NCBI GenBank assembly: GCA_002441005.1
Contig: DJWO01000002.1
Span: forward strand, 70,784 to 134,783
Reading direction: 5' to 3'
DNA: 64,000 bases
Origin: Candidatus Aminicenantes bacterium UBA6228
GTDB lineage: Bacteria; Acidobacteriota; Aminicenantia; Aminicenantales; Saccharicenantaceae
Translations under genes and position numbers: made by a program
The notes under the pieces: model-generated
Told to the model about the DNA's origin: nothing
The model's database searches: none
What the model saw: only the letters and a program-made list of their open reading frames with translations
In this document: one piece after another, positions 1 to 64,000 of the stretch
Layout of the letters: every line of letters starts with the position of its first letter
How positions within the stretch are numbered: the first letter of the stretch is position 1

Positions 1-306
1 GACTTTTTCTTCCCTGATAACTTTTTCCAGATTGGGGATGAGCATCGGATCTTCCAGGATCATCAGGTGAGCATCAAAGATAAAAGCCTGGTCTTTGCCC
101 ATCTGCTTCTCGATATAGCCTTTAAGCTTCTGCAGCTCTTCTTTGGTTCGCTCAAAGGCCCGGCGCAACCGTTTCAGCTCATCAGCTACCTGCTGATCAG
201 AAATAGTCTCCCGGCGGGAAGTGAAGACGACCCTCTCCGACAGGATAGCTTCCCCCAGCCCGATCCCAGGAGAAACAGCCAGGCCGCGTAACCGGATAAC
301 TTCCAT
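1..306 (-). CDS. ptsI: PTS enzyme I (PEP-protein phosphotransferase), N-terminal part; the gene runs off the window start
   Basis: Minus-strand translation from the ATG at 306 gives MEVIRLRGLAVSPGIGLGEAILSERVVF..., a typical EI N-terminal domain. It lies directly downstream of ptsH. Confidence 0.75.
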   Translation of the reverse strand, partial: MEVIRLRGLAVSPGIGLGEAILSERVVFTSRRETISDQQVADELKRLRRAFERTKEELQKLKGYIEKQMGKDQAFIFDAHLMILEDPMLIPNLEKVIREEKV

Positions 307-308
307 TC

Positions 309-578
309 TTATTCTTCCTCGCCAAAGCGGTTGTTGATTAAGTCGGTCAGGGCTTTTAAAGCCTGCTCCTCATCGCGGCCGGAAACCAGTAGTTTAAGCT
401 GGGTGCCCTGCCCGGCGGCCAGGGTGAGAATACCCAGAATGCTCTTCCCATCGACTTCACTGTTATCCTTGACTAAGTGCACCGAGGAGGCAAAACGGTT
501 GGCTAAGTTAACAAATTTTACCGCGGCCCGGGCATGTAAACCGAGCTTGTTTTTGATGGTGATTTTCTTTTCCTGCAT
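309..578 (-). CDS. ptsH: Phosphocarrier protein HPr
   Basis: 89 aa with the GLHARAA active-site His motif near the N-terminus; adjacent to ptsI. Confidence 0.9.
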   Translation of the reverse strand: MQEKKITIKNKLGLHARAAVKFVNLANRFASSVHLVKDNSEVDGKSILGILTLAAGQGTQLKLLVSGRDEEQALKALTDLINNRFGEEE

Positions 579-592
579 GGTTCATTATCGCC

Positions 593-1000
593 TTATTTCG
601 ATCTGGAATTGAGCAGGCTGCTAACCAGATGGATATTTTTCTTGCCTTGATCAGCTACCTTTTTGGCCACTTCTTTGAGGTTGTTATTCCTTTGTAAAGA
701 CACAAACTTAATCAGCATCGGCATATTAACCCCGGTAATGATCTCCACTTTATTCTCAGCCAGAAAGCTGAAACTGAGATTGGAAGGAGTGCCGCCGAAC
801 ATATCGGTAAAGATAATCACCCCGTTTTTCTGGTCAACCTTTTTTAAACTCTGGCTGATTTTTTTCTTGGATTCTTCCACATCATCGTACCAGCCAATGG
901 AAATGGCCTCGATATTAGGAGCTTCGCCCAGAATGATAATAACCGCATTCAGCAGCTCTTCTGCCAGCTTGCCGTGCGAAACAATCACTCCGCCAATCAT
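593..1000 (-). CDS. PTS EIIA component, mannose/fructose family
   Basis: 135 aa; the N-terminal GGVIVSHG His-loop is typical of EIIA-Man. Confidence 0.8.
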   Translation of the reverse strand: MIGGVIVSHGKLAEELLNAVIIILGEAPNIEAISIGWYDDVEESKKKISQSLKKVDQKNGVIIFTDMFGGTPSNLSFSFLAENKVEIITGVNMPMLIKFVSLQRNNNLKEVAKKVADQGKKNIHLVSSLLNSRSK

Positions 1001-1047
1001 GCCAAACCGCCCGTTGTCAAATCTTCAATATTCTAACCAATTCTATC

Positions 1048-1914
1048 TTATTTATAAATATCACGGTGAATTATTTTTACTTCCAGTTTTTCCTGGCGTA
1101 AGTGATCCTTTAAAGCCTCAGCGATGACCACTGACCGGTGTTTTCCGCCAGTGCAACCGACAGAAATAGTCAGGGTGCTTTTGCCCTCTTTCCGGAAGCC
1201 GGGAATCTGACTGTCAATAAAAGCCAGGAGATTCTTAAGATAGTCAGCCGTTTCCCCTGACTTCAAAACAAACTCTCTAACCTTTCTTGATTTCCCGGTG
1301 AGATTTCTCAGCTCATCGGCATAAAAAGGATTGGGCAAAAATCTGGTGTCGAAAACCAGGTCTGAATCAAGAGGTAAACCGTATTTGTAACCAAAGCTGA
1401 TGACATTAACCTGCAGGCGGCGCCTGCTCTCTTTTAAAATTCTGCCGGCCAGCAGATCCTTCAGCTGGGAAATGCTCAAACCGGTCGTATCGATGACCTC
1501 ATCGGCCATAGCTTTAATCGGACTGAGTTTTTTTCTTTCGAGCCGGACCCCTTCCAGAATAGAGCCTTTCTTAGCTAAGGGGTGAGGCCGGCGGCTTTCA
1601 CTGAATCTCTTGACCAGAGCTTCATCCGAAGCTTCCAGAAAGATCAGTTTGGGCTTCACCCGCAGTTGTTTCAAAATCTGGGGAAAATCATTCAGAAAAT
1701 TTGGCTCACGCATATCTATGACCAAGGCAATGCGGTCTATTTCAACTTTTCCTTTTTGCCACAGGTCAATCAGCCCGGGTATCAATTTAGCGGGCAGGTT
1801 ATCGACGCAATAATATCCCAGGTCTTCCAGAAAGCGGATAACAACTGTCTTGCCTGAGCCGGACAGGCCGGTAATAATAATGAAATCCCCGTTGGTTTTA
1901 GTTTTAGCCATCAA
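1048..1914 (-). CDS. rapZ: RNase adapter protein RapZ (YhbJ family P-loop protein)
   Basis: Walker A GLSGSGKT near the N-terminus, with the conserved position downstream of ptsN/hprK. Confidence 0.9.
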   Translation of the reverse strand: MMAKTKTNGDFIIITGLSGSGKTVVIRFLEDLGYYCVDNLPAKLIPGLIDLWQKGKVEIDRIALVIDMREPNFLNDFPQILKQLRVKPKLIFLEASDEALVKRFSESRRPHPLAKKGSILEGVRLERKKLSPIKAMADEVIDTTGLSISQLKDLLAGRILKESRRRLQVNVISFGYKYGLPLDSDLVFDTRFLPNPFYADELRNLTGKSRKVREFVLKSGETADYLKNLLAFIDSQIPGFRKEGKSTLTISVGCTGGKHRSVVIAEALKDHLRQEKLEVKIIHRDIYK

Positions 1915-2492
1915 CCCCTCTTAACCGACAGCCTCTTTTCCAGCTGCCGGATAACATCCCGGGCAGCCTCATAACCTCTCTGCCTTAAAAGAAAAACCCG
2001 GCAAGCCACTTCAATCAAGGTGGCAATATTCCGGCCAGGAGCGACGGGAATGTGGAGCTGGGGAATCCTTCGCCCGGCCAGAAGATAATCTTCCTGGAAT
2101 TTAAGGCCGAGACGGTCAACTTCTATTTTTTTGCTCCACTTTTTAAGCCTGATCACCAGGTTAATCGGAGCCCTGTCCAGCAGGGCTGGGGGACCGAATA
2201 TTTCCTTGATATTGATGATGCCCAGCCCTCTGATTTCCATAAAATTCCGGGTTAGACGGGGAGAGCGACCTTGAAGCTGGCCATGTCCGTCTTCAAAAAT
2301 TTCAACGACATCATCGGAGATAAACTTATGCCCGCGAGCGATAAGCTCCAGCGAGCTCTCGCTTTTCCCAATCCCGCTGTCACCGATGATGAGCGTCCCC
2401 ACCCCGAATATTTTTAGCAGGCCGGCCGAGATGACTACCTGGCAGGCCGGGTTCCGGCTGGAAGCCGGTTTCCTTTTTTGACTTTTATTCAA
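1911..2492 (-). CDS. hprK: HPr kinase/phosphorylase, short form with the C-terminal catalytic domain only
   Basis: GDSGIGKSE P-loop and the downstream ELIARGHKFISDD motif; 4-bp overlap with rapZ. Confidence 0.8.
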   Translation of the reverse strand: MNKSQKRKPASSRNPACQVVISAGLLKIFGVGTLIIGDSGIGKSESSLELIARGHKFISDDVVEIFEDGHGQLQGRSPRLTRNFMEIRGLGIINIKEIFGPPALLDRAPINLVIRLKKWSKKIEVDRLGLKFQEDYLLAGRRIPQLHIPVAPGRNIATLIEVACRVFLLRQRGYEAARDVIRQLEKRLSVKRG

Positions 2493-2955
2493 TTTGCTTC
2501 TCTTCCTGCCTTTTGATCGTCTCCCGAACCTCGGCCTGGCTCCTGGCCTGCAGTAGTTTGTCTTTAAGTTCCGGTGACTTTTTAATTAATTGAGCAATCA
2601 GAGCCAGAATCTGCAGATTGAGGCTGGGATCTTCCAGGGAGGTTATGAGAAGAAAAAAGATATTAACCGGACGTCCATCAGGCGCCTCGAAAGGAACACC
2701 CTGCCTGGTAATTCCGACTAAGACGATAGGATTACTAACCCATTTGACTTTACAATGAGGAATAGCCACCCCTTCGCCCAGGGCCGTAGTCCCGAGTGAT
2801 TCCCGCTGCTCGAGCTTGTCAATAACTTCCTCCGGGCGGCTGATTAGCTTATTCTTTTTTAAATAATTGACCATCTCCCGGATGGCTTCCGCTTTGCTCT
2901 TGGCCTTAATATCCAGCAGGATTGTTTTTTCGTCGATAATATTGGATAACCTCAA
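2485..2955 (-). CDS. ptsN: PTS EIIA-Ntr (nitrogen regulatory IIA)
   Basis: 156 aa fructose-type EIIA with the GVAIPH active-site His; located between hpf and hprK. Confidence 0.85.
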   Translation of the reverse strand: MRLSNIIDEKTILLDIKAKSKAEAIREMVNYLKKNKLISRPEEVIDKLEQRESLGTTALGEGVAIPHCKVKWVSNPIVLVGITRQGVPFEAPDGRPVNIFFLLITSLEDPSLNLQILALIAQLIKKSPELKDKLLQARSQAEVRETIKRQEEKQIE

Positions 2956-3016
2956 GTCTAACTGCTCCTTACCGCCAATTCCAACCTGGATTCAATCTTC
3001 AGATAGGTTACCCTTT

Positions 3017-3541
3017 TCAAGCTTCAGGGTCAACCAGTCCAACCGTTCCGTCCTGGCGGCGGAAAATTACCGCCCAGTTCCTACTTCCTTCTTTTTTAAA
3101 AAGAAAGGCTTCTTTCCCGCCTTCTTCCAGTCTGACCAGGGCTTCTTCCAAGCTGATTGGCTGATCAGAATAATAGGGCAGCAGAACCAGTTTGGCCTCA
3201 ATCTGTGGCCTGAGGACAGGAGTGGCCAGAGCCTGACGGCTGGAGGCCCGGCGACGTTTTTGAATCAACTTTCTTCTTTCTTTGACAATTTTTCTTTCCA
3301 GACTGTCGAAGGCCTGGTTAAGTGAATTGAACATGTCGGTTGTTTCTTCCGACAGGGCAAAATCTTCTCCCCTCCTTTTAATTAACAGGTCAACTCTTTT
3401 CCGGCTTTTCTCTTCAGTCAGGATGACCTCAATTTGCTGCACCTCATCCAGGATTTTCCCCATCCTGTTGAGCCTTTTTTCACAATAATCCCTGATCTCC
3501 TCGGTCAACTCCGTATGCCTGGCAGTAAAATTAACGATCAT
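3017..3541 (-). CDS. hpf: Ribosome hibernation promoting factor (long HPF)
   Basis: N-terminus MIVNFTARHTELTEEIRDY; 174 aa with a C-terminal extension; immediately downstream of rpoN. Confidence 0.9.
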   Translation of the reverse strand: MIVNFTARHTELTEEIRDYCEKRLNRMGKILDEVQQIEVILTEEKSRKRVDLLIKRRGEDFALSEETTDMFNSLNQAFDSLERKIVKERRKLIQKRRRASSRQALATPVLRPQIEAKLVLLPYYSDQPISLEEALVRLEEGGKEAFLFKKEGSRNWAVIFRRQDGTVGLVDPEA

Positions 3542-4989
3542 TCGACCTCCTCCAGTAAAAATTTCTTTTTTCTTATATTGGCTGGCGGAAGACCCTGCTG
3601 GCCACGATATTTAGCCACAGTCCGGCGAGCGATCTGAACATTCTCCCTGGTTAATATAGCCACGATTTCCTCATCGCTCAAGGGATTGGTTTTATCTTCA
3701 TTCTGAACCAGCTTCCTGATTCTATCTTTGATTTTTAAGGAAGAAATTTCTTCCCCGTAGGCCCCGCTCAGCGACTTATGGAAGAAATATTTTAAAGGAA
3801 ACAACCCGAGAGGAGTCATCATATATTTGTTGGCTACCACCCGGCCAATGGTTGACTCATGCAGGCCAAGCTCCCGGCCGATCTCGATCAGAGTCATGGG
3901 CTTCAAGGCCTCGAGCCCATTCTCCAGAAATTCTTTTTGTTTTTTGACGATATAATCGGCTACCCGGTAGATGGTCCGGTTTCTTTGATTAATACTCTTG
4001 ATAAACCACAACGCTCTCTTCATCTTGTCTTTAATAAATCTGGCTGTCTCCTGATCAGCCTTGACTCCCGCCTGGGCTAATTGCCGGTAATAACGATTGA
4101 GCCGCAACCTGGGCAGGCCTTCTTCATTCAGGTAAATTTTCCATTCGCCGCGTTCTTTAACCACATAAATATCAGGGACGACATAGATGGTCCGGTCCTC
4201 ACTGTATTTTCGCCCGGGAGCCGGATCAAGGTTTTTAATCAGGTCAAGATGAAGACGCAATTCGGCCAGAGAAATATTAAGCTGGCTGGCCAGCTCCTGA
4301 TGAGCAGCCTTTTCCAGCAGGGGAAGATAATCAGCAATGATTCTCCTGGCCGTCTCATCCTGAAGGTTAAGCGAATCCATTTGAGCCAGCAACGCTTCTT
4401 TTAAAGTCAGGCTGCCGCAGCCAGGCGGATCAAACATTTTTATCTTTGACCGGACCTCTTCCACCAGGGCCAGATCCTCTGGCAGCCGGGAGGCTATTTC
4501 CTCCGGGCTCACGGTGAGATACCCGTCCTCATTGATATTACCGATAATATATTCAGCTACTTTTAGTTCACCTGGCTCAAAGAAAGTCAGCCCAGCCTGC
4601 CAGTTCAAATGATCCCAGAGAGACGGGCTCTCTGATACCTGATTTTCAAATCTTGGCTCATCCTGGCCGGTTTCATTTAAAGTTGGAATTGAGTCATCTA
4701 AATAATCTTCGAAACCAGCTGAAAAAATCACATCATCATAATTCTGGCCATCGCTGTCTGCCTGACCGGTTTCAGCGTCAGCTCCGCTTTCTTCCGGACT
4801 GGCCTCGCCGGCCGCCGTCTCCTCGCCTGACTCTCCCTCTATTTCCAGCAGCGGATTTTCAGATAATTCATCATAAACCACCTGCTGCAATTCAAGGTTG
4901 GTCAGCTGCAGCAGCTTAATGGCCTGTTGCAGGGCCGGCGCCAGGATCAGTTTCTGGGCCTGCTTTTGATTGAGCTTTTGCTTTATCAT
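3538..4989 (-). CDS. rpoN: RNA polymerase sigma-54 factor
   Basis: 483 aa with an acidic middle region, the C-terminal RpoN box ARRTVAKYR and an HTH. Confidence 0.95.
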   Translation of the reverse strand: MIKQKLNQKQAQKLILAPALQQAIKLLQLTNLELQQVVYDELSENPLLEIEGESGEETAAGEASPEESGADAETGQADSDGQNYDDVIFSAGFEDYLDDSIPTLNETGQDEPRFENQVSESPSLWDHLNWQAGLTFFEPGELKVAEYIIGNINEDGYLTVSPEEIASRLPEDLALVEEVRSKIKMFDPPGCGSLTLKEALLAQMDSLNLQDETARRIIADYLPLLEKAAHQELASQLNISLAELRLHLDLIKNLDPAPGRKYSEDRTIYVVPDIYVVKERGEWKIYLNEEGLPRLRLNRYYRQLAQAGVKADQETARFIKDKMKRALWFIKSINQRNRTIYRVADYIVKKQKEFLENGLEALKPMTLIEIGRELGLHESTIGRVVANKYMMTPLGLFPLKYFFHKSLSGAYGEEISSLKIKDRIRKLVQNEDKTNPLSDEEIVAILTRENVQIARRTVAKYRGQQGLPPANIRKKKFLLEEVE

Positions 4990-4998
4990 CAGTCTAAA

Positions 4999-5727
4999 TT
5001 ATAGACGGAAGTCGTGGCCAAAATATATCTCTCTAATTTCATTTTCCTTTAAGACTTCTTCTGGCCTTCCTTCAAATAAAATCTTTCCCTCATTTATTAT
5101 ATAGATTCTATCAAGAATTTTCAGCGCTTCTTGAGCCCGGTGATCGGTCAGGAGGAGGCCGACGCTCTTTTCTTTTAGCTTGAGAACGACCTGTTGCAAT
5201 TCAGCCACAGCTTTCGGATCAAGTTCTGAAAATGGTTCGTCCAGCAGCAGGAATTGAGGCTCCAGAATCATTGCCCTGACTATTTCCAGTTTCCGGCGCT
5301 CTCCGCCTGAGAGCTGACCGGCCAGCTCCCCGGCCACGCCGAGCAAGCCGAACTCTTCCAGCTGTCTCCTGATTTCTTCCCGGCAGGCGCCGGCTCCTTT
5401 GCTTCCGTTTTTTGCTTCGGCCGCCAGCCAGAGGTTTTCCTCAACTGTCAGTCCGCGAAAAATTGAATCTTCCTGGGGTAAAAAGCCTAAACCTTTTCTG
5501 ACCCTGACATAAATCGGGCAGGACGTCAATTCCTCATCATTGAGCAATACCTGGCCGCTGTCCTGGCGGACCAGCCCGATGATGACCGAAAAAGCCGTGG
5601 TCTTGCCTGCCCCATTGGGTCCAAGCAGCCCAACGATTTCTTTTTGGCTGATTCGGATGGAGACGTGGTCTAAAACCAGGCGCTGACCATACCTTTTGAC
5701 CAGATTTTTGACCTCTAACAGGCTCAT
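4999..5727 (-). CDS. lptB: LPS export ABC transporter ATP-binding protein
   Basis: Walker A GPNGAGKTT, the LSGGE signature and Walker B LLLDEP; positioned upstream of rpoN. Confidence 0.9.
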   Translation of the reverse strand: MSLLEVKNLVKRYGQRLVLDHVSIRISQKEIVGLLGPNGAGKTTAFSVIIGLVRQDSGQVLLNDEELTSCPIYVRVRKGLGFLPQEDSIFRGLTVEENLWLAAEAKNGSKGAGACREEIRRQLEEFGLLGVAGELAGQLSGGERRKLEIVRAMILEPQFLLLDEPFSELDPKAVAELQQVVLKLKEKSVGLLLTDHRAQEALKILDRIYIINEGKILFEGRPEEVLKENEIREIYFGHDFRL

Positions 5728-7541
5728 TTTTCCCTGCGAAGGGTGGTCACTGATCTTTTTTTCCCTTGATTTTCTACTGTGATTTTATCATCCAGGGTAA
5801 ATAAAGTCAATTTATCGGCTTCAACCCTGTTACCATCTTTATCTTTGAGCTTGGCCAGGCTGCTAAAAATAAAGACTTCCTCAGCCGGGCGGTAAGTGGC
5901 TTCTTTTGAGTCAAACTCATAGTCATGCCAGGAAAGCCTGACCGGGCCATCAGCCTCCAGACGGGTCAGCTCATCAGAATTTTCTCTTTCGAAATAAAAA
6001 ATAAGCCGTCCGGCCTGAAGTTTAAATTCATCAGAAAGGAAATTTACCTCTCTCCGGGCCTCGAGGGCCAGCCCGGAGGGAAGAAGGCTTAATTCCTTAG
6101 CGCTGAGTTCGGCTCTTTTTATTTTAGAGCCGGCCTGCCTGTAGGCCAGGTTAGCTTTAATCCCGTCACTTAAAGCTATCATCCCTGTTTCTCTATCCAC
6201 CGAGGCCCGGCCGGCCAGAAAAACATTTTCGTCCTGCCGTAGAACCGTCTGACCCTTGAGGTCAATTCTCTCCCTGTTCCCGCTGGCTTCAGCGCCTCCG
6301 GCAGTCAGGGGTCTATCCTTTTTAAAAAAGGAAACAGCCAGCTTAAAAAAATCCGGGCTTATTTCAAACTTGGCCCGGTTAGCTTTAAAACTAAGGTCAG
6401 ACATTTCTAACTCCAGGCTCTTTGACTCAAGCTTAAATTCAGGATAAGTCAACCGGGCTGAGGCCTGAAGGCTGATTTTCCCGGTCAGGAGATTATCTTC
6501 TAACCCCTGGCCCTCAAGCTCCAGTCGCTTTTCTCCCCCGTCGAAGACAAGCAGGACTGCTTTCCTGGCCAGAAACGAGGCCGCCTGCCCTTCTGGATTA
6601 AAAATTAATTCAATCTCCTCTCCCTGGCCGGCCAGGTCACCCGAGCGGCCCTCAGCCTTTAGTTCCCAGCTGCCCGGAGCCTGGAGAAGCCAGCTACCCT
6701 GTTGCCTGGTTAATATCATCTTAGCGGTAGCCAGGTTAAGACTTGAAAAAGTTGAGGCCTCTTCCATCTGCCTCAAATCAAAAAACGCTTTCCCTTCTAG
6801 TCTCATTTCTTCTGGCACAAAATTATTCTCATCAAGAAGTAAAGTTCCTCCCAAAGCTGTTCCGGACATAGAGCCCTGGTTAAATTTGAGCCCGCCGGCC
6901 TGAACCAATCCGGCTTTCAGGTCAAAATCGACCCTGTTTCCGCTCACTATTAGCGGCGGCTCTAAACTGTTAATCTTTATGACCGCCCCTTTTTGAAACT
7001 GGCCTTTTCTGTCTTTAAGGTCATAAGTGGCGCCGGTGGCAGAAATTTCCAGGCTTCTGAGGTCAAAACGAAGATTCTCTGCCTGCAAAAGGCCTGTTTT
7101 TAAATCATAAGTTAGATCAGGAGCCGAAAGTGTCAGGTCTCCGCTCTTAATTTCCACCGAGCCCTTAGCCAGGAGATTTTGCCAGCCGGAAGCCAGGCCT
7201 GCCTGGTCAGCCTTTAAAATCAGTTGAAAATCAGGTTTTTCCTGGAAAAATTCAACATTTCCCTTTAGCTGCCGGTTATTCTCTTCATCAATTGAGGCCA
7301 GGTCAGCTCTGACTTTTATTTTTCCACCCTGGCTGGTGACTTCCAGAGCGGTAAAATTTTCTTCGAGGCTTTGCACCTTGTCCGGCAACACTCCCCCGGG
7401 GTCAGGCCGGCTGACTTTCTTTTCTTTAGAACCAAGGAAAATGATAAGGATGATGGAGGCTATAAAAGCCACGAGAACCAGCAGGACAATTTTCCTCACC
7501 AGAGGCAGCCAGCCATAAGAGGCATATTTTTTTGGCATCAC
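5724..7541 (-). CDS. LptC/LptA (OstA-like) family periplasmic LPS-transport protein, extended 605-aa form
   Basis: N-terminal TM anchor followed by repetitive beta-jellyroll-like sequence, in the lptC/lptA position upstream of lptB. Confidence 0.55.
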   Translation of the reverse strand: MMPKKYASYGWLPLVRKIVLLVLVAFIASIILIIFLGSKEKKVSRPDPGGVLPDKVQSLEENFTALEVTSQGGKIKVRADLASIDEENNRQLKGNVEFFQEKPDFQLILKADQAGLASGWQNLLAKGSVEIKSGDLTLSAPDLTYDLKTGLLQAENLRFDLRSLEISATGATYDLKDRKGQFQKGAVIKINSLEPPLIVSGNRVDFDLKAGLVQAGGLKFNQGSMSGTALGGTLLLDENNFVPEEMRLEGKAFFDLRQMEEASTFSSLNLATAKMILTRQQGSWLLQAPGSWELKAEGRSGDLAGQGEEIELIFNPEGQAASFLARKAVLLVFDGGEKRLELEGQGLEDNLLTGKISLQASARLTYPEFKLESKSLELEMSDLSFKANRAKFEISPDFFKLAVSFFKKDRPLTAGGAEASGNRERIDLKGQTVLRQDENVFLAGRASVDRETGMIALSDGIKANLAYRQAGSKIKRAELSAKELSLLPSGLALEARREVNFLSDEFKLQAGRLIFYFERENSDELTRLEADGPVRLSWHDYEFDSKEATYRPAEEVFIFSSLAKLKDKDGNRVEADKLTLFTLDDKITVENQGKKRSVTTLRREK

Positions 7542-9241
7542 GCTAAGTGAGTCCTGACATCCTCCAGCTTGAGATGGATCTGGCTTTTCCCCCGGTAATC
7601 TGAGACTTCAAGTGAATAAGCCAGATCGACCTTCTGGCCGCGGCTTAACTCCTGCAGGCTGCCGGCTTTATCCCAGGCCAGAACCTCAAAGACCCGGCCC
7701 CCCTGCCTGGCCCAGAATTTAAGATGCCTGTTCTTCAAGACCACCGGCTCTCCGAGAATGTCTACCTCTTCGGCCATAAAAACCGGCCGCGAATTACCGA
7801 CTCCAAAAGGCAAAAGCCGGGTATAAAATTCCAGAAACGAAGGAGTAATAGCCGGGAAATTAAGCCGCCGGTCGATGACCAGTTTTTTCTGTAAGAGGTC
7901 ATCAGTTATTCTTTCGGCCGCCAGACTGTTTATTCTTTCTTTAAAAGGCAGAAGCTCAGACTGGTTAATCGTGCAGCCGATCGCCTGCTCATGCCCGCCG
8001 AAATTAACCAGCAGGGAACTGCAGTCATTGATCAGGTCGATGAGGGACAGATCAGGCAGGCTGCGGCCAGAGCCATAGGCCTGACCGTTTTCATAAGCAA
8101 ACAAAATTACTGGCCGGTAAAACAGCTCTTTAATTTTTGAGGCCACAATCCCGATTACCCCCCGGTGCCAGTGATCGCTGCCCAGAATTAGCAGGCGGTA
8201 TTTTTCATCCAGCTTTCTGCTCTTAATTTTTTGCACAGCTTCTTTAAAAATCTTTTCTTCAATCCTCTGCCGGGTATTATTGAGCTCGTTGAGCTTCTGG
8301 ACCAGCCCGGCACATTCTTCTTCCGAATCGGAAAAGAACAGCTGCAGGGCCAGCTCAGTTTCGCCCAGGCGGCCGGCCGCATTTATCCGCGGCCCGAGCC
8401 TGAACCCCAGGTCAACCTCATTTATCTTCCGGTTAGTAATTCCGGAAATTTCCAGCAAACTCTTTAGCCCCGGAGTTCTGACTCCTTTTAGCTTGTTCAT
8501 CCCCTCTCTGACCAGAATCCGGTTTTCTCCCTTGAGACTGGCCACATCAGCCACTGTCCCGATGCTGGCCAGCTTCAGAAAGGAAGTCAAATCCTGTTTG
8601 ATGCCCCGTTCTAAGAAAAGAGCCTGGATAAGTTTGAAGACTACTCCCACCCCGGCCAGATTTTTATCTGGATAACCAGAGGATTCGATGACTGGATTAA
8701 GGACGGCCACCGCCTGGGGTAAATCATCTCCAGGATGATGATGGTCGGTAATGATAACCTCCAGCCCCTTTTCTTTAGCTTCCTCCACAAAATCAGTAGC
8801 TTTTATTCCACAATCCACACTGATCAGCAGGTTAGCTTTCATTTCCAGGATATGGGGAAGATGGTGAATCTTCAGTCCATAGCCGTCTTTCATTCTATCG
8901 GGAATAAAATATTCGGCCTGGCCGCCAAGAGAACGGAGGGCCTTGACCAGCATGACCACCGACAGAATACCATCCACATCATAATCACCGAAGACCACCA
9001 TTTTTTCTTTTCTGGCTATAGCCTGAAAAATCCGGCCCGTAGCTTCCTTCATGCCTTTCATCAGAAATGGATTATGAAGCTCGGCCAGCTGGCCATAAAG
9101 AAAAAAAGCGGCTTCCCCGGCAGTCTTGATACCACGGTTAACCAGAATGGCAGCTATCTCGTCGGGGAGATTAAGCTCCTGGGCCAGAATCCAGGCTTCA
9201 GGATTTTCGGGCAGGATCCGCCAGTGGTAATTGGCCTTCAT
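7538..9241 (-). CDS. recJ: Single-stranded-DNA-specific exonuclease RecJ
   Basis: DHH motifs including ITDHHHPGD, plus a DHHA1 region; 567 aa. Confidence 0.9.
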   Translation of the reverse strand: MKANYHWRILPENPEAWILAQELNLPDEIAAILVNRGIKTAGEAAFFLYGQLAELHNPFLMKGMKEATGRIFQAIARKEKMVVFGDYDVDGILSVVMLVKALRSLGGQAEYFIPDRMKDGYGLKIHHLPHILEMKANLLISVDCGIKATDFVEEAKEKGLEVIITDHHHPGDDLPQAVAVLNPVIESSGYPDKNLAGVGVVFKLIQALFLERGIKQDLTSFLKLASIGTVADVASLKGENRILVREGMNKLKGVRTPGLKSLLEISGITNRKINEVDLGFRLGPRINAAGRLGETELALQLFFSDSEEECAGLVQKLNELNNTRQRIEEKIFKEAVQKIKSRKLDEKYRLLILGSDHWHRGVIGIVASKIKELFYRPVILFAYENGQAYGSGRSLPDLSLIDLINDCSSLLVNFGGHEQAIGCTINQSELLPFKERINSLAAERITDDLLQKKLVIDRRLNFPAITPSFLEFYTRLLPFGVGNSRPVFMAEEVDILGEPVVLKNRHLKFWARQGGRVFEVLAWDKAGSLQELSRGQKVDLAYSLEVSDYRGKSQIHLKLEDVRTHLA

Positions 9242-9338
9242 CTTTTTAAATTTAACATAACTTCAAGCCGGCGACAACCGGCTAAACCAGCTTAGCCTGG
9301 TTGACATCATCCGGGCTCAAAAATATAATTCATAGGCC

Positions 9339-10223
9339 GTGTTAGAAAAACTTAAAGAAACCCTGGCCAGGACCAGAAAATTCTTTGCCCCGATCGAACA
9401 GCTCTTAACCCGCAACCTGTCGCAGGAAGAAATTCTAAATGAACTGTTTGAGTTGCTCATTCTGGCCGATATCGGTCCTGCTACCAGTCAGAAAATTATC
9501 GACGGCCTCAAACAAAAAAGCCGAAAGTCAGGCCAGGCAGACCTCAGGTCTTTATTAAAACAAGAACTCATTGACATTCTGTCCTCTGAACCAGCTACGG
9601 TCAACGAGGCCTTTCCAGCTGTCTGGCTGCTGGTCGGGGTTAATGGCGGAGGCAAAACCACCTCGGCCGCCAAGCTGGCCTCTAAATACCAGAGCCAGGG
9701 TAAGAAAGTTATGCTGGCCGCGGCTGATACCTTCCGGGCAGCTGCTCAAGAACAACTGGTTCTATGGGGAAAGAGGCTGAATCTGCCGGTAATTCAGGGA
9801 CAAACGGGAGCCGATCCGGCTTCGGTCGTCTATGATGCTGTCCAATCATTTAAAGCCAGAAATTATGACCTGTTGATCATTGACACCGCCGGCCGCCTTC
9901 ACACTTATGCCAATCTGATGGCCGAGCTGGAAAAAATAAAAAAGGTTATCAGCCGGGAAATTCCTGGAGCCCCGCAAGAGATACTTCTGGTCCTTGATTC
10001 GACTATCGGGCAGAATGCCATCGTTCAGGCCAGAGAGTTTAACCGCTTTTCCGGCCTGACCGGGGTCTTCCTGACCAAACTTGATGGCACGGCCCGCGGA
10101 GGAAGCGTCCTGGCAGTCGTCGAAGAATTAAAACTGCCCATAAAATTTGTTGGCCTGGGCGAGACAGAAAAGGATATAATGGAGTTTGAACCGGAAGCCT
10201 TTGTTGAGGCTCTCCTCTCATGA
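9339..10223 (+). CDS. ftsY: Signal recognition particle receptor FtsY (NG domain)
   Basis: GVNGGGKTT, DTAGR and TKLDG GTPase motifs. Confidence 0.9.
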   Translation: MLEKLKETLARTRKFFAPIEQLLTRNLSQEEILNELFELLILADIGPATSQKIIDGLKQKSRKSGQADLRSLLKQELIDILSSEPATVNEAFPAVWLLVGVNGGGKTTSAAKLASKYQSQGKKVMLAAADTFRAAAQEQLVLWGKRLNLPVIQGQTGADPASVVYDAVQSFKARNYDLLIIDTAGRLHTYANLMAELEKIKKVISREIPGAPQEILLVLDSTIGQNAIVQAREFNRFSGLTGVFLTKLDGTARGGSVLAVVEELKLPIKFVGLGETEKDIMEFEPEAFVEALLS

Positions 10224-11323
10224 TCAAGACAGCTGGTGATGAAGCCCTGATGGAAATGGCTTATTCCTTAGCGGAAAAAGCCAGAGGCCAGACCAGCCCT
10301 AATCCCTGTGTCGGCGCTCTGATTGTCAGGCAGGGGCAAATTGTTGGCTGGGGATATCATCAGGCCGCCGGCAGCCCCCATGCTGAAATTATCGCCCTGG
10401 AAAGAGCGGGCCAGAGGGCCAGAGGTTCAACCCTCTATTTGACCCTGGAGCCCTGTGTTCACTGGGGGAAAACACCTCCTTGTGCTGACCGTCTGGCCGG
10501 GGCCGGCTTCGAGCGGGCCGTTATTTCCACCTATGACCCCAATCCCCTGGTTTACCGGAAAGGAGTGGCTAAACTCCGGGCTGCCGGTATCAAAGTGGTT
10601 ACCGGCGTCCTGGCTGAAAAACAGGTCAGGCTGAATGAAGCTTATAGCAAGTATATTGTGAACAGAATTCCCTTCGTGACGCTCAAAGCAGCCATGAGCC
10701 TTGACGGGAAAATAGCCAGCCGGACTGGCGATGCTCGCTGGATATCTTCAGAAGAATCAAGAAGATTCGGCCAGGAATTGAGAGCTGAGCAGGATGGAAT
10801 TCTGGTCGGAGTTAATACCATTCTCAAGGATGACCCTCAGCTAACTGTCAGGCTGGAAAACTTTGTTAAGAAAAGATGGTCAAGGATTATCCTGGACTCC
10901 AGACTCAGAATTCCCTTAACGGCACGCCTGCTGAAAAATCCAGAGCAGGGTAAAATATTGATCTTTACCGGTTATAATAGCTCCAGGCAAAAAGCTCAAA
11001 GATTAACGGAGAGAGGAGCCGAAGTTATCCGCGTCCCGGGGAGAAAAAACAGGCTATCACTCAAAGCGGTTCTTAAAGCACTCGGGCAAAGGGAAATAAT
11101 CTCAATCCTGGTTGAAGGCGGGGCCAGGGTCATGACTTCATTTCTGGAAGAAAAACTGGTTGATAAAGCTTATTTCTTTATCTCGCCCAAGCTTATCGGT
11201 GGAGAAAGGGCTCCAACTATCTTTGAGGGTCAGGGAGTTAGCCGGGTATCAAGAGCCATCAGGTTAAAAAACATCTCGACTTTAAGACTCAAAGATGACA
11301 TCATCATCGAAGGATATTTTTAG
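10220..11323 (+). CDS. ribD: Bifunctional riboflavin biosynthesis deaminase/reductase
   Basis: HAEIIAL and PCVHWGKTPPCA zinc-deaminase motifs plus a C-terminal reductase domain. Confidence 0.9.
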   Translation: MIKTAGDEALMEMAYSLAEKARGQTSPNPCVGALIVRQGQIVGWGYHQAAGSPHAEIIALERAGQRARGSTLYLTLEPCVHWGKTPPCADRLAGAGFERAVISTYDPNPLVYRKGVAKLRAAGIKVVTGVLAEKQVRLNEAYSKYIVNRIPFVTLKAAMSLDGKIASRTGDARWISSEESRRFGQELRAEQDGILVGVNTILKDDPQLTVRLENFVKKRWSRIILDSRLRIPLTARLLKNPEQGKILIFTGYNSSRQKAQRLTERGAEVIRVPGRKNRLSLKAVLKALGQREIISILVEGGARVMTSFLEEKLVDKAYFFISPKLIGGERAPTIFEGQGVSRVSRAIRLKNISTLRLKDDIIIEGYF

Positions 11324-11917
11324 GTGTTTACCGGGCTTATCCGCTATCAAGGAAAATTCAGGGGCTTAAGAAAGAACCTGACCGAGATTCTTATTGAAGT
11401 TCCTGAAGAACTGGCCACTCAGCTGGTCCCGGGTCAGAGTCTGGCCGTAGATGGTATCTGTCTGACTGTCAGCCTTAAAGAAAAGGACCGTCTGTCTTTC
11501 AATCTGTCCAAGGAAACCCTGGACCGGACGAATCTAAAAGATTATCGCCCGGGGAAAACGGTTAACCTGGAGCTGCCGCTCCGGCTTGACGAACTGGTAG
11601 GGGGCCATCTGGTGACCGGCCATGTTGACGGCACTGGCCGGGTTCTGGAAGTTAAGAGCAGGCCACCGGGAAAAAGACTTAAAATCAAACTCCCCCCCGG
11701 CCTGAGGAAATATCTGACTGATAAGGGCTCCGTAGCCGTCAATGGGGTCAGCCTGACCGTAGCTTCCCTTGGTCCTGATTGGTTCGAAGTGGAGTTAATA
11801 CCTGCCACCCTTCAGGTTACTAATCTCCGTGACCTGCGGGCTGGCGACCGGGTTAATCTTGAAGGTGACATCCTCGGGAAATACGTGTATAATTTTATAG
11901 CAGAAAAGAAATTTTAG
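11324..11917 (+). CDS. ribE: Riboflavin synthase alpha subunit
   Basis: MFTGLIRYQGKF start (GTG codon); internally duplicated lumazine-binding domain. Confidence 0.85.
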   Translation: MFTGLIRYQGKFRGLRKNLTEILIEVPEELATQLVPGQSLAVDGICLTVSLKEKDRLSFNLSKETLDRTNLKDYRPGKTVNLELPLRLDELVGGHLVTGHVDGTGRVLEVKSRPPGKRLKIKLPPGLRKYLTDKGSVAVNGVSLTVASLGPDWFEVELIPATLQVTNLRDLRAGDRVNLEGDILGKYVYNFIAEKKF

Positions 11918-11937
11918 ACCTCATCTTTTAGCTAAAA

Positions 11938-13155
11938 ATGGAAAACAAACCAAAAGTTATTGGTGTCGATGAAGCTCTGGCTTATCTCCGGGCTGGACAG
12001 ATGATCATCATTGTTGATGACGAGGACCGCGAAAATGAAGGTGATCTGATGGTCGCCGCTGAAAAGGTCACTCCGGAAATAATAAATTTTATGGCTAAAA
12101 ACGGCCGGGGGCTGATTTGCCTCTCCTTGACTAAGGAAAGAGCGGAGGAGCTCAAACTACCGCCGATGGTAACTGAAAACACAGCCAGGTTTGGGACAGC
12201 TTTTACTGTCTCTGTTGATGCCCGCCAGGGTGTGACCACGGGAATTTCCGCTTACGACCGGGCCAGAACCATTCTGACCGCAATTAACCCCGCCAGCAGG
12301 CCCGAAGACCTGGCCCGTCCAGGGCACGTTTTCCCGCTGACAGCTAAAGAAGGCGGAGTCCTGGCCCGGGCCGGGCAGACAGAAGCGGCTGTTGACCTGA
12401 CCAGAATGGCTGGCCTTTACCCGGCTGGTGTCATCTGCGAGGTAATGAAGGAAGACGGCATGATGGCCAGAAGGCCTGACCTGGAAAAATTCGCCGAAGA
12501 ACACGGCGTGCCAATTCTGACTATTGCTGATCTTATTCGCTACCGGATGCGGACCGAGACTCTGGTCAGAAAAATTGCCGAGGCTGATCTCCCGACCCGC
12601 TATGGTCATTTTCGCTTGGCTGTTTTTGAAGATATCATCCATGGCGATCATCACGTGGCCCTGATCAAGGGTAAGATTGCCGGCCAGGAGCCTGTTCTGG
12701 TCAGGGCTCATTCTCAATGCCTGACCGGCGATGCCTTTGGCTCCCTGCGCTGCGACTGCGGCGATCAGCTGCATCTCTCAATGGAAATGATTGAAAAGGA
12801 AGGCCGGGGACTTGTTCTTTATATGCTGAATCATGAAGGCCGGGGCATCGGCCTGGCCAATAAAATCAAAGCCTACGCCCTTCAGGATGAGGGAGCTGAC
12901 ACGGTTGAAGCTAACTGCCGGCTGGGCTTTAAACCTGATCAGCGCGATTACGGCATCGGGGCTCAGATTATGGCCGCCTTAGGAATAAGAAAAATCAGAT
13001 TGATTACCAATAACCCCCGCAAATTCCGCGGACTGAGCGGTTATGGCCTGGAGATTGTAGAAAGAGTTCCAATTGAGATTCCCCCCAACGAAGAAAATCT
13101 GACGTATCTAAAAACCAAAAAAGAAAAGATGGGCCATCTGCTGGATATCACCTGA
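11938..13155 (+). CDS. ribBA: Bifunctional DHBP synthase / GTP cyclohydrolase II
   Basis: RibB N-terminal half (ENEGDL) and RibA C-terminal half ([15 protein letters not shown] zinc site). Confidence 0.9.
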
Positions 13156-13198
13156 AGACTTTTAAAAAATCGGTAGCTAATGATCCCGCCGGACAGGT

Positions 13199-13651
13199 TT
13201 AGAGCTGTTTTATCTTTGAATCCAGAATGAAAGTCACCGGCCCGTCATTGACCAGATAAACGTCCATCATGGCCTGAAAGACGCCGGTTTCCACCTTCAG
13301 CCCGCTGGCCTCGAGCCGGTCAACAAAATAATTAAAAAGACTGGCTGCCCGGTCCGGGGATTCAGCCTGGTCAAAACTTGGCCGCCGGCCCTTTTTGATT
13401 GAGGCAGCTAAGGTAAATTGAGAGACGGCCAGAATGCTCCCGCCGGTCTCCTTCAAAGACAGGTTCATTTTCCCTGCCTCGTCCGGAAAAATGCGCAATT
13501 CAATTACTTTACCGGCTAAGTAATCAGCCTCAACTTCCCGGTCCCCTTTTTCGATGCCAACCAGGAGGCAAATCCCGGGTCCAATTTCACCGGCTATTTT
13601 TCCTTCGACCAGGACTCTGGCTTCTTTTACTCTTTGTAAGACTATCTTCAC
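13199..13651 (-). CDS. dtd: D-aminoacyl-tRNA deacylase
   Basis: SQFTL and GPVT motifs. The start was reassigned to the GTG at 13651 (VKIVLQRV), preceded by GGAGGAG, because the longer ORF would overlap rpsT. Confidence 0.8.
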   Translation of the reverse strand: MKIVLQRVKEARVLVEGKIAGEIGPGICLLVGIEKGDREVEADYLAGKVIELRIFPDEAGKMNLSLKETGGSILAVSQFTLAASIKKGRRPSFDQAESPDRAASLFNYFVDRLEASGLKVETGVFQAMMDVYLVNDGPVTFILDSKIKQL

Positions 13652-13755
13652 TTTTTGAGCTCCTCCTGCCACCGTTGGTAGCCTTAGGACAAACCCGGTC
13701 CAGTTGACTTTAAACTTTGAATATTCTATCATAATGCCCTCTAAAGGAGATACAG

Positions 13756-14034
13756 ATGGCACTGAGACACAAATCAGCTATCAAGCAGCATCGTCAAAGC
13801 CTTAAGCATCAGGCTATCAACCAGAGAAATAAATCTCTGATGAAAACCTATATTAAAAAAGTCAGAGAAGCCATAGCCAGCGGCGACCATCAGGCAGCGA
13901 TTGAACTGCTGCCAAAAGCGATCAAGGCTATTGATCAGACTGTGGCCAAGGGGGCCATTCACCAGAATACAGGTTCCCGCTATAAGTCGCGTCTGTCCAA
14001 GCAGGTCATGGGTCTGAAATCGCAGGCCAGCTGA
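13756..14034 (+). CDS. rpsT: 30S ribosomal protein S20
   Basis: 92 aa basic protein, MALRHKSAIKQHRQS. Confidence 0.9.
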   Translation: MALRHKSAIKQHRQSLKHQAINQRNKSLMKTYIKKVREAIASGDHQAAIELLPKAIKAIDQTVAKGAIHQNTGSRYKSRLSKQVMGLKSQAS

Positions 14035-14036
14035 CC

Positions 14037-15167
14037 TCAACCAGTTTTTTTATCCCTTAAAGCAAAATAATCTAAAAGAAAAGTCTCTATCAATATTTCC
14101 GGCTCGAGGTCGCTGCTCTTCAGGCTTAGATCGAGCCTGGCCAGCCGGTGAATCAGTTCGTCCAGTTCTTTCTGGCTAAAAGCTTCGAGGTTAGCTGCAA
14201 AAGCCTGGAGCTTCCGGTCGAACAGGCTCCAGCCTTCAACAATTTGCGGATGCGATTTTTTAAAAATTTCCCTGACCGGTTTCTTAAGCCTCTCAACCTC
14301 AACTTTCGCCTGATTTAAGGAAATGATATAACGGCTGATGGAGGCAAAGTAATTCAGTCTATCAGCTGCTGCTGGCTCGGCTGCGAAAAAACTGCGGTTA
14401 AGACTTAAAGCTTCCTCCAGCTGGCCTGATTCCAGAGCTTCTTCCAGAGCAAAACGGTCATAATTCCGGCGGGCAGCACAAACTTCCAGAACGTCTTCTT
14501 CGGTTATTTCATTTTCTTTCTGGGGGTAAAGACTGAGCTTTTCCAGTTCCTGGCTCAGAGTGAGCAGTTCCGGGCCGCAGAGGTCGAGCAATCTCCTGGC
14601 CGCCCCGGGCTTCATCTTTTTTCCTCTCAATCTCAGTTCTTCGTTCAGCCAGAAAAGAAGCTCGCTTTCCTTCGGAGTTTTTATTTCGAGGGTCTGGAAA
14701 AAACTTTTATTCCGGTTCTCCAGTCCCTGGAAAAAATTGAAAAGCTTCTGGCCCCGTTTAAGTTTTCCCTGGAAAATAATGACCAGAAAAACATGGTCAG
14801 GAGGCTGCTGAAAATAACGGGACAGGGCCTCTTCAGCCGGAGCGATCAACTGCCGGTAAGCCTTATCTCCAGCCTGCCAATCGCCATTCTCATAATCAGG
14901 AAAATAAATAATAAATATTCTGTCCCGGCCAGCAGAAAACATATCCAGGCTCGAAGCTTCATCCAGAATCTCAGCCCAGTCAGTTTCAAAAAGAAAATAA
15001 GCCTTGAATTCAGGCCCGTTTTCGCCCAGGCGGCTGGCGGCTTTAAATTTATCAAGATAAAGCCTGGCGGCTAAGGCCTGGTCGCCATAAATAAAGGTTC
15101 CGGGCTTTAAATTTTGGGGAGAAAGAAGTTTCTCCAGAGTACGGCTAAAAACTTCTCTCGAAGCCAT
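14037..15167 (-). CDS. holA: DNA polymerase III delta subunit
   Basis: Conserved leuS-lptE-holA synteny and a size appropriate for delta; the similarity itself is weak. Confidence 0.65.
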   Translation of the reverse strand: MASREVFSRTLEKLLSPQNLKPGTFIYGDQALAARLYLDKFKAASRLGENGPEFKAYFLFETDWAEILDEASSLDMFSAGRDRIFIIYFPDYENGDWQAGDKAYRQLIAPAEEALSRYFQQPPDHVFLVIIFQGKLKRGQKLFNFFQGLENRNKSFFQTLEIKTPKESELLFWLNEELRLRGKKMKPGAARRLLDLCGPELLTLSQELEKLSLYPQKENEITEEDVLEVCAARRNYDRFALEEALESGQLEEALSLNRSFFAAEPAAADRLNYFASISRYIISLNQAKVEVERLKKPVREIFKKSHPQIVEGWSLFDRKLQAFAANLEAFSQKELDELIHRLARLDLSLKSSDLEPEILIETFLLDYFALRDKKTG

Positions 15168-15698
15168 TTAAAAACCTTCCAGCAGGCTGACCACTAATTG
15201 CCCGGCAAATTTTTCAGCTAAGCGGTCAATCGCCTGATTTTCCATCGTTTCGTAATCGAGCCCGGCCGGGACTTCATATTCATCTACATAGGTAAAATTA
15301 TCATCGGCAAAAAGTATCTGATCAGTCAAAAGATCGGTAAAGACTACACTGGTCACGACAGTTATCTTATAGCGGCTGGCAGCTCCTTCCGAACCAAAGG
15401 CAATGGGCTGAACTTTAAAAGAGGTAATCTCCCCGGCCAGCAGGCCCTGAGCTTTATTCTGGTCAGGTTCAATGCTCACCCGGGCTCTGGCGATGAGTTC
15501 ATTAATGACACTTCTGGTCAATTTAAGATCAAGTTCAAACCGTCCAGAGCTATTGTTAAAAACCGGTACACAGATCCGCTTCATCCCGGGCGGCCAGACA
15601 CTGCCCCGGCCCCGCAGCTGATAGCCACAGGCCGAAACCGAAATTACGACCAGAGCCAGTAGCAGCCAGCTGCTGATATATTTTTTAAAAAATTGCAT
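15168..15698 (-). CDS. lptE: LPS-assembly lipoprotein LptE
   Basis: Lipoprotein signal with lipobox SACG, and a position immediately downstream of leuS. Confidence 0.65.
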   Translation of the reverse strand: MQFFKKYISSWLLLALVVISVSACGYQLRGRGSVWPPGMKRICVPVFNNSSGRFELDLKLTRSVINELIARARVSIEPDQNKAQGLLAGEITSFKVQPIAFGSEGAASRYKITVVTSVVFTDLLTDQILFADDNFTYVDEYEVPAGLDYETMENQAIDRLAEKFAGQLVVSLLEGF

Positions 15699-15711
15699 CT
15701 AACCCCGGAGG

Positions 15712-18192
15712 TCAGACGACCAGGCTGACCAGTTTATTTTTTACACAGACAATTTTTTTCGGCTCTCGGCCGCCGAGCAATTCCTGGATGCGAGGCAGGC
15801 TCAGGGCTTTTTCCTTGAGAATCTCCTCTTCAGTCTCAGCCTCCACTTCAAATTTATCCCGGAGCTTGCCGTTAATCTGGACCACAATGGTAATCATCTC
15901 TTCTTTAGCCAGCTCCGGGTTATAAGAAGGCCAGCTGGTTTGAGCCACCAGGGTTGTCCGGCCGGTTTTCTGCCAGAGCTCTTCGGCCAGATGAGGAGCA
16001 AAAGGCCCCAGCAAAAGAATCAAATCAGTTAGAGCTTCTGCCAGGAGCTCTCTTCCCTCCCGGCTCTGTCTCAGGAGGTCCCTGCCTTTTTTCAGGCTGT
16101 TGGTTAACTCCATCAGAGCTGAAATGGCTGTATTCAAATGAAAACGCTGCTCTATATCATCGGTGACTTTCTTTATGGTCTGATGAAGCTTCTTACTGAG
16201 CCGCTGAAAACTGGCCTCGTCAAATTGCCCGGCGGCTATCACTCCCTTCTCCTGGAAGAGATCCAGGTTTTCTTCTGCCAGATTCCAGATTCTCAGAATG
16301 AAGCGGTAGCAACCTTCCAGCCCTTCCTCTGACCAGGCAAATTCTTTTTCGGGTGGAGAGGCAAAGAGGATAAAAATCCGGAGGGCATCAGCTCCGTAAG
16401 TTTTGACCATCTCGTCCGGGTCAACCACATTGCCCCGTGATTTCGACATGGCCGAGCCGTCTTTAGTTACCATGCCCTGAGCCAGATAGTGGGGAAATGG
16501 TTCATCAATCCGGGTCAGGCCCAGATCCCGCAAATACTTGGTGAAAAAGCGGGAATAAATTAGATGAAGAATAGCATGCTCGACACCGCCAATATAAAGA
16601 TCAACCGGCAGCCAGTAAGCTGCTTTTTCAGGTTTAAAAGGCAGCCTGGTTTCACCGGGAGAGCAATAACGGAAAAAATACCAGGAAGAATCAACAAAAG
16701 TATCCATGGTATCAGTCTCGCGCCTGGCTGGCCCGCCGCATTGGGGGCAGGTGGTATTAACAAATTCCGGTATTTTTTCGAGAGGCGAGCCTTCTTCGCC
16801 GGTAAATTCAGCCTTAAAGGGTATTTCCACCGGCAGCTGGTCATAAGGAACAGGCTGAAGACCGCATTTCTCACAATAAATAACCGGAATTGGTGTTCCC
16901 CAGTAGCGTTGACGGGAAATGCCCCAATCACGGAGGCGATAGGTAACACTTTTCCGGCCAAAGCCCTTAGTCTCAGCCAGACCCGCCATTTTCTCCATGG
17001 CCTCTTCTGAGCTCAAGCCATTAAACTCCCCGGAATTGATCAGGATTCCATATTCCTCAAAAGCCTGGCCCGGAAGTGGCTGAATTTCAGGCGAGGCCGG
17101 TTTTATTACCGGTGTAATCGGCAGGCTATATTTAGTGGCAAATTCATAATCCCTTTGATCGTGAGCCGGAACTCCCATGACCGCTCCGGTTCCATAATCC
17201 ATCAGGACATAATTGGCCAGAAAGACAGGAACGGGCTGGCCGGTAAAGGGATTAATGGCCTTAAGGCCGGTATCATAACCAACTTTTTCTTCCTCTTTAA
17301 TTTCTCTTTTCGCCCTGCTTTCAGCTATTGTTTTTTTAATCCAGTCAAGAAGTTTCTCTTTTTCTGGATGGCCAGCAATCAGCTCCGCAGTCAGAGGATG
17401 TTCAACCGACAGGACGACAAAGGTCGCCCCGTAAATAGTGTCAATTCTGGTGGTAAAGACTTCAATATCTTTCTTTATGGCCGGCACTTTAAAATTCACC
17501 AGCGCCCCTTCGCTTTTGCCAATCCAGTTCTTCTGCATCTCCAGAACATGCCCCGGCCACTGGCTGAGTTGCTCATGGCCGCTCAGCAGCTCATCGGCAT
17601 AAGCGGTAATTTTTAAAAACCACTGCTCCATCTTTTTCTGACTGACTTCACTGTCGCAGCGCCAGCAGCGCCCGGCTACCACCTGCTCATTGGCCAGGAC
17701 TGTCCGGCACTGGGGACACCAGTTTACCCAGCTCAACCGGCGATAAGCCAGACCCTGTTCAAACATTTTGAGGAAAATCCATTGATTCCAGCGGTAATAA
17801 TCAGGCAGGCAGGTATTAACCTCTCTTGACCAGGAGTAGCTGATACCCAATCTCTTCAACTGGGAACGCATGTAGTCAATATTATCGAGGGTCCATTTTT
17901 GAGGATGAGTACCGTGTTTGATAGCGGCATTTTCGGCCGGCAGGCCCAGGGCATCCCAGCCGATAGGATGGAGGACATTGAAGCCTCTCATTCTTTTAAA
18001 ACGGGCAATGACATCACCAATTGAATAATTCCGCACATGCCCCATATGAATCCGGCCGGAAGGATAGGGATACATTTCGAGGCAATAGAACTTGGGTTTA
18101 GCTGGATCTTCTGCCGCTTCAAAAATCCGGCTTTCGGCCCAGATTTTCTGCCATTTTTTTTCAATTTCTTCAAAATTATAGGCTTCCTTCAT
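15712..18192 (-). CDS. leuS: Leucyl-tRNA synthetase
   Basis: 826 aa with the HMGH and KMSKS class-I motifs. Confidence 0.95.
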   Translation of the reverse strand: MKEAYNFEEIEKKWQKIWAESRIFEAAEDPAKPKFYCLEMYPYPSGRIHMGHVRNYSIGDVIARFKRMRGFNVLHPIGWDALGLPAENAAIKHGTHPQKWTLDNIDYMRSQLKRLGISYSWSREVNTCLPDYYRWNQWIFLKMFEQGLAYRRLSWVNWCPQCRTVLANEQVVAGRCWRCDSEVSQKKMEQWFLKITAYADELLSGHEQLSQWPGHVLEMQKNWIGKSEGALVNFKVPAIKKDIEVFTTRIDTIYGATFVVLSVEHPLTAELIAGHPEKEKLLDWIKKTIAESRAKREIKEEEKVGYDTGLKAINPFTGQPVPVFLANYVLMDYGTGAVMGVPAHDQRDYEFATKYSLPITPVIKPASPEIQPLPGQAFEEYGILINSGEFNGLSSEEAMEKMAGLAETKGFGRKSVTYRLRDWGISRQRYWGTPIPVIYCEKCGLQPVPYDQLPVEIPFKAEFTGEEGSPLEKIPEFVNTTCPQCGGPARRETDTMDTFVDSSWYFFRYCSPGETRLPFKPEKAAYWLPVDLYIGGVEHAILHLIYSRFFTKYLRDLGLTRIDEPFPHYLAQGMVTKDGSAMSKSRGNVVDPDEMVKTYGADALRIFILFASPPEKEFAWSEEGLEGCYRFILRIWNLAEENLDLFQEKGVIAAGQFDEASFQRLSKKLHQTIKKVTDDIEQRFHLNTAISALMELTNSLKKGRDLLRQSREGRELLAEALTDLILLLGPFAPHLAEELWQKTGRTTLVAQTSWPSYNPELAKEEMITIVVQINGKLRDKFEVEAETEEEILKEKALSLPRIQELLGGREPKKIVCVKNKLVSLVV

Positions 18193-18378
18193 CGTCTCTA
18201 CCTCTGTTCAGGGAAACAAGTCCCGGATAAAGCTGGCGCTATGTCCAATCAGCTTAAAATGATAAGTTTATGGTGACTAAAAGTCAACCAAACCAGGGCG
18301 GGTTATAGCTTATTCAACTAATTAAACTTATAATAATCTTTTAAGCCAGAATTTATTCATCAGAAAAAGATTCACCGG

Positions 18379-19215
18379 ATGAAACTCTTGGAAGTCAAGA
18401 ACCTGGAAGCCGGCTACAACCACCTGCCGGTTATTCATGACATCTCCTTTGATCTTGAGCAGGGAGAATTTCTGGCTGTCTGCGGTCCTAATGGCTCAGG
18501 TAAGAGTACGCTGGTTAAAGCTTTGCAGCGCCTGACTCCTTTTACCCGGGGAACAGTCAAGCTGGAAGGTAGAAATGTCTTTCGCCTGAAAACTAAGGAA
18601 ATAGCCGCCCTGCTGGCTTATGTGCCCCAGGTCTCAGATCAGGTTTTTGACTTCACCGTTGAAGAGACAGTAGCCATGGGCCGATACGTCCATCAAGGCC
18701 ACAAATTGGCTGGCCAGTTGGATAAAGACCGGTCAGAAATTGAAGAGGCTATGAGACTGACCGGGGTGGCCGCTCTCAGACAGAAAAACCTCAGCCAGTT
18801 AAGCGGCGGGGAAAGGCAGCGAGTGCTCATCGCCAGGGCTTTGGCCCAGGAGACGCCGGTTCTCCTCCTGGATGAGCCAAGTTCCCATCTGGATATAAAT
18901 TTTCAGCTCCAGATCTATCATCTTCTCCAGGACCTGCAGATAGAAAAAAAGAAGACCATTCTGGTCGCCGAACACAATCTCAATCTCTGCATCCCTTACT
19001 GCCATCGATTGCTGTTCCTCAAGCAGGGCCGGATCGAAGCGGCCGGACCTCCAGCCGAAGTAATTAACCGCAAGGTAATCCGCCGCGTCTTTGATCTGGA
19101 AGTCGAGCTGAGAGAGAACACTTCTTCCGGCCTGCCTGAGATATCTTTCATTCATTCTGCGGGCCGGACAGTGAACAAAATCGAGCCGGGACCGGAGACA
19201 GGAGCTAAAAATTAG
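18379..19215 (+). CDS. ABC transporter ATP-binding protein (iron-siderophore/cobalamin/heme FepC-BtuD type)
   Basis: Walker A GPNGSGKST, LSGGERQRV and Walker B LLLDEP. Confidence 0.85.
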   Translation: MKLLEVKNLEAGYNHLPVIHDISFDLEQGEFLAVCGPNGSGKSTLVKALQRLTPFTRGTVKLEGRNVFRLKTKEIAALLAYVPQVSDQVFDFTVEETVAMGRYVHQGHKLAGQLDKDRSEIEEAMRLTGVAALRQKNLSQLSGGERQRVLIARALAQETPVLLLDEPSSHLDINFQLQIYHLLQDLQIEKKKTILVAEHNLNLCIPYCHRLLFLKQGRIEAAGPPAEVINRKVIRRVFDLEVELRENTSSGLPEISFIHSAGRTVNKIEPGPETGAKN

Positions 19216-19327
19216 AAAAAAGCCAGTTAATCCCGGATTAAAGCTCTGGCGGCTTGACCGTCTGGCAACCGGTTCTTGTTTTTGTCCATTTAATCCGCCA
19301 CCGGCCAGGCCGAACCACCGCTGGCTT

Positions 19328-20233
19328 TTGCTCTGTCTGACTTTTCTGATAATTTTCCCCCTGACTCTCTCCAGCCTTTTTCCCCAGACAAGGGTACTGG
19401 CTGATGACTTTGGCCACCGGCTTGAGCTCAGCCATTGCCCTGAGAGAATAATTTCTTTAGCTCCCAATCTGACCGAAATACTCTTTGCCCTGGGCCTCGG
19501 CCAGAAGGTCGCCGGGGTAACCAGTTTCTGTGATTATCCGCCAGAAGCCAGACAGAAAGAAATAATCGGCGGGCTGGTTGATCCTAATTTAGAAAAAATC
19601 AGGGTTCTTAAGCCAGATTTAATTCTGGCTTTCAGGGGCAATCCGCGCCGGATTCTCGACCGGTTGTATGCAGAAAAGATGCCGCTTCAGGCCTTTGAAA
19701 CCGGACAGAACTTTGAAGACCTTTTCTCTCTTATTGAGCGGATTTCACTTTTAACCTGCACCCGGGCCAGAGGACAGGAGCTTATTTCCAGCCTGAAAGA
19801 AAAAATTAAGCTGATTGAGACCAGCCTCCCGGCCAGCCGGGAGAGCCTAAGAGTTTTCCTGACCCTTTACGGCCAGGGACAGGGGCTGTGGACCTGCGGC
19901 CATAATAGTTATCTTAATTATTTACTTGAGCGGGCTGGCCTTCAAAATGTCGCTTCTGGACTTGAGGGCAACTGGTTTGCTTATAATCCCGAGAAATTAA
20001 TAGCCGATAATCCCGAGTTGATTCTTATTCTGGCTGGTAATAAAGAGGCTTTCCAGCAGGCTACCAACTGGCTCGCCAGCCTGCCTCCCCTTAAAGACAT
20101 TAAGGCCATTAAAAATAAAAAATTCGTTTTTCTCGATGAAAATCTGTTCAGCCGTTTTGGCCCGAGGCTAATTGAGGCCTTTAACTGGCTGGTCAGGGCA
20201 GTTTATTTTCCTGCTGAACAGGAGGAAAAATGA
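19328..20233 (+). CDS. Periplasmic substrate-binding protein (BtuF/FhuD class)
   Basis: Signal peptide and position in the transporter operon. Confidence 0.75.
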   Translation: MLCLTFLIIFPLTLSSLFPQTRVLADDFGHRLELSHCPERIISLAPNLTEILFALGLGQKVAGVTSFCDYPPEARQKEIIGGLVDPNLEKIRVLKPDLILAFRGNPRRILDRLYAEKMPLQAFETGQNFEDLFSLIERISLLTCTRARGQELISSLKEKIKLIETSLPASRESLRVFLTLYGQGQGLWTCGHNSYLNYLLERAGLQNVASGLEGNWFAYNPEKLIADNPELILILAGNKEAFQQATNWLASLPPLKDIKAIKNKKFVFLDENLFSRFGPRLIEAFNWLVRAVYFPAEQEEK

Positions 20234-21231
20234 GCCCCCGCCACAGGAACTGGTTTTTTCCGGTATCCCTTATTCTTCTGACTCTGGCCGGCTTCCTGTT
20301 GTCAGTTAAGCTCGGAGCCGTCAGAATGACCTGGCAGGAAATCCGGGCCGGTCTTTTTTCCGGCGGTCAGTTTAAAGATATCCTGATTCACCTCCGGTTG
20401 CCCCGGGCTATTCTGGCTTATCTGGTCGGTGCAGCTCTGGCTCTTTCTGGAGCGATTCTTCAGGGGTATTTCCGGAACCCTTTAGCCGACCCCTTTATTC
20501 TCGGCGTTTCTTCAGGGGCATCTCTGGGAGCCGTCCTTAGCCTGGAGATTGGCCTGACCTGGACCGTCTTCGGTTTTTCCAGCCAGAGCTGGCTGGCTCT
20601 TTTGACCAGTCTCCTTCTGGTCGGCTCGGTTTACTTAATTTCAGAGAATCAAAGTCCCGGGCGGTCTGAAAGCCTGCTTTTGACCGGGATTGCCGCCGGG
20701 GCAATGGCTTCAGCCCTGACTTCCTTTTTTCTTTTCAGGCGGGCTGATGCCTATGAACAGGCAGTGTTCTGGCTCTTAGGCAGTTTTTCCCTTTCAGGCT
20801 GGAAAGAAGTCTGGTTGCTTCTTCCCTATTTTCTTCTGACCCTGATCATTTCCCAGTATTTTGCTCCTGAGATGAATCTTCTGGCCCTCGGCGACGAGGT
20901 TGCTCAGTCATTAGGCTGCCCGGTAAAAACCATCAGGAGACTTTTTCTTTTTCTGGCCACACTTTTAGCTTCATTTTCAGTAGCTGTAGCCGGAATCATT
21001 GGTTTTGTCGGGCTGATTGTGCCTCATTCAGTCAGGTTGTTGATTGGTCCAGATCACCGCCGGCTTTTTTTATTTTCTGCTTTGACCGGTGGGATGATGC
21101 TGGTTTTTTGCGACCTGCTGGCCAGGACAGTCTTTTCTCCCTCAGAAATCCCAATTGGCGTGATTACCGCAGCCCTCGGTGCCCCGTTTTTTATCTATCT
21201 TTTAAACCGCCACCAGCGGGGCAGGTCCTGA
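20230..21231 (+). CDS. FecCD-family ABC permease
   Basis: About 9 TM segments of the FecCD/BtuC type; overlaps the upstream gene. Confidence 0.85.
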   Translation: MSPRHRNWFFPVSLILLTLAGFLLSVKLGAVRMTWQEIRAGLFSGGQFKDILIHLRLPRAILAYLVGAALALSGAILQGYFRNPLADPFILGVSSGASLGAVLSLEIGLTWTVFGFSSQSWLALLTSLLLVGSVYLISENQSPGRSESLLLTGIAAGAMASALTSFFLFRRADAYEQAVFWLLGSFSLSGWKEVWLLLPYFLLTLIISQYFAPEMNLLALGDEVAQSLGCPVKTIRRLFLFLATLLASFSVAVAGIIGFVGLIVPHSVRLLIGPDHRRLFLFSALTGGMMLVFCDLLARTVFSPSEIPIGVITAALGAPFFIYLLNRHQRGRS

Positions 21232-21331
21232 AAATTAACATTTTCCCCTTTATATCGCTGGCCGCTCTCTTCTGGAAACAGCCTGGAAATGGTTGACAAC
21301 CGGCTATCTTTTAGCTTAATGTAAATATATC

Positions 21332-21703
21332 ATGCTGCTAACCTTCAACCAGACCCTTTTTCTGATTTTGACTGTGGCGGCAGTAGTTATAGCTGTTTTT
21401 TTAATTCTCTTTCTCCTTCAGCTCCGCCGGACAGCCAGGGAGGCAGAGAAATCTCTCCAGGAATTCCAGGTCACTCTTGAAAAGCTCAAGACGATTGAGG
21501 ATAAGGTCGAACGCCGCCTCGACGAGACAGGGACAATTATTCAATCAGCCAAAAAAACGGTTTCGGGTCTGTCAGAACTTTCCCTTTTCTTAACGACCAG
21601 AGTGGTCAGGCCGGCCTCTAAGTACTGGCCGGTTATTTTCCCTTTGGTGCGTTTTGGCTGGCAACTGATAAAAAAAAGAAAGGAGAAAAAAAATGGGAGA
21701 TGA
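21332..21703 (+). CDS. DUF948-like membrane protein
   Basis: N-terminal TM segment followed by a coiled-coil region. Confidence 0.45.
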   Translation: MLLTFNQTLFLILTVAAVVIAVFLILFLLQLRRTAREAEKSLQEFQVTLEKLKTIEDKVERRLDETGTIIQSAKKTVSGLSELSLFLTTRVVRPASKYWPVIFPLVRFGWQLIKKRKEKKNGR

Positions 21704-22019
21704 CAGAGATTCCCACTTTGCTGACACTCTTTTGACCTTTTTAGCCGGGGCAGCGACAGGTTTTATTCTGGGCATTTTATTCGCTCCTTCCAGCGGCAAA
21801 GAAACCAGAAAAAAGATTAAAGAACAGGCCAAAAAGGGCCAGGAGCTGGCTGTCCAGGGTTATAGCAAAGTGGCCAAAGAAGCGGAAAAAGGAGCTAAGG
21901 TAGTTAAAGAACGGGCCGAAGAGGGCATTGAAGCCATAAAAGAATTTCTTGAAAAGAAAAAAACTGAGACAGCTGGGGAGAAACCAGAATTTCCTGAAGA
22001 CTTAGAAACAGAAAAATAA
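21693..22019 (+). CDS. YtxH-like protein
   Basis: N-terminal TM segment then a Lys/Glu-rich helix; overlaps the upstream ORF. Confidence 0.5.
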   Translation: MGDDRDSHFADTLLTFLAGAATGFILGILFAPSSGKETRKKIKEQAKKGQELAVQGYSKVAKEAEKGAKVVKERAEEGIEAIKEFLEKKKTETAGEKPEFPEDLETEK

Positions 22020-22099
22020 CAATTCAGCTTTTTCTACCTTTCAAAGGGCCTGAAATAAACGGGGATTAATAGAAGTCTAAAAACCAGGCGAGGATCGGC

Positions 22100-23428
22100 A
22101 TGGGCAAGCGCTTAACTAAATTTATTTTCCTGACTTTCATTTTAGCTATTGTTCTAAAAGGGCCAGTCAGCCTGGCAGCCATTGACCTCAAGACCGCCAC
22201 AGCCATTGACCAGGAAATAGAGAAGAACCGGGCCGAGATTATAAAAATTCGCCGCTTCCTTCATATGAATCCTGAGCTTGGCAACCGCGAATATGAAACC
22301 AGCAAATTAGTGGCCAATAAATTAGCAGCTCTCGGGCTGGAAGTAAAAACCGGCGTGGCCAAAACCGGTGTAGTCGGGCTTCTGACCGGGGCTTTGCCCG
22401 GTCCAACCGTAGCCATCAGAGCCGATATGGATGCCCTGCCCATTGCTGAGGAGAACGATTTCCCCTACAAATCTCTTAACCCCGGGGTGATGCAGGCCTG
22501 CGGCCACGATTTTCATACCTCCATTGCTCTGGGGACAGCCACCGTCCTCAGCAGTCTCAAGGATAAAATCAGAGGCAAAATAAAATTTATTTTCCAGCCG
22601 GCTGAGGAAGGCCCTCCTCCGGGAGAAGAAGGCGGAGCAGAGCTGATGATCAGAGAAGGTGTGCTAATTGACCCGCCGGTCCGGGCGATCTTTGGCCTCC
22701 ACGTCTGGCCCGACCTTAAAATTGGCCAGGTTGGTTATGCTTCGGGCTATTCCATGGCCAGCTCGGACAGTTTTACTCTGACGATCAAAGGGAAAAGTGC
22801 TCATGGAGCCAGACCTCAGGAAGGCATCGATGCCATTGTTATCGCCGCTGAAATAATCAGCAACCTTCAAAATATAAGAAGCCGGCTGGTTGATCCGACC
22901 GAATCACTGGTCATTTCCATCGGCAAAATCCAGGGCGGAGTCAGATCTAATATAATTGCTGAGACCGTTATCCTTGAAGGAACAGTCCGGACCTTGAATG
23001 CCGGTGTCCGGGAGGCCATTCCAGGACTGATAGAAAACCTGGCTCAAGGAATCTGTCAGAGTTATGGCGCCACCTTTACCCTTGATTATGAACGCCAGCT
23101 GCCGCCTGTTTATAATCACCCCGAATTTCTGAATGCCGTTCTACCCTGGTTAGCAGAATCTCTGGGTGAAGATAACCTGATCGAGGTCAAGCCCCAGATG
23201 GTGGCTGAAGACTTCGCCTTTTATGCTGAAAAAATTCCTGCCTTTTATTTCTTTCTGGGAGTCAAAAGCCCGAGGCAGATGATAGCCCCTCCTCTCCATA
23301 GCCCTAATTTCAATCCTGATGAACGGGCCATCCCGGTTGGCATCAGGGCTATGTGTCATCTTGTCCTCAACGCCTTAGAACAGCAAGCCTCTTTAAAAAC
23401 AGCCAGCGAGACCCCGCCTGTTAATTAG
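22100..23428 (+). CDS. M20-family amidohydrolase (N-acyl-amino-acid amidohydrolase / hippurate hydrolase-like), secreted
   Basis: Signal peptide plus the M20D metal-binding pattern (CGHD...H...E...H). Confidence 0.85.
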   Translation: MGKRLTKFIFLTFILAIVLKGPVSLAAIDLKTATAIDQEIEKNRAEIIKIRRFLHMNPELGNREYETSKLVANKLAALGLEVKTGVAKTGVVGLLTGALPGPTVAIRADMDALPIAEENDFPYKSLNPGVMQACGHDFHTSIALGTATVLSSLKDKIRGKIKFIFQPAEEGPPPGEEGGAELMIREGVLIDPPVRAIFGLHVWPDLKIGQVGYASGYSMASSDSFTLTIKGKSAHGARPQEGIDAIVIAAEIISNLQNIRSRLVDPTESLVISIGKIQGGVRSNIIAETVILEGTVRTLNAGVREAIPGLIENLAQGICQSYGATFTLDYERQLPPVYNHPEFLNAVLPWLAESLGEDNLIEVKPQMVAEDFAFYAEKIPAFYFFLGVKSPRQMIAPPLHSPNFNPDERAIPVGIRAMCHLVLNALEQQASLKTASETPPVN

Positions 23429-23451
23429 TGGACAGCCGGCCGTCTATCTAA

Positions 23452-25887
23452 TTGATGGCCTGTCCTCTGCTTTTTCCGGTTTGTAGCTTTGTCGCCGGCC
23501 TCATTCTGGCCGGACTTCTTAAGCTGGATTTCTCTGCCGGTCCGCTTCTGCTTCTTCTGGCCGGCTGGCTCGCTGCCTGGCTGGCCTATTTTCTAAAAAA
23601 GGACCGGCTGGCCTACTGGCTCCTGATCATAGCCTTTCTAATTTCAGGCGTAAATCTCAGGGCTCTGGGCAGCAAATTTTACCTGGATAATCCGCTTAAG
23701 GACTTCCAGCCGGGAAGCTACCTTAACTTCAAAGGGCTGGTCTTGAAATCACCGGAAAGAGGTCTTGATCGCGACCGCCTGCTCATTGCTGCCAGGGAAA
23801 TCGAGAGCGGCGGTCAAATAAGAAATATAAAGGTTAAATTACAACTGACCGTCCCCCACTCCCCAACCAGTTCTGAGCCTCTGGAACTTCAAGCCGGCGA
23901 CCAGCTTGAATTCTCAGCCAGCCTCAATGAGGATAGCTCTTTTAAAAACTTCTATCCCGATTTTATGCCCCGCTATCTTCGAAGCCAGAAGATTCAGACC
24001 AGAGCCTATACCAAAAGCCCGCTTCTTTTAAAAAAGCTTAACCAGACAAACCATAGCTTTCGAGGATTCTTTTCCCGGTTGAGACGGAAACTCCAGAAGG
24101 AAATAGAAGCTGATTTTCCCGGCCAGACAAAATTTAATCTAAGCCGCGAAGGAGCTATTCTGGAAGCCCTCCTTCTGGGCGAAGATGGCCGGCTTGACCG
24201 CCAGACAGATAGCCAGTTTCAAAAGACCGGGCTTTACCATCTTTTAGCCATTTCCGGAGCTCACGTCGGGGTCGTCTCAGCCTTTCTTTTCTTACTCCTC
24301 AAATTTTTCTTGACTTCAAAAAAACTAACTTACCTGATTCTCCTGGTGGCCTTAGCCTTTTACGGCTGTTTGGTCGAAGGCCAGCCATCAGTTTTCCGGG
24401 CGGTTATCATGGCCTCACTGGTTATTGCCGGTAAACTAATTTTTGCTCAGGTCAATCTCTTAAACACCATCTCACTTTCCGCCCTGATTCTTCTTGGTCT
24501 CAACCCTTTTAGCCTTGATGAGGCTGGCTTTCAATTGACCTTTCTGGCCACTCTGGGTTTAATTCTCTTTTATCAGCCAGTTTATCGCTGCCTGCCCCGC
24601 CTGCCACTGAAACTGTCAGAACTGGCCGCCATGTCGGTGGCAGCGGTGGTAGCCACCCTGCCCGTCATTGTTTATGATTTTAACCGGGTAACTTTCGCCT
24701 CAGCTATCCTGACCATTCCAGCCTCACCTTTAGTTAGCTTACTGATGGCAGCTGGCTATCTTTATTTATTTACCGGGCTGATTTCACCTTATATCAGTCA
24801 CCTCCTGTCCGTCTTAATGAAGTTTCCAGTCAGGCTGTTTATCTGGCTGACCGGCTGCCTCGAGCCCGTCTCTTCCCTTTCCTACCGCCTGCCCTCCCCG
24901 CCTTTAGCTGTCATCCTGGGTTTTTATCTTTTCCTCCTTCTTCTTTTGCTAAAGCCAAGGTTTAAAGGCCAAAGGCCAGTTACCTGGCTGGTCTTTCTGG
25001 CCTTTTTTCTGATTCTCGTGACCTATCCTTTTAAACCAGGGACAGATGAGCTGACGGTAACTGTCATTGATACCGGACAGGGTGAATCACAGGTGGTGGA
25101 GTTTCCCGGCGGCCGGCTCATGGTCATAGATGCTGGTGGATTTTTACAGAGTAATTTCGACCCTGGAGAGAGCCTCGTTTCTCCTTTCCTCTGGTCAGGC
25201 GGTCATAAAAAGATTGATTATCTGGTCTCCAGCCACCTTCATCCCGACCACGCCGGCGGACTGCCAGCCCTGGCCAGAAATTTCAAAATAGGAGAATACT
25301 TTTTTACCGAAAACTATGCAGGCAATGCCCTGAATCAAGAAATCCAGTCCGCTCTGAATAAAAAAGTCAAAAGGACCAGAATAACTTCGGGCCTGAAACT
25401 CTGGCCAGCACCAGAAATTGAAGTGAGATTCTTTTATCCGGACGAAACGGCCCTGGTTTCTTTTCAACCAGGTAACGACCGGTCAGCGGTAATCAGAATA
25501 AGGCAGGGCGATGTCTCCTTCCTTTTTCCAGCAGATATCACCGGTCAGGTCGAAAATTATTTAATCAGTCAAGAAGAAATTAAAGATGAATTAAAGGCAA
25601 CAGTCTTGAAAATTCCTCACCATGGCAGCCGCTCCTCTTCAACGGCCGCCTTTCTCCAGGCAGTTTCGCCTGTCATCGCTGTCGCCACCTGCGGCCGCCA
25701 TAATGTTTATGGCTTCCCGGCGGAAGAAGTTGTCTTGAGACTAAAAGAACGCGGGGTTAAGTTCTACCGGACTGACCTGGATGGGGCCATAGAGTTTAAA
25801 ACAGATGGCAGGCATCTGAGCTTGAGAACGGCCAGGTCGGAAGCAGCTCTTGTGTTTGAGGCCAACGGCCAGCCTTATCCTGATTGA
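23452..25887 (+). CDS. comEC: DNA internalization competence protein ComEC/Rec2
   Basis: Polytopic N-terminal channel domain with a C-terminal metallo-beta-lactamase domain (HLHPDHAGG). Confidence 0.85.
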   Translation: MMACPLLFPVCSFVAGLILAGLLKLDFSAGPLLLLLAGWLAAWLAYFLKKDRLAYWLLIIAFLISGVNLRALGSKFYLDNPLKDFQPGSYLNFKGLVLKSPERGLDRDRLLIAAREIESGGQIRNIKVKLQLTVPHSPTSSEPLELQAGDQLEFSASLNEDSSFKNFYPDFMPRYLRSQKIQTRAYTKSPLLLKKLNQTNHSFRGFFSRLRRKLQKEIEADFPGQTKFNLSREGAILEALLLGEDGRLDRQTDSQFQKTGLYHLLAISGAHVGVVSAFLFLLLKFFLTSKKLTYLILLVALAFYGCLVEGQPSVFRAVIMASLVIAGKLIFAQVNLLNTISLSALILLGLNPFSLDEAGFQLTFLATLGLILFYQPVYRCLPRLPLKLSELAAMSVAAVVATLPVIVYDFNRVTFASAILTIPASPLVSLLMAAGYLYLFTGLISPYISHLLSVLMKFPVRLFIWLTGCLEPVSSLSYRLPSPPLAVILGFYLFLLLLLLKPRFKGQRPVTWLVFLAFFLILVTYPFKPGTDELTVTVIDTGQGESQVVEFPGGRLMVIDAGGFLQSNFDPGESLVSPFLWSGGHKKIDYLVSSHLHPDHAGGLPALARNFKIGEYFFTENYAGNALNQEIQSALNKKVKRTRITSGLKLWPAPEIEVRFFYPDETALVSFQPGNDRSAVIRIRQGDVSFLFPADITGQVENYLISQEEIKDELKATVLKIPHHGSRSSSTAAFLQAVSPVIAVATCGRHNVYGFPAEEVVLRLKERGVKFYRTDLDGAIEFKTDGRHLSLRTARSEAALVFEANGQPYPD

Positions 25888-25932
25888 CATAACGGGTAAA
25901 TTAGGCTTATTCTTAAAATAGCGAGGGAAATC

Positions 25933-26538
25933 ATGGTCAAAAAAATAATGGCTGTTCTGGTTTTCTTAAGTTTTTGTACTCCTGTCTGGCTGCTGGCCCA
26001 GGATCAGGAGCTGGCAGAACTGGCCAAAAAGGAAAAAGCCCGGCGAGAAAGTCTTAAAGGGAAGGAAATAAAAGTTATTACCAACCAGGATCTGGAAAAA
26101 CTGACTAAAACTCCGGCCATCATCATTGCTAATGAAACGGAGGGTATCGCTGTGAATCAGGAAAACCAGCAGCCTCCGTCTCGACCGGACAATTATGTCC
26201 CTCCGGTCGTCCACCGGGTAACGGTTGAGAATCCAGCCCCGTCGAAACCGGGCGAGGCTCAGTCCGCCGGAGTTGATGCTACCGGAGGCCCGGTTGAAGA
26301 TGCCTGGAAAAAAGCTAAGGAATATGTTGAGCTTCTGACTCTAAAAATGAACGCTCTCTGGCAGCAATTTTACGGTCTAACTGATGCCCGGACTAAAGAC
26401 AGCATTCAACTGGAAATTAGTGAAACGTATGAAAAGCTGCTTAAAGCCCAGGAAGAAGAAACCAGACTCAGGGAGGAATACGAAAGTCAGATAAACCAGA
26501 AAAAAAGCTCCGAAGCTCCCCAGATCTGGATAAAATAA
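25933..26538 (+). CDS. Hypothetical secreted protein
   Basis: Signal peptide with a Glu/Lys-rich C-terminus. Confidence 0.5.
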   Translation: MVKKIMAVLVFLSFCTPVWLLAQDQELAELAKKEKARRESLKGKEIKVITNQDLEKLTKTPAIIIANETEGIAVNQENQQPPSRPDNYVPPVVHRVTVENPAPSKPGEAQSAGVDATGGPVEDAWKKAKEYVELLTLKMNALWQQFYGLTDARTKDSIQLEISETYEKLLKAQEEETRLREEYESQINQKKSSEAPQIWIK

Positions 26539-26549
26539 AAGATAACTGG

Positions 26550-27449
26550 TCAGCGGAAATAAATAGTCTCAAGCCGGAAGCCAACCTGCTCCTGATCTTT
26601 AAGTTCAGGGTAGATCTCATTTATTTTTACAGTCTTATTAACTTTTAAAATTAATTCTAACCCGTCTTTCTGACCAAGGCCGGAGGCGGTCAGTTGATAT
26701 ATTTTTTCGAAATTTCCAGGGGGCAGGGCAAATTCCTCCAGGACCCTGTCAGCGAGGGTAATAACCATTGTTAGCCCGGGTGGAGCTTCAACCGGGAGGC
26801 TGCCTCTTAACATCAGAGTGGCTGCTCGCCCCGGGTTTTTTAGCCAGCAGAAAGCCTGCTGGCCTGCCCAGCGCTCGCTCTGCCAATCGCCTGCCTTTTT
26901 CCCCGGGCGCTTGATGACTACCCAGCCGTCGAGAAAAACAATATCGGGAGTATCAGCTGGGCTGGGAGAAAGCTTTAGTTGCCGCCGGTAGACGACCACG
27001 GTGTCCTTCGCTCCTGACGGCTCAAAATACAGGCTGAAATTTACCGCCTTACCGGGCGCCGGCTGCGGGCTAAAGCGATCAATAAAAGGAGGGAAATATA
27101 ACAATTTTTCAACTTCATAAACCCGGTTAGGCTGCCATTTAGAAAGCGGCAGGGGGAGAGAAAGCCTTTCCTCAAATAGGGCCCTGTTTCCAGCCGTAGC
27201 CCTGGCCACCAGCTGGTAATCTCCGGCCGGCGGCTCAAAACCGGAAGTGGTAATAAACTTAACTTTTAAATTGGTCAGCAGGTTATCGCTCAGATTTTTA
27301 TCAGTAAAACTAACACTTATCTCCAGGCCTGGCACCGGCAGTTTTTTTTCACAGGAAACCGCCGGTATTAGCAGCAGGGCGGTCAGGGCCGCCAGCCAGA
27401 CTGGCTTGAAATAAAAGGAGGATTTATTTCCTGTTTCTCTTTTTTTCAT
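26550..27449 (-). CDS. Hypothetical lipoprotein
   Basis: Signal peptide with the AVSC lipobox. Confidence 0.5.
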   Translation of the reverse strand: MKKRETGNKSSFYFKPVWLAALTALLLIPAVSCEKKLPVPGLEISVSFTDKNLSDNLLTNLKVKFITTSGFEPPAGDYQLVARATAGNRALFEERLSLPLPLSKWQPNRVYEVEKLLYFPPFIDRFSPQPAPGKAVNFSLYFEPSGAKDTVVVYRRQLKLSPSPADTPDIVFLDGWVVIKRPGKKAGDWQSERWAGQQAFCWLKNPGRAATLMLRGSLPVEAPPGLTMVITLADRVLEEFALPPGNFEKIYQLTASGLGQKDGLELILKVNKTVKINEIYPELKDQEQVGFRLETIYFR

Positions 27450-27760
27450 TAAAAACTTAGCTTTGGAGACCGGACTGATTTAAATTTTATTATAGATGAA
27501 ATGGCTTCTGTTAGCAAAACTCCTTCCTTGCTTACTGACAGATTTTAAATGAGTTAATGTTAATTTTGCTGGATTTTTCAAAACCGGTCAAACCAGAAAC
27601 CGGGCAGCTGCCTATTGACAGGCGCCGAGTTTTTATTATCCTGAAACCTTAGAGTTCTTTTTTTAGTTCCTTTATTTTTAAGGAACTGACTGCTGGCCCG
27701 CCTTAAAAATGACAGGACTTTTTCCTGCCAAAAAATTTAACTGGAAAAGGAAGCTGTCCA

Positions 27761-28882
27761 ATGAAGAGACAAACTACCTGCCACCGGCCAGCCCGGACCG
27801 CAAGCCGGAAAGAATTATTGGCTATTGTTTTTGCTCCTGTTTTTTTTGTTCTCTTTCTTCGCCTCCCCGGCGTCAGCTGCCCGCGGGCTGCGGGGATAGG
27901 ACAGGCTGATGAGCAGAGGCAGGCGGCCAGGGCCAGCCGGTCAGAGTTATCTTCGGAGATAAATGCCCCGACTCAGGAGAAAACAGGCGAACAGCAAAAA
28001 ACCGAAGAAAAGGCCGCCGGGAGCCAGGCAGAAAATAAACCCAAATCAGAGCAAACTGACCAGACCCAGCAGGCCGGGCGTCCTGATAAAAATAAAACTC
28101 TTAAGGACTGGCTTGAACCCTGGAAAAAGACCCTGGAACTGAGCTATGTTGTCACTGGCGGGAATACGGTTTCCTCCTCCTTTAGCCTTGGTAGCGCTTT
28201 GCTCAAGACTCCCAATGACCGGGACTCCTACCTGCTGAAGGCTTTTTTCCTCAGGACTCACTCCACCACCATTAATCAGAAGGCAGTCGGCACTGAAGAC
28301 AATTTCAGCCTGATAGAAGAAAAGACCAGAAAATTAACTGCTGAAAATTATTTAATTCAAGCTCAGTATGACCACCGGCCAACGGGAAAATTGTTGACCA
28401 ATCTGGGCTTTACCTGGGACCGGAACAAATTGGCCGGGGTTGAGGGCCGGGCTCTGGGGACGGCCGGTGCCGGGGTGGTGCTGGCCGATTCTGACACCAC
28501 CAAAGCCAAAACTTCAGCCGGCCTGAGTTTGACCATCAGAAAATACAGCGGCCAGAAAATGTCCTCCTTTCTTGGTTTTCAATATGCCTTTTCCTGGAAG
28601 CAAAAGCTTTTTGATGGGGCCTCTTTTGAGACAGGCCTAGTCTTTGATGACAATCTCAAGCGGCTGAGTGACTGGCACTACGACTGGACAACCAGTTTGA
28701 TGGCCCCGCTGACCAAATCATTAGCTCTTAAAGCCAGCCTCAGGCTGATGAGAAACAACCGGCCGCCGGAAATCGAGGTCCCGCTCTATAGCCCGGACGA
28801 TCTCGACACCGGTCTGACTGTTCTTGTCCCGCGGCGCAAAGTTGATACATTTTTTACCACCACCATTGTCCTTAACTTTTGA
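27761..28882 (+). CDS. Putative outer-membrane beta-barrel protein
   Basis: Signal peptide, alternating amphipathic strands and a C-terminal Phe (…VLNF). Confidence 0.5.
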   Translation: MKRQTTCHRPARTASRKELLAIVFAPVFFVLFLRLPGVSCPRAAGIGQADEQRQAARASRSELSSEINAPTQEKTGEQQKTEEKAAGSQAENKPKSEQTDQTQQAGRPDKNKTLKDWLEPWKKTLELSYVVTGGNTVSSSFSLGSALLKTPNDRDSYLLKAFFLRTHSTTINQKAVGTEDNFSLIEEKTRKLTAENYLIQAQYDHRPTGKLLTNLGFTWDRNKLAGVEGRALGTAGAGVVLADSDTTKAKTSAGLSLTIRKYSGQKMSSFLGFQYAFSWKQKLFDGASFETGLVFDDNLKRLSDWHYDWTTSLMAPLTKSLALKASLRLMRNNRPPEIEVPLYSPDDLDTGLTVLVPRRKVDTFFTTTIVLNF

Positions 28883-28986
28883 GACCCGGGCTGATTTTCT
28901 GCCAGTCAGTTGAAAATTGCCGGCGCCTGGCTTATCATAAGATATAAATTCGTATCCTATTTTTTGTCATCGAACGGAGAAAACTG

Positions 28987-29775
28987 TTGAATCCTAAACA
29001 GCCCAAAAAAGAATCAGCCAGAAAAGATGTTTTCGAACGCCCTTCCGGCCGGGCTTTTAATGAACTCCGGCCGGTGGCCTTCAAACCTGACTATTTAGAT
29101 TTTGCTGAAGGCTCAGCCTATATCGAAATGGGCAGAACCAGAGTGGTGGCCACCGCTTCGGTTGAAGATAAAGTCCCGCCTTTTCTCAAGGGCAGCGGCA
29201 CCGGCTGGATCACTGCCGAATATTCCATGCTTCCCCGGTCAACCGAGAAAAGAACGCCCAGGGAAAGAACTCAGGGAAAGATTTCGGGCCGGACTCAGGA
29301 AATCCAGCGCCTGATCGGGCGGGCTCTCCGGGCCGGAACAGACCTGTCTGTTCTGGGCGAAATGACCATTATCATTGATTGCGATGTTCTGCAGGCCGAT
29401 GGCGGAACCAGAACAGCCTCAGTCAATGCCGGCTGCTTAGCTCTGGCCATTTGTTTTAAACGGCTGCTGGAAGAAGGATTAATTCCGGCTTTTCCCTTGC
29501 GCAACCTGGTTGGAGCAGTCAGTGTCGGTCTGGTCGAGGGAGCTGAGCTTCTTGATCTCGATTATGCCGAAGACTCCCAGGCTGAGGTGGACATGAACGT
29601 CATAGAAACAGACAGCGGCCGGCTGGTTGAAGTTCAGGCCTCAGCGGAGAGAGTGCCCTTCAGTAAAAGCGACCTATCCTCCTTACTGAAGCTGGCTGAT
29701 AAGGGGATTAAAGATATCCTTGAAATTGAGCGGTCGGTTCTAAAAAAAATCCATCCGGTTTTTATCGCTTATTAG
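28987..29775 (+). CDS. rph: Ribonuclease PH
   Basis: RPSGRAFNELRPV, CDVLQADGGTRTAS and other RNase PH motifs; probably uses a TTG start. Confidence 0.85.
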   Translation: MNPKQPKKESARKDVFERPSGRAFNELRPVAFKPDYLDFAEGSAYIEMGRTRVVATASVEDKVPPFLKGSGTGWITAEYSMLPRSTEKRTPRERTQGKISGRTQEIQRLIGRALRAGTDLSVLGEMTIIIDCDVLQADGGTRTASVNAGCLALAICFKRLLEEGLIPAFPLRNLVGAVSVGLVEGAELLDLDYAEDSQAEVDMNVIETDSGRLVEVQASAERVPFSKSDLSSLLKLADKGIKDILEIERSVLKKIHPVFIAY

Positions 29776-29838
29776 GGACAGCCTGGCCAGCCGTTTTCTG
29801 ATCTTCCCGTCTCAATGTTAAATCTTTTGGCCCGAATT

Positions 29839-30864
29839 TTATTTATAATCTTCTTTTAATTCATAGCCTTTTTCACGGAAAAGCCGGAGGCAGGCCTCAA
29901 CCACCGCCGGATCATATAAAATGCCTTTATTCTTCTCAATCTCTCCCAGAGCTGCCTCCAGGCCAACACTTTCACGATAAGGACGGAGAGAAGACATGGC
30001 TTCAACCACATCGGCTACGGCCAGAATTCTGGCTTCAATTCTTATTTCTCCTTCCTTTAAACCGCGGGGATAGCCAGAGCCATCGAGCCGCTCATGGTGC
30101 TGATAAATAATCTCGGCTACCGGCCAGGGAAACTCCACATCCTTTAAAAGGTCATAACCGATCCGGACATGATTTTTAATCAATCCCCATTCACAGTTAG
30201 TAAGTGACCCGGGCTTGTTAAGTATTTCAGAAGGAATGGCGATTTTGCCGACATCATGAATCATGGCGGCCAGACTCAAGCCATCGGCTACTTTGAGGTC
30301 AAGCTCCATTTCTATGGCTATAGCCCGGACTAAATCAGCTACTCGCCTCTGGTGACGGCCGGTATAAGGGTCCCTGGCTTCAACCAGTTTATTTAAAGCT
30401 TCAACTAAAGCTCCAAAGGTCTTCTTGAGTTTTTCAAGCCCGTCCTTCAATTCTTTATCGAGTTTTTTCTGTTCCGCCCCATCGTGGAGGATAATCAGAG
30501 TGGCTGGGTTGCCTTTATAGTTTATTTCCGCTACATCAGCTTCAACCGGAATTTCCCGGCCATTTTTGCTAAGAATCATCAGCTCATAAGAATCAGATTC
30601 ACCGGGCTGACGGGAGCTGGCAAAATCCTGTCTCAGTATTTTCGCGGCTGCCTCCCGGCTCAAAAATTTTTCTAACGGACTGGCTACTACTTCGTCCAGG
30701 CTGTAACCAAAAATCCAGCAAGTAGCCCTGTTAGCAAATTCAATCCGGCCGTCACGGGCAATAAAGATAGCAGCTCTGCCAGTGTCAAACGCGCTCCCCC
30801 GGATAGATTCTTCGGCTTCTAAGCTTTTTTGAGGCTTAATATTTTCTTTTTTCCGCTCACCCAA
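29839..30864 (-). CDS. PAS-domain HD-GYP c-di-GMP phosphodiesterase
   Basis: N-terminal PAS domain, then HD (HDVGK) and the HHERLDGSGYP motif. Confidence 0.85.
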   Translation of the reverse strand: MGERKKENIKPQKSLEAEESIRGSAFDTGRAAIFIARDGRIEFANRATCWIFGYSLDEVVASPLEKFLSREAAAKILRQDFASSRQPGESDSYELMILSKNGREIPVEADVAEINYKGNPATLIILHDGAEQKKLDKELKDGLEKLKKTFGALVEALNKLVEARDPYTGRHQRRVADLVRAIAIEMELDLKVADGLSLAAMIHDVGKIAIPSEILNKPGSLTNCEWGLIKNHVRIGYDLLKDVEFPWPVAEIIYQHHERLDGSGYPRGLKEGEIRIEARILAVADVVEAMSSLRPYRESVGLEAALGEIEKNKGILYDPAVVEACLRLFREKGYELKEDYK

Positions 30865-31094
30865 CTCACACTTACCTCCTTAGCTTTTTAGCCTCTTCAA
30901 TTCCCTGGCCGCTTCCTTTTCGCCGATTTTTGTAAATATTAGTATAATTTTTGTCAAAGTTCAATCTTTTTTTAAAATTTTTTACTTTCTTTTTCAATCC
31001 TCACCTTCTTTAGCCAGGATCTGGTTACTGTTACCCGAATTTTGCTGACCGCACTTCTGGCAGACGAACCGGTTTCGCCAGGCGAGTTTTTCCC

Positions 31095-31123
31095 TTGACT
31101 TTAAAAATGATAAGAATTAATAT
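31095..31123 (+). promoter_or_regulatory. Putative sigma-70 promoter (TTGACT - 17 bp - TAATAT) upstream of the flotillin gene
   Basis: Hexamers read directly from the sequence. An 8-bp perfect inverted repeat, CAGACCAT-gttg-ATGGTCTG, follows at 31138-31157. Confidence 0.35.
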
Positions 31124-31271
31124 TTTTCTTTAGTTAGCAGACCATGTTGATGGTCTGACAAGGGAAGGTTTAAGTTAAAAAAGAATGAAACTTACGGGAT
31201 GGCTTTTTTCCTTTTTCCCTTTATCTTTTAATTATGCTCGGTCATGTGATTTGAATTGAGGGAGGTTTATC

Positions 31272-32729
31272 ATGCCGCTTACTACCTGGCTTATCATCAT
31301 CGGGGCTATTATAGTTTTTTTAGTTCTGGTCGGGCTGCTGCTGGGCACCCAGTACCGGAAAGTCGGTCCAAATGAAGCGTTAATCATTGCCGGCGGCCGC
31401 AAGAGGACGGTCACCCTGCCAGACGGAAGCAGGATGAAAGTCGGCTACAGGTACAAACTCGGCGGTGGAACTTTTGTCTGGCCATTTATCGAAAGAGTCT
31501 ATACCCTGCCTCTCGAAACAATTAGCCTGCTGATTAAAACGCCGGAAGTTTTAACTCATGAGGGAATTCCCATCATGGCTGAGGCCACGGCTCAGGTCAA
31601 GGTTGACTCGACAGATCTGGCTATCAGACTGGCTGCCGAACAGTTCCTGGGAACCGGCAAGGAAGGCATCCGCGATGTGGCTATGAATGTTCTCGAAGGA
31701 AAAATGCGGGAAGTCATGGGAACCATGACCGTTGAAGAAATTTACCGGGGGCGGCAGGAATTCTCGCGCCGGGTTGTTGAGATCACCAAAGAAGATTTCG
31801 GCAAGATGGGGCTGGTTCTGCTGTCTTTCTCACTCAAGGACATCAGCGATGCCCAGGGTTACATAGATGCCCTGAGCCGGCCGGTCATTGCCGCGGCTAA
31901 AAGAGATGCAGCTATCGCTCAAGCCGAAACCGAAAAAGAAGCGATCATCAAATCATCTCAGGCCAGAAAAGAAGCGGAAGTCGCCCGCCTGCAGTCTGAA
32001 GCTCAAATCGCCAAGGCTCAGTGGGAAAATGAAGCCAAGAAAGCTGAATCTCAGGTTCTGGTCAATCAGAAAAAAGCTCAAGCCGATTTCTCCTATGAAC
32101 TTGAGCGGCACAAAGTTTCTCAGGAAATAAAAAGAGAAGAAGCTAAGGCTCAGGAAATAGAAAAAGAAGAATCAATTAAGATTGAAGACCTGGAAATAAA
32201 ACGCAAAGAAAAGGAACTCGAGGCCAATGTTCTCAAACCGGCCGATGCCCGTAAGTACCAGATTCAGGCTGAGGCGGAAGCCGAAGAAGCCAGGCTGGTG
32301 GCAGAAGGCCGGGGAAAAGCTGAAGCCCTGAGACTGGAAGGCCAGGTAAAGGCTGAGGAAATAAAACTCCGCGGGCTGTCTGAAGCTGAAGCCATGCTCA
32401 AAAAAGCCCAGGCCTGGGAAAAATACAATGAGGCCGCTCTGCTCGAAAGCTACATCGGGGTGCTACCGGAACTGGCTAAGGCGGTGGCTGAGCCTCTGTC
32501 CAAAGTGGATAAGATTGTGATGATCGGCGGGGATAAGGGAACGGGAGCTAATCAGATAACCGGCCAGGTGACCCAGATTCTGGCTCAGATGCCAGAGGTC
32601 CTGAAGGCTTTGACCGGCGCTGATATCAGTGAGTATTTAAAAAATAAATTCAGCTCAAAAACTGAAGCTAAGGCTCAGGCCAAAGCTGAGACAGGTAAAA
32701 CTCAAGGCCAAACGCCTGAGAAAAAATAA
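31272..32729 (+). CDS. Flotillin / SPFH (band 7) domain protein
   Basis: N-terminal TM segment, an SPFH domain and a long Ala/Glu/Lys-rich coiled coil. Confidence 0.85.
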
Positions 32730-32761
32730 TTGACGTCAGAAGCGTCAGAAGCAGGATTGCC

Positions 32762-35089
32762 ATGACCATCTCAGAAAGAGCCACGAAAATAGGTGCTTCC
32801 CCGACCTTAAAAATATCGGCTAAAGCCAGGGCGATGAGGGCGGAAGGCCTGGATGTCATTGATTTAAGCCTGGGGGAACCAGATTTCCCCACGCCAGAAA
32901 ATATCAAGGCGGCCGGTATTAAGGCCATCCAGCAAAACTTCACCAAATATACCGAAAATGACGGCATCCTTGAGCTGAGGAAAGCGGTCTGCCAGAGGCT
33001 CAAAGAAGATTACGGTTTGGAATATAAGCCGTCGGAAGTCCTGGTGTCGAGCGGGGCCAAAAATTCCCTGTTTAATTTGATTGAAGCCATCGTCAATGAG
33101 GGCGATGAAGTCATTGTGCCGGCTCCTTACTGGGTGACTTATCCGGAGGGCGTCAGTCTGGTCAAGGGGAAACCGGTCATTGTTGAGACCAGGGAAGAAG
33201 ATGGATTTTTGCTTACCCCCGAAAAATTGAGAGAAGCGATCTCGCCTTCGACCAGGGCTATTATCCTTAATAACCCGAGCAACCCGACGGGAGCAGCTTA
33301 TGGACGCGAACAGCTGGAGGCTCTGGCTGAGGTTATAAGGAAAGAGGACATTTATGTCATCGCCGATGAGATTTACAGCCGGCTGGTCTATGACGGTTTT
33401 AAATTCGTGAGTTTTGCCGCCCTGGGCGAAGATATCAAGAAAAAGACAATCATTATTACCGGCGTTTCCAAGACTTATTCAATGACCGGCTGGAGAATAG
33501 GTTTTGCCGCCGGGCCGGCCGAAATCATAAACGCCATGTCGAAGGTTCAGAGTCACACCACCTCCAATGCCTGTTCAATTTCCCAGAAAGCCAGCGTCGA
33601 AGCGGTGGGCGGGCCGCAGTTTGAGGTTAACCGGATGGTGGCTGAGTTTCAGAGAAGACGGAACTATGTGCTGATGAAGCTTCAGCAGATGGCGGGGATC
33701 AGCTGTTTTAAACCGCAGGGAGCTTTTTATGTCTTCCCCAATGTCAGGTCGTTTTACGGGAAAGAAGCTGGCGGGATTCAGATCAGAAATTCATACGGGC
33801 TGGCCTATTATCTTTTGAAAGAAGCCAGGGTGGCTATCGTGCCAGGAGATGCTTTTGGAGCCGATGATTATATCCGGATCTCTTATGCCACTTCGATGGA
33901 GAATCTGGAAAAGGGGCTGGAGCGGATGGCCGGGGCGCTGGCCAGGCTCAAGACCGCTAAGAAAGTAAAGAAGATTTATCTTCAGAATTATGTCACCAAG
34001 GTCAGAAAGCCGGTGCCGGTGGAGGTGGTGGGCGAGCTGAAGGTCCGGGATGCCTTAGTCACGGAAATAGAAAGCCACCTCGGCTATGACAATTATTACG
34101 AGTGGAATGCCAATATCAACGGGACAATTGTTCAGCTGCGGACCAATGTGGGGCATCTGGCTGATTTCTGGGTGGAGAACTGGTTCCCGGGACAGCTCGA
34201 AGCCGGGTTGGAGCCGCAGGCGGTAATTTACGCCGTGGATAATATCCCGGGAAGAGAGCCGCGGGCTTACTATCATCCTGAGACCAGAACGGGGCTGCTG
34301 ATTAACGCCGATAATTATGGATCGCTGAGGAAGCTGGCCCTGGGCATGGTGATAGACTCGGAAGAACATTTAGGGATTAACGCCATCCGGGGAATGGCGG
34401 TCGCCCTGGACGGAAAGAGCCTGGTTCTCGTGGGGCAGCCGGGAACGAAGAAGACCGAGTTGTTTTTTGAACTGCTGAAGGGCGCGGGGGTTCAGGCTCA
34501 GACCAATGAGATAGTTTTTGTCAGATTCTCAGGCAACCAGGCCATGGCGGATAGTGTCGAGAGGAAATTTTTTATCCCGGCTAACACTGTTGAACTTGAT
34601 GACCGGCTGGCCAAACTTTTTGACCACAGCAAGTGCGAGAACGTCGTAAGCAGAAGAGAAGATTGCACCGATCTGAGCTGCCCGATTCAGGCTGACTGCC
34701 GGCTGGATAAAGGCGCGCCCTATTGCTTCAGAGCTTCGAATGAAGCTCAGGCCATGCTCGATCCAGCCTGGCTGGCGGGGAAACAGGGTTATGCCAGAAG
34801 AACAAACTTGAAGTCGCTGGTCATTCTGAGAAATGACCGGGTATCACCGGCGGTTGTCGAGCTGAAGAAGGATGAAGCTTTGAGGATTCTGGAAAGCGGC
34901 GAGCCAGCGGGAGCGGTTAGAACGTCGGGCGCCAGACCACAGCCATTTTTCAATCCCCATCTTTTAGTCATAAACGAAGACAAACTGGCTATTCAGCGGA
35001 TGTTTTTTAGCCGGCTGCTCGGCCAGGTTAAATGCTATTTAGTAAATAGCGGGGTGGCTACACCCGCCGACCTTCAGTCCCTCTTGTAA
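32762..35089 (+). CDS. Fusion protein: class I/II (aspartate) aminotransferase domain + C-terminal HprK-like P-loop domain
   Basis: Residues 1-~400 carry the PLP-fold motifs (NPSNPTG, SKTYSMTGWRIG). Residues ~560-610, GMAVALDGKSLVLVGQPGTKKTELFFELLKGAGVQAQTNEIVFV, parallel the HprK catalytic core in this same window ([36 protein letters not shown]). The ORF is continuous over 775 aa. Confidence 0.75.
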   Translation: MTISERATKIGASPTLKISAKARAMRAEGLDVIDLSLGEPDFPTPENIKAAGIKAIQQNFTKYTENDGILELRKAVCQRLKEDYGLEYKPSEVLVSSGAKNSLFNLIEAIVNEGDEVIVPAPYWVTYPEGVSLVKGKPVIVETREEDGFLLTPEKLREAISPSTRAIILNNPSNPTGAAYGREQLEALAEVIRKEDIYVIADEIYSRLVYDGFKFVSFAALGEDIKKKTIIITGVSKTYSMTGWRIGFAAGPAEIINAMSKVQSHTTSNACSISQKASVEAVGGPQFEVNRMVAEFQRRRNYVLMKLQQMAGISCFKPQGAFYVFPNVRSFYGKEAGGIQIRNSYGLAYYLLKEARVAIVPGDAFGADDYIRISYATSMENLEKGLERMAGALARLKTAKKVKKIYLQNYVTKVRKPVPVEVVGELKVRDALVTEIESHLGYDNYYEWNANINGTIVQLRTNVGHLADFWVENWFPGQLEAGLEPQAVIYAVDNIPGREPRAYYHPETRTGLLINADNYGSLRKLALGMVIDSEEHLGINAIRGMAVALDGKSLVLVGQPGTKKTELFFELLKGAGVQAQTNEIVFVRFSGNQAMADSVERKFFIPANTVELDDRLAKLFDHSKCENVVSRREDCTDLSCPIQADCRLDKGAPYCFRASNEAQAMLDPAWLAGKQGYARRTNLKSLVILRNDRVSPAVVELKKDEALRILESGEPAGAVRTSGARPQPFFNPHLLVINEDKLAIQRMFFSRLLGQVKCYLVNSGVATPADLQSLL

Positions 35090-35102
35090 AGGGTGACTAA
35101 AC

Positions 35103-35125
35103 GGTGACGTAACACTCTGTCCCTG
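35103..35125. repeat. Degenerate copy of the palindrome arm of the 119-bp element (GGTGACGTAACACTCTGTCCCTG)
   Basis: 19 of 23 positions match arm 1 plus the loop of the elements at 36642 and 39992. Confidence 0.5.
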
Positions 35126-35195
35126 TTCTCGCAATTTTGTTTCATTTATTTTCAATCATTTACTAAATGGGGGGCGATACTCCGTTCTCAATTTT

Positions 35196-36585
35196 TTATC
35201 TTCCCTCTAAACAGATTCTATCCCCTTTGTATAAGCTAATTTTTTCGTATCTGGCAAGCTTTATCATTTCAGGGGTGAAACCACTTCGAGAGAAAAGCAC
35301 ATAATAAACTCGAGTCTTGGAATCTCCCCAGCTAACCAGTTGAGCCTTTCGTTTAAGTTCATTGAAGATGCCAACCCCTACCGGATTTCGGCTCCATTTT
35401 ACTTCGCCCAAGAGAAGGCTATTTTGCTTGCGGTTTAACCCGACTAAATCTATCTCCTGATTTTTGTCCCACCATCTCCCGAGTTTTTCAAATTCGAAGA
35501 AAAGGTCGGCTCGCTGTCGAATAATTTGCGCCGCTATTTTCTCATAAATGAAGGAAAGATAGACTGGCAATTCAGCTTTTATTTCTTCCAGAGCTTTATC
35601 GGTCTGGCCCATTTCGAGCTGACCACGTCTCGGGAAAACAAACTTAAACCAGAACTGAATAAATTCATCTTTAAACCGATATAAACCCTTCTTACTCTTT
35701 AGAGGTTTTTCTTCGGTGACCGGGATCTCCCTTTCAATGATATCAAGGTCAGACAGGACCCCTGAATATTTATTAGCTACAGGCTGGGAAATACCGGTGG
35801 CCTTAACAATCTCCCCTAACCGCCTTTTCCCTAAGGCAATAGACTGAAGTAAAGAAAAATAAAATCTCAGTTCTCTTAATTCTTCCCTTAAAATAAATTC
35901 AACCTCATCATATAACGGTTCGCCTCTGGTTAAAATCTGGCTTTTTAGGTTATTGAAAAAATCTCCCTTCCTTGATAGCCATAGCCAATAGGCTGGAGTT
36001 CCTCCGGCAGCAGCAAAATGATGCATATGATCCCCAAAAGATTTGCCCGGCCTGAATTTTCGGACATCCTGGAAAGCCAGCGGCTGAAGCTTCTACTGGC
36101 CAGTTCTTCTCCCATAGAGAGGAGCTTTATAATTCAATACTTCAGTTTCCATCATAGCCACACTTGAACCCATCAAAATCAGGTATACCCTGCTCTTAGA
36201 AAGATATTCATCCCAGAGCCGCTGGAAAATACCCGTGATTCCCCCGGTTGGCCTGGATTAGATGGGTAAATTCATCAAAAACCAAAACTAATTTCATATC
36301 CTTTTCTTTTATATAACGAAAACTCTCCTCCCAATTGGCAAATCCTCGCGTGGTAAGCAGAGGTTCTTTATAATAGTTCCCGAGTTCAACCGAAAATCTA
36401 CGCAGCTGTTCTTTCTCGTTAGCAGGCTCACTCAGAAAATAGACATGCGGTTTCGTGTCGATAAACTTTTTAACCAGCTCTGTTTTGCCCACCCTTCTTT
36501 TACCCCAGAGAATAATCATCTGAGCCTGGTCATCTGCCCATTTTTTCTCCAGAAACTCTAACTCTTTTTCCCGGTTGATAAACAT
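35196..36585 (-). pseudogene. DUF234-type AAA ATPase, disrupted by a frameshift and an in-frame TAG
   Basis: The N-terminal ORF (36208-36585) has Walker A GKRRVGKT and Walker B LVFDEF. The reading frame changes at a G5 run near 36230. An in-frame TAG follows ...LYGRRTGQ, then the frame continues KLQPLAFQDVRKF... into the C-terminal ORF (35196-36026). Confidence 0.7.
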
Positions 36586-36641
36586 AACATCCTCCAGATT
36601 ATTACTGATATACTTTAGAGTATTATACTTTTGGATAAAGA

Positions 36642-36760
36642 GGGGACGTGATACTCTGTCCCTGGGGACAGAGTATCACGTCCCTAATTTGCAACTCATT
36701 TAATTACAACAAGATAGAGATTTGAGATGAGAAAAAAGAGGGACAGGGTATCACGTCCCC
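36642..36760. repeat. 119-bp element: perfect 20-bp palindrome (GGGACGTGATACTCTGTCCC / GGGACAGAGTATCACGTCCC, 2-nt loop) + 55-bp AT-rich spacer + third arm copy
   Basis: Read directly from the sequence; identical to the copy at 39992-40110 except for the loop (tg versus ca). Confidence 0.9.
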
Positions 36761-38268
36761 ATGATAACTTTTTTAACCCTGGTCCGATAATCGAGAGGGT
36801 TGCCGCTGAAGATAACCAGGTCGGCTCGCTTGCCAGGCTCTAAGCTGCCAATTTTGTCGCCAACACCGATAATTTCGGCGGCATTAATGGTGATGGATTT
36901 TAAAGCTTCTTCTTCCGACAGCCCACCTCTTACCGCCAGCGCCGCCACCAGCGGTAACTCTTCCAGGGCAGCCAGACCATACTGCGTTTCACTCTCCAAT
37001 GCAATTTTAACTCCAGCTTTATGGAGACGTGCAGCATTGCTTATTTCAACGTTTTCTGTTTCCGTCCTTCTTGGCCCAATTCCCATCGGGCCAACAATAA
37101 CCGGGATCCCTCGCTTGCTTATTTCCTCAGCCACCAGATAGCCTTCGGCACAGCCTATAAAAACCGCTTTCAGTTTGAACTCATCCACCAACCTGATAGC
37201 GCCACTGATATCATCAATTCGGTAGCATTCCATAAAGGCAGGGATCTCTCCCCTCACCACTTTAGCTAGAGCCTCCAGCTTTAAGTCACGGCGTGGAGGC
37301 TGAATCGTGGTCGTGCTCTTCTTTTCCCTTTTGGCCTTAGCCAGACTGTCGTTATACTCAGCCCACTGACCAGCGTATTCTCTAGCTTCCAGCAAGGCCT
37401 GTCGAATCACATAAATATTCCCCATTCTGGTTGATGGCAACCGCCCTTTGCTGCCGAAAGCCTGCTTTGGTCCCTCGCCTATTGAAAACTTAACTCCGGC
37501 TGGCGCCAGTATTTTCATTTCGTCCACAGTCTGGCCCTTGAGCCGGACCACAGCCGCCTGGCCCCCAATCACCGACCTGCGACCAGGGCAGATAAGCGCA
37601 GCCGTAATCCCCGACGCTCTCGCCTGGGCTATTTTTTTGTCAAAAGGATAAAACCCATCAAGCACATCAAGCTGGGCAACGTTCGGCTCTGATAGCTCTT
37701 CATTCTCGCTCTGTCCTCGCTCGTCTACCAGGCCAAGCGATGAGTGGACATCAATCAGCCCGGGAAGTACCCAGGCCTCCGGTTCATCTATGATTTCAGC
37801 TCCTTCCGGGATTGGCAGACCCTTACCGACCGCCTTTATTTTCTCTCCCTCGACGATGACAACACCATGTTCGATAGGCGGTCCAGCCATAGTCAGAATC
37901 TTGCCGGCTTTGATTACCACTACTCTTGGCCCACCGGCCTGAGAACCAGATTCAGGTTCGCGGCTGGCATATCCGGCATATCCGGCCGCCAGCAATTCCG
38001 GATTAAGCAGATTTAACAAGCCCGGCATTAACCAGCTGACCGCCATCGACAAGGCCATAGCCAGGACCACATCAGCCAGGACAACACCAGTCAACCTCGC
38101 CACTCGCCGCTTAGTTCCGTTCAAAAAAATCCGAACTTTAAGCTTCAAGCCATCTCCGGGCTTGCCTTCGTTTAGGGCTGCTCTTCGGCCAGGACGATGG
38201 GCTTCTTTTTTGATGCTGCCCTCGCCGCCGATTGGGGTCGTTATTTTTATGACCTCTGTTTTCATCAT
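36751..38268 (-). CDS. Amidohydrolase-family metal-dependent hydrolase (paralog 1); membrane-anchored or secreted
   Basis: Amidohydrolase-fold motifs (GLIDVHSSLG). Start set at the internal MMKTEV because the longer ORF begins in upstream repeat DNA; the start is uncertain. Confidence 0.7.
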   Translation of the reverse strand: MMKTEVIKITTPIGGEGSIKKEAHRPGRRAALNEGKPGDGLKLKVRIFLNGTKRRVARLTGVVLADVVLAMALSMAVSWLMPGLLNLLNPELLAAGYAGYASREPESGSQAGGPRVVVIKAGKILTMAGPPIEHGVVIVEGEKIKAVGKGLPIPEGAEIIDEPEAWVLPGLIDVHSSLGLVDERGQSENEELSEPNVAQLDVLDGFYPFDKKIAQARASGITAALICPGRRSVIGGQAAVVRLKGQTVDEMKILAPAGVKFSIGEGPKQAFGSKGRLPSTRMGNIYVIRQALLEAREYAGQWAEYNDSLAKAKREKKSTTTIQPPRRDLKLEALAKVVRGEIPAFMECYRIDDISGAIRLVDEFKLKAVFIGCAEGYLVAEEISKRGIPVIVGPMGIGPRRTETENVEISNAARLHKAGVKIALESETQYGLAALEELPLVAALAVRGGLSEEEALKSITINAAEIIGVGDKIGSLEPGKRADLVIFSGNPLDYRTRVKKVIMGT

Positions 38269-38514
38269 CGCCCCTTTGACCTCAAAGTCCTTCAGACCTG
38301 TTTTCTGATTAATTTTTAGATTGGTTTCATTTGTTTCACAAGCCAATTGGCAGCTTCTGATATTCCTCATCTTTCCTCCAGAATGTCTAAAACAAAGTCT
38401 TCCCGGCGGCTCCTCTCATCGTGCCTCATCGTGCCTCATCGTGCCTTTTCGTGCCTTTTCCCGCTTTATTTCTCTTTTTGCGCACGCCGCCCTCATTATG
38501 TATTCAAGATTTAT

Positions 38515-39912
38515 TCAGGATTTATTCAGGCCGCTAACGACTCTCGGACTTTGGTACACCTCAACACCGTCAATAAAGACACGCAGCGCTTCCTCCCGGA
38601 CATCAAACAGATCCCCGCTCCAGACGACAAGATCAGCCTCTTTTCCGGGCTCGAGGCTGCCTATCCTTTTCTCGAGTCCCATCAGCCTGGCCGGATTTAT
38701 GGTGATAGCCCGCAAAGCTTCTTCCGGCTCCAGGCCATATTTTACGGCAATAGCAGCCTGGCTCCTGAGAAACGGCTGCTGAACAACGTCCGCATCGGTC
38801 ATGATACAGATCTCAACGCCATGGCGGTGCAGATAATCAGCCAGATTGACAAGGCGGTTGTCGTCATCGTAAACGATCATTCGTGGACCAACGACCACCG
38901 TCACTTTTTCGCGAGCCAGGTCATCGGCCACCTTATAGCTTTCTTCGGCGTGGGCCAGTGACAGCTTTGCGAAACTAAATTCTTTAGCCAGCCGGACGGC
39001 TGTCATGATATCGTCGGCCTGATCAACATGAATATGCACAGGTATCTGCCGGTCGAGAACCAAGGTCATAGCTTCCTTTTTCAGATCGCGTGGTGGCGGT
39101 GTGATAGCCGTCGATGGATTCTTCTTTTTCTCATTTTCATACTTTTCCAGGGCGGCACGATAGTCGGCTGCTTCGAGCATGGCCTGTCTCACCAGATAGG
39201 CTGTCCCCATTTTGGTCATCGGCATCTGACCCTTTTGAGAATAGGCTGCTTTCCGCCCGAGGGCCATTTTCATGTCGGCCGGGAAGAGGATACACATGTT
39301 GTCGACTGTTCCGCCGCGAAGCTTGAGGACGGCCGATTGTCCGCCGATAACATTGCCCGAGCCAGGTCTGATCACAGCCGTCGTGACACCTTCGGCTACC
39401 GCCTGCTGGAACTGATTTTTATCAGGTGCGACCCCATCGGGGTGAATCGAATCAATAATACGAAGCTGCGGTGTAACCGGATCGCTCATCTCATTATCTT
39501 CAGTTATCCCGCCACTTGGTCCAAGCCCGAGGTGTGAGTGAGCGTCAATCAGACCGGGCGTAATAATACAGCCGGAAAGATCGATAACTTCTGCGCCTGC
39601 CGGAATCTTCAGGTCTTCACCGATCTCAGAAATCCTACCGCTTTTGATGATAATCGTGCCACGCTCATAATTCTTACTCGCAGAAGTTAAAATCCTGGCC
39701 CCTTTAAGAACGAGAATTCTATCATTATCGGTGGGAGCGTAGGTGCCAGCCATAACACTACTGATCAAAAAGAGAAGGAGAGAAGACAGAAAAAGCGAGA
39801 TCGGCCCGAGACAGGGAATCCTAAGAGCTAACCACCGATCAACCGGCCCGCTCGAAACCGACTGAATTTCTGCTTGCCTCGGTTCTTTTTTATTAATTCT
39901 TTTTAACTCCAT
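38515..39912 (-). CDS. Amidohydrolase-family metal-dependent hydrolase (paralog 2)
   Basis: GLIDAHSHLGLG motif. Start set at MELKRINKK (39912) because the longer ORF reads into the 119-bp repeat. Confidence 0.7.
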   Translation of the reverse strand: MELKRINKKEPRQAEIQSVSSGPVDRWLALRIPCLGPISLFLSSLLLFLISSVMAGTYAPTDNDRILVLKGARILTSASKNYERGTIIIKSGRISEIGEDLKIPAGAEVIDLSGCIITPGLIDAHSHLGLGPSGGITEDNEMSDPVTPQLRIIDSIHPDGVAPDKNQFQQAVAEGVTTAVIRPGSGNVIGGQSAVLKLRGGTVDNMCILFPADMKMALGRKAAYSQKGQMPMTKMGTAYLVRQAMLEAADYRAALEKYENEKKKNPSTAITPPPRDLKKEAMTLVLDRQIPVHIHVDQADDIMTAVRLAKEFSFAKLSLAHAEESYKVADDLAREKVTVVVGPRMIVYDDDNRLVNLADYLHRHGVEICIMTDADVVQQPFLRSQAAIAVKYGLEPEEALRAITINPARLMGLEKRIGSLEPGKEADLVVWSGDLFDVREEALRVFIDGVEVYQSPRVVSGLNKS

Positions 39913-39991
39913 ATGTTTATCACTCCTCATTAACTCCGGGCTAACTATTGCTCCAATTTTATTAAATTCCCGTCGGGTAGGCAATCCAATT

Positions 39992-40110
39992 GGGGACGTG
40001 ATACTCTGTCCCCAGGGACAGAGTATCACGTCCCTAATTTGCAACTCATTTAATTACAACAAGATAGAGATTTGAGATGAGAAAAAAGAGGGACAGGGTA
40101 TCACGTCCCC
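39992..40110. repeat. Second copy of the 119-bp palindromic element
   Basis: Direct repeat of 36642-36760, about 3.35 kb away, in the same orientation. Confidence 0.9.
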
Positions 40111-40787
40111 AATTTTTGAGAAACCTGGGAGGCAAGAGCCGGGATGTCAGCCGGCGTCTTACCGGCTGTGTCCACCGGTGGATGGAAAATCACCTTAATT
40201 TTCCCGCGCCGCGGAAATATTCTGCCTTTCGGCATCAGTTCAAAAGTCCCCTTAATGGTAATAGGTATAATTGGCACCTGGGCAGCCACCGCTAAAAAAA
40301 ATCCCCCTCGCTTCAGGTCGTGTAGCTTCCCGTCGCGGCTCCGCGTCCCTTCCGGAAAAATCAAAAAAGAATAGCCTTTCTCCTTCATCGCCTGGACAGC
40401 CTCATCTATGCTTCTTTTGCCACCACTCATTCTTTTTCTATCGACCGGTATAAAACCGGCAAACCTCATTCCGGCTCCAACCACCGGTATCCTGAAGATG
40501 CTTTTCTTGAGGATGACCCTGACCCGCTGCGGGATAACATAAAACAAAAGCGGGCCATCGAGAAAGCTCACATGATTGGCCACATAGACATAACTTTTCG
40601 CCGGGTCAACGTTTTCGCGCCCCTCAACTTCTATTTTGAGCCCCAGGATCAGCCGGCTCACCCCCATCACCCATTTGCCTATATCCAGAACCGGATCCTT
40701 TTTCTTCACCGCCCACAAAACCAGCAGCACCGGGCTAACCAGGATGATGGCTATCAGATAAAAAATCAGCAAAATGACTGTTCGCAT
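40101..40787 (-). CDS. plsC: 1-acyl-sn-glycerol-3-phosphate acyltransferase
   Basis: NHVSFLDG (HX4D-type) and FPEGTRS motifs, with an N-terminal TM segment. Confidence 0.85.
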   Translation of the reverse strand: MRTVILLIFYLIAIILVSPVLLVLWAVKKKDPVLDIGKWVMGVSRLILGLKIEVEGRENVDPAKSYVYVANHVSFLDGPLLFYVIPQRVRVILKKSIFRIPVVGAGMRFAGFIPVDRKRMSGGKRSIDEAVQAMKEKGYSFLIFPEGTRSRDGKLHDLKRGGFFLAVAAQVPIIPITIKGTFELMPKGRIFPRRGKIKVIFHPPVDTAGKTPADIPALASQVSQKLGT

Positions 40788-41042
40788 TTTTCTGCCATTA
40801 ATGATAGCTGAAGCTGGCCTTTTTTAATAGTTTTATTCATTATGACTGAAACGGTTGCCTATCGCCTGGCTATCCTAACTACCCGGCCCCATTCAAGACG
40901 GCCAGCGACGGTCACTTCTGATTCTTTCCGCCTTATTCTGGTCTCTAAGTCTCAGGCCTCAAGCCTTAGATTTCTTTCAGTCTTTGATTTTTTACCAGTT
41001 AAAGTTAAAATAAAAACAATAAAGAAGAAAACTGGAGGTAAA

Positions 41043-41219
41043 ATGGCTGGAATAACTTTTGCGGTCATAATTGGCATCATCAACCTGTTACTGGTCCTTT
41101 TTCAGGTCAGTACTGGAAAAAGGTGGCTTAAGGTCAACTTCATCTGGCACCGCCGCCTGGGAGTAGTGTTGCTGGTAACGGTAGTTATCCATGCTATTTT
41201 AGCTGATCTTGGCCTTTGA
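41043..41219 (+). CDS. Small two-TM membrane protein (58 aa), hypothetical
   Basis: Internal ATG of a longer ORF; two hydrophobic helices. Weak support. Confidence 0.3.
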   Translation: MAGITFAVIIGIINLLLVLFQVSTGKRWLKVNFIWHRRLGVVLLVTVVIHAILADLGL

Positions 41220-41400
41220 TTTTCCTGTTGACCAGAAGGAAGCTCGCAGCCGAAGCTCACTTCGTATCATGATCGCGCCGCCGCCCAAATTCCATCCGGT
41301 TTTTCTCAGCACAAGAGATACACGAGAAATACATAGACGCAGATGACCAATGGGAGAAACTGCTGAAATAGATAAAATATCAGAAAGCCAGGGTAAGAAG

Positions 41401-41436
41401 AAAAAAATAGGAAATATAGATTGTGTCCCCAGTTTT
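41401..41436 (+). repeat. GTGTCCCC-box repeat (F orientation) upstream of the sensor kinase
   Basis: AAAAAAATAGGAAATATAGATTGTGTCCCCAGTTTT is almost identical to the copy at 52254. Confidence 0.85.
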
Positions 41437-41439
41437 AAC

Positions 41440-43134
41440 ATGGCGAAACGTCAAGTTTTATCCGGCTTGAATATTTTCTGGAGGATGATTCTTGGCTATC
41501 TGGTGGTCATCTTCCTGGTAGTAGCCATCAGCGCCTACTCCATCCTCAGCCTGAATAAAATTAATCGCCTGGCCAGCTCCATCCTCTCTATTGACCAACA
41601 GGTGACCGACCTCGAAACAAAGATGACGGACTCTCTCCTTGCCCAGGCTCAGAACGAGCAAAAATATCTCGTGACTCGCGATGAATCATATCTCAATCTT
41701 TATCTCTCCCAGCGGCAGGCCTTCCTCGAAAATTTCGCCCGGCTGGCCCCGCTCCTTACTTCACCCGAAGAGCTGTCTTTAAAAGAAAAAATTCAGGAAC
41801 TATTTTCGCTCTACTCCTCCCATGTGGAACAGCTGATGAACCCGTCTTCCTCACCTGCTTCACCCTCTACACTCCCCGCGCCCTCTGCGCCCCCTGCGTC
41901 CTCCTCGCCGCCCTCCACACCCCCTGCGCCGTCCTCGCCATCCACATCCTCCACGTCCTCCTCATCCCCTCCATCCTCCGCGCCCCTAAATCCTATCTCC
42001 TCTCCCTCGACGGCCATCATCGCCAGTGACTACTCTGCGGACAATAGCGCTTTACTCGGCAGTGACCCCAAAGCCCTGGTCGATGAGCTGACCGCCTCCC
42101 TCGAAAAATTGATTGGCCTGCGCCAGTCGATGATCAACCAGAAGATGGAACAGTTGCGGCAAATGGGCAACCAGGCCTCCCTCATCACCCAGATTTTGGT
42201 CGCGGCCAGCCTGGTCCTGTGCCTGATTCTGGCCTTCTTTATCACCCGCAGCATCAGCCGGCCGCTGCGGAAGATCGAAAAGATGACTGAATATATTGGT
42301 GACCTGAATTTCGATCACCACCTTAACCTTGGCGTTCATTCGCCACGCGAGCTGGCCCAACTGGCTCAATCTTTCAGTCAGATGGCTGACCGGCTAAAAG
42401 AAATAGATGAGATGAAAAACAATTTCATTTCCCATGTCTCTCACGAACTCCGCACGCCCCTGACCTCCATCAATGAAGCCGGCGATTTACTGCTGGATGG
42501 GGTGGGCGGAGAGATTACCAGCCGCCAGGAGCACCTGCTGCAAATTATCAAACAGTGCACCGAGCGGTTGATCAAAATGGTCAATAACCTCCTCGACCTG
42601 TCCAAGATGGAAGCCGGCATGATGAATTATGAATTCGTTCAGGCCAGCTTTAGCCAGATAATTCTCCATAGCCTCCAGGAGCTCGACTTGCTGGCCCGGA
42701 AGAAATCTATCCGGCTCGAAGTTCAGCTGGAAGACAATCTGCCCCTGCTTAAAATGGATGTTGATAGAATGCAGGAAGTCGTGGATAACCTGCTGAGTAA
42801 CGCGGTCAAATTTACTCCGGAAGGCGGGACTGTCCGGATTGAAGCCCGCCAGGTGACGAGCTTTCTTCAGGTCAGTGTGTCTGACACCGGGCCCGGTATT
42901 CCCCCCGAGTATCAGTCCAGAATATTTGAAAAATTCCAGGGAATTAAGTCCGGCCGGACGTCTCAGACAAAGGGAACCGGCCTGGGCCTGTCCATCGCCA
43001 GCCATATTGTCAAAGCCCATGGAGGAAAAATCTGGGTGGAAAGCACCGAAAGGAAAGGAAGCACCTTTTATTTTAGTCTTCCGCTCACTGCTGCCCGGGA
43101 GAAAGACCGCCCCGAGGAAAAGAAGGAGAAGTGA
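41440..43134 (+). CDS. Sensor histidine kinase (TM - extracytoplasmic domain with P/S/A-rich tract - TM - HAMP - HisKA - HATPase)
   Basis: HELRTPLT H-box plus N and G boxes (GTGLGLSI). The MAKRQVL start was chosen because the longer ORF begins inside the repeat. Confidence 0.85.
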   Translation: MAKRQVLSGLNIFWRMILGYLVVIFLVVAISAYSILSLNKINRLASSILSIDQQVTDLETKMTDSLLAQAQNEQKYLVTRDESYLNLYLSQRQAFLENFARLAPLLTSPEELSLKEKIQELFSLYSSHVEQLMNPSSSPASPSTLPAPSAPPASSSPPSTPPAPSSPSTSSTSSSSPPSSAPLNPISSPSTAIIASDYSADNSALLGSDPKALVDELTASLEKLIGLRQSMINQKMEQLRQMGNQASLITQILVAASLVLCLILAFFITRSISRPLRKIEKMTEYIGDLNFDHHLNLGVHSPRELAQLAQSFSQMADRLKEIDEMKNNFISHVSHELRTPLTSINEAGDLLLDGVGGEITSRQEHLLQIIKQCTERLIKMVNNLLDLSKMEAGMMNYEFVQASFSQIILHSLQELDLLARKKSIRLEVQLEDNLPLLKMDVDRMQEVVDNLLSNAVKFTPEGGTVRIEARQVTSFLQVSVSDTGPGIPPEYQSRIFEKFQGIKSGRTSQTKGTGLGLSIASHIVKAHGGKIWVESTERKGSTFYFSLPLTAAREKDRPEEKKEK

Positions 43135-43135
43135 A

Positions 43136-43819
43136 ATGTCCCGCTTTACTGGCCTTACTGGCTCTGCTGGCTTAAACTTGAAAAAGCCTGACCTGTTTCT
43201 GACCCTGGCCCTGGCCGCGGCCGTCATAGGTGCTGCCGCCATGACCCTGAGCTGCTCAACCATGTTTGTTTCTCCACAGAAAGAGGAAATCAAAATCCAT
43301 CTTTCCCGGGCTGAATATTTCTTTAATCGCAGTGATTATCAAAAGGCCGCTCAAGAATATGAACAGATTCTGGCCCGGTATCCCCGGAACCCCTGGCAGG
43401 ATAAAGTCCTGTTTTCCCTCGGCCGGCTTTACGGCCGGAGTGATAATCCTCAGCGGGATTTTAAAACCTCGTTTTCTTATTTTCAGAGGCTAAAAGCCGG
43501 GTTTCCAAAAAGTACTTATATCAAAGAAACCGAAGAGTGGCTCAACTGGCTCGAAGAGATTATCTCTCTCCAGGAAAAAATTAATTCTCTGCAAACTGAA
43601 ATCAGTACTCTCCAGGCTGAATTAAATAAGGTCACTGCCGAAAAACTTGAAGCGGAAAAAGCTCTGTCAACCGAGACTTCGCGTCAGGCGCAAGAAAGAA
43701 CTGAGCTTGAAAATAAAATACGCCAGCAAAATACCCTGATTGAAAACCTTAAAAGCCAGCTGGAAAAAATCAAAGAGATAGACGTCCTCACCGAGAGAAA
43801 AACCAAAAAAGATAATTAA
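43136..43819 (+). CDS. TPR-like / coiled-coil lipoprotein
   Basis: Signal peptide with the TLSC lipobox, a TPR-like segment, then heptad-rich QTEISTLQAELNK... Confidence 0.55.
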   Translation: MSRFTGLTGSAGLNLKKPDLFLTLALAAAVIGAAAMTLSCSTMFVSPQKEEIKIHLSRAEYFFNRSDYQKAAQEYEQILARYPRNPWQDKVLFSLGRLYGRSDNPQRDFKTSFSYFQRLKAGFPKSTYIKETEEWLNWLEEIISLQEKINSLQTEISTLQAELNKVTAEKLEAEKALSTETSRQAQERTELENKIRQQNTLIENLKSQLEKIKEIDVLTERKTKKDN

Positions 43820-43832
43820 TAAGGAGGCCGGC

Positions 43833-45194
43833 ATGGCCGCAGAGAAAATTCTGGTAGTTGATGATGAAACCAACATCCTGGAAGTTTTAAAAATCAGGCT
43901 GGAAGCTGAAGGCTATGCAGTGACGGCCGTCGAGACAGCCGGCGAAGCCATAGCCAAAGCCAGAGAGGAATTCTTTAATCTGGCTATTACCGACCTCAAG
44001 CTTGGCTCGGCCGACGGACTTGAACTTATGGAAAATCTTCTTCTGATTAATCCTGACCTGCCGGTCATTATTCTGACGGCCTATGGGACCATTGAAAGTG
44101 CTGTCCAGGCGGTCAAGAAAGGAGCTTATAGCTATCTGACCAAACCGTTTGATCATAAGGAGTTAAGCCTGCAGATCAAAAATGCCCTGGAAAAACAAAG
44201 GTTAATGTCCCGGATCAGGGAGCTGCAGACTCTTGTTCAAGATAAATACAACATCACCAACATCATCGGCAAGAGCGAAAAGATGAAGAAGGTTTTTGAA
44301 CAGATTGGTCAGATCGCCGCCACCGACTTTACTGTCTATATCTACGGTGAAAGCGGCACCGGTAAGGAACTGGTGGCCAAAGCCATTCATTGCAACAGCC
44401 TCCGGGCCAGTCAGCCCTTTGTTGCCGTCAACTGCGGAGCCTTGCCTGAGACACTCCTTGAAAGCGAGCTCTTTGGACACGTCAAGGGTGCTTTCACTGA
44501 TGCCCATCAGGCCAAAAAGGGGTTATTCGCCCAGGCCGATAAAGGCACCATCTTCCTGGACGACATCTCCGAGGCCCCGCCGTCTCTCCAGATTAAACTT
44601 TTAAGGGTACTGCAGGAGCAGGAAATCAGGCCGGTTGGTAGCGACGCCAGCCAGAAGGTTGATGTCCGGGTTATTGTCGCCACTAATAAGGATCTGGCTA
44701 AAGAAGTTCAGGAGGGAAGATTCAGAGAGGACCTGTTTTACCGGATCCATGTGATTCCGATCGACCTGCCGCCACTGCGGGAGAGGAAAGAAGATATCCC
44801 GCTTCTGGCAGACTATTTCCTCAAAAAATACAGCCAGGGACTGAATAAGCCAATCGAGGGCATTTCGCCCGAAGCGCTGCACAAAATGATGCTCTACGAC
44901 TGGCCAGGGAACGTCCGGGAACTCGAAAACAAAATGGAATATGCTGTGGCTATGTGCCAGAAGGCGGTAATTTCGCCTGAAGACATTTTTCTGGGGCCAG
45001 CTGCCAGCAGCGGGGAGGAGCAAGTCAAAGCTTTGGAGGAAGCCAGGCTGGAGTTTGAGAAAGAATACCTCATTAACCTTCTTAAGATAAACAAGGGCCA
45101 CGTAGCCAGGGCAGCTAAGATGGCGAAAAGGCAAAGATCCGACATTTACTATCTCATTAAGAAATATAATATTAACCCGGCCGATTACCGGTAG
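43833..45194 (+). CDS. Sigma-54-dependent response regulator (NtrC family: REC-AAA+-HTH)
   Basis: Receiver Asp, Walker A GESGTGKE, GAFTDA (the GAFTGA variant), ESELFGH and a C-terminal HTH. Confidence 0.9.
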   Translation: MAAEKILVVDDETNILEVLKIRLEAEGYAVTAVETAGEAIAKAREEFFNLAITDLKLGSADGLELMENLLLINPDLPVIILTAYGTIESAVQAVKKGAYSYLTKPFDHKELSLQIKNALEKQRLMSRIRELQTLVQDKYNITNIIGKSEKMKKVFEQIGQIAATDFTVYIYGESGTGKELVAKAIHCNSLRASQPFVAVNCGALPETLLESELFGHVKGAFTDAHQAKKGLFAQADKGTIFLDDISEAPPSLQIKLLRVLQEQEIRPVGSDASQKVDVRVIVATNKDLAKEVQEGRFREDLFYRIHVIPIDLPPLRERKEDIPLLADYFLKKYSQGLNKPIEGISPEALHKMMLYDWPGNVRELENKMEYAVAMCQKAVISPEDIFLGPAASSGEEQVKALEEARLEFEKEYLINLLKINKGHVARAAKMAKRQRSDIYYLIKKYNINPADYR

Positions 45195-45231
45195 GGTCAT
45201 AATTCAGCAGACAGACAACCCCCGGATGAGG

Positions 45232-45249
45232 TGTCTAAATTTTTAGACA
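45232..45249. promoter_or_regulatory. Palindrome TGTCTAAA-tt-TTTAGACA, candidate activator binding site (UAS)
   Basis: Perfect 8-bp inverted repeat about 200 bp upstream of the sigma-54 promoter; a half-site TGTCTAAA recurs at 45315-45322. Confidence 0.35.
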
Positions 45250-45442
45250 AAGCCTCTAAGCCTATCATCTCCCTTAGAAAGCCTGAAAAGCTGGCTTTTG
45301 TGGCCTGAATTTGTGTCTAAAAGCTTGGAAAAATTGGGCGAAAGGGATCGAAGGCCTGCCTGAATCATCGATGATTTTATCTCCCTGATTATAAATAACT
45401 TAGACGAGCGCAGTCATGTTTTTGGGGCTCCAGTAGAAGGTC

Positions 45443-45458
45443 TGGCACGAATTTCGCT
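45443..45458 (+). promoter_or_regulatory. Sigma-54 (-24/-12) promoter TGGCACGaattTCGCT
   Basis: Matches TGGCACG-N4-TTGCW at 15 of 16 defined positions, with correctly spaced GG and GC. It lies about 30 nt upstream of the AGGAGG RBS and the ATG at 45486. Confidence 0.6.
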
Positions 45459-45485
45459 TTATTAGCAGCTTGAAAGGAGGTTTCA

Positions 45486-45791
45486 ATGAAAACCTTAAAA
45501 AATCTAATGGTTCTCGTCCTGGCCCTGGGACTAATTGGTTCCGTGGCCATGGCCTCTCCGAACCCGGAGAAAATCACCGGCGCGGTGACAGCGGTTGACA
45601 CCGCGGCCAAAACCCTGACTGTCAAAGCTGATCAGTCAGGAATCGAGTATGTGCTCCAGGTGGACGAAAACACCGTCATCAAGAAGGGTGACAAGAACAT
45701 TAAACTATCTGAAATCGTTGTCACCGATACGGTTGAAGTAGAAGCCCAGGACAGCAAGGCTCTGTCCATCACGGTCATAGTCAAAAAGTAG
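45486..45791 (+). CDS. Small secreted protein (101 aa), function unknown
   Basis: Clear signal peptide (LVLALGLIGSVAMA), a strong RBS and the sigma-54 promoter upstream. Confidence 0.6.
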   Translation: MKTLKNLMVLVLALGLIGSVAMASPNPEKITGAVTAVDTAAKTLTVKADQSGIEYVLQVDENTVIKKGDKNIKLSEIVVTDTVEVEAQDSKALSITVIVKK

Positions 45792-45870
45792 AAGAGAGAA
45801 TAACCGGTTGGCAAAGGCTGAGGGGCCCGGGGGGTCCTGACAGCCATTATGGTTGAGGTCAGTAGAAGCC

Positions 45871-45919
45871 AGGGGAAGAGAGTACCTCTGATACGCTCCG
45901 TTCCCAGCTCTCTTCCCCT
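45871..45919 (+). terminator. Possible intrinsic terminator: 12-bp stem AGGGGAAGAGAG / CTCTCTTCCCCT
   Basis: Perfect 12-bp inverted repeat followed by a T-rich stretch, downstream of 45486..45791. The 25-nt loop is unusually large. Confidence 0.35.
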
Positions 45920-45987
45920 TCCTCTCTACCATTTAATCATTTGTTAAATCTGGTAATTAAGATTCCTTTTAAGGAGGGATAAGAGAA

Positions 45988-46623
45988 ATGAAAAAACATC
46001 AAAAGATTTTCATTTTCGCCATCGCCACTCTTGTCATCTTTATCTCGAGCCAGAGTTGCGCCACCAAAAAATTTGTCAGAACCGAAGTAGGAACAGTAGA
46101 TCAGCAGGTAAAAGATGTTAAGACAGCGGTTGATGAAAACACCAAAACCATCCAGGCCCATGAAGAAAAGCTGGCCAGCTTAGGGTCGCTTATCACCCAG
46201 CAGGGCTCGGAGCTAAAAAATGTGGAAACAAGCCTGGAAGAAGTCCGGAAAACTGCTCAAGGGAAACTAATTTTAAAGGAAGTCCTCAAGAACGACGAAG
46301 TTAAATTCGCCTTTGATAAGGCCGAGTTGACGGCTGAGGCTAAAGCCAGGCTGGATGAATTTGTCCAGAAACTTATCGAACTCGACCGCGGCCTGTATCT
46401 TGAAATTCAAGGGCATACCGACAATACCGGCCCGGATAGCTGGAATATGAGGCTGGGGAAGATGAGAGCAGAGGCAGTTAGAGATTATCTGTACAAGCAG
46501 CATCACCTGCCACTTCACCGGATGGAGGTCATCAGTTTAGGAAGCTCGGTGCCGGTAGCCGATAACAACAGCCGTGAGGGAAGAGCAGCCAACAGGCGGG
46601 TCGAAATCTTAGTCTATGAATAA
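45988..46623 (+). CDS. OmpA-family lipoprotein (coiled-coil + OmpA/MotB peptidoglycan-binding domain)
   Basis: Lipobox SQSC and a C-terminal OmpA-like domain (…NRRVEI). Confidence 0.8.
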   Translation: MKKHQKIFIFAIATLVIFISSQSCATKKFVRTEVGTVDQQVKDVKTAVDENTKTIQAHEEKLASLGSLITQQGSELKNVETSLEEVRKTAQGKLILKEVLKNDEVKFAFDKAELTAEAKARLDEFVQKLIELDRGLYLEIQGHTDNTGPDSWNMRLGKMRAEAVRDYLYKQHHLPLHRMEVISLGSSVPVADNNSREGRAANRRVEILVYE

Positions 46624-46653
46624 ATGGGGACACATTCTATATTTCCTATTTTT
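46622..46653 (-). repeat. GTGTCCCC-box repeat (R orientation, variant)
   Basis: AAATGGGGACACATTCTATATTTCCTATTTTT, located at the stop of the OmpA-family gene. Confidence 0.8.
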
Positions 46654-46699
46654 CGCCCCTTTTTTATGGCGACAAGATTGAGAAATAGAGAATACCTAT

Positions 46700-47551
46700 A
46701 TGAAGAGGGTACCTGGATCAGCCAATTTTCGCCGCCAGGCGATGGTGGCCCTCCGGAGTGTGGCGGCAGCGACGGCACTGCTTTACCTTGCTGGCTGTGC
46801 AAGCGGGCTACGAGCCCCAGGATCACTGCCGCCTCCTCCATCCTCTGCCTCACGGCCTGGTCCCTGGGAGACAAGCTACGCTGTCTATGACCCCGCCCTT
46901 TTTGGGCCAGAGTTGCCACTCACCGGACTTGTTGAACAACACCGGCTCAAACTCAAAAACGGCAAGCTAAAAAAGGCCAGGCTTCTCATCATCAAATCAC
47001 AGCGGCGGCTCGAACTCTGGGTTGGGAAAAAGATGGTTAAGGCCTATCGTATCCAACTCGGCCAGAATCCCGCCGGGCCGAAAAAGCGGCAGGGTGATTT
47101 GCGAACTCCTGAGGGCGAATACTTTATCTGCGAGCACCGGCCATCAACCTACCATCGCGGTCTGATGATTTCCTATCCAAATGTTCAGGATGCCAGGCGC
47201 GGACTGGAAGCGGGCTTAATCAGTCAGAAACAGTTCGACGAGATTAGAGCTGCCATCAAAGAGGGGAGATGCCCCCCACAGAACACCAAGCTCGGCGGAC
47301 TGATTTTGATTCACGGCCAGCTGCCCGAGTATACGGCAGATTTTGCCCGGAGCCAGAGGGCAAAACCAGGCTCGCGTCGGCCAGGACTTGAGCCCGGGGA
47401 TGCCAATCCCGCCGAGATTCGCGAATTTCATGATTGGACCAACGGCTGCATCGCCCTGTTCAATCCGGACATTCGCGAGCTCTATGAGTTTGTCCCGGAC
47501 GGAACCCCCGTGACCATTGTGGCTAACGGTCCAGTCACCGCCCCTCATTAA
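46700..47551 (+). CDS. L,D-transpeptidase (YkuD domain) lipoprotein
   Basis: Catalytic HGQ…TNGCIAL motif and a lipoprotein signal peptide. Confidence 0.8.
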   Translation: MKRVPGSANFRRQAMVALRSVAAATALLYLAGCASGLRAPGSLPPPPSSASRPGPWETSYAVYDPALFGPELPLTGLVEQHRLKLKNGKLKKARLLIIKSQRRLELWVGKKMVKAYRIQLGQNPAGPKKRQGDLRTPEGEYFICEHRPSTYHRGLMISYPNVQDARRGLEAGLISQKQFDEIRAAIKEGRCPPQNTKLGGLILIHGQLPEYTADFARSQRAKPGSRRPGLEPGDANPAEIREFHDWTNGCIALFNPDIRELYEFVPDGTPVTIVANGPVTAPH

Positions 47552-47750
47552 AATCGGGACACCCTAGATTTTCACTATTTTCTCCCTACAAATTTGTGCT
47601 AATTCGGGACACCTTAAATAATACGGACACAATCTATATTTCCTCTTTTTACCATCACCAGCATAGATGTACTGACTTAAAAGAAGCGAGGTAACGCAAA
47701 GCCAAAACCATCTTTAAAAAAAAGTGAATATCTAGGGTGTCCCCATTTTT
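47552..47750. mobile_element. MITE-like ~200-bp element with terminal inverted GTGTCCCC-box repeats (three R-type units on the left, one F-type on the right)
   Basis: The left end CGGGACACCCTAGATTTTCAC is the inverted match of the right end GTGAATATCTAGGGTGTCCCC. The element lies immediately after the L,D-transpeptidase stop. Confidence 0.7.
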
Positions 47751-47791
47751 CTTTTCTTGCAGGAAGTGGACATATTTGGTATATTATTGCC

Positions 47792-48412
47792 ATGAAATGG
47801 GCGCAGTTTCTCGACCTTGCTGGCAACGAGCCTATTTTCTCCTCTTCGCTTCTAAAGACAGAGGACATCAGTCCCGCCGAGGCTGGCAAGCAGCTCTCCC
47901 GTTGGGTCAAGTCTGGAAAGCTCATCCAGATTCGCCGCGGTCTTTACATGTTAGCTGAGCCATATATAAAAATCAGACCTCATCCCTTCTATGTCGCCAA
48001 CAAGCTCCAGAGAGGCTCTTATGTCAGTCTGCAGTCAGCCCTGGAATACTATGGCCTTATCCCGGAATATGTGCCGGCCGTTACGAGCGTTACTACCAGG
48101 CGCACCCAAACTTTCGCCACTCCCCTTGGCAATTACATTTTCCGCCATGTCAAAAAGGAGCTTTTCTTCGATTATGTTCAATTAGACATGGGAGGAGGGC
48201 AACTGGCTTTTGTGGCCACGCCAGAAAAGTCCCTCCTTGATCTTTTATATCTCACTCCCGGCTCTGATAATCCTTCTTATCTCCGCGAACTAAGACTTCA
48301 GAATCTCGAAAATCTGAATATTGAACGTTTCAAATCTCTGGCCAGCCAGACACGCAGCCGCAAGCTTATCCGAGCCGCAGGAATTCTTGGAGGTCTGTTA
48401 AGGAGGCTTTAA
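47792..48412 (+). CDS. abiEi: AbiEi-family type IV toxin-antitoxin antitoxin / transcriptional regulator
   Basis: 206 aa with an N-terminal wHTH and the typical C-terminal domain; paired with the downstream NTase. Confidence 0.75.
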   Translation: MKWAQFLDLAGNEPIFSSSLLKTEDISPAEAGKQLSRWVKSGKLIQIRRGLYMLAEPYIKIRPHPFYVANKLQRGSYVSLQSALEYYGLIPEYVPAVTSVTTRRTQTFATPLGNYIFRHVKKELFFDYVQLDMGGGQLAFVATPEKSLLDLLYLTPGSDNPSYLRELRLQNLENLNIERFKSLASQTRSRKLIRAAGILGGLLRRL

Positions 48413-48426
48413 AGGAAGGCCGAAAA

Positions 48427-49260
48427 ATGAAAGAGCAAATCAAACAGATCATTCAACAGGCATCGACTCCTCTTCAAGCCAGAAATCTTATGCGCGAGTA
48501 TCTTCAGGCTCGCCTTCTGGAGTTTATTCAAGAGCACGGGCTGTTCCGTACCTGGGTCTTCCAGGGGGGTACAGCCCTTAGATTTCTCTACGGCCTTCCC
48601 CGCTATTCTCAGGACCTGGATTTTTCTTTGGACCAGTCAGACGCTTCTTATGATTTAAACCAGGCTATTGCCCGGATCCGTCCGTGGTTTGAGGCTGAGG
48701 CTTATGAAGCCGATTTAATAATTAAAAACGAAAAAAATGTAAAGTCAGCCTTTGTCCGCTTCCCCTCGCTCCTTTTTGAACTCGGCCTTGCGCCGCACCG
48801 CTTTCAGGTTTTCTCGGTCAAAATCGAGCTCGACAGCCAACCTCCGGCTGGAGGTAGAACCGAGACCACCATTATCCGCCGCCCCGTCCTTTTGAACCTT
48901 CATCACTATGATCAGGCAACACTTTTCAGTGGCAAAGTGCATGCCTTACTTAGCAGAAATTATACCAAGGGGCGGGATCTATACGACTTCTTCTGGTATC
49001 TTTCCGACCCCTCCTGGCCGGCCCCGAATTTCATTTATCTTAATGAAGCTCTGAAGCAAACAGGCTGGAGCGGCCCTCAGCTTGACCAGAATAACTGGGC
49101 CGATCTTGTGGCCGAAAAGCTCGAGGCTGTTGACTGGAGGCAAGCCATTGAAGATGTCCGGCCTTTTTTAGAAAGAGCTTCCGATCTAAACCTTTTGACT
49201 AAAGGCAATGTCCTCAAGCTGCTGGGGACTCGTTCCAGGGAGGCGAGGAAACATGGCTGA
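48427..49260 (+). CDS. abiEii: AbiEii-family nucleotidyltransferase toxin (DUF1814)
   Basis: GGTALRFLYG…SQDLDF nucleotidyltransferase motif. Confidence 0.8.
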   Translation: MKEQIKQIIQQASTPLQARNLMREYLQARLLEFIQEHGLFRTWVFQGGTALRFLYGLPRYSQDLDFSLDQSDASYDLNQAIARIRPWFEAEAYEADLIIKNEKNVKSAFVRFPSLLFELGLAPHRFQVFSVKIELDSQPPAGGRTETTIIRRPVLLNLHHYDQATLFSGKVHALLSRNYTKGRDLYDFFWYLSDPSWPAPNFIYLNEALKQTGWSGPQLDQNNWADLVAEKLEAVDWRQAIEDVRPFLERASDLNLLTKGNVLKLLGTRSREARKHG

Positions 49261-49272
49261 ATCGGCTGGATA

Positions 49273-49464
49273 ATTCGGGACACCCTAGATTTTCACTATT
49301 TTCTCCATACAAATTCGGGACGCCTTAATAAAAAATATGGACACGATCTATATCTTCCGTATTTCCCCTCGGCAACAGAGATGTCCAGAGTATAGGCAAG
49401 GAAAATATAGGGAAGCAGAAAGCCTCCTTAGAAAAATAGGAAATATCTAGGGTGTCCCCATTTT
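49273..49464. mobile_element. Second MITE-like element with the same terminal inverted repeats
   Basis: The left-end 31 nt are identical to the 47552 element, and the right end is AAAATAGGAAATATCTAGGGTGTCCCCATTTT. Confidence 0.7.
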
Positions 49465-49520
49465 CCAAGCTGATTGAGTATTTAAATTGATAATGATTTC
49501 GACCGTCATCTATAATCAAA

Positions 49521-49778
49521 GTGATCATAAAAAGGCAAGAATCAAGAATAAGGGAAGGCAGGATTTTAATGGCTGATGAAATAATTTTTTTAGTTACAGA
49601 ATCATTGGAAGGTGGTTACGAAGCTAAAGCCTTAGGGTATCCCATCTTTACCCAGGCAGAAACCATAGAGGAACTTAAAGAGGCAGTTAAGGACGCCACC
49701 CGTTGCCATTTTGACCAGGCCGAAATGCCACGGATTATTAGATTCCACCAGGTCAAAGAAGAAGTCCTTTCATTATGA
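49521..49778 (+). CDS. hicB: HicB-like antitoxin
   Basis: 85-aa RNase H-like fold family (UPF0150), immediately upstream of hicA with a 4-bp overlap. Confidence 0.65.
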   Translation: MIIKRQESRIREGRILMADEIIFLVTESLEGGYEAKALGYPIFTQAETIEELKEAVKDATRCHFDQAEMPRIIRFHQVKEEVLSL

Positions 49779-50023
49779 AGCTACCCAGAGATATTCAGGG
49801 TATTGAACTGGCCAATTCACTTAGCAAATTTGGCTATAAAATTACCAGGCAAACAGAAAGCCACTTGCGTCTAACAAGAATCTCGGAGGATGTACATCAT
49901 ATTACAATCCCAAAGCATAAAACTCTGAAAATTGGGACGTTGAATAACATTCTTAATGATGTTGCCGGGCACCTGGGCAAGACAAAAGAAGAAATAGCTG
50001 AAGAACTCTGGGAAAAGAATTAG
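49775..50023 (+). CDS. hicA: HicA mRNA interferase toxin
   Basis: 82-aa YcfA/HicA-like protein with the conserved His. Confidence 0.75.
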   Translation: MKLPRDIQGIELANSLSKFGYKITRQTESHLRLTRISEDVHHITIPKHKTLKIGTLNNILNDVAGHLGKTKEEIAEELWEKN

Positions 50024-50098
50024 CTGGGAGCCACACCGTATTTATAAGGTGTATCACGTTTTTTGCTTTTCTATAGGCCAGCCGGCTGCTCTTGTCCC

Positions 50099-50133
50099 GA
50101 AAATAGGAAATATCTAGGGTGTCCCCATTTTTC
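50099..50133 (+). repeat. GTGTCCCC-box repeat (F orientation)
   Basis: CGAAAATAGGAAATATCTAGGGTGTCCCCATTTTT. Confidence 0.85.
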
Positions 50134-50153
50134 CAGTCTTCTCCCTATCTGGC

Positions 50154-50696
50154 CTACAACATTCTTTCTATTTCTTTAAGTACATTCTCAAAATGACAGA
50201 TATCATCTGCATCTCTCTGGGTTGAAACTTTTTTTCTCAGATAATCAATCCTTCTCTTTAAATCTGATAAAGATAAGCTCCTGGTCCTTATGGTTTCAAC
50301 TAACAGTTCCGGAGTCCTTTTTAATCTGTGTTCGGTTATTATTCTTCTCACTTCTCTCATAAAAGCCCTGTTATTCTCGTCTGATAATATGTAACAGTTA
50401 TGATAACGGGCATAAGCAAGCGAAGCTGCTTCCCCGATATCTAATGTTGTTGTCAGTTCAGAAAATAATTTTAGTTCTTCAATATCATTCAGAGACACCC
50501 TCCAGATTAGCCGGGCATTTATTATCTTCTGGAGGACATTTCTTTGCTTGTCCCATTTAATTTCGCTGGTAACCTCTTCAGTTATCAAAAAGACATAGCC
50601 GGATGCCTTAGGCACGACAGGCAGGACATCTAATTTGATCAAATCTATGACCGAATTCGCATCCATTACTATTGCGCCTCTTCCGCCTCCGGCCAA
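50154..50696 (-). CDS. DUF4411-like PIN-domain protein
   Basis: The probable true start is MDANSVIDL… with a PIN-like acidic-residue pattern. Transcribed immediately after the HTH-ImmA gene. Confidence 0.5.
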   Translation of the reverse strand: MAGGGRGAIVMDANSVIDLIKLDVLPVVPKASGYVFLITEEVTSEIKWDKQRNVLQKIINARLIWRVSLNDIEELKLFSELTTTLDIGEAASLAYARYHNCYILSDENNRAFMREVRRIITEHRLKRTPELLVETIRTRSLSLSDLKRRIDYLRKKVSTQRDADDICHFENVLKEIERML

Positions 50697-50713
50697 CTCT
50701 GCCTCCCACCTAT

Positions 50714-51970
50714 TTAAGTGGTGCGTCTGGCTTCAGAAATTGCACAAATGTCTTCATTTTGTAAGCCAGCCAGCTCGAGCAATTCAATCAGCTTATTCCT
50801 GCTGATGAGCCCTCCCCTTGCTGCTTCGACTGCCAGATAGAAAAGATGCTCGGTGGCGTTTTGGAAAATACCCCCTTTCTCACTATCCTTATCGGGGTCT
50901 TTCTTTCTCAGAATATCCTTAATTGCCTTACCGGCCGGGCTACTATCCTGCTCTAAAAGTAAATCCTTCTCTTTTCCACTTATAAGATTAAGGTTAAAGA
51001 GCCTCCAGATAGAAGCTTCGACGCTTACCCCAAAATATCTGGCCATTCGTACCACATGCGGATAGTTAATCGTGGATGACCTCGATTGTTTGGCCACAGC
51101 CTGCCTGGCTTCGTAGCTTACAACTTTATCTTTGACCATCAATGGCACCTGAATCCTTGACGGCATGGCCTTGCCGCACCTCTTCAAGAACTCTCTTACA
51201 GCGTTTTCTGGTATAAGAAAACAGGCAGCAAAAACATCTGCTCTTACTTCTCGAAGATCTTTCTTGCCTTCTTCCCGGGAAACTATGGCCGGCAAATCGT
51301 TCAGATCACAGAGTGCATGGCAGTATTCATGAATTACGGAATATCTCTGGCGAACAGGAGGTTCGGTACTATTAATTGCACAGACTGTAGCCTCCCCGGA
51401 GCGAAAAGTGAAACCGGAAAGCCCTGCCGGCAATTGCATCTCGAGGGTTAAAATCCCCTGGGTATCAAGCAAAGAAGCCGGATCGCCTACCGGAGCAACT
51501 CCCAGGCCGAGCCTGTTTCTTTCCTGAGCAGCAATCTCTTGTCCCTGCTCAACGGCATCCCACCTGGTGCGCATTTTTCGGTCGTATGCACAAAGAGGTC
51601 CAGAACTAAGGCGGTTAACGCCCAATTTATTTTCAAGGTCAAAGATAGCATTGATGATTTCCAGCCCTCTGTTCATGCCTTCCTGTATTTGATGGTCAGA
51701 ACAAACCTCCGGAACTGCCCTTAAAATGTAAGAGAGCCCCTCAGCCTCAAAGGCCTCTTCAAAAAAGCTGTGAATTGGACGCCCGTATAAGTGGGCTAAA
51801 GCCGCCAGCTCCAGACTTGAAACCTTTCTCTTGCCTGCTTCGATCTGGGCAATTACGGGCCGAACCAGGCCCAGGGCGCTTGCCACCTGTTCTTGAGTAA
51901 ATCGAGCTTTTTCCCTGGCTTCCTTTAGCCTTCGGGCCAGTTCTTCCTGGGTTATGGTCATTTTTGCCAC
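50714..51970 (-). CDS. HTH-XRE + ImmA/IrrE metallopeptidase fusion regulator
   Basis: N-terminal XRE HTH (FTQEQVASALGL) and a HEXXH zinc-peptidase motif (VIHEYCHAL) with a downstream Glu. Confidence 0.8.
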   Translation of the reverse strand: MAKMTITQEELARRLKEAREKARFTQEQVASALGLVRPVIAQIEAGKRKVSSLELAALAHLYGRPIHSFFEEAFEAEGLSYILRAVPEVCSDHQIQEGMNRGLEIINAIFDLENKLGVNRLSSGPLCAYDRKMRTRWDAVEQGQEIAAQERNRLGLGVAPVGDPASLLDTQGILTLEMQLPAGLSGFTFRSGEATVCAINSTEPPVRQRYSVIHEYCHALCDLNDLPAIVSREEGKKDLREVRADVFAACFLIPENAVREFLKRCGKAMPSRIQVPLMVKDKVVSYEARQAVAKQSRSSTINYPHVVRMARYFGVSVEASIWRLFNLNLISGKEKDLLLEQDSSPAGKAIKDILRKKDPDKDSEKGGIFQNATEHLFYLAVEAARGGLISRNKLIELLELAGLQNEDICAISEARRTT

Positions 51971-52253
51971 CTTAAATTAAGTAATTAAGCTAACAAGCTT
52001 CAGCCAGAGGCGATATTATCATTAATCATTAACTGAGCTCCCTTCGGATTGGGGTTCCGCCTCCTCCCTTTTAAAATATAGAAACTATTACATCATTTGT
52101 CAAGATATGGCTATTTATGTAATTAAATACTACGCCAACTAAAAGAAAGTCAGCTACATTTGGCGCGGCCTGAATCGGGCCAATTCAGCAGGAATAAGAT
52201 CCAACAAGATTAAGTTATATAATTTTTATCCGCCAGCCCCTTCGCCGCCAGAC

Positions 52254-52289
52254 AAAAAAATAGGAAATATAGAATGTGTCCCCATTTTT
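52254..52289 (+). repeat. GTGTCCCC-box repeat (F orientation)
   Basis: AAAAAAATAGGAAATATAGAATGTGTCCCCATTTTT. Confidence 0.85.
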
Positions 52290-52309
52290 GCCCTGATTTC
52301 TTGCCGATT

Positions 52310-52786
52310 TCACTTTTTAATTATGCCAAGCTCAGCTAAAAAAACCGCCAGATCTATCTCAACAAGGTTTTTAGCCTCGTCTGGAGGAAAATAATCAGAA
52401 GCAAGCCCATCAAGCCATTGAGGGCTCTTTCTTGATCCAATCCTGCAAAGAGTGAGATAACGTGCGGTCTCAGAAGCATCTCGTAGCTTCCTAAATTTTT
52501 TAAAAGCTTCTTCGCTAAGGTGATTATGGATTAATTTTTCCCGCCAGGCATGAGGAGACGTATTAAATTTGCCATCTCTACCGACGGGTATGCTTGTCTC
52601 TGTATGCTTCTCTCTCTTATCATATAGCCAGCACTCAAAATAATGAATCGCAGAATAAAATGAGGCAGTGATACCCCAATCATGGTACGGAGGTTCGTTT
52701 ACTAGTTTTTTTGCTAATTTTTTATTGTGTTCAGCTTGAGAAAGATGCACATGACGATCGGCCATGTTTATCTCGCAAAAATGCAC
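52310..52786 (-). CDS. Hypothetical protein with a HEPN-like Rx4-6H motif (REKLIH); third gene of a three-gene operon
   Basis: 158 aa in an AT-rich region. The Rx4H motif was seen by eye; I recognise no other family signature. Confidence 0.45.
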   Translation of the reverse strand: MHFCEINMADRHVHLSQAEHNKKLAKKLVNEPPYHDWGITASFYSAIHYFECWLYDKREKHTETSIPVGRDGKFNTSPHAWREKLIHNHLSEEAFKKFRKLRDASETARYLTLCRIGSRKSPQWLDGLASDYFPPDEAKNLVEIDLAVFLAELGIIKK

Positions 52787-53382
52787 TGCGCCTGGGGATG
52801 AATAAAATCTGTCTTGTCTGAAATAAATACCGGAGGATAAAAGAACTCAAAAATCAAAGAAGAATATATTTTTCTTATTTCATATTCAATATCTAAAAGC
52901 TGGTCCATTAAACTACCATCATACCGATCTGAAGTAATTAGAATATAAACCTGAATTTCTTCTCTAAATTTTTGAGCGTAAATAGATTTAACTTTTCTAA
53001 TCTTGGCATAATTCGCGGCAATTCTGAGAAGGGCAGCTTGCTCTAAATCTTCCTTCTCTAATTCCATAATATATGACATTAAACCAAGAATTGCCTCCAG
53101 ATTATCATAATAACTTCTAATCTCTTTTGTCCTAGTCTTAGATAGGGGGAAAATCGATGAGGCTATAAACACGCCAGGGTCTGTATAATCGCTCCTCGCC
53201 ACGATTTTCTCAAGCAGTCTCTCGAATTCTCTAAAAACGAATTCACGAAGGCTATATCTATATTCTTTATCTCGCCAGGGTATTGCATAGCTTTTTGTTT
53301 CCCCACCCGGGCAAAGAGTATTATAACTATTCCCTGGCCAAATTAAATCTGTTCCTGTATAAACAGTTTGTGCTGTATCCAA
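52768..53382 (-). CDS. Hypothetical protein (204 aa), second gene of the operon
   Basis: Long ORF in AT-rich DNA that overlaps its neighbours in an operon-like arrangement; no recognisable motif. Confidence 0.5.
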   Translation of the reverse strand: MDTAQTVYTGTDLIWPGNSYNTLCPGGETKSYAIPWRDKEYRYSLREFVFREFERLLEKIVARSDYTDPGVFIASSIFPLSKTRTKEIRSYYDNLEAILGLMSYIMELEKEDLEQAALLRIAANYAKIRKVKSIYAQKFREEIQVYILITSDRYDGSLMDQLLDIEYEIRKIYSSLIFEFFYPPVFISDKTDFIHPQAQCIFAR

Positions 53383-53384
53383 AG

Positions 53385-54092
53385 TTACTCTCCTAATAAA
53401 CTTAAATGCGACTCTAAAGTGCTTTTCATAATCCTAACGCTCTCTTCTAAAAAGGCCTGGATTGATTCTTTTTTAAAATCATAAGTATTTTCAGCTAAAG
53501 TATTTATGTCTAAAAGAAATGAGATTAATCTATCTTCATGAGGAAGAGATATATCATGGGCAGATCTAATCCGTGTCCACTTATTTGCCTCAAAATCAGA
53601 TAATGTTTCCCTATTCAAGCAATGGATCTCCAATTCACGAGGCCTGGCTATCGGCGCTTCTTTATTGATATATTTAGACAGAAGATGCTCTGCAGAAGAG
53701 CCGCTGTCTAACTCTATAACCCAATGAGTCACAATCGCCAGTCTCGTAACCTTAGCATTTAGCTCATTTTTTAGATATTGAAACAACGATAAAAAGTTTT
53801 CAAAAAGTTCTTCGAAGGAAGAAACATTACTGAATTCATCCTTTTTATATCTTAATATAAGATCAACTCTGTTTTTTGATATAGACAAATTGTATGTCTT
53901 ATCTTTTGAGCTCATTTGAATTCTTGGGATTTCAACAGGAGCATCGTCTGGTATAGGCAAGATTACAGGTTCACCATCCAGAACATTTAGGTATTTCTCC
54001 CTTATTGTAACTCCTGCCTTTAGCACATCAAAAATAACGATCCCCGGACTAAACAGTACTAGTTGAATGCTATCTACCCTTGTATTCATCAT
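53385..54092 (-). CDS. Hypothetical protein (235 aa), first gene of the operon
   Basis: Long ORF 2 bp upstream of the next gene; no recognisable motif. Confidence 0.5.
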   Translation of the reverse strand: MMNTRVDSIQLVLFSPGIVIFDVLKAGVTIREKYLNVLDGEPVILPIPDDAPVEIPRIQMSSKDKTYNLSISKNRVDLILRYKKDEFSNVSSFEELFENFLSLFQYLKNELNAKVTRLAIVTHWVIELDSGSSAEHLLSKYINKEAPIARPRELEIHCLNRETLSDFEANKWTRIRSAHDISLPHEDRLISFLLDINTLAENTYDFKKESIQAFLEESVRIMKSTLESHLSLLGE

Positions 54093-54465
54093 AAACTCCT
54101 GTTTTTATTATCATATACTCTACTTAAAAAATCAAAAAAGCAGATCATTTAGGAACCCGCTTAATGATAAGGCTACCCTCTTCTTAAATACGCATTCTGT
54201 CAAAGCCATCACTTCCCTTTTATTTTATAAGTATAACATATTGTTCTTCATTTTTAATAATTCTATTTTAATTTTAAGATAGTGTTTCCAAGCCATAAAG
54301 TTTGTCTCGCCCTGGGCATTAAGAATAAATAGCCCCGCCCAATTCTCCCGGCTCGACCAAAATATGGTTGATTTTCCCATAGACATGAAGCTTAACTAGG
54401 CAGTCATCCCTCAAGAAAAAGAAAGGTTGGTTGTGTCGCCTCTTACCATCTGTAAAAAAATTCAT

Positions 54466-54501
54466 TTGACAAAACGTTATGTGTGGTATATTCTTACCAC
54501 A
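54466..54501 (+). promoter_or_regulatory. Sigma-70-type promoter (TTGACA, -10 TATATT/TATTCT) with an overlapping inverted repeat TGTGGTA-tattct-TACCACA (candidate XRE operator)
   Basis: Read directly; lies 20-50 nt upstream of the HTH-XRE gene ATG at 54520. Confidence 0.45.
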
Positions 54502-54519
54502 TAAAGGAGAGAAAAGGAA

Positions 54520-54879
54520 ATGGTTGCCTTTGGTGAATTTATCAGGGAGCTCAGGTTAAAGGCGGGGCTGACGCTACGTCATTTTTGTCAGCTGACCGGC
54601 TTCGACCCGAGCAACTGGAGCAAAATTGAGCGGGGGCTATTATCGCCCCCAAAAAGCAAGGCAGTGCTGATAGAAATCGCGCGTGTCCTTAACCTGACCG
54701 AAGAATCTGAAGACTACAAGACCTTATTTGATCTGGCCGCCATCGGTCAGATCCCTGTAGATTTGGTTTCCACCCCCCAGGTGATGGAAAAGCTGCCAGT
54801 TTTCTTTAGAACGATAAGAGGCGAAAAGCCGACTCGCCAGGAACTTGAAGATTTGATTAAAATTCTCGGTGAAGAATAA
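54520..54879 (+). CDS. XRE-family HTH transcriptional regulator
   Basis: HTH (LTLRHFCQLTGFDPSNWSKIERG). Confidence 0.75.
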   Translation: MVAFGEFIRELRLKAGLTLRHFCQLTGFDPSNWSKIERGLLSPPKSKAVLIEIARVLNLTEESEDYKTLFDLAAIGQIPVDLVSTPQVMEKLPVFFRTIRGEKPTRQELEDLIKILGEE

Positions 54880-55512
54880 ATGTCCGCTTCCAAAAGACCC
54901 CCGGCCACCATTACTCCGCCCTGGCTAAGCTTTGACTATATAAGACAGCAAGCAGACAACTTCAGACAACAATACGTAAAACCTCCAGACCTTGTGCCTG
55001 TCCCCATGGAGGATGTAGTCGAGCTCGATTTGAAGTTTCAAATAATCCCAATAATTGGCTTACAGGACAGAATAGACGTCGATGGTTTTTTAACTAATAA
55101 TTTAAAAGCTATCTGTGTTGATTATAATGTATATACGGATGAACGCTGGTCGTCGCGCTTGCGATTCACGCTGGCTCACGAAGTCGGTCATCTTGTCCTG
55201 CATAAAGAACAAATACAACAATGCAGATTTAGAACCCCCGAAGATTGGATCCATTTCAGAGAAGACTTCACTGAAGATGATTTAAATTGGTTCGAAGCCC
55301 AAGCTTATGAATTTGCCGGAAGACTCCTCGTCCCAAAAGAAGAACTGGAACAGCAAATAAGATCACGTAGTGATGAGATAAGAACTTTTAAGGAACGTTT
55401 TCCGGACAGTCCTGATCTTAACGAGGCTATTTCGCGGGTCATTTGCGGCCATTTCGGTGTCTCAGATCAGGTAATTTGTAGAAGGATTGCAAAAGAGAAA
55501 ATCCGCTTATGA
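54880..55512 (+). CDS. ImmA/IrrE-family metallo-endopeptidase
   Basis: HEXXH motif (AHEVGHLVLH); start abuts the stop of the HTH gene. Confidence 0.75.
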   Translation: MSASKRPPATITPPWLSFDYIRQQADNFRQQYVKPPDLVPVPMEDVVELDLKFQIIPIIGLQDRIDVDGFLTNNLKAICVDYNVYTDERWSSRLRFTLAHEVGHLVLHKEQIQQCRFRTPEDWIHFREDFTEDDLNWFEAQAYEFAGRLLVPKEELEQQIRSRSDEIRTFKERFPDSPDLNEAISRVICGHFGVSDQVICRRIAKEKIRL

Positions 55513-55572
55513 TGATCTAAGGCCGCGGCTGTTGAGCTAATTCAATCTTACAAGTGAAAGAGAGGTAAGGGA

Positions 55573-56073
55573 ATGGCAGTTGAAATTATTAAAGCAGTGG
55601 GCGCATTTATCATAAGCCCTATAATATTCCTTTATGTTTCATTAAAAATAGCAAAATTTCATTTTGAAAAAGACATGAGAAAGCAATATCTCATTGCAAA
55701 GGATAAAACAGCCAACGAAATGCTGACTTCTATGACTGAAATGTTATTAGCCATGTGGGATGTTTATAATGCGACCAAGATGGACACGGATGATAAAAGA
55801 ATAAAGGATTTATCTTGTGAGAACGCCAGGGGTAGGTTCTGGTTTCACCTGAGACAGACTTATCTTCAACTGGCTCGGATGGGTCTATATCATGGGACTG
55901 AAATTGTTGAAGACATTGCCAAGCTACAAGACGAGTGGTCCGATAAAATAAATAATAATGATTTCAAGTTTTTAGATACATGGGAAGAATATCGGGTAAA
56001 CACGGTATTTCTTCTGCTGGAAAAACTTCACACAGAACTAAAGGACACTGTTTTCGGCAAAAAGCCCCTTTGA
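55573..56073 (+). CDS. Hypothetical membrane-anchored protein (166 aa)
   Basis: N-terminal TM segment and an AT-rich context. Confidence 0.4.
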   Translation: MAVEIIKAVGAFIISPIIFLYVSLKIAKFHFEKDMRKQYLIAKDKTANEMLTSMTEMLLAMWDVYNATKMDTDDKRIKDLSCENARGRFWFHLRQTYLQLARMGLYHGTEIVEDIAKLQDEWSDKINNNDFKFLDTWEEYRVNTVFLLLEKLHTELKDTVFGKKPL

Positions 56074-56159
56074 TTAAATTCTTGTACAAAATAGATGATA
56101 GCACTGTAGATATAGCGTTTTATGTCCAGACTTAAACCTCCCAGCATAATCCGATGATT

Positions 56160-56340
56160 TCGGCCACTGAATCCAGTCGAAATCCAATCGTGGCCGGCCG
56201 CCTTTCGGAGCGTAGCAACGCCGGGCCTAATTTTTTTATCCCAGCTGGCCAAGTTCCCGTCGAAATATCCACCTGAATTCAATTGGAATTGACGGCCGGA
56301 TTCCATTGGAATGGGTGGCCGGCTTCCCGTCGGGATACGC
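56160..56340. repeat. Iteron-like array of ~26-bp imperfect direct repeats (GGCCGGC-TTCCCGTCGRRAYAYCC)
   Basis: At least five units with variable 10-25-bp spacers; two more units lie at 56657-56706. Confidence 0.6.
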
Positions 56341-56363
56341 ATGGCTTTGTTAATCATTCCTAA

Positions 56364-56585
56364 CTGTTAATAGGCGCCTAGTATTACAATGTAGATCTGC
56401 ACACAGTTTTACGAGGCCGGCGGTAGTGGCTGGTAGGAGGGGGAGAGTCACATTTTACTTGGGCTCCGCACTGGAAGATACCAGGTGCCGAGAACCATTG
56501 AGAAGATCAGACGAAACCGATAGGCGGGCAACATTTTGAAGATTAAGGGATTCGGGCGGTTAATTTTAAATTGGTAAAGGACGGG
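56364..56585 (+). repeat. Conserved ~200-nt module (copy A) shared with 58335-58560; candidate structured ncRNA or recombination site
   Basis: A 75-nt block, TACTTGGGCTCCGCACTGGAAGATACCAGGTGCCGAGAACCATTGAG[A/G]AGATCAGACGAAACCGATAGGCGGG, is shared with a single A/G difference; the flanks are about 80% identical. Confidence 0.75.
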
Positions 56586-56735
56586 TTCCTTATCGCATCA
56601 CAGGCGAAAAAAGGAGGATATCTGGTGTGCCCCTTTTTTGGCCACCTATTCCAACTATCACCACGAAATTGGCCGCCTTCCAGTCGAAACACCCGGCCGG
56701 CTTGCATCGGAATACCGGAATACAGAAGCCACCAG

Positions 56736-56873
56736 AGAAAAAAGGAAATATAGACTGTGTCTCCCTTTTCAATCGATAAAAGGGAATAAATAGGGCCTAT
56801 TGATTTTCCTGGCTGATGCGTTTATGGCCCGTGCCCGAAAAAAATAGTGAATATCTAGGGTGTCCCGATTTTT
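56736..56873 (+). repeat. Pair of GTGTCCCC-box repeats (variant + canonical F) forming the right end of the composite element that starts near 56364
   Basis: AGAAAAAAGGAAATATAGACTGTGTCTCCCTTTTC … GAAAAAAATAGTGAATATCTAGGGTGTCCCGATTTTT. Confidence 0.8.
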
Positions 56874-56956
56874 CTGGGAGCAATGTCCCGAAAGGCGAGG
56901 GCATCAGCCCGAAGCCTATATGCTGTGTTATGCGCTGGTGCCGAGCATGTATTTCA

Positions 56957-57640
56957 TTAATGAGCATTCTTTTTACTCTCCATTAAGAACTCTTTAATGT
57001 CATTAATAAATTCATTGAGTTTCCCCTCTTTAGACAGATTATACACTCTTAGCCCAGTTCTTTGACTACTGATTAAAGATACAGGTGGCACGCTTAAACT
57101 CATACAAAGGCTATACCCCAATACGCTGGGATACCTATTTCTTATGTTATCCAAGATAGCTCTATCTTCGTCAAGCCAGTTTGTGCTTTGCCAAATCTTG
57201 CAACTTATGATTATTAGAGGATGGATCAAATTATTTTCTCGCTTACCTATAGCCAGGTCTACGGCTTTGTATTTTGGATATTTTTTAAATCCTCTATTTT
57301 CAAACATATAAAATTCTTCTGTTAAAATCTTTGCATTCCAGAATAGTTCGACTGCCTTTTCAGCTTCGCTTTCCTTGATTGCTTTTTTCAATATGTCAAA
57401 ACAAAACTCCTCAAAGGCAATTCCTCTAAAATTGTTGTAAGTGTTTTCACCCAACTTAGGTTTAATGTTGCCCTTTTCTTCCCAAGTGATCTTTAGGAAG
57501 TGTGATAACGATTTAATATCAAGTTTCTTTTTCCATTTTTTATAAAAAATGAGAAGTTCATTATATCTGCTATAGCCTTTATCTTTAAGTTCCTGCAAAT
57601 AGTCGGTAGTTTTCTTGATCCTTCCCATATTATTCACCAA
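56957..57640 (-). CDS. Hypothetical protein, possibly a PD-(D/E)xK-like nuclease
   Basis: 227 aa in AT-rich DNA. The pattern AVDLAIGKRENN…IIISCKIW resembles a D…(E)xK motif; weak support. Confidence 0.4.
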   Translation of the reverse strand: MVNNMGRIKKTTDYLQELKDKGYSRYNELLIFYKKWKKKLDIKSLSHFLKITWEEKGNIKPKLGENTYNNFRGIAFEEFCFDILKKAIKESEAEKAVELFWNAKILTEEFYMFENRGFKKYPKYKAVDLAIGKRENNLIHPLIIISCKIWQSTNWLDEDRAILDNIRNRYPSVLGYSLCMSLSVPPVSLISSQRTGLRVYNLSKEGKLNEFINDIKEFLMESKKNAH

Positions 57641-57776
57641 TAGTTAGCGTGGCATTTGCCTATAACTTAAAATAACCGAACTACTTCATTTATGCTCCCG
57701 GACCGACACATTTTGTGAAGTATTTCGTTTAGGCAAGATTCTAAGTGAAATCTCGAATTGTAACCTTTTCTTGTTA

Positions 57777-58337
57777 TCATTTCTTTCCAAAATCCAAAGA
57801 GCTTTTAATCCGTCCGATATCCTGCTGGCTGACGGGAGTACAAATTTCTGTAGTTTTCGAGTTTTTATGTCCAGGTAACTTTTGAACATACCATAAATCT
57901 GTAGTACCTTCTAAAAGATGAGTAGCAAAACTATGTCGCAAGGTGTAGACAGTAACATTTTTAGCAATACCCGCTTTTTGGCTGACAGCTTCCAGAGTCT
58001 TCTCAACTGTTCTTGCTGTTAAATGGCTATTTGGTTCTGATCCTATGAAAAGCCAGTTTTTAGGCTGATAGGCCTTCCAGTATTCTCGTAACACTCTTAG
58101 AGCAACTTCTGAAAGAACTTTATATCTTTCCTTTCGACCTTTTGCCGCCTTTATATAAATCATATTGCGTTTCGTATCAATATGTTCTGTAATTAATTTT
58201 ATCACCTCACTCACCGTTAATCCAGCAGAATATACCAGCATAAGAATTGCTTTATGCTTGATATTATTTACAGACTCAAATATGCCTATGACATCTTCAC
58301 GACTAAGAATAATGGAGAATTTTTTCTTGGTCAGCTG
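57777..58337 (-). pseudogene. 5'-truncated, catalytically degenerate tyrosine recombinase (phage-integrase family) remnant
   Basis: C-terminal catalytic-domain motifs are present (LMLVYSAGLTVSE, TLRHSFATHLL, GHKNSKTTEICTPV), but Arg-I is replaced by Thr, His-II by Tyr and the catalytic Tyr by Cys. The frame opens just after a TGA at 58338-58340 with no upstream start codon and no N-terminal core-binding domain. Confidence 0.7.
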
Positions 58338-58560
58338 TCAATAGGCGTATAGTATTGCGAGGTAGATCGGCACATAGTTTCACGAGGCCGAAGACACTGG
58401 TGGGGAGGATGGTGAGAGTCACATTTTACTTGGGCTCCGCACTGGAAGATACCAGGTGCCGAGAACCATTGAGGAGATCAGACGAAACCGATAGGCGGGG
58501 ATATTATTGCCGGAAAGGGATTCGGTTGGTTAATTTTAAAGTTGGTTAATTTTAAATTGA
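58335..58560 (+). repeat. Conserved ~200-nt module (copy B), abutting the recombinase truncation point
   Basis: See copy A; begins CTGTCAATAGGCG…. Confidence 0.75.
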
Positions 58561-58593
58561 AAAGTGGCAGGTTCTGCTATCGCTTCACGCGGA

Positions 58594-58692
58594 AACAAAT
58601 AGAATATATAGCGCCTCCCGATTTTCGGGCTGACGCCTGTATGGCCCGTGCCAGAAAAAAAATAGTGAATATATAGGGTGTCCCTATTTTTT
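58594..58692 (+). repeat. Pair of GTGTCCCC-box repeats (variant + canonical F) ending the copy-B composite element
   Basis: AAACAAATAGAATATATAGCGCCTCCCGATTTT … AGAAAAAAAATAGTGAATATATAGGGTGTCCCTATTTTTT. Confidence 0.8.
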
Positions 58693-58739
58693 GAAAAATA
58701 TCTTATAATAACAGGCAAGAAATTTGACAGAGGCATTGA

Positions 58740-59246
58740 TTGGAAGAGAAAGGCAGCAGCTTAACACTTTATCAGTTACTCTTAATAATAGTTTTCATAG
58801 TTATAGCTATTGTGCTTTTATATCCAGTCTATGAAAAAGCTGTGAACACAGCCAGTCAGAAATCCAGCATCAAAGATATGGTCACCTGGTCTCGGGCTTT
58901 CTCCGATTATTTGTTAGAGCATAGCACTCTTCCGGCGATTTCCGGCCCATTAGCCTTTAAGAAAGATGTACTCGAAGAATTAAGCCCGTATCTTGAGGTG
59001 ATAAGGCTTAACGATTACTGGGGTAACAGGTTCTATATATGGACAGGGCTGTCCTGCCATCAGTACGGGCTTGTCCCGGGCGATCAAAATTATATCGTCG
59101 CTTCATTCGGCCGAGACCGGATTAAAGAGAATTGGCGCTACAACCCGCTGCTTCCCGCAGCTGGCCTTTATGATATCAAAGCCATCTCGGATTTTGACCG
59201 GGATCTCATCATTTATAACGGCAGTCTGATAAGAGGTCCCAGATGA
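58740..59246 (+). CDS. Pilin-like protein with a degenerate N-terminal prepilin motif (paralog of 63011..63571)
   Basis: Hydrophobic N-terminal helix LLLIIVFIVIAIVLL, and shared C-terminal blocks SFGRD / SYGRD and IIYNGSLIRGPR / IANWNGSIVVGPR with the downstream pilin. Confidence 0.5.
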   Translation: MEEKGSSLTLYQLLLIIVFIVIAIVLLYPVYEKAVNTASQKSSIKDMVTWSRAFSDYLLEHSTLPAISGPLAFKKDVLEELSPYLEVIRLNDYWGNRFYIWTGLSCHQYGLVPGDQNYIVASFGRDRIKENWRYNPLLPAAGLYDIKAISDFDRDLIIYNGSLIRGPR

Positions 59247-60502
59247 ACCTCGTCCATTTCTTAAACAAGCCAGTGAGCTCATGTTGCCAGATAAAAAGTA
59301 TTCCTGCTCTCAATATAATTTACAAAAAACCTTTTTTCTATGCCGTCATGTTCCTCATCTTCCTTTTTATTTTATTGCAGATGTGGCCTTTCCTGACGGG
59401 GATAAAAGTGGATGATACTTCTTATTATACGACCGCCCATGGAATCCTCGATAATATTAATATCTATGATGAAACAGAATTCTATGCTTTAGCCGCTAAG
59501 CTTTTCGGACAATCCATAGTGGTCTGGCCTTATACCTATCCACCCCTTTTCGCTCAGATCCTCCTTCCGCTTTGCCTGTTGCAATATCAAACTTTTACGG
59601 CTATCTGGATGATATTTAACATAATTGCTGGTTTTGCCTGTATCTTCTTAACTTTTAAGCTTATACTTCGAGAAAAACAGAACAATTATTTGCTTTTGAG
59701 CTTAATCGTACTTTTTTGTTTGGAAAGCCAGCCCTTCAAACTGAATATTTTATATGGCCAGGCTCATTTTATTGTTTATTTGTTGATAATTCTGTCTCTT
59801 TTGTTCTTCCGCAAACAAGAATTCTGGCTTTCTTCTCTTTTCCTGTCTTTAGCAACTTTTATTAAGATATTTCCAGTCATCTTTATGCTCTATTTCCTTC
59901 TCAAAAAAGACTTTAAATATATAAAGAACTTTATCCTTAGCTCCTTAGCTATTCTTTTTCTTTCAATCGTAGCTTTCGGGTCAAAGATGTGGATTGATTA
60001 TATCTTTTACTTTAGCGATATATTCCTTAAAAGTAAGAGAACGCTTTTTTCTCTTCATTTTAATACTTATCAGAATAATAAAAGCTTAAGAGCTTTTTTA
60101 TTTAATCTGATAGAACCCGGTGCGCCGGGCAGCAGCAAATTGGGTCTTATCTATCTAATCTTTATTGCCTTGTTTTTAGTTTTAAGCATCCTGGCTATTT
60201 TGCGGAGAAAGGATGATATTATTTATGCCTTTTCTATTTTAGGCCTAGTCGCAGTGGTCCTATCTCCTATGTCCTGGCGCCACCATTACGTTATGGTTGT
60301 TCTTCCTTTCTTCTACTTGCTTTTTCAATATCTTCGAGAAAAAAGGTATATTCCAGTTCTCATCTTATGCTTCCTGGTGGCCTTGATTTTCTATTATCCC
60401 AACTGGGCCGGTTTCCCTTTTAGTTACATGATCCTTTTTGCCCTTATTGGTCTGTTGGCCATGTTATTATTTGAGCCGCGGGTGAAAAACGTTCAAGCAT
60501 GA
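59243..60502 (+). CDS. Polytopic membrane protein, DUF2029/GT87-like glycosyltransferase candidate
   Basis: About 10 TM helices, low GC, and co-located with gmd and a PAP2 protein. Confidence 0.45.
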   Translation: MNLVHFLNKPVSSCCQIKSIPALNIIYKKPFFYAVMFLIFLFILLQMWPFLTGIKVDDTSYYTTAHGILDNINIYDETEFYALAAKLFGQSIVVWPYTYPPLFAQILLPLCLLQYQTFTAIWMIFNIIAGFACIFLTFKLILREKQNNYLLLSLIVLFCLESQPFKLNILYGQAHFIVYLLIILSLLFFRKQEFWLSSLFLSLATFIKIFPVIFMLYFLLKKDFKYIKNFILSSLAILFLSIVAFGSKMWIDYIFYFSDIFLKSKRTLFSLHFNTYQNNKSLRAFLFNLIEPGAPGSSKLGLIYLIFIALFLVLSILAILRRKDDIIYAFSILGLVAVVLSPMSWRHHYVMVVLPFFYLLFQYLREKRYIPVLILCFLVALIFYYPNWAGFPFSYMILFALIGLLAMLLFEPRVKNVQA

Positions 60503-61719
60503 AGATTTCCGCTGAAAATTCAAGCAAAATTTATTGGATAACAATTCTTTCTCTGTTGTTTATTTTTTTTCTGGCAGGACTGCGCTTCCAAATATTCGCT
60601 TATTTCCCCAAGATATCAATTCTTATAATACTTATTGGTTTTGCCCTTTTGCTAAAATCAGGAAGACTATTCTTCAAAGACTGGTATTTTTTTCTGGCCT
60701 TTATCTATCTGACCGATACTCTGAGGGGATTGATCTACTATCTGGTAAGTAAATACCAATTGCCTGTTTATTGTGAATACGTTCTTAAGGCGGAAAAGAG
60801 TATCTTCAGGACGGTTCCCTCGGTCTGGCTCCAGTATAAGCTCCTTGGAGACTCGCAGTTTGGACTTCTCGAAGAACTGGTAACATTTTTTCACGGTACT
60901 CACTTTATTGCTTTTTTAATTATTGGATTTTTTATCTGGCTTAAGGATAAAGAGAATTTCCGGGTTTACAAGCTTTCATTTTATCTTTTAATGGTTATGG
61001 GGATAAGCCTTTATGCTTTGATTCCAACTGCCCCGCCCTGGATGGCCTCAAACCTGTTTGGTCTGTTGCCACCGCTTCGCCATTTTAACCTCGAAATTTA
61101 CACTGCTATCATTCCTGATTTAACTGCTGGCTTTAACACAGATCCGGTGGCGGCCATGCCTTCTTTGCATGCCGCCTTCCCCTTCCTGTGCAGCCTGCTA
61201 CTTTTTAAAAAATATAAGTTCAGAGCCTTCCCTTTTTATCTTTATACCGCCGCAATATTTTTTAGCATTATTTATACGGGAGACCATTATGTTGCCGATA
61301 TAATTGCGGGAATAGTCCTGGCCATCACAGGCTTTGTATTGGCCAATCACCTGACTAAAAATTACATCTCCTTTGCCCATCAAGAGAAGTCTTCTGAATT
61401 GCGGTTAAGAAGAAGCAATGTCGTAGCCGGGACAATACTTATCGCTTTCAGTTTGGTTAGCGGAGAAATAATAAAACCTGAGCTAAAGAAATATTATGCG
61501 GAATACAGTCATCTTAAATTCCCTGATTTCATAAACCATTCTGAAAAGGCAGATTCAAACTACCTGATTGCTGTCTATCTGGGCGATTTTGAAGCCAATC
61601 AACATAACATCGGAAAAGCTTCCTATTACTATGAAAAGGCTCAAACCTTAGCTAAAACCACCTACGAAAAGAATCAAATAAAAATGAAGATAAACAGGCT
61701 GAGGTTATCCTCTTTTTGA
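60499..61719 (+). CDS. PAP2-superfamily membrane protein (inositolphosphotransferase/phosphatase-like) with a C-terminal TPR-like tail
   Basis: PSLHAAFPF and …GDHYVADII… PAP2 motifs. Confidence 0.55.
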   Translation: MKISAENSSKIYWITILSLLFIFFLAGLRFQIFAYFPKISILIILIGFALLLKSGRLFFKDWYFFLAFIYLTDTLRGLIYYLVSKYQLPVYCEYVLKAEKSIFRTVPSVWLQYKLLGDSQFGLLEELVTFFHGTHFIAFLIIGFFIWLKDKENFRVYKLSFYLLMVMGISLYALIPTAPPWMASNLFGLLPPLRHFNLEIYTAIIPDLTAGFNTDPVAAMPSLHAAFPFLCSLLLFKKYKFRAFPFYLYTAAIFFSIIYTGDHYVADIIAGIVLAITGFVLANHLTKNYISFAHQEKSSELRLRRSNVVAGTILIAFSLVSGEIIKPELKKYYAEYSHLKFPDFINHSEKADSNYLIAVYLGDFEANQHNIGKASYYYEKAQTLAKTTYEKNQIKMKINRLRLSSF

Positions 61720-61774
61720 TGTGCCTTGTCTTATAAGTAAAATAGGTAATATATCCTTGGAAGGAGGATGGAGA

Positions 61775-62815
61775 ATGAAAAGAGCATTGATCACCGGGAT
61801 TAGAGGCCAGGATGGAGCTTATCTGGCCAGTTTTCTCTTGAAAAAAGGGTACGAAGTCATAGGAGCTGACAGGAGAAATGGAGCTGATTCTAACTGGCGT
61901 CTCAAAGAACTTGGAATAGATAAAGACGTTAAAACTATCTATATGGATCTACTCGAGCTGACCAATATCATCAGAGCCCTGGAGAAGACCAAGCCTGATG
62001 AGATATATAATCTCGCCGCTCAAAGCTATGTAGCCGTTTCTTTTGAACAGCCTATCTTTACTTCTGAAGTTAACGCCATAGGTGTAGCCAGATTGCTTGA
62101 AGCTATCCGCCTGGTTAATCCCCGGCTTAAATTCTATCAGGCTTCATCCAGCGAAATGTTTGGCCAGACTAAAACCGTTTATCAGGATGAGAATACACCA
62201 TTCTATCCTAAGAGCCCTTATGGGATATCCAAACTCTTTGGCCACTGGACCACTGTTAATTATCGTGAAGCCTATGATATGTTCGCCTGTTGCGGAATCT
62301 GTTTTAACCATGAATCACCTTTAAGAGGGCTTGAATTTGTAACCAGGAAGATAACCTATTCTTTAGCAGAAATTAAGTATGGACTCCGCGAAAGGCTGAT
62401 TCTGGGTAATCTTGAAGCTAAGCGAGATTGGGGATATGCGCCTGAATATGTAGAAGCTATGTGGCTAATGCTCCAAGCTGGCCGAGCAGATGATTATGTT
62501 GTGGCAACTGGCGAGACACATTCAGTAAAAGAATTTTTTGAGATAGCTGCTGAAATAGCAGATTTTAAAATAAAATGGGCTAAAAGAAAAAATATGCTGA
62601 TAGGAATAGATGAGAAAAAGGGTAAAGCGATAATCAAGGTCGCCGATGAGCTCCGCCGGCCAGCCGAAGTTTCAGAGCTAAGAGGAAACGCTCAGAAAAT
62701 AAGAAAAACGCTGGGATGGGAGCCAAAGGTAAAATTTGAAGAGCTGGTAGCAAAAATGGTGCAAGCTGACCTGAGAAGGTTAAAAAATGCTGCCAGAAAA
62801 AGAAAGACATATTGA
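61775..62815 (+). CDS. gmd: GDP-mannose 4,6-dehydratase
   Basis: MKRALITGIRGQDGAYL Rossmann motif and a downstream YxxxK. Start placed at the ATG 8 nt after AAGGAGG rather than at the longer ORF. Confidence 0.9.
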   Translation: MKRALITGIRGQDGAYLASFLLKKGYEVIGADRRNGADSNWRLKELGIDKDVKTIYMDLLELTNIIRALEKTKPDEIYNLAAQSYVAVSFEQPIFTSEVNAIGVARLLEAIRLVNPRLKFYQASSSEMFGQTKTVYQDENTPFYPKSPYGISKLFGHWTTVNYREAYDMFACCGICFNHESPLRGLEFVTRKITYSLAEIKYGLRERLILGNLEAKRDWGYAPEYVEAMWLMLQAGRADDYVVATGETHSVKEFFEIAAEIADFKIKWAKRKNMLIGIDEKKGKAIIKVADELRRPAEVSELRGNAQKIRKTLGWEPKVKFEELVAKMVQADLRRLKNAARKRKTY

Positions 62816-62963
62816 ACGATCGGATAATTAATCGATCTTAATAAAATACGTTGAAGTTCAGAGATGTCCAACTCGTTGGTATCCTCTTGTAGCCCCATAG
62901 GGCCAATAATTTTATGGAGTTGATTAAGCCTCTGTAAAAAAAGAATATTCAATAATAAAAAAA

Positions 62964-62981
62964 GGGCGGCCGAAGCCGCCC
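62964..62981. terminator. Bidirectional rho-independent terminator GGGCGGC-cgaa-GCCGCCC
   Basis: GC-rich 7-bp stem flanked by A-run and T-run, between convergent gmd and the pilin gene. Confidence 0.7.
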
Positions 62982-63010
62982 TTCATTCAATTCTCAGGCT
63001 ATCAACCTGA

Positions 63011-63571
63011 TCAACTGGCGGTACCACCGCCTGAAGTCCTCGGGCCAACAACGATAGAACCATTCCAATTAGCGATATCATTGTTGAAATCCTTCATGGA
63101 ACCAACTTCATAAAGGCCTTTGCTGGGATCAGTAATGTCATATGCATATGTAGTTGTCTCGACTCCATCCCTGCCATAGGAGCCAACAACAAAGTCGTCG
63201 ACCCCCTCCAGTTCGCCAGAAGCAAGCTCGATTCCAAAATCGCTCGTTATCGCATCTCTAGTATTAACTACATAATAATTTCCCCATTGGTCTTTTTGTG
63301 GGAAAACCTTCATATAGAAACCCTGTAATGCGGCGACTACTGCATCAGTTGGTCCTGTGATCTGACCCGTATGCGCTGGGACATTTCCTTTGTCGGTTAC
63401 ATGATCCATAAAAGCGGTGGCGATGGTGTTAATGTCCTTGACGGTGCCTTTCTGCTTAGCTTTCTGCAGGGCGGACATGGCGTTGGGGATTAACAGAGCG
63501 GCCAGAATACCGATAATGGCCACGACGATGAGCATTTCGATGAGGGTGAATCCTTTCATCTTTCTTAACAT
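63011..63571 (-). CDS. Type IV pilin / pseudopilin with a prepilin-type N-terminal cleavage-methylation domain
   Basis: KGFTLIEMLIVVAIIGILAA motif. Confidence 0.8.
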   Translation of the reverse strand: MLRKMKGFTLIEMLIVVAIIGILAALLIPNAMSALQKAKQKGTVKDINTIATAFMDHVTDKGNVPAHTGQITGPTDAVVAALQGFYMKVFPQKDQWGNYYVVNTRDAITSDFGIELASGELEGVDDFVVGSYGRDGVETTTYAYDITDPSKGLYEVGSMKDFNNDIANWNGSIVVGPRTSGGGTAS

Positions 63572-64000
63572 TTTAATACCTCCTAATTTCTCGCCGACTA
63601 TCCGCCGGCTGAGATGTTATTAATTTTCCTTCACCTATTTAAGGTGCAAGTTATGTGCCAGCTTTATTTTCTCTGCTAACTTATTAATTATCAAGCATTT
63701 ACCAATCATGTCCATTCCAACCAGCCTCAATTCTGACACAATTTGTCAGATATTCCTGCCAAAATTTGGCACTCTGGCCTCCAACATTATTAAGTATCGC
63801 TCCCGTTTCAGAGTAAACTTTAGTTAAGGTTATCATAAAAGGGAAGAAAAGTCGACAATTCATCTGCCTCTCCCTCGCTCTGGCTCTTTGGCTGCAGCTT
63901 TCCCGTTATTCATCAGCGGCACAGACGGTTCATCAGCCGCCAGCCCGCTTGCACCCAGCTCCTCGCCTTCTTCCTCGCCGTTTAAATCACTCACCCGTGG

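Follow-up and report, generated by a model that had tools for sequence, protein, structure and literature searches.

An aspartate aminotransferase fused to a miniature PEP-carboxykinase-fold domain in an Aminicenantes bacterium

The DNA analysed here (the window) is a stretch of 64,000 nucleotides from Candidatus Aminicenantes bacterium UBA6228, and it carries one real gene in which an aspartate aminotransferase (AspAT) is joined to a domain with the fold of PEP carboxykinase (PEPCK). The C-terminal domain is a member of the PEPCK/HprK superfamily of P-loop proteins. Its best explanation, tentative at a probability of about 0.45, is a non-catalytic binding module with a regulatory or docking role, linking AspAT with PEPCK around oxaloacetate. 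PEPCK and AspAT flank this hub metabolite, which is unstable and present at low levels, and an AspAT tied to a remodelled PEPCK fold would, if this reading is true, represent natural hard-wired coupling or regulation at that node. The features of the gene and its surroundings are collected in Table 1.

Table 1. Features of the fusion gene and its flanks, in window coordinates (aa, residues of the fusion protein).
Feature	Position	Strand	Basis and remarks
Flotillin/SPFH gene	31272..32729	+	Upstream; Band_7 E 6e-29 and a weak Flot match
Possible ribosome-binding site, AGGA	32753..32756	+	Read from the sequence, 5 nt before the ATG; putative function
Whole fusion gene	32762..35089	+	775 codons and stop, ATG start; ORF list and translation
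Subgroup-Ib AspAT domain, aa 31-388	32852..33925	+	PF00155, solved relatives and motifs
Codon of the PLP-binding lysine K237	33470..33472	+	In GVSKTYSMTGWRIG, aa 234-247; aligns to SKAYAMTGWRIG of 6f35
Basic linker, aa 396-425	33947..34036	+	N409-x-x-T412-[KR]-V-[KR]-K motif at 33980-34015
Miniature PEPCK-fold domain, R/R type, aa 426-775	34037..35086	+	
R523 codon	34328..34330	+	Aligned with K212/K213 of E. coli PckA; standalone homologues have Lys; R in 73/74 orthologues
R543 codon	34388..34390	+	Position of PckA Mn2+ ligand H232; His in standalone homologues; R in 74/74 orthologues
Walker-A/P-loop GQPGTKKTE, aa 558-566	34433..34459	+	Aligns to PckA G248-T256
N582-E583	34505..34510	+	Position of PckA D268-D269; most orthologues have ND, standalone homologues DD
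Four-cysteine insertion, C635-x4-C640-x5-C646-x8-C655	34664..34726	+	All four Cys invariant in 74 orthologues
Terminator-like hairpin and T-run	35170..35189	+	About 80 nt past the fusion stop codon; consensus scan only

The earlier note on this DNA had described a single 775-residue reading frame spanning an aminotransferase and a C-terminal extension, and the frame is present exactly as claimed; the extension (residues ~391-775) and the string quoted from it, GKSLVLVGQPGTKKTELFFELLKGAGVQAQTNEIVFV, are both found in the translation. The survey for orthologous fusions that the note proposed gave one uninterrupted frame of 763-807 residues with both domains at every locus with enough upstream sequence (70 of 70), and the gene is kept throughout one whole bacterial clade. 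An identical 775-residue protein (HAV41843.1) occurs on five independent contigs from several sources, and base composition does not shift at the domain junction. A few database homologues appear standalone or split (P0023, P0054), which would fit an artefact in which adjacent genes were merged by a missed stop, a frameshift or an assembly chimera. These two were rejected as true split or standalone forms, as they carry frameshifts in the aminotransferase part; in the seemingly split L089 and L094 the frameshifts likewise lie within that part, and the AspAT-to-mini-PEPCK junction is in frame. The artefact reading is already refuted by the ortholog survey and has practically no chance of being correct.

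The N-terminal domain is an AspAT. As the note had it, the aminotransferase is complete, AspC-like and equipped with its PLP lysine: PF00155 is matched almost in full (E 9e-79, model positions 2-360 of 361), and the PLP-lysine motif is GVSKTYSMTGWRIG. The best solved relatives are AspAT B, 6f35 (E 7e-111), 1j32, 5wmh and 1bjw (E 1e-92). Over its whole length, the N-terminal stretch of 396 residues aligns with these subgroup-Ib enzymes, which include aspartate/prephenate aminotransferases (E 1e-93 to 7e-111), and it shares all of their PLP and substrate motifs; unlike the fusion protein, the solved relatives have no C-terminal extension. The motifs LSLGEPDF, SGAKNS, NNPSNPTG, ADEIY and IRISYA are present, and PLP and substrate motifs at residues 97-102, 170-177, 201-205, 234-247 and 371-376 align with 6f35. 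In such AspATs the functional residues are the PLP Lys of SKxxxMTGWR, the Asp and Tyr within DEIY, the NPxNPTG Asn, the carboxylate-binding C-terminal Arg of IRISY and the Ib-specific Lys of GAK. The top-scoring NCBIfam model, NF004769, reaches 438 bits where its cut-off is 617, below an equivalog-level aspartate transaminase assignment, and aspartate is the presumed substrate.

The linker that follows has a pLDDT below 50 in both models. N409 and T412 within it are at least 90% conserved, and a similar N-x-x-T...R-V motif stands at the N-termini of standalone homologues of the C-terminal domain. Direct searches do not reveal the ancestry of that domain. Residues 391-775 have no Pfam or NCBIfam match at E <=1, whether to PF01293 (PEPCK_ATP), to PF07475 or TIGR00679 (HprK), or to the HprK_rel A/B and ScmC models (TIGR04352, TIGR04355, TIGR04249), and a PDB sequence search was also empty; searching the PDB with the profile of the family recovered nothing but the aminotransferase tail and HprK matches short of significance. 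Against single sequences the fusion family is too weak, with hhalign probabilities of 2.5% for the neighbouring PEPCK and 15% for the HprK of the window, so that a bridge through standalone relatives is needed. These align with E. coli PckA at 98.7% probability over 359 columns and have sub-threshold PEPCK matches in NCBIfam (E 8e-14). The C-terminal domain shows the two-domain PEPCK fold. The full-length AF2 model, built with a shallow N-domain alignment, has a pTM of 0.50 and does not place the two domains confidently relative to each other.

PckA, the ATP-dependent PEP carboxykinase (PF01293, EC 4.1.1.49; PDB 1ii2, 1j3b, 1aq2), interconverts oxaloacetate and ATP with PEP, CO2 and ADP. It has 510-540 residues, whereas the fusion domain has ~350 and departs from it in having an extra four-cysteine insertion, a fused aminotransferase and no PF01293 match. 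The alignment begins near PckA residue 85, and the R65 substrate-loop segment is therefore missing; at the other end the protein stops ~10 residues past a YLVN[ST]G motif, leaving ~80 PckA residues unmatched, and the adenine-binding segment (the R449/I452/T455 region) is absent. Another protein with the PEPCK fold is NDUEG2, an accessory subunit of respiratory complex I in Euglena gracilis (PDB 8j9h); it is eukaryotic, resides in a membrane complex, has no aminotransferase and is 11% identical to the fusion domain.

Residues were mapped onto PckA by sequence and profile alignments, with a one-residue ambiguity at Y207/K212/K213. The Mn2+ ligands in the published structures of E. coli PEPCK are Lys213, His232 and Asp269; at these alignment positions the fusion has Arg523, Arg543 and Glu583, and only the acidic residue is retained. 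On the same alignments, the Aminicenantes domains have also lost the equivalents of catalytic D268 (N in the window), K288 (Pro) and R333, while keeping the Walker-A Lys and Thr. The R333 equivalent is Q663 in the window and varies among orthologues (H, Q, Y, R, F, M, S); R647, in CRLD, came from a forced global alignment and was discarded, as the joint alignment gives Q663 and places the Cys-rich segment as an insertion. The note had seen a glycine replaced in the Walker A, and the loop is indeed atypical: the third Gly of GxxGxGK[ST] is Lys. All 74 orthologues have G558, G561, T562, K564 and T565 unchanged, K564/T565 corresponding to PckA Lys254/Thr255, and acidic D/E583 and the motifs E600-R601-K602 and E626-N627 are likewise invariant in this set. 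About 40 polar residues are invariant in the Aminicenantes domain. The four-cysteine insertion, a probable metal site (Zn or Fe-S), occurs in some standalone homologues (P0100) and is lacking in PckA, P0094 and the N-terminal domain of P0107.

Together with its relatives the domain forms an unannotated, previously unmodelled protein family, mini-PEPCK, which comprises two types and no fewer than ~190 clusters when grouped at 50% identity. The K/H type (58 clusters) has the full PEPCK catalytic set and is always standalone. The R/R type (94 entries), in which the Mn2+-ligand Lys and His are Arg and Arg, consists nearly entirely of aminotransferase fusions, and its signature is kept across phyla. 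The standalone K/H proteins, such as P0098 and P0100 of Omnitrophota and P0094 of Dehalococcoidia, match the profile at E 1e-60 to 1e-94 and resemble the fusion domain in size, in the N-terminal N-x-x-T motif and, in some, in the Cys insertion; unlike the window domain they have Lys, His, GTGK[ST]T, DD, Arg(288) and Arg(333), and they are free of aminotransferase. They also give sub-threshold matches to HprK_rel_A, ScmC and PEPCK models, those to the HprK-related and ScmC models ranging from E 6e-8 to 0.09, far under the cut-offs. Structurally, the family is intermediate between PEPCK and HprK in the superfamily. Some R/R fusions outside Aminicenantes (P0049, P0053) still have GTGK[SA], DD and the R333 equivalent, while other lineages have degenerate P-loops, APNVKKER in P0089 and GSSENDIAT in P0107, with R/R retained. 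In P0107 the R/R domain with its dead P-loop is fused directly to a complete PEPCK_ATP (C-domain E 2e-48).

The earlier proposal was that the extension is an HprK-like domain. At 1911-2492, the gene offered for comparison does encode a true HprK, a short one (Hpr_kinase_C, E 4.5e-54); it lies on the minus strand in an rpoN-hpf-ptsN-hprK-rapZ cluster. The HprK-like spacing of the extension is real; statistically it is weak, the alignment with the window HprK covering 47 columns around the P-loop and PDB HprK chains reaching E 0.03-0.14 in the profile search. What matches in the HprK C-domain (PF07475; 1jb1, 1ko7, 3tqf) and the window HprK is the nucleotide-binding lobe only, 130-150 residues; the additional N-terminal PEPCK-type lobe is missing in HprK, and a ~170-residue HprK kinase fold does not account for the whole fusion domain. 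Where HprK has GxSGxGKS and a catalytic Asp-Asp pair, the fusion has GQPGTKKT and N582-E583. The superfamily assignment of the proposal thus stands and the HPr kinase identity does not, given the PEPCK fold and the profile search, which the note had itself suggested and which returned no HprK match. Across 80+ loci no PTS gene is a conserved neighbour of the fusion, and no tie to the PTS-Ntr/HprK/sigma-54 module emerged. A protein kinase/phosphorylase regulating the aminotransferase or another protein, with or without such a tie, is very improbable. The note fared better in suggesting that the domain may be regulatory or catalytically atypical, reasonable in light of the altered catalytic residues, and in knowing of no aminotransferase fusion among HprK and related kinases: no annotation or paper on the architecture was found, and literature searches on the fusion, a PEPCK-like aminotransferase, HprK-related kinases and Aminicenantes PEPCK returned nothing relevant.

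A genuine PEPCK_ATP gene lies 17-250 nt downstream of the fusion on the same strand at 24 of 80 loci; in L059 the neighbouring gene matches PEPCK_ATP at 83.6 bits. In L089, from a basal lineage, PEPCK is 4 nt downstream, and in L091 it is divergently adjacent. The Aminicenantes loci with an adjacent PEPCK all fall in one clade, so the 24 count as one event beside the two from other lineages, and the fusion is genomically associated with genuine PEPCK in three separate lineages. A search with the neighbouring PEPCK as query listed matches that are all at least 77% identical. No PEPCK is near the fusion in the window itself or at the loci of its own clade, Saccharicenans (L001-L018, L021). The flotillin gene, whose stop precedes the fusion gene by 32 nt, is immediately upstream at 56 of 80 loci and also in L088, L089, L091 and L094; it is a conserved partner gene and probably co-transcribed. 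The adjacency and fusion of the family with PEPCK suggest an undescribed aspartate-oxaloacetate-PEP link.

The fusion is a two-module protein that would act at the junction of aspartate, oxaloacetate and PEP. Its intact AspAT would convert Asp and 2-oxoglutarate to oxaloacetate and Glu, reversibly, and is connected by the ~30-residue basic linker to the 350-residue miniature fold. In that fold the phosphate-binding P-loop, with its invariant Lys564/Thr565, is kept and the Mn2+- and enolate-activating residues are replaced; carboxykinase chemistry would have been abandoned, and the module is unlikely to be either a carboxykinase or a protein kinase. Its ligand may be a nucleotide or else an anionic metabolite, with ATP/ADP, PPi, PEP and oxaloacetate as candidates, and through it the module may regulate the transaminase, dock it to canonical PEPCK, or both, with oxaloacetate handed between the two enzymes or transamination gated by energy or PEP status. 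Ligand binding, PEPCK interaction and flux direction are all inferred. Among the points in favour of this reading, a second, crippled PEPCK would be redundant beside a competent one, and the retention of R/R in P0089 and P0107 despite degenerate P-loops argues for a conserved role that does not need phosphoryl transfer. The invariant Walker-A Lys/Thr, Asp/Glu583 and the ~40 polar residues, however, suit an enzyme of altered chemistry just as well.

Such an enzyme would be bifunctional, with an active mini-PEPCK acting on the 2-oxo acid of the transaminase, for example by Arg-assisted, Mn-independent conversion of oxaloacetate to PEP or by another NTP- or PPi-dependent phosphoryl transfer, giving Asp to PEP or a related two-step reaction on a single polypeptide. 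The AspAT product is the PEPCK substrate, the whole PEPCK fold is present, conservation from G558 to E626-N627 resembles that of an active site, P0049 and P0053 keep further catalytic elements, and the Saccharicenans loci have no adjoining PEPCK. Against this, five residues common to PEPCK and the K/H proteins are replaced, the R65 and adenine-binding segments are missing, a fully competent PEPCK adjoins the fusion in three lineages, and P-loops have decayed in P0089 and P0107; bifunctionality is considered rather unlikely. An inert structural relic, such as an oligomerisation or stability module without ligand-dependent function, is improbable, given that 74 species-level genomes at 55-90% identity preserve the P-loop together with dozens of polar residues and that R/R is maintained across phyla.

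A bolder form of the regulatory and docking reading, and an unlikely one as a whole, takes the R/R module for a paralogue-derived pseudo-enzyme adaptor. It would hold oxaloacetate/PEP or a nucleotide in the arginine-lined former metal site and recruit PEPCK to the AspAT dimer, and the resulting Asp-oxaloacetate-PEP metabolon would shield labile oxaloacetate. The cross-phylum pairing of flotillin and fusion genes is the reason to propose that flotillin microdomains in the membrane might organise this metabolon. If true, the arrangement would be a novel type of device for channelling or regulation, built directly into a central node of metabolism.

For annotators, the 775-residue proteins deserve more than a plain aminotransferase label. 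The apparently active K/H and pseudo R/R members offer a tractable pair for studying the replacement of a metal site by arginines. Gene contexts of the standalone relatives are heterogeneous in the four examined, as are those of P0107 and P0187. One standalone K/H protein carries an intein within its P-loop.

The 775-aa reading frame of the fusion gene is present as the earlier note had described it, with SKTYSMTGW and GKSLVLVGQPGTKKTELFFELLKGAGVQAQTNEIVFV where that note placed them; the P-loop GQPGTKKTE (aa 558-566) lies within the latter. With each species represented by one genome, a scan returned at least 266 relatives; the 80 best of them come nearly all from Aminicenantes/Ca. Saccharicenans metagenome-assembled genomes (identity 54-91%), a few of their taxon labels being probably mis-binned. 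The survey of orthologous fusions that had been called for finds one uninterrupted ORF of 763-807 aa across both domains at 70/70 loci with enough upstream sequence, the other 10 of the best 80 being cut by contig ends and left out of this count. Five contigs carry the identical 775-aa protein, deposited as HAV41843.1 under the name 'aminotransferase class I and II'. GC content is even on both sides of the aminotransferase/extension junction. An assembly artefact is excluded as the source of the fusion. Two apparent split homologues (loci L089 and L094) carry frameshifts within the aminotransferase part, with the junction to the extension in frame.

The N-terminal half, claimed to be a complete aminotransferase, covers the whole Pfam PF00155 model with aa 31-388 (E 9e-79). 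Solved aspartate aminotransferases of subgroup Ib match it from end to end: 6f35 at E 7e-111, Thermus 1bjw at E 1e-92, and also 1j32 and 5wmh (Asp/prephenate aminotransferase). The PLP lysine, NPxNPTG, DEIY, IRISY and the Ib-type GAK lysine are present. Scores fall below the NCBIfam equivalog cut-offs, and these sequence features make 'aspartate-type aminotransferase' a well-supported assignment, of class only and not of exact substrate range.

Pfam and NCBIfam hold no model for the C-terminal domain. Its profile, searched against 1.84 billion representatives, matches 194 proteins at E <= 1e-10, which beyond the fusions include proteins of 350-460 aa that stand alone, as in Omnitrophota and Dehalococcoidia. 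Matches of these standalone relatives to the Hpr_kinase_C, HprK_rel_A, ScmC and PEPCK models are all sub-threshold; with E. coli PckA they align over 359 columns, from about PckA residue 85, at an hhalign probability of 98.7%. The domain is derived from the PEPCK/HprK P-loop superfamily and operates within it. Databases name the fusion protein only 'aminotransferase', and a literature search found no paper on the aminotransferase/mini-PEPCK architecture. What is new is the subfamily, and the domain architecture, in which the active site has been remodelled.

Features of the window and related loci, and residues of the fusion protein matched to E. coli PckA by joint alignment (one-residue ambiguity at Y207/K212/K213)
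Feature	Position	Strand	Remark
Fusion ORF	32762-35089	+	775 codons, ATG start
Possible ribosome-binding site of fusion gene		+	AGGA, read from sequence
Flotillin/SPFH gene (Band_7 + Flot)	31272-32729	+	stop 32 nt upstream of fusion-gene start
Flotillin/SPFH genes elsewhere	L088 99-1499; L089 3529-4767; L091 3556-4983; L094 2309-3727
C-x4-C-x5-C-x8-C insertion	34664-34726		aa 635-655, invariant, inside PEPCK-like fold
rpoN-hpf-ptsN-hprK-rapZ cluster	1048-4989	-	canonical, all genes same strand
rpoN	3538-4989	-
hpf	3017-3541	-
ptsN/EIIA-Ntr	2485-2955	-
hprK, short	1911-2492	-	Hpr_kinase_C, E 4.5e-54
rapZ	1048-1914	-
PckA Y207-G	Y519-G
PckA K212/K213	R523
PckA H232	R543
PckA G248-T256 (GLSGTGKTT)	GQPGTKKTE
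PckA D268-D269	N582-E583
PckA K288	P606
PckA E311-N-V	E626-N-V
PckA R333	Q663

The catalytic roles of the PckA residues in the table follow published structures of the E. coli enzyme. Neither the R65 loop of PckA nor its adenine-binding segment at the C-terminus has a counterpart in the extension. All retrieved sequences split cleanly into a K/H type, which keeps the PEPCK Lys/His, and an R/R type with Arg/Arg instead. The former comprises 58 clusters with the complete PEPCK set (GxGK[ST]T, DD, Arg and Arg) and is standalone in 58/58, whereas the 94 R/R entries are nearly all aminotransferase fusions or pieces of such. Inteins usually occupy functionally critical sites, so the one (PF14890, residues ~200-393, junctions APTGTGK/S and HN/STSS) within the Walker-A loop of the standalone K/H homologue P0192 (754 aa) fits the view that standalone K/H proteins are active P-loop enzymes.

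Invariant in 74 Aminicenantes orthologues are R543, G558, G561, T562, K564, T565, R601, K602, E626, N627 and cysteines 635, 640, 646 and 655. R523 is kept in 73/74, position 460 has Arg in 71 orthologues and Lys in the other 3, and the R333-equivalent varies (H, Q, Y, R, F, M, S). Judged by their residues, fusions outside Aminicenantes are intermediate: P0049 and P0053 are R/R yet keep GTGK[SA], DD and Arg333, and in P0089 the P-loop is degenerate (APNVKKER).

The four-Cys insertion, with a conserved C625 nearby, is missing from PEPCK and from some mini-PEPCK family members; it is probably a Zn or Fe-S site. In the linker, a motif N-x-x-T-[KR]-V-[KR]-K is conserved (LQNYVTKVRKPV, window 33980-34015, aa 407-418), and standalone homologues carry similar motifs N-terminally (NYITTTRRRV, NAVTSPKRRT). 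The linker is modelled as disordered (pLDDT < 50); that the motif folds onto the active site in place of the missing R65 loop is speculative.

A flotillin/SPFH gene lies directly upstream of the fusion, on the same strand, at 56 of the best 80 loci, and likewise in the distant lineages L088 (CSSED10-310), L089 and L091 and at the Aminicenantes-type locus L094. The rationale of this conserved pair is not obvious. At 24 of the 80, all one clade, a genuine ATP-PEPCK gene follows on the same strand after 17-250 nt; inspection shows all its catalytic motifs, its PF01293 score is 83.6 bits, and NCBI names it PEPCK (ATP). In the basal lineage L089 a PEPCK gene lies 4 nt downstream of the fusion, followed by ndk; a third lineage, L091, has it next to the flotillin-fusion pair in divergent orientation. 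In the protein P0107, a complete PEPCK_ATP (E 2e-48) is preceded by a fused R/R domain that lacks the Cys insertion and whose P-loop is dead (GSSENDIAT). In the window and its Saccharicenans clade, the fusion has no PEPCK gene nearby.

Because the aspartate aminotransferase is intact, arginines replace the Mn2+/enolate machinery of a PEPCK-fold module that keeps its phosphate-binding loop, and the module is repeatedly adjacent or fused to a competent PEPCK, it appears not to duplicate PEPCK chemistry. We infer, with a probability of about 0.45, that it would bind a nucleotide or anionic metabolite and may couple the transaminase to PEPCK at the Asp-oxaloacetate-PEP junction, by docking, by allosteric gating or by both. 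The P-loop and many polar residues are strictly conserved in Aminicenantes, as would suit the main rival, an enzyme with altered, metal-independent chemistry on the transaminase product, which is rather unlikely. Set beside the same conservation, an inert relic appears improbable.

An HprK-type protein kinase is very improbable. The gene taken for comparison as hprK is a genuine short one, its product of 193 aa being just the C-terminal kinase domain. Likeness of the extension to HprK holds at the level of the superfamily and fails at that of membership, for PEPCK as for HprK: there are no profile matches, catalytic residues are not matched and segments are missing. The suggested link to the PTS-Ntr/HprK/sigma-54 module finds no support: at the loci surveyed, none of the conserved neighbours of the fusion is a PTS gene.

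Besides the ndk (nucleoside-diphosphate kinase) gene after PEPCK in L089 (7291-9562), another directly precedes the standalone mini-PEPCK homologue P0100 in locus L085 (4325-6077). A recurring association of ndk with PEPCK/mini-PEPCK genes is possible; the 80 Aminicenantes loci and the window show none. In locus L086 (4194-7197), the gene immediately upstream of the standalone homologue P0109 encodes a protein of 562 aa with a faint radical-SAM match. P0109 also has a weak ScmC match, which recalls HprK-related kinases of peptide-modification cassettes.

Downstream of the fusion gene, a DUF234 ORF (35196-36026, -) and an ATPase_2 (archaeal-type AAA) ORF (36208-36585, -) look like one split gene, with a local GC of 0.41-0.43 versus 0.50-0.55 in the fusion gene; probably a gene has been disrupted or inserted here. 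Some orthologous loci have a SIS-domain gene or a PEPCK gene there instead. Between the ATPase fragment and an amidohydrolase gene lies an intergenic perfect hairpin with a 19-bp stem (36643-36684), GGGACGTGATACTCTGTCC CCAG GGACAGAGTATCACGTCCC.

What the first reader, a model, noticed from the sequence alone, without database searches (positions are those of the whole stretch)
41401..58692. Dispersed GTGTCCCC-box repeat family and MITE-like elements ending in it
A ~30-bp AT-flanked motif, AAAATAGGAAATATCTAGGGTGTCCCCATTTT, occurs at least 12 times. F-orientation copies are at 41401, 47716, 49433, 50099, 52254, 56736, 56837, 58594 and 58654. R-orientation copies are at 46622, 47553-47650 (three tandem units) and 49274-49355 (three units). 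Two ~200-bp elements (47552-47750 and 49273-49464) have R units on the left and an F unit on the right, that is, terminal inverted repeats with divergent interiors, as in MITEs. Two larger composites (56364-56873 and 58335-58692) share a highly conserved ~200-nt 5' module and end with the same F repeat. The other F copies sit alone at gene boundaries. Every copy is intergenic, usually within a few bp of a stop codon. I do not recognise the motif as a known REP, attC or IS end.
Basis: seen in the sequence. Interest (0 to 1): 0.7.

Follow-up and report, generated by a model that had tools for sequence, protein, structure and literature searches.

The report
REP-like repeats of a RAYT transposase
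The repeated 35-base motif is the end sequence of a single-strand-DNA "tyrosine" transposase gene (RAYT/TIRYT type) and has spread as short copies behind genes throughout Aminicenantes bacteria, so it is a new family of an already known kind of bacterial repeat.

Summary
The motif is real. It is a sharply bounded 35-nt unit, AAAAATA-GGAAATAT-AGATT-GTGTCCCC-ATTTTT, with 13 copies in window 41.4-58.7 kb against about 0.5 expected by chance. It is not local: exact copies occur in 48 loci from 18 Aminicenantes/Saccharicenans assemblies. Copies are intergenic and polar. The GGGG end abuts a gene's stop codon, and the stop is often supplied by the unit's A-tract. They occur as singles, inverted doublets and clusters.

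In all 7 loci examined, a Y1/HUH transposase gene is flanked by an upstream and a downstream unit in inverted orientation, GGGG ends outward. The best NCBIfam match of this gene is "REP-associated tyrosine transposase", and its only PDB match is TnpA-REP 4ER8. One of these loci comes from the window's own metagenome. The unit subfamily changes with the transposase lineage. GGGGACAC fits the published GGGGWSAS box of "TIRtron/TIRYT" repeats.

Verdict: this is a new REP-like/TIR family of a RAYT-class transposase. The MITE reading is only partly right: the copies are non-autonomous inverted doublets, but they have no target duplications, no DDE element and mostly unrelated interiors. Units mark the edges of swapped toxin-antitoxin/defence modules between strains. 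A 250-nt conserved module in the two larger composites remains unexplained. Interest is modest.

The parts
41402..41438 (+). 35-nt unit, subtype A, F orientation. The GGGG end faces the start of the histidine-kinase gene.
   Evidence: nhmmer 43.1 bits; sequence
46619..46654 (-). Unit, subtype A, R orientation. It overlaps the TAA stop of the OmpA-family gene 45988-46623.
   Evidence: 40.2 bits; stop fused to the A-tract; perfect 32-nt inverted repeat with 52256-52287 (I2)
47548..47752 (.). Unit cluster 'el1', made of R(B) 47548-47583, a GGGACAC half-site at about 47603-47619, R(A) 47620-47651, 65 nt of spacer and F(B) 47716-47752. It lies between the YkuD and AbiEi genes.
   Evidence: 73% identical to el2; the orthologous site in L019 has a single unit
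49268..49467 (.). Unit cluster 'el2', made of R(B) 49268-49304, a half-site at about 49317, degenerate R 49331-49353 and F 49431-49467. It lies between the AbiEii and HicB genes.
   Evidence: the L019 orthologue has a single F unit
50100..50134 (+). Unit, F orientation (A-type left arm with B-type centre CTAGG). It lies 20 nt from the stop of gene 50154-50696(-).
   Evidence: 36.2 bits; the centre differs at 4 of 5 nt from the 98.5%-identical contig L050; left edge of the module shared with L043
52254..52290 (+). Unit, subtype A, F orientation. It lies 20 nt from the stop of gene 52310-52786(-).
   Evidence: 43.3 bits; homology with L050, L019 and L043 ends at this unit
54405..54440 (+). Degenerate F-like unit (AAAAAGAAAGGTTGGTTGTGTCGCC) at the right edge of the segment that is replaced in L050.
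   Evidence: read (junction J2); below the nhmmer threshold
56364..56875 (+). Composite A, made of a conserved non-coding module (56364-56625), a ~150-nt insertion with weak unit 56594-56639 and unit 56736-56771, and terminal unit 56838-56875.
58335..58692 (+). Composite B, made of the same module (58335-58560), degenerate unit 58594-58628 and terminal unit 58657-58692. Its left end abuts the truncated recombinase ORF.
57777..58334 (-). 5'-truncated tyrosine recombinase (Phage_integrase catalytic domain only). This is a different enzyme class from the Y1 transposase and is probably not part of the repeat system.
   Evidence: Pfam PF00589, 2.8e-28, profile positions 29-166 of 172; the reading frame runs up to 58334 (read)
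35095..40115 (.). Sibling family 'F2' units GGGGACGTGATACTCTGTCCCC at 35100-35123 (half), 36642-36684 (inverted doublet), 36736-36763, 39992-40034 (doublet) and 40086-40113. They have the same A-tract/GGGGAC/T-tract architecture and also sit at or overlap stop codons.

Best explanation
The GTGTCCCC-box motif is a 35-nt REP-like repeat unit. It is the terminal inverted repeat of a chromosomal, low-copy Y1 (HUH) 'tyrosine' transposase gene of the RAYT/TIRYT class, a so-called REPtron/TIRtron.

Shown here:
- The unit is sharply bounded.
- It is lineage-wide in Aminicenantes.
- It is extragenic and placed with its GGGG end against gene ends, often supplying the stop codon.
- It occurs as singles, inverted doublets and clusters.
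- It flanks the RAYT-like gene in inverted orientation in every locus examined, and the unit subfamily tracks the transposase lineage.

Inferred from the IS200/IS605-RAYT paradigm (E. coli RayT, structure 4ER8; IS608): the transposase recognises the unit on single-stranded DNA as an imperfect hairpin. The arms are GGGGACAC/ATATTTCC, with conserved G-T and C-A mismatches, next to a (A/T)TAG foot. The enzyme cleaves through a 5'-phosphotyrosine link and copies or replaces units in trans. This would keep the family homogeneous over long times.

Secondary consequences, also inferred: units sitting directly after stop codons probably act as weak, polar 3'-end (terminator or mRNA-stabilising) elements. 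As short dispersed homologies they also mark the places where accessory toxin-antitoxin/defence modules are exchanged between strains.
For: 1. Unit definition. Information content is about 2 bits per position across exactly 35 nt and about 0 outside.

2. Distribution. There are 48 loci in 18 assemblies, essentially all Aminicenantes/Saccharicenans, with 153 profile hits in 331 kb.

3. Extragenic and polar placement.
- 101 of 130 copies are intergenic, although 84% of the DNA is coding.
- The GGGG side lies <=30 nt from a gene end in 38 cases, the AT side in only 3.
- The stop codon is fused to the A-tract (TAA-AAT-GGGGACAC) in about half of the cases.
- The adjacent genes are diverse ordinary genes.
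- Published REPs behave the same way: they lie <20 bp from 3' ends and supply stop codons (PMC3733652).

4. The transposase.
- E. coli RayT found 3 of the 48 motif loci by tblastn, with E = 5e-6 to 2e-3. The three hits form one blastp cluster.
- Pfam Y1_Tnp matches at about 5e-12.
- The only NCBIfam hit is NF047646 'REP-associated tyrosine transposase', 61-67 bits.
- The only PDB hit is 4ER8 TnpA-REP.
- The HUH motif and the catalytic Tyr are conserved.

5. Flanking arrangement. In 7 of 7 loci (L030, L041, L047, L059, L062, L064, L066) there is an upstream R unit and a downstream F unit, with GGGG ends outward.
- L064 comes from the same metagenome (JGI 3300001592) as the window's probable source contig.
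- The flanking subfamily differs with the transposase lineage: F1A, an ACAT variant, the F3-like GGTGACGCCCTAC type, the F4 GGGGACACAATAC type and GGGGACAGTTC.

6. Low copy number and vertical inheritance. Homologue clusters sit on 1-5 contigs each. The synteny DUF5916 - RAYT - M28 peptidase is shared by L064 and L030, whose transposases are 94% identical at the protein level.

7. Literature.
- RAYT-like 'TIRYT' genes are flanked by TIRs that share GGGGWSAS. GGGGACAC fits this consensus exactly. These TIRs form families of singles, dimers and clusters, and a distinct TIRYT group occurs in Acidobacteria (PMC3733652, section 16).

8. Maintenance. Units are about 100% conserved at orthologous sites whose flanks are only 78-84% identical.
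Against: - No catalysis or mobility was observed. No empty site or excision junction was found in 23 orthologous comparisons, so current activity is unproven.
- The NCBIfam score is below the equivalog cut-off (67 against 80 bits).
- The unit is only weakly self-complementary. Sense-strand pairing is 6 of 8, with conserved C-A mismatches, and 22% of copies break the closing pair. ssDNA hairpins are only -2.6 to -4.1 kcal/mol, z about -1.5. It is therefore not a classical palindromic REP.
- There is no GTAG or CGTC tag, only (A/T)TAG.
- Doublet spacing is variable (56-426 nt), unlike strict REPINs.
- No RAYT gene lies in the window itself.
- The bias for the GGGG side to sit near gene starts as well as gene ends is not predicted by the model.
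Confidence: 0.8

Rival explanations
1. Classical MITEs. The R...F pairs would be deletion derivatives of a DDE-type insertion sequence whose terminal inverted repeats are the motif, and solo copies would be decayed elements.
For: - There are 22 R...F pairs with GGGG ends outward.
- el1 and el2 in the window are 73% identical over their whole length.
- They are absent as clusters from the L019 orthologous sites.
Against: - No target-site duplications; the flanks AAAAT/ATTTT are part of the inverted repeat.
- Interiors are unrelated and vary from 56 to 426 nt.
- Solo 35-nt units fill whole 34-41-nt intergenic gaps.
- No DDE transposase recurs near the units in 48 loci.
- The gene actually flanked by the units is a Y1/HUH transposase.
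Confidence: 0.03
2. The primary role is as a host 3'-end signal: a polar, sequence-specific transcription terminator or mRNA 3'-end stabiliser that the host selects at the ends of transcription units. The link to the transposase would be incidental.
For: - Strong polarity towards stop codons.
- A-tract/stem/T-tract architecture is shared by five sibling families.
- At orthologous 3' ends one genome carries F1 and another carries the hairpin family F2: L020 against the window and L043.
- The gene-sense RNA folds better (-6.9 kcal/mol) than the antisense (-3.3 kcal/mol).
- Units are conserved while their flanks diverge.
- The 41-60 kb region has no strong canonical terminators in intergenic positions.
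Against: - The core stem is only 5 bp with two G-U pairs. The conserved mismatches and conserved loop argue for sequence recognition rather than structure.
- About a third of copies face gene starts or sit in 5' leaders 17-50 nt before the ATG, where a terminator would be harmful.
- Independent terminators do not form identical-sequence families.
- The organism also has canonical strong terminators, for example at 62963-62980 (read).
- This reading does not explain the inverted flanking of RAYT genes. It is compatible as a secondary function.
Confidence: 0.1
3. Recombination sites of a tyrosine recombinase (Xer/pdif-like or attC-like) that bound mobile gene cassettes in a defence island.
For: - Pseudo-dyad arms surround a less constrained 5-nt centre.
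- Module edges between the window, L050, L043 and L019 fall exactly at units.
- Hybrid subtype units exist, and one centre was swapped within 98.5%-identical DNA.
- A truncated tyrosine recombinase lies nearby.
- The modules are TA/defence genes.
Against: - Units follow the stop codons of diverse housekeeping genes all over the chromosome and are stable at orthologous sites.
- Orientations do not alternate as in pdif arrays, and there is no GTTRRRY/RYYYAAC core as in attC.
- No integrase recurs near the units.
- The recombinase fragment is next to the 250-nt module, not to a typical unit array.
- The gene that does recur is a Y1 transposase.
Confidence: 0.04
4. Operator or binding sites of a lineage-specific DNA-binding regulator or nucleoid protein, or a DNA-uptake sequence.
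For: High information content, fixed half-site spacing, and conservation across species.
Against: - About 45 bits over 35 nt is far more than regulators need.
- Copies form tandem clusters and half-site duplications.
- There is no common regulon.
- Strong avoidance of coding DNA and gene-polar orientation are unlike uptake sequences.
- The flanking of RAYT genes is left unexplained.
Confidence: 0.03

Closest known systems
TIRtrons / TIRYT-associated TIR repeat families (Di Nocera et al. 2013, PMC3733652)
   Same: - A RAYT-like Y1 transposase gene is flanked by inverted repeats that are not GTAG REPs.
- The published TIR box GGGGWSAS is matched exactly by GGGGACAC.
- The TIRs form moderately abundant families of singles, dimers and clusters.
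- The proteins are longer than RAYTs (218-246 aa here against 165 aa for E. coli RayT).
- A distinct TIRYT group exists in Acidobacteria.
   Different: - The host lineage (Aminicenantes) and this particular 35-nt unit were not described.
- Here there are at least five sibling subfamilies, A/T-tract flanks and a strong gene-end polarity.
REP/BIME elements with RayT (E. coli) and REPIN-RAYT systems (Pseudomonas fluorescens SBW25)
   Same: - Units of 20-40 nt that are extragenic, abut 3' ends and can supply stop codons.
- Inverted doublets and clusters.
- A single-copy, vertically inherited RAYT flanked by inverted units.
- Several unit families per genome, each with its own RAYT.
   Different: - The unit is AT-rich and only weakly palindromic.
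- There is no GT(A/G)G head, only (A/T)TAG.
- Doublet spacing is not fixed.
- The RAYT score is below the NCBIfam equivalog cut-off.
IS200/IS605 family (e.g. IS608) and their non-autonomous PATEs
   Same: The same transposase superfamily (Pfam Y1_Tnp, HUH plus Tyr). The ends would be recognised as imperfect hairpins on ssDNA. There are no target duplications.
   Different: - IS200/IS605 ends are two different hairpins (LE and RE), not inverted copies of one unit.
- Those elements are multi-copy with the gene inside each copy. Here the gene is low-copy at a conserved locus and only the units are dispersed.
- No NCBIfam IS200 model matched.
Bacterial MITEs such as Neisseria Correia elements
   Same: Short, non-autonomous, intergenic, bounded by inverted repeats, often co-transcribed with neighbouring genes.
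   Different: Correia-type MITEs have conserved interiors, target-site duplications and DDE-type parents. None of these was found here.
Integron attC sites and Acinetobacter pdif modules
   Same: Imperfect inverted repeats at the 3' ends or edges of small accessory gene modules, including toxin-antitoxin pairs.
   Different: There is no attC core, no integron integrase and no alternating XerC/D arrangement. The units also follow ordinary housekeeping genes across the chromosome.

Membership tests
REP/RAYT (REPtron) and TIR/TIRYT (TIRtron) systems | A Y1 (HUH) transposase gene of the RAYT class is flanked by two units in inverted orientation. | tested here: met
   7 of 7 loci (L030, L041, L047, L059, L062, L064, L066) have an upstream R unit and a downstream F unit with GGGG ends outward. 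The feature is defined in PMC2817692.
REP/RAYT (REPtron) and TIR/TIRYT (TIRtron) systems | The transposase belongs to the RAYT class rather than bulk IS200. | tested here: inconclusive
   The only NCBIfam hit is NF047646 REP-associated tyrosine transposase, at 61-67 bits against a cut-off of 80. The only PDB hit is 4ER8 TnpA-REP. HUH and Tyr are conserved. RAYT-specific signature motifs were not checked individually.
REP/RAYT (REPtron) and TIR/TIRYT (TIRtron) systems | Units are short (20-40 nt), numerous and extragenic. | tested here: met
   The unit is 35 nt. There are 166 profile hits in 395 kb. 101 of 130 copies are intergenic against 16% non-coding DNA. A whole-genome copy number was not obtainable.
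REP/RAYT (REPtron) and TIR/TIRYT (TIRtron) systems | Units lie downstream of ORFs, close to or overlapping stop codons. | tested here: met
   The median distance from the GGGG side to a gene end is 12 nt. The stop codon lies inside the unit's A-tract in about half of the cases.
REP/RAYT (REPtron) and TIR/TIRYT (TIRtron) systems | Units are organised as singles, inverted dimers and clusters. | tested here: met
   There are 22 R...F pairs and tandem clusters, for example 7-9 units in L003, as well as el1 and el2 in the window.
Classical REP (GTAG/CGTC super-families) | Unpaired GTAG or CGTC tag at one end of a self-complementary stem-loop. | tested here: not met
   The foot is (A/T)TAG (A 0.73, T 0.86, A 0.89, G 0.98), not GTAG or CGTC. 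The stem pairs at only 6 of 8 positions, with conserved mismatches, and the ssDNA hairpins are weak.
TIRYT-type TIRs | The TIR carries the GGGGWSAS box. | tested here: met
   GGGGACAC equals GGGG-W(A)-S(C)-A-S(C). It is 95-100% conserved in the family. The consensus is quoted in PMC3733652, section 16.
REPIN | Inverted doublet with a conserved spacer length, forming one long hairpin as the replicative unit. | tested here: not met
   The spacing is 56-426 nt with unrelated spacers. Only el1 and el2 resemble each other.
REP/RAYT | The transposase cleaves and rejoins the unit on ssDNA. | not testable with these tools
   This needs biochemistry with a purified protein such as P0001.
MITE (DDE-type) | Target-site duplication flanking the terminal inverted repeats. 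| tested here: not met
   The flanks of the 22 pairs show only the inverted AAAAT/ATTTT, which belongs to the unit, and no direct repeats.
MITE (DDE-type) | Conserved interior derived from an autonomous IS with the same TIRs. | tested here: not met
   The interiors share no similarity. No DDE transposase recurs in the 48 loci.
Integron attC | R''/R' core sites RYYYAAC ... GTTRRRY and an array next to intI. | tested here: not met
   The unit consensus has no such cores. The genes next to the units are housekeeping genes in both orientations.
Intrinsic terminator | A stable GC-rich hairpin immediately followed by a U-tract in the gene sense. | tested here: inconclusive
   A T-tract is present and the orientation is polar, but the stem is 5 bp with 2 G-U pairs. 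The figure of -6.9 kcal/mol includes A/U-tract pairing. No expression data are available.

The most novel reading that the evidence does not exclude
The units may be more than selfish or terminator-like repeats. They may be the working junctions of a module-exchange system. In this reading, toxin-antitoxin and defence gene sets bracketed by units are excised, replaced or converted through the Y1 transposase, or through unit-to-unit recombination, which would make a RAYT-class enzyme a driver of defence-island turnover.

Observations that leave this open:
- Between 98.5%-identical strains, whole gene sets are replaced with breakpoints exactly at unit edges.
- One unit's 5-nt centre is swapped in situ.
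- The same two-gene module bounded by two units sits in a different context in L043.
- The unexplained 250-nt module next to unit clusters could be a further component.
Probability: 0.15. Interest if true: 0.65.

Novelty: new member of a known kind. Interest (0 to 1): 0.3.

Why it matters
It gives a name and a mechanism to a conspicuous repeat family in Aminicenantes, a widespread uncultured lineage for which I found no described REP-like element.

It extends RAYT/TIRYT-repeat systems to this lineage with a well-defined set of sibling unit families paired with their own transposase lineages. That set is useful material for studying how such transposases and their repeats co-evolve.

Practical uses:
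- The units explain assembly breaks; several short public contigs end at el1/el2.
- They flag mis-binned contigs.
- They mark the boundaries of variable defence/TA modules.
- They should be taken into account when calling stop codons and 3' ends in these genomes.

Tried and rejected
- Rfam, gathering thresholds on the whole window and on L050, L064 and L030, plus a permissive scan of 56-59 kb: nothing real.
- tRNA/tmRNA search: none.
- A scan of viral contigs and a phage BLAST with the 250-nt module: no match.
- Full-text searches for the motif sequence and for Aminicenantes together with REP terms: no paper.
- Sigma-70, sigma-54 and Bacteroidetes-type promoter readings of the unit: no consistent -35/-10, and subtype B lacks even the weak -10 (inspection).
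- RNA hairpin as the conserved feature: subtypes A and B fold differently, the closing pair is broken in 22% of copies, and both strands pair at 6 of 8 positions, so the structure does not account for the conservation.
- Xer/pdif and attC readings: rejected on core sequence, orientation pattern and the kinds of gene that carry units.
- Search for presence/absence polymorphisms of solo units between related loci: none found in 23 comparisons. Strain contigs encoding the window's exact AbiEi protein all have el1 and el2.
- Folding of the 250-nt module on both strands: no better than shuffles. With only 3.5 copies there is too little variation for covariation analysis.
- A Pfam scan of the L050-specific genes for an integrase or transposase: none.

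Full report
**Observation.** The motif is real and far above chance. GGAAATAT-N5-GTGTCCCC with up to 3 mismatches occurs 10 times against 0.51 expected, and the full 32-mer occurs 4 times against 0. Aligning 117 copies from the window and related loci shows a sharply bounded 35-nt unit, aAAAAATA-GGAAATAT-AGATT-GTGTCCCC-ATTTTT. Information content is about 2 bits per position inside the unit and about 0 immediately outside. Two subtypes coexist: A (centre AGATT/AGAAT) and B (GTGAATAT-CTAGG-GTGTCCC). Hybrids also occur. The two ~200-bp R...F elements and the two larger composites exist as described, except that the two ~200-bp elements are 73% identical to each other rather than divergent.

**Distribution.** A scan of one genome per species with TAGGAAATAT-N5-GTGTCCCCA returned 48 loci from 18 assemblies. 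Nearly all are labelled Aminicenantes, Ca. Saccharicenans or Acidobacteriota. The few labelled otherwise look mis-binned. For example, the 'Thermoplasmatota' contig L043 is syntenic with the window at 79-91% identity.

**Anatomy and context.** Of 130 good copies, 101 are intergenic although 84% of the DNA is coding. Placement is strongly polar. The GGGG end lies within 30 nt of a gene's 3' end in 38 cases, the AT end in only 3. In about half of the 3'-end cases the stop codon is part of the unit's A-tract (TAA-AAT-GGGGACAC), or a TAG overlaps the first G. The genes concerned are diverse ordinary genes such as SIS-domain proteins, glycosidases, aminotransferases and RNase HII. Units occur as singles that can fill an entire 34-41-nt gap between convergent genes. 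They also occur as inverted R...F pairs with interiors of 56-426 nt and no shared interior sequence or target duplications, and as tandem clusters with extra GGGACAC half-sites.

The unit is one of at least five sibling families, all built as A-tract, GGGGAC-box, 5-6 nt centre, pyrimidine-rich arm, T-tract:
- F1A: GGGGACAC-AATCT-ATATTTCC
- F1B: centre CCTAG
- F3: GGGGACGT-CCTAC-GCGTTTCC
- F4: GGGGACACAATACTCATTCCCC
- F2: GGGGACGTGATACTCTGTCCCC

F2 is present in the window at 35.1-40.1 kb.

**Comparative genomics.**
- L019 (Ca. Saccharicenans) is collinear with window 46952-52294 at 84-89% identity. Units sit at the same gene boundaries, but L019 has a single unit where the window has the ~200-bp clusters el1 and el2.
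- In 23 orthologous comparisons no empty site was found. Units stay about 100% identical where the flanking intergenic DNA is 78-84% identical. The units are therefore maintained, by selection or by homogenisation, and are not rapidly hopping.
- A metagenome contig (L050) is 98.5% identical to window 49565-52283. It carries a different 5-nt centre in the 50100 unit (AGACT against CTAGG), a different gene set after the 52254 unit with the breakpoint exactly after GTGTCCCC, and another replacement starting exactly at a unit's A-tract.
- L043 carries the two-gene module 50096-52133, bounded by its two units, in a different context.
- The variable genes are AbiE, HicAB, HTH-M78, Mrr-like, DUF488 and similar, that is, a TA/defence island with lowered GC.

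**The decisive evidence.** Published REPs behave the same way: they lie <20 bp from 3' ends, supply stop codons and form inverted dimers (PMC3733652). I therefore took E. coli RayT and searched all fetched DNA. It hit three of the 48 motif loci, with E = 5e-6 to 2e-3. These are the same three ORFs that had formed a recurrent protein cluster.

The proteins have these properties:
- Pfam Y1_Tnp at about 5e-12.
- Their only NCBIfam match is 'REP-associated tyrosine transposase', at 61-67 bits, below the cut-off of 80.
- Their only PDB match is TnpA-REP 4ER8.
- They keep the HUH motif and the catalytic tyrosine.
- The family is large, and its nearest members are named from Saccharicenans/Aminicenantes and sit on 1-5 contigs each.

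I fetched four more contexts. In all 7 loci the gene has an R unit upstream and an F unit downstream, with GGGG ends outward. The flanking subfamily differs with the transposase lineage: F1A at L064 and L030; an ACAT variant at L041; a GGTGACGCCCTAC type at L047; F4 types at L062 and L066; GGGGACAGTTC at L059. L064 comes from the same metagenome (JGI 3300001592) as contig L051, which is the window's probable source. Its RAYT locus (DUF5916 - RAYT - M28 peptidase) is syntenic with that of L030, and the two proteins are 94% identical. This points to a single, vertically inherited copy.

**Comparison with what is known.** Nunvar et al. state that RAYT genes are always flanked by two inverted REPs (PMC2817692). 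Di Nocera et al. describe 'TIRtrons': RAYT-like 'TIRYT' genes flanked by inverted repeats that are not GTAG REPs, many sharing the box GGGGWSAS. These repeats form families of singles, dimers and clusters, and a sharply defined TIRYT group occurs in Acidobacteria. GGGGACAC fits GGGGWSAS exactly, and the proteins here (218-246 aa) are longer than E. coli RayT (165 aa).

The unit fails the tests for a classical REP:
- It has no GTAG or CGTC tag, only (A/T)TAG.
- It pairs at only 6 of 8 stem positions, with conserved C-A mismatches.
- Its ssDNA hairpins are weak.

It also fails the tests for a strict REPIN (variable spacing), a DDE-type MITE (no target duplications, no conserved interior, no DDE parent), attC and pdif. 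I therefore file it as a new REP-like TIR family of a RAYT/TIRYT-class transposase, which is a new member of a known kind.

**Mechanism.** Shown: the unit definition, the placement, the lineage-wide distribution, the inverted flanking of the Y1 transposase gene, and the co-variation of subfamily with transposase lineage. Inferred from the IS200/IS605-RAYT paradigm (my knowledge of the IS608 and E. coli RayT work): strand-specific recognition of the unit as an imperfect hairpin on ssDNA, cleavage through a phosphotyrosine link, and trans-mobilisation or replacement of units. Also inferred: a secondary role as weak polar 3'-end elements. The gene-sense RNA folds to -6.9 kcal/mol and the antisense to -3.3 kcal/mol. 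F1 and the hairpin family F2 replace each other at orthologous 3' ends. A further inferred role is as hot spots for the exchange of accessory modules.

**Unexplained.**
1. The ~250-nt conserved non-coding module at 56364-56625 and 58335-58560 contains a 98-nt block that is identical in the two copies except for one base. It is also present once in full and once as a 3' part in L050, always followed by units and next to swapped genes. Copy B abuts a 5'-truncated tyrosine recombinase. It has no Rfam, tRNA, phage or viral match and no excess folding energy.
2. The GGGG side is close to genes at gene starts as well (median 57 nt), whereas the AT side is about 240 nt from any gene.

**Verdict.** The MITE interpretation is partly supported in spirit, since these are non-autonomous inverted-repeat derivatives of a transposase's ends, but it names the wrong class. 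Novelty: new member of a known kind. Interest is modest (0.3). The most novel reading still open is that unit-bounded TA/defence modules are exchanged through this system (probability about 0.15).

Noticed in passing
window 35095-35125, 36642-36684, 36736-36763, 39992-40034, 40086-40113: A second repeat family, GGGGACGTGATACTCTGTCCCC, occurs as singles and as perfect inverted doublets. The stop codons of genes 36751-38370(-) and 40101-40787(-) lie inside a unit. A ~120-nt block (doublet, 50-nt spacer, unit) is duplicated at 36643-36762 and 39992-40112. It has the shape of a canonical A-tract/hairpin/T-tract terminator and is a sibling of the main family.
   Followed up: partly
window 35089-40101 versus L043 1270-1317: In L043 the orthologues of genes 32762-35089 and 40101-40787 are convergent neighbours separated only by one F2 inverted doublet. 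In the window about 5 kb (four genes) lies between the two halves of that doublet.
   Followed up: partly
window 56364-56625 and 58335-58560; L050 3195-3455 and 1084-1220: A conserved ~250-nt non-coding module contains a 98-nt block identical in the two window copies except for one base. It has no Rfam, tRNA, phage or viral match and its function is unknown. It could be an ncRNA or an integration target.
   Followed up: partly
window 57777-58334 (-): A tyrosine recombinase gene lacks its N-terminal half. The reading frame runs exactly up to the left end of composite B (58335).
   Followed up: partly
window 56150-56345 and 56640-56720: Short repeats of the form GGCCGG-N-TTCC-NN-TCG-RRAWAC occur at 56247, 56317 and 56671. 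A 23-nt tandem repeat lies at 56277-56327, next to composite A.
   Followed up: no
window 47792-55512 and L050: A low-GC (0.37-0.45) variable island carries AbiEi/AbiEii, HicB/HicA, two HTH-plus-M78 (ImmA/IrrE-like) pairs and several genes of unknown function. In the 94-98%-identical contig L050 some of these sets are replaced by other genes (Mrr-like nuclease, beta-propeller, DUF488, DuOB).
   Followed up: partly
window 50100-50134 versus L050 12176-12210: Within DNA that is 98.5% identical, the 5-nt centre of the unit differs at 4 of 5 positions (CTAGG against AGACT). This implies in-situ replacement or conversion of a unit.
   Followed up: partly
L043 (JAQUQK010000049.1), L022/L046 (JAKPEE01), CAYQZX01 loci: Contigs deposited as Thermoplasmatota archaeon, Bacillota and 'uncultured Eubacteriales' carry the Aminicenantes unit. 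L043 is syntenic with the window, so these are probably mis-binned or mislabelled. The unit could serve as a lineage marker.
   Followed up: no
window 62954-62988: A canonical strong bidirectional intrinsic terminator (A-tract, GGGCGGC-CGAA-GCCGCCC, T-rich on the other strand) lies just downstream of the pilin-like gene 63011-63571(-). The organism therefore also uses ordinary terminators.
   Followed up: no
window 41840-42010: There is a Pro/Ser/Ala/Thr-rich low-complexity linker inside the histidine-kinase gene that follows the 41402 unit. The true start codon of this gene is uncertain, because the longest ORF (41350-43134) reads through the unit.
   Followed up: no
L066 about 2700-2780: A tRNA-like sequence on the minus strand lies immediately upstream of the unit that flanks the RAYT-like gene.
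   Followed up: no

What the first reader, a model, noticed from the sequence alone, without database searches (positions are those of the whole stretch)
47552..58340. Cassette-like accessory island of TA/defence modules ending at a dead tyrosine recombinase (integron-like layout without canonical attC or intI)
Between the L,D-transpeptidase gene and the recombinase remnant, the genes fall into discrete modules, each separated by a GTGTCCCC-box repeat or MITE-like element. The modules in order are AbiEi/AbiEii; HicB/HicA; DUF4411 plus HTH-ImmA; a three-gene unknown operon plus an HTH-XRE/ImmA pair plus a 166-aa protein; and a possible PD-(D/E)xK nuclease. All F-type repeats point the same way, as attC sites do in integron cassette arrays. 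The array ends beside a tyrosine recombinase fragment, and the content (TA systems, ImmA/IrrE regulators) is typical of sedentary chromosomal integrons and defence islands. The repeats lack GTTRRRY cores, the recombinase has lost its N-terminal domain and three catalytic residues, and the modules are in mixed orientation. So this is either a decayed or unconventional cassette system, or a defence island built by MITE-mediated accretion.
Basis: partly seen in the sequence, partly recalled or inferred. Interest (0 to 1): 0.7.

Follow-up and report, generated by a model that had tools for sequence, protein, structure and literature searches.

The report
Repeat-bounded gene-module array in Saccharicenans
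An uncultivated Acidobacteriota bacterium (Candidatus Saccharicenans) keeps toxin-antitoxin, phage-defence and other gene modules in a chromosomal array, each module bounded by a 36-bp repeat at which related strains swap, reorder, gain and lose modules, much as in an integron but with a different site and no identified recombinase.

Summary
A ~36-nt imperfect palindrome (GAAAAATAGKGAAWAT-CTAGGG or AGAnTG-TGTCCCC-ATTTTT) has 14 good copies in the window. All lie between 41.4 and 58.7 kb, with none in about 56 kb of flanking core DNA. The copies bound every gene module.

Forty-one related metagenomic loci (141 more copies) show the same modules at fixed lengths but in different orders and neighbourhoods, or replaced or missing. 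Every homology breakpoint falls inside a repeat. The left half-site stays with the upstream module and the right half-site with the downstream one.

It is not an integron. No copy has attC core motifs, single copies do not fold, and modules are multi-gene and mixed in orientation. The tyrosine recombinase remnant (R->T, H->Y, Y->C, N-terminus cut off) is a dead passenger inside one module that an orthologous array lacks.

The array runs from the plsC-like acyltransferase gene to the type IV pilin cluster, beyond the reported coordinates.

Best reading: a genus-specific module-exchange system at dedicated recombination sites, closest to integron arrays and Acinetobacter dif modules. The enzyme is unknown. 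Homologous recombination between the repeats is the main rival.

The parts
41401..41436 (+). Site, c type (centre AGATTG). Left edge of the array in this genome.
   Evidence: nhmmer E=1.4e-4. Homology with L050/L062/L065/L069 starts at 41440, and homology with L063 ends at 41437.
41437..46618 (+). Module: histidine kinase, YfiO-like protein, sigma-54 response regulator, small ORF, OmpA-family protein.
   Evidence: Pfam annotation. Recurs as a 5.2-5.4-kb inter-site unit in L050, L062 and L065 with different neighbours. Absent from L063.
46619..46654 (-). Site, c type, inverted. It overlaps the OmpA stop codon.
   Evidence: nhmmer E=9e-6.
46700..47551 (+). Module: L,D-transpeptidase (YkuD).
   Evidence: Pfam. 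An 822-894-nt inter-site unit in 7 loci.
47549..47751 (.). Composite A: a-type site (47549-47584, -), right-arm fragment (47601-47619, -), degenerate c site (47618-47653, -) and b-type site (47716-47751, +).
   Evidence: Folds through its terminal arms with z=-4.3.
47792..49260 (+). Module: AbiEi antitoxin/regulator plus AbiEii nucleotidyltransferase toxin.
   Evidence: Pfam. PADLOC 2e-56 and 4e-66. Same 1517-1537-nt unit in L041, L058 and L078.
49269..49466 (.). Composite B: a site (49269-49305, -), right-arm fragment (49310-49329, -), degenerate c site (49330-49367, -) and b site (49431-49466, +).
   Evidence: In L040 an extra 1088-nt segment sits directly after this b site.
49521..50023 (+). 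Module: HicB-like small ORF plus HicA toxin.
   Evidence: HicA Pfam 1.9e-10. The same unit occurs before or after the PIN/M78 module in different genomes.
50099..50133 (+). Site, b type.
   Evidence: nhmmer E=1.8e-7. L070 has identical flanks on both sides but the centre hexamer AGACTG instead of CTAGGG.
50154..51970 (-). Module: PIN-like 180-aa protein plus HTH-M78 (ImmA/IrrE, RmrA-like) 418-aa protein.
   Evidence: A 2109-2121-nt unit in 5 loci, with 4 different left and 4 different right neighbours.
52255..52291 (+). Site, c type (centre AGAATG).
   Evidence: nhmmer E=3.7e-6. Homology with L070 (98.5% identity) ends at 52283, inside the site.
52310..54092 (-). Module: three-gene operon of unknown function (158, 204 and 235 aa).
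   Evidence: No family hits apart from weak ones. Replaced by a different three-gene operon in L070 and L045.
54415..54444 (+). Degenerate c-type site (GAAAAAGAAAGGTTGGTTGTGTCGCCTCTT).
   Evidence: Read directly. Six loci start homology at 54437-54443, and L045, L059, L060 and L073 carry an intact b site at this point.
54520..56073 (+). Module: HTH (CapH-like, 119 aa), M78 peptidase (CapP-like, 210 aa) and a 166-aa unknown protein.
   Evidence: The same unit occurs in L043, L048 and L070 with other neighbours.
56364..56640 (+). Long element, copy 1: conserved non-coding sequence ending in a b-like site at 56606-56639.
56735..56874 (+). Two more co-oriented sites (c at 56735-56770, b at 56839-56874) that bound ORF-less segments of 95 and 68 nt.
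   Evidence: The same b-c-b cluster occurs in L042, L048, L053, L070 and L074.
56957..57640 (-). 227-aa protein of unknown function, in the same module as the integrase remnant.
   Evidence: No hits.
57777..58337 (-). Tyrosine recombinase remnant: catalytic domain only, with R->T, H->Y and Y->C.
   Evidence: Pfam Phage_integrase 2e-31. Alignment with intact relatives. No N-terminal remnant by tblastn. The module 56875-58690 is absent from L075.
58336..58692 (+). Long element, copy 2. It starts TGTCAATAGGCG, contains a degenerate site at 58591-58625 and ends in the b-like site 58658-58692. It abuts and truncates the integrase gene.
   Evidence: At least 8 non-redundant copies exist in related loci.
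58693..62914 (+). Last module: pilin-like 168-aa protein, GT87 glycosyltransferase, PAP2 protein, NAD-dependent epimerase/dehydratase. The right boundary is inferred.
   Evidence: Pfam. The homologous block in L075 starts at 58691. L044 and L052 carry a b site exactly where homology to the pilin flank starts at 62915. No recognisable site is left at 62.9 kb in the window.

Best explanation
The finding is the central part of an array of exchangeable gene modules about 21 kb long. The array sits between a conserved plsC-like acyltransferase gene and the type IV pilin cluster of a Candidatus Saccharicenans chromosome.

Shown:
- Each module (0 to 5 genes, 48 to 5451 bp) is bounded by a genus-specific ~36-bp site.
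- The site is an imperfect palindrome with its dyad axis in a central CTAG. It has symmetric outer arms (AAAAATnGnGA / TCnCnATTTTT) and a central hexamer that comes in two main forms.
- Related strains and species carry the same modules at the same lengths but in different orders and neighbourhoods.
- All breakpoints lie inside the site. The left half-site travels with the upstream module, the right half-site with the downstream one, and the hexamer with either.

Inferred:
- Modules are excised and re-inserted, or exchanged with incoming DNA, by conservative recombination at these sites.
- A recombinase encoded elsewhere in the genome binds the two arms and does this, as happens in integron cassette arrays and Acinetobacter dif modules.
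- Co-oriented sites give excision and integration. The inverted a-type copies give the alternating pattern seen on the left side of the array.

The local tyrosine recombinase remnant is a dead passenger, not the enzyme. The cargo is mainly toxin-antitoxin and defence modules with their own regulators, plus envelope and pilin-modification genes.
For: - Site reality and clustering. There are none in about 56 kb of flanking core DNA.
- Wider family: 141 further copies in 41 metagenomic loci.
- Orientation: b sites are uniform in 25 of 25 multi-copy loci.
- Breakpoints: blastn breakpoints against related loci fall at 41437/41440, 46624, 47749-53, 49464-6, 50130-4, 52283, 54437 and 58691.
- Modules in several contexts: PIN+HTH-M78 (2109-2121 nt) has 4 different left and 4 different right neighbours; the GHKL-ATPase module has 3 and 3; HicBA lies before or after PIN/M78.
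- Half-site co-segregation: 45 pairs that share only the upstream flank differ mainly at site positions 23-36. Fourteen pairs that share only the downstream flank differ at positions 1-2, 8 and 17-21, and never at 22-27.
- Hexamer swap between flanks that are 98.5% identical.
- Dyad axis in CTAG.
- Sites are about 94% conserved at orthologous positions where the adjacent non-coding DNA is unalignable.
- Module turnover among loci that are 93-98% identical in shared DNA.
- An IS110-family element is inserted precisely between the hexamer and the right arm of a site.
- The same locus in a distant Aminicenantes genome has no sites and a single gene between the pilin and acyltransferase genes.
Against: - No cognate recombinase was found. 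Among about 400 ORFs in 280 kb of arrays, the only recombinases are the dead integrase and the IS110 transposase. One search listed only 25 of 65 families.
- Co-segregation of half-sites is also what homologous recombination within the repeat would give.
- At least one event (the extra segment in L040) has only one endpoint at a site.
- One junction (L059) suggests a crossover at the outer edge of the left arm.
- In another species (L089) related sites occur as inverted pairs between housekeeping-like genes and not in its variable interval. The sites are therefore not tied to defence cargo and do behave partly like MITE ends.
- The related loci are not independent samples. Several are the same population in different metagenomes.
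- No circular module contigs were found.
Confidence: 0.55

Rival explanations
1. The repeats are ends or remnants of a MITE-like family that proliferated in this neighbourhood. Modules are exchanged by ordinary RecA-dependent homologous recombination between the short repeats, or by uptake of foreign DNA anchored on them. No dedicated recombinase exists.
For: - Inverted site pairs of 200-500 bp with homologous interiors exist, and in L089 they sit between core-like genes.
- No cognate recombinase was found.
- Half-site co-segregation fits any crossover inside the repeat.
- One event has an endpoint outside a site.
- One crossover lies at the outer edge of the left arm.
- ComEC and a type IV pilus cluster lie nearby, so transformation is plausible.
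Against: - No target-site duplication and no autonomous element with these ends were found in 280 kb.
- The filled-versus-alternative comparison between the window and L063 shows a replacement, not an insertion.
- The b copies are strictly co-oriented (25 of 25 loci), which random MITE insertion does not give.
- The arms offer only 14-16 nt of identity on either side of a hexamer that swaps independently. From general knowledge, that is short for RecA-dependent exchange.
- The sites are more conserved than the surrounding non-coding DNA across species.
Confidence: 0.3
2. The sites are the ends of a transposon family or the targets of one, for example one-ended or tandem insertions of a Tn3- or Tn7-like element, or rearrangements driven by the IS110-family element that targets the site. 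The array is then a graveyard of nested insertions.
For: - The a and b copies are 32-nt inverted repeats.
- Right-arm fragments are tandemly duplicated next to full sites.
- An IS110-family element sits inside a site in L041, L059 and L078.
- Tn7-like elements are known to carry defence cargo and to insert in one orientation (abstract of PMC8649781).
Against: - No DDE or TnsB-like transposase occurs in any array.
- There are no target-site duplications.
- Most modules have a site of the same polarity at both ends rather than inverted ends.
- IS110 is present in only 3 of 41 loci.
Confidence: 0.08
3. It is a decayed integron or CALIN whose integrase died and whose attC sites drifted.
For: - Co-oriented repeats lie directly after stop codons.
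- The cargo is rich in toxin-antitoxin and defence modules.
- The remnant gives a partial match to integron-integrase and XerA-type models.
Against: - None of 144 sites has R''/R' core motifs.
- Single sites do not fold.
- The remnant scores 113 bits against a cut-off of 265 for the integron-integrase model, and matches XerA/XerD models better.
- The remnant is inside a module that is absent from L075.
- Modules are multi-gene and mixed in orientation, 48 genes co-oriented to 20 opposite.
Confidence: 0.02
4. The repeat is a regulatory DNA element, such as the operator of a dimeric regulator or a terminator-like insulator. It merely sits at gene boundaries, where synteny breaks fall anyway.
For: - The site has dyad symmetry typical of operators.
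- Its position is strictly intergenic, and many modules encode HTH regulators.
Against: - Breakpoints fall inside the 36 bp itself, not merely in intergenic DNA.
- ORF-less segments of 48-340 bp are bounded by sites.
- Sites occur both upstream and downstream of genes on either strand.
- They are absent from 56 kb of neighbouring operons.
- Single copies have no terminator-like hairpin.
Confidence: 0.05

Closest known systems
Integron cassette arrays, including sedentary chromosomal integrons and CALINs
   Same: - An array of discrete units, each followed by a co-oriented recombination site that abuts the stop codon.
- Units are shuffled, gained and lost among close relatives.
- ORF-less units occur.
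- Cargo is rich in toxin-antitoxin and defence functions (compare the abstracts of PMC13108822 and PMC12614218).
- An IS110-family element is targeted to the site, like the IS1111-attC elements (from memory).
   Different: - The site is a 36-bp double-strand-type imperfect palindrome, not a 57-141-nt hairpin.
- It has no GTTRRRY/RYYYAAC cores.
- There is no IntI, attI or Pc.
- Units are often multi-gene, self-regulated and in either orientation.
- Some sites are inverted.
Acinetobacter dif modules (pdif sites, XerC/XerD)
   Same: - Short two-armed sites with a 6-bp centre bound the modules.
- Modules commonly hold toxin-antitoxin genes and are found in many configurations (abstracts of PMC13141974 and PMC12907356).
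- Sites alternate in orientation around modules, as on the left side of this array and in L065 and L089.
- The recombinase is host-encoded and not linked to the modules.
   Different: - This array is chromosomal and sits at one locus.
- Most sites on the right side are direct repeats.
- The site is longer and shows no resemblance to the usual dif consensus (compared from memory only).
- Xer involvement is untested.
Neisseria dRS3 repeats and intergenic mosaic elements (NIMEs), targets of Piv/IS110-family recombinases (recalled from the literature, not checked here)
   Same: - Short dyad-symmetric repeats bound arrays of short non-coding mosaic segments.
- They mark variable regions.
- An IS110/Piv-family enzyme inserts into the repeat.
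   Different: - dRS3 is 20 bp and present in hundreds of copies genome-wide.
- Here the copies are few and clustered at one locus.
- Here they bound multi-gene modules.
Tandem accretion of integrative elements at one att site (CIME/ICE accretion, SCC composite islands; from memory)
   Same: - Modules are separated by direct repeats of an attachment site.
- Most modules lack their own integrase.
- A decayed integrase lies next to a site.
   Different: - No intact integrase is found in any array.
- Modules are much smaller.
- The site is not part of a tRNA or a conserved gene.
MITEs
   Same: The a<...b> composites are about 200 bp long, have 32-nt terminal inverted repeats, are non-coding and occur in several copies.
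   Different: - No target-site duplication and no autonomous partner.
- Solo ends dominate and are strictly co-oriented.
- The ends, not the whole element, are the conserved unit.

Membership tests
Integron | An IntI integrase (with the IntI-specific extra domain) next to attI at the head of the array | tested here: not met
   The only tyrosine recombinase is a truncated, catalytically dead fragment inside a module. It scores 113 bits against a cut-off of 265 for the integron-integrase model. The module is absent from L075. The array flanks are plsC-like and pilin genes.
Integron | attC sites: 57-141-nt imperfect inverted repeats with RYYYAAC/GTTRRRY cores that fold as single strands | tested here: not met
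   None of 144 copies has either core. Single copies fold no better than shuffles, with z from 0.06 to -1.76. IntegronFinder's attC model was not available.
Integron | Co-oriented sites, one per cassette, with cassettes shuffled among relatives | tested here: met
   b sites are uniform in 25 of 25 loci. Modules occur in several contexts.
Integron | Cassettes are mostly single promoterless ORFs co-oriented with the array | tested here: not met
   Of 44 distinct inter-site segments, 21 have two or more genes. Gene orientation is 48 co-oriented to 20 opposite, and many modules carry their own regulators.
dif modules (XerC/XerD) | 28-bp sites (11-6-11) that resemble the chromosomal dif site | tested here: inconclusive
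   The site has two arms and a variable hexamer. However, it spans about 36 bp and does not resemble the usual dif consensus as recalled. The dif site of this genus is unknown.
dif modules (XerC/XerD) | Sites alternate in orientation so that each module is flanked by inverted sites | tested here: inconclusive
   This holds for 41.4-49.5 kb of the window and for L065 and L089. It does not hold for 49.4-58.7 kb, where sites are direct repeats.
dif modules (XerC/XerD) | Recombination depends on XerC/XerD | not testable with these tools
   No assay is possible. No xer gene lies in the 85 kb examined.
MITE | Terminal inverted repeats | tested here: met
   Arms at 47550-47581 and 47718-47749 are 91% complementary. 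The composite folds with z=-4.3.
MITE | A target-site duplication and a clean empty site in relatives | tested here: not met
   The flanks of both composites share no direct repeat. The window-versus-L063 comparison shows a 150-nt segment replaced by the composite, not an insertion.
MITE | An autonomous element with the same ends that encodes a transposase | tested here: not met
   None was found among about 400 ORFs in 280 kb of site-bearing loci. Whole genomes were not searched.
Tandem integrative elements / CIMEs | Modules bounded by direct repeats of an att site, with an integrase gene next to a site in at least some units | tested here: inconclusive
   Direct repeats are present. The only integrase is dead and is separated from the site by the long element that truncates it. 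Intact relatives are not linked to the site.

The most novel reading that the evidence does not exclude
Candidatus Saccharicenans carries a previously undescribed gene-capture platform that works like an integron but evolved independently. In this reading, a ~36-bp double-stranded dyad site with a CTAG-centred crossover region is recognised by a trans-encoded recombinase, possibly a host Xer-type, serine or DEDD enzyme. Multi-gene, self-regulated defence and toxin-antitoxin modules are excised, stored and reshuffled at one chromosomal locus beside the pilin genes. The two hexamer classes would act as compatibility groups.
Probability: 0.35. Interest if true: 0.85.

Novelty: new variant of a known kind. 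Interest (0 to 1): 0.72.

Why it matters
Integrons and Acinetobacter dif modules are so far the main known ways in which bacteria keep libraries of small exchangeable gene modules at dedicated sites. Both were found in Proteobacteria.

A third system of this kind, with an unrelated site, in an uncultivated Acidobacteriota lineage common in anaerobic digesters, would show that this architecture arises repeatedly. It would also show that defence islands can be built by site-directed module exchange rather than by random accretion.

It would offer a new recombination site and, once found, a new recombinase. It would also give a ready-made catalogue of candidate defence modules. Examples are the unknown three-gene operons that are swapped next to a conserved CapH/CapP-like regulator pair.

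If the rival explanation is right instead, this is still a clear natural case of 36-bp repeats acting as portable homology for module exchange.

Tried and rejected
- **Rfam.** A search of the whole window at gathering thresholds and of 56.0-58.8 kb at E<=1 found nothing.
- **Long element as a structured RNA.** RNAalifold on 8 copies gave -21.8 kcal/mol with an unfavourable covariation term. Rejected.
- **Long element as the decayed 5' part of the integrase gene.** tblastn with six intact relatives found no N-terminal similarity. Rejected.
- **Integrase family as the cognate enzyme.** The contigs of an intact relative and of a split relative (L087, L088) have no site. Integrase homologues occur in only 3 of 41 loci.
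- **Other collections.** The repeat is absent from viral contigs. The composite is absent from plasmids and the long element from phages.
- **Genome-collection scan.** A 16-mer scan gave mostly chance hits. Only a few Acidobacteriota MAGs carry true copies, and one contig binned as Thermoplasmatota is clearly a Saccharicenans contig.
- **Circular module contigs.** None was found.
- **Assembly breaks at sites.** 16 of 62 contig ends lie within 250 nt of a site against 13.4 expected, so there is no enrichment and the argument was dropped.
- **GC skew.** The window shows no sign change that would place the array at the terminus or dif. This is weak evidence only.
- **Target-site duplications.** None was found around the composites.
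- **PD-(D/E)xK assignment of the 227-aa protein.** No support in any library.

Full report
**Source and setting**

The window is part of a 256-kb contig from JGI metagenome 3300001594. Its leucyl-tRNA synthetase is 89-90% identical to proteins of Candidatus Saccharicenans MAGs (Aminicenantia, Acidobacteriota).

Positions 1-41 kb hold core genes: LeuRS, LptE, HolA, S20, riboflavin genes, FtsY, RecJ, LptD, ComEC and RNase PH. Just beyond the right end lies the type IV pilus cluster (pilin, PilR, PilS, PilC, PilT/B), followed by MutL.

**The repeat**

GTGTCCCC occurs 7 times against 0.88 expected. It is the core of a ~36-nt unit: GAAAAATAGKGAAWAT, then a hexamer, then TGTCCCC-ATTTTT.

A profile built from the copies finds 14 at E<0.01, all between 41401 and 58692. 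There are none in 1-41 kb, in the 10 kb beyond the window, or in the re-fetched core loci.

Three subtypes exist:
- **b:** GAATAT-CTAGGG.
- **a:** GAAAAT-CTAGGG...CCCG. This type is nearly always inverted relative to b.
- **c:** centre AGAnTG.

Over 115 non-identical copies the best dyad axis lies between the T and A of CTAG. The outer arms are symmetric, the inner four bases on each side are asymmetric, and there is no information beyond about 36 nt. Single copies do not fold as single strands. The a<...b> composites at 47549-47751 and 49269-49466 fold through their arms (z=-4.3). None of 144 copies contains GTTRRRY or RYYYAAC.

**Genes**

- AbiEi/AbiEii (PADLOC 2e-56 and 4e-66).
- HicA.
- An HTH-M78 protein of 418 aa (RmrA-like).
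- A CapH/CapP-like pair of HTH and M78 proteins.
- A Phage_integrase fragment.

The 180-aa protein is PIN-like rather than demonstrably DUF4411. The 227-aa 'nuclease', the three-gene operon and the 166-aa protein have no informative hits.

The integrase ORF reads back to a stop at 58338-58340. It matches intact 280-320-aa relatives only from about residue 100. It has T for the first catalytic Arg, Y for the His of HxxR, and C for the nucleophilic Tyr.

**Related loci**

An exact-pattern scan of metagenome contigs returned 41 loci (278 kb) with 141 copies. Many are orthologous to the window. They share the acyltransferase, kinase, OmpA and YkuD flank or the pilin flank, at 76-98% identity. Between these flanks the content differs:
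- **L045, L064, L067:** the PIN/M78 module comes before HicBA instead of after it.
- **L070:** 98.5% identical to 49565-52283, but it replaces the three-gene operon with another one. The left breakpoint lies inside the c site at 52283.
- **L040:** carries an extra nucleotidyltransferase gene directly after the b site at 49466, and different genes after the b site at 50134.
- **L075:** has the same pilin-side block from 58691 onward, lacks 56875-58690 (the 227-aa gene, the integrase remnant and the long element), and has other modules upstream.
- **L063:** lacks 41438-47614.

Six loci begin homology at 54437-54443. At that point the window has a degenerate site (54415-54444) and other genomes have an intact b site.

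Clustering of inter-site segments gives 44 distinct units of 48-5451 nt. Seventeen are ORF-less. Several have a fixed length in several contexts. For example, the 2109-2121-nt PIN/M78 unit has four different left and four different right neighbours.

All b sites point the same way in 25 of 25 loci that hold two or more. The a sites are opposite in 26 of 30 cases.

These loci are not all independent, because some are the same population in different samples.

**Where the exchange happens**

In pairs of copies that share only the upstream flank, homology runs through the site and stops at positions 35-40. In pairs that share only the downstream flank, it starts at positions -10 to 5.

Within the site, same-upstream pairs differ mainly at positions 23-36. 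Same-downstream pairs differ at positions 1-2, 8 and 17-21, and never at 22-27. So the left arm belongs to the upstream module, the right arm to the downstream one, and the hexamer can go with either.

The clearest case is the HicA/PIN junction:
- The window and L040 share HicA, the left arm and CTAGGG.
- L045 and L070 share AGACTG, the right arm and PIN.
- The window and L070 have identical flanks on both sides but different hexamers.

Fragments of the right arm are often tandemly duplicated after a full site, as in L040, L065, L067, L070 and L075.

Not every event fits a site-by-site exchange. The extra segment in L040 ends without a site. One junction in L059 suggests a crossover at the outer edge of the left arm.

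**Other elements**

A ~355-nt non-coding 'long element' starts TGTCAATAGGCG and ends in a b site. It occurs at 58336-58692, partly at 56364-56640, and in at least 8 further copies. It is neither a recognisable RNA nor integrase-coding. Its left end is where the integrase gene is cut.

An IS110-family element (Pfam DEDD_Tnp_IS110 plus Transposase_20) is inserted in L041, L059 and L078 between ...AGATTGTG and TCCC... of a c-type site. That site is intact in L045.

**Breadth**

The pilin-to-acyltransferase interval varies across relatives:
- A distant Aminicenantes genome holds one gene there and no sites (L092).
- Ca. S. subterraneus has three sites, around an archaeal-type AdoMet synthase gene (L091).
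- L090 has four sites.
- L089 has eight, of a further subtype. They form inverted pairs between the acyltransferase, amidohydrolase, AdoMet synthase and aminotransferase genes, and none lies in its short variable interval.

The site family is therefore genus-specific and varies in number. It is not tied to defence cargo and partly behaves like MITE ends.

**Interpretation**

It is settled that this is a hypervariable module array whose exchange points are the repeats.

I judge conservative recombination by an unlinked recombinase the most likely mechanism (about 0.55 for the whole statement). The reasons are:
- the dimer-site architecture;
- the independently swapping hexamer flanked by arms of only 14-16 nt;
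- the strict polarity;
- conservation of the sites above that of the surrounding non-coding DNA;
- fast module turnover among near-identical strains.

Homologous recombination on MITE-derived repeats is the main rival (about 0.3). A transposon-end graveyard, a decayed integron and a regulatory element are less likely.

It fails the defining tests for an integron. It resembles Acinetobacter dif modules and, by recollection, Neisseria dRS3/NIME arrays. Literature searches found no description of such arrays in Aminicenantes or Acidobacteria.

Noticed in passing
L059:583-1805 (also L041 and L078); empty site at about L045:5055-5090: A ~1.2-kb IS110-family element is inserted precisely inside a c-type site, between ...ATAGATTGTG and TCCCTGG.... 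This is analogous to the IS1111-attC elements that target integron attC sites.
   Followed up: partly
window 56150-56360 and 56640-56735: Tandem REP-like units of about 24 nt, each GGCCGG followed by a short palindrome (for example ATTCCATTGGAAT or TCCCGTCGGGA). They create a spurious 109-aa ORF at 56028-56357. One such unit (CCGATGATTTCGGCCACTGAATCCAGTCG) lies directly upstream of b sites in L044, L048 and L052.
   Followed up: no
window 36642-36761 and 39992-40111: A 120-nt direct repeat (98% identical) flanks the two amidohydrolase genes. Each copy holds three copies of a 20-nt unit, GGGACGTGATACTCTGTCCC, two of which form a near-perfect 42-nt palindrome. L089 has pairs of the 36-bp site at the same positions.
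   Followed up: partly
window 35098-36642: A low-GC segment (DUF234 protein plus an ATPase_2 fragment) is absent from the 94%-identical locus L063, which has 29 nt there. L089, L090 and L091 carry an archaeal-type AdoMet synthase gene flanked by sites at this position. This is a second variable slot left of the main array.
   Followed up: partly
window 52310-55512; L070 and L045: A conserved CapH/CapP-like regulator pair (HTH 119 aa plus M78 210 aa) sits beside a divergently transcribed three-gene operon. The operon is swapped for an unrelated three-gene operon in close relatives. Both operons are uncharacterised candidate defence effectors.
   Followed up: partly
window 58740-62815 versus L044, L051, L054, L089 and L091: The genes next to the pilin gene come as alternative blocks. 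The window and L075 have a pilin-like 168-aa protein, GT87, PAP2 and an epimerase. Other genomes have PMT_2, an FAD oxidoreductase and a methyltransferase. This suggests variable pilin or envelope glycosylation cassettes.
   Followed up: no
L034 (JAQUQK010000049.1): A 10.6-kb contig binned as a Thermoplasmatota archaeon is 79-91% identical to the window over several kb and carries three sites. It is almost certainly a mis-binned Saccharicenans contig.
   Followed up: partly
window 41350-41440: The annotated start of the histidine kinase gene (41350) lies upstream of the site at 41401-41436. Homology with orthologues begins at 41440 and an ATG follows at 41441, so the true start is probably downstream of the site.
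   Followed up: no
L088:235-1326: A relative of the integrase remnant (79% identical) is split into two ORFs (SAM_4 domain and catalytic domain) in an unrelated context with methyltransferase and HSDR_N genes. This integrase family seems prone to decay in several settings.
   Followed up: no
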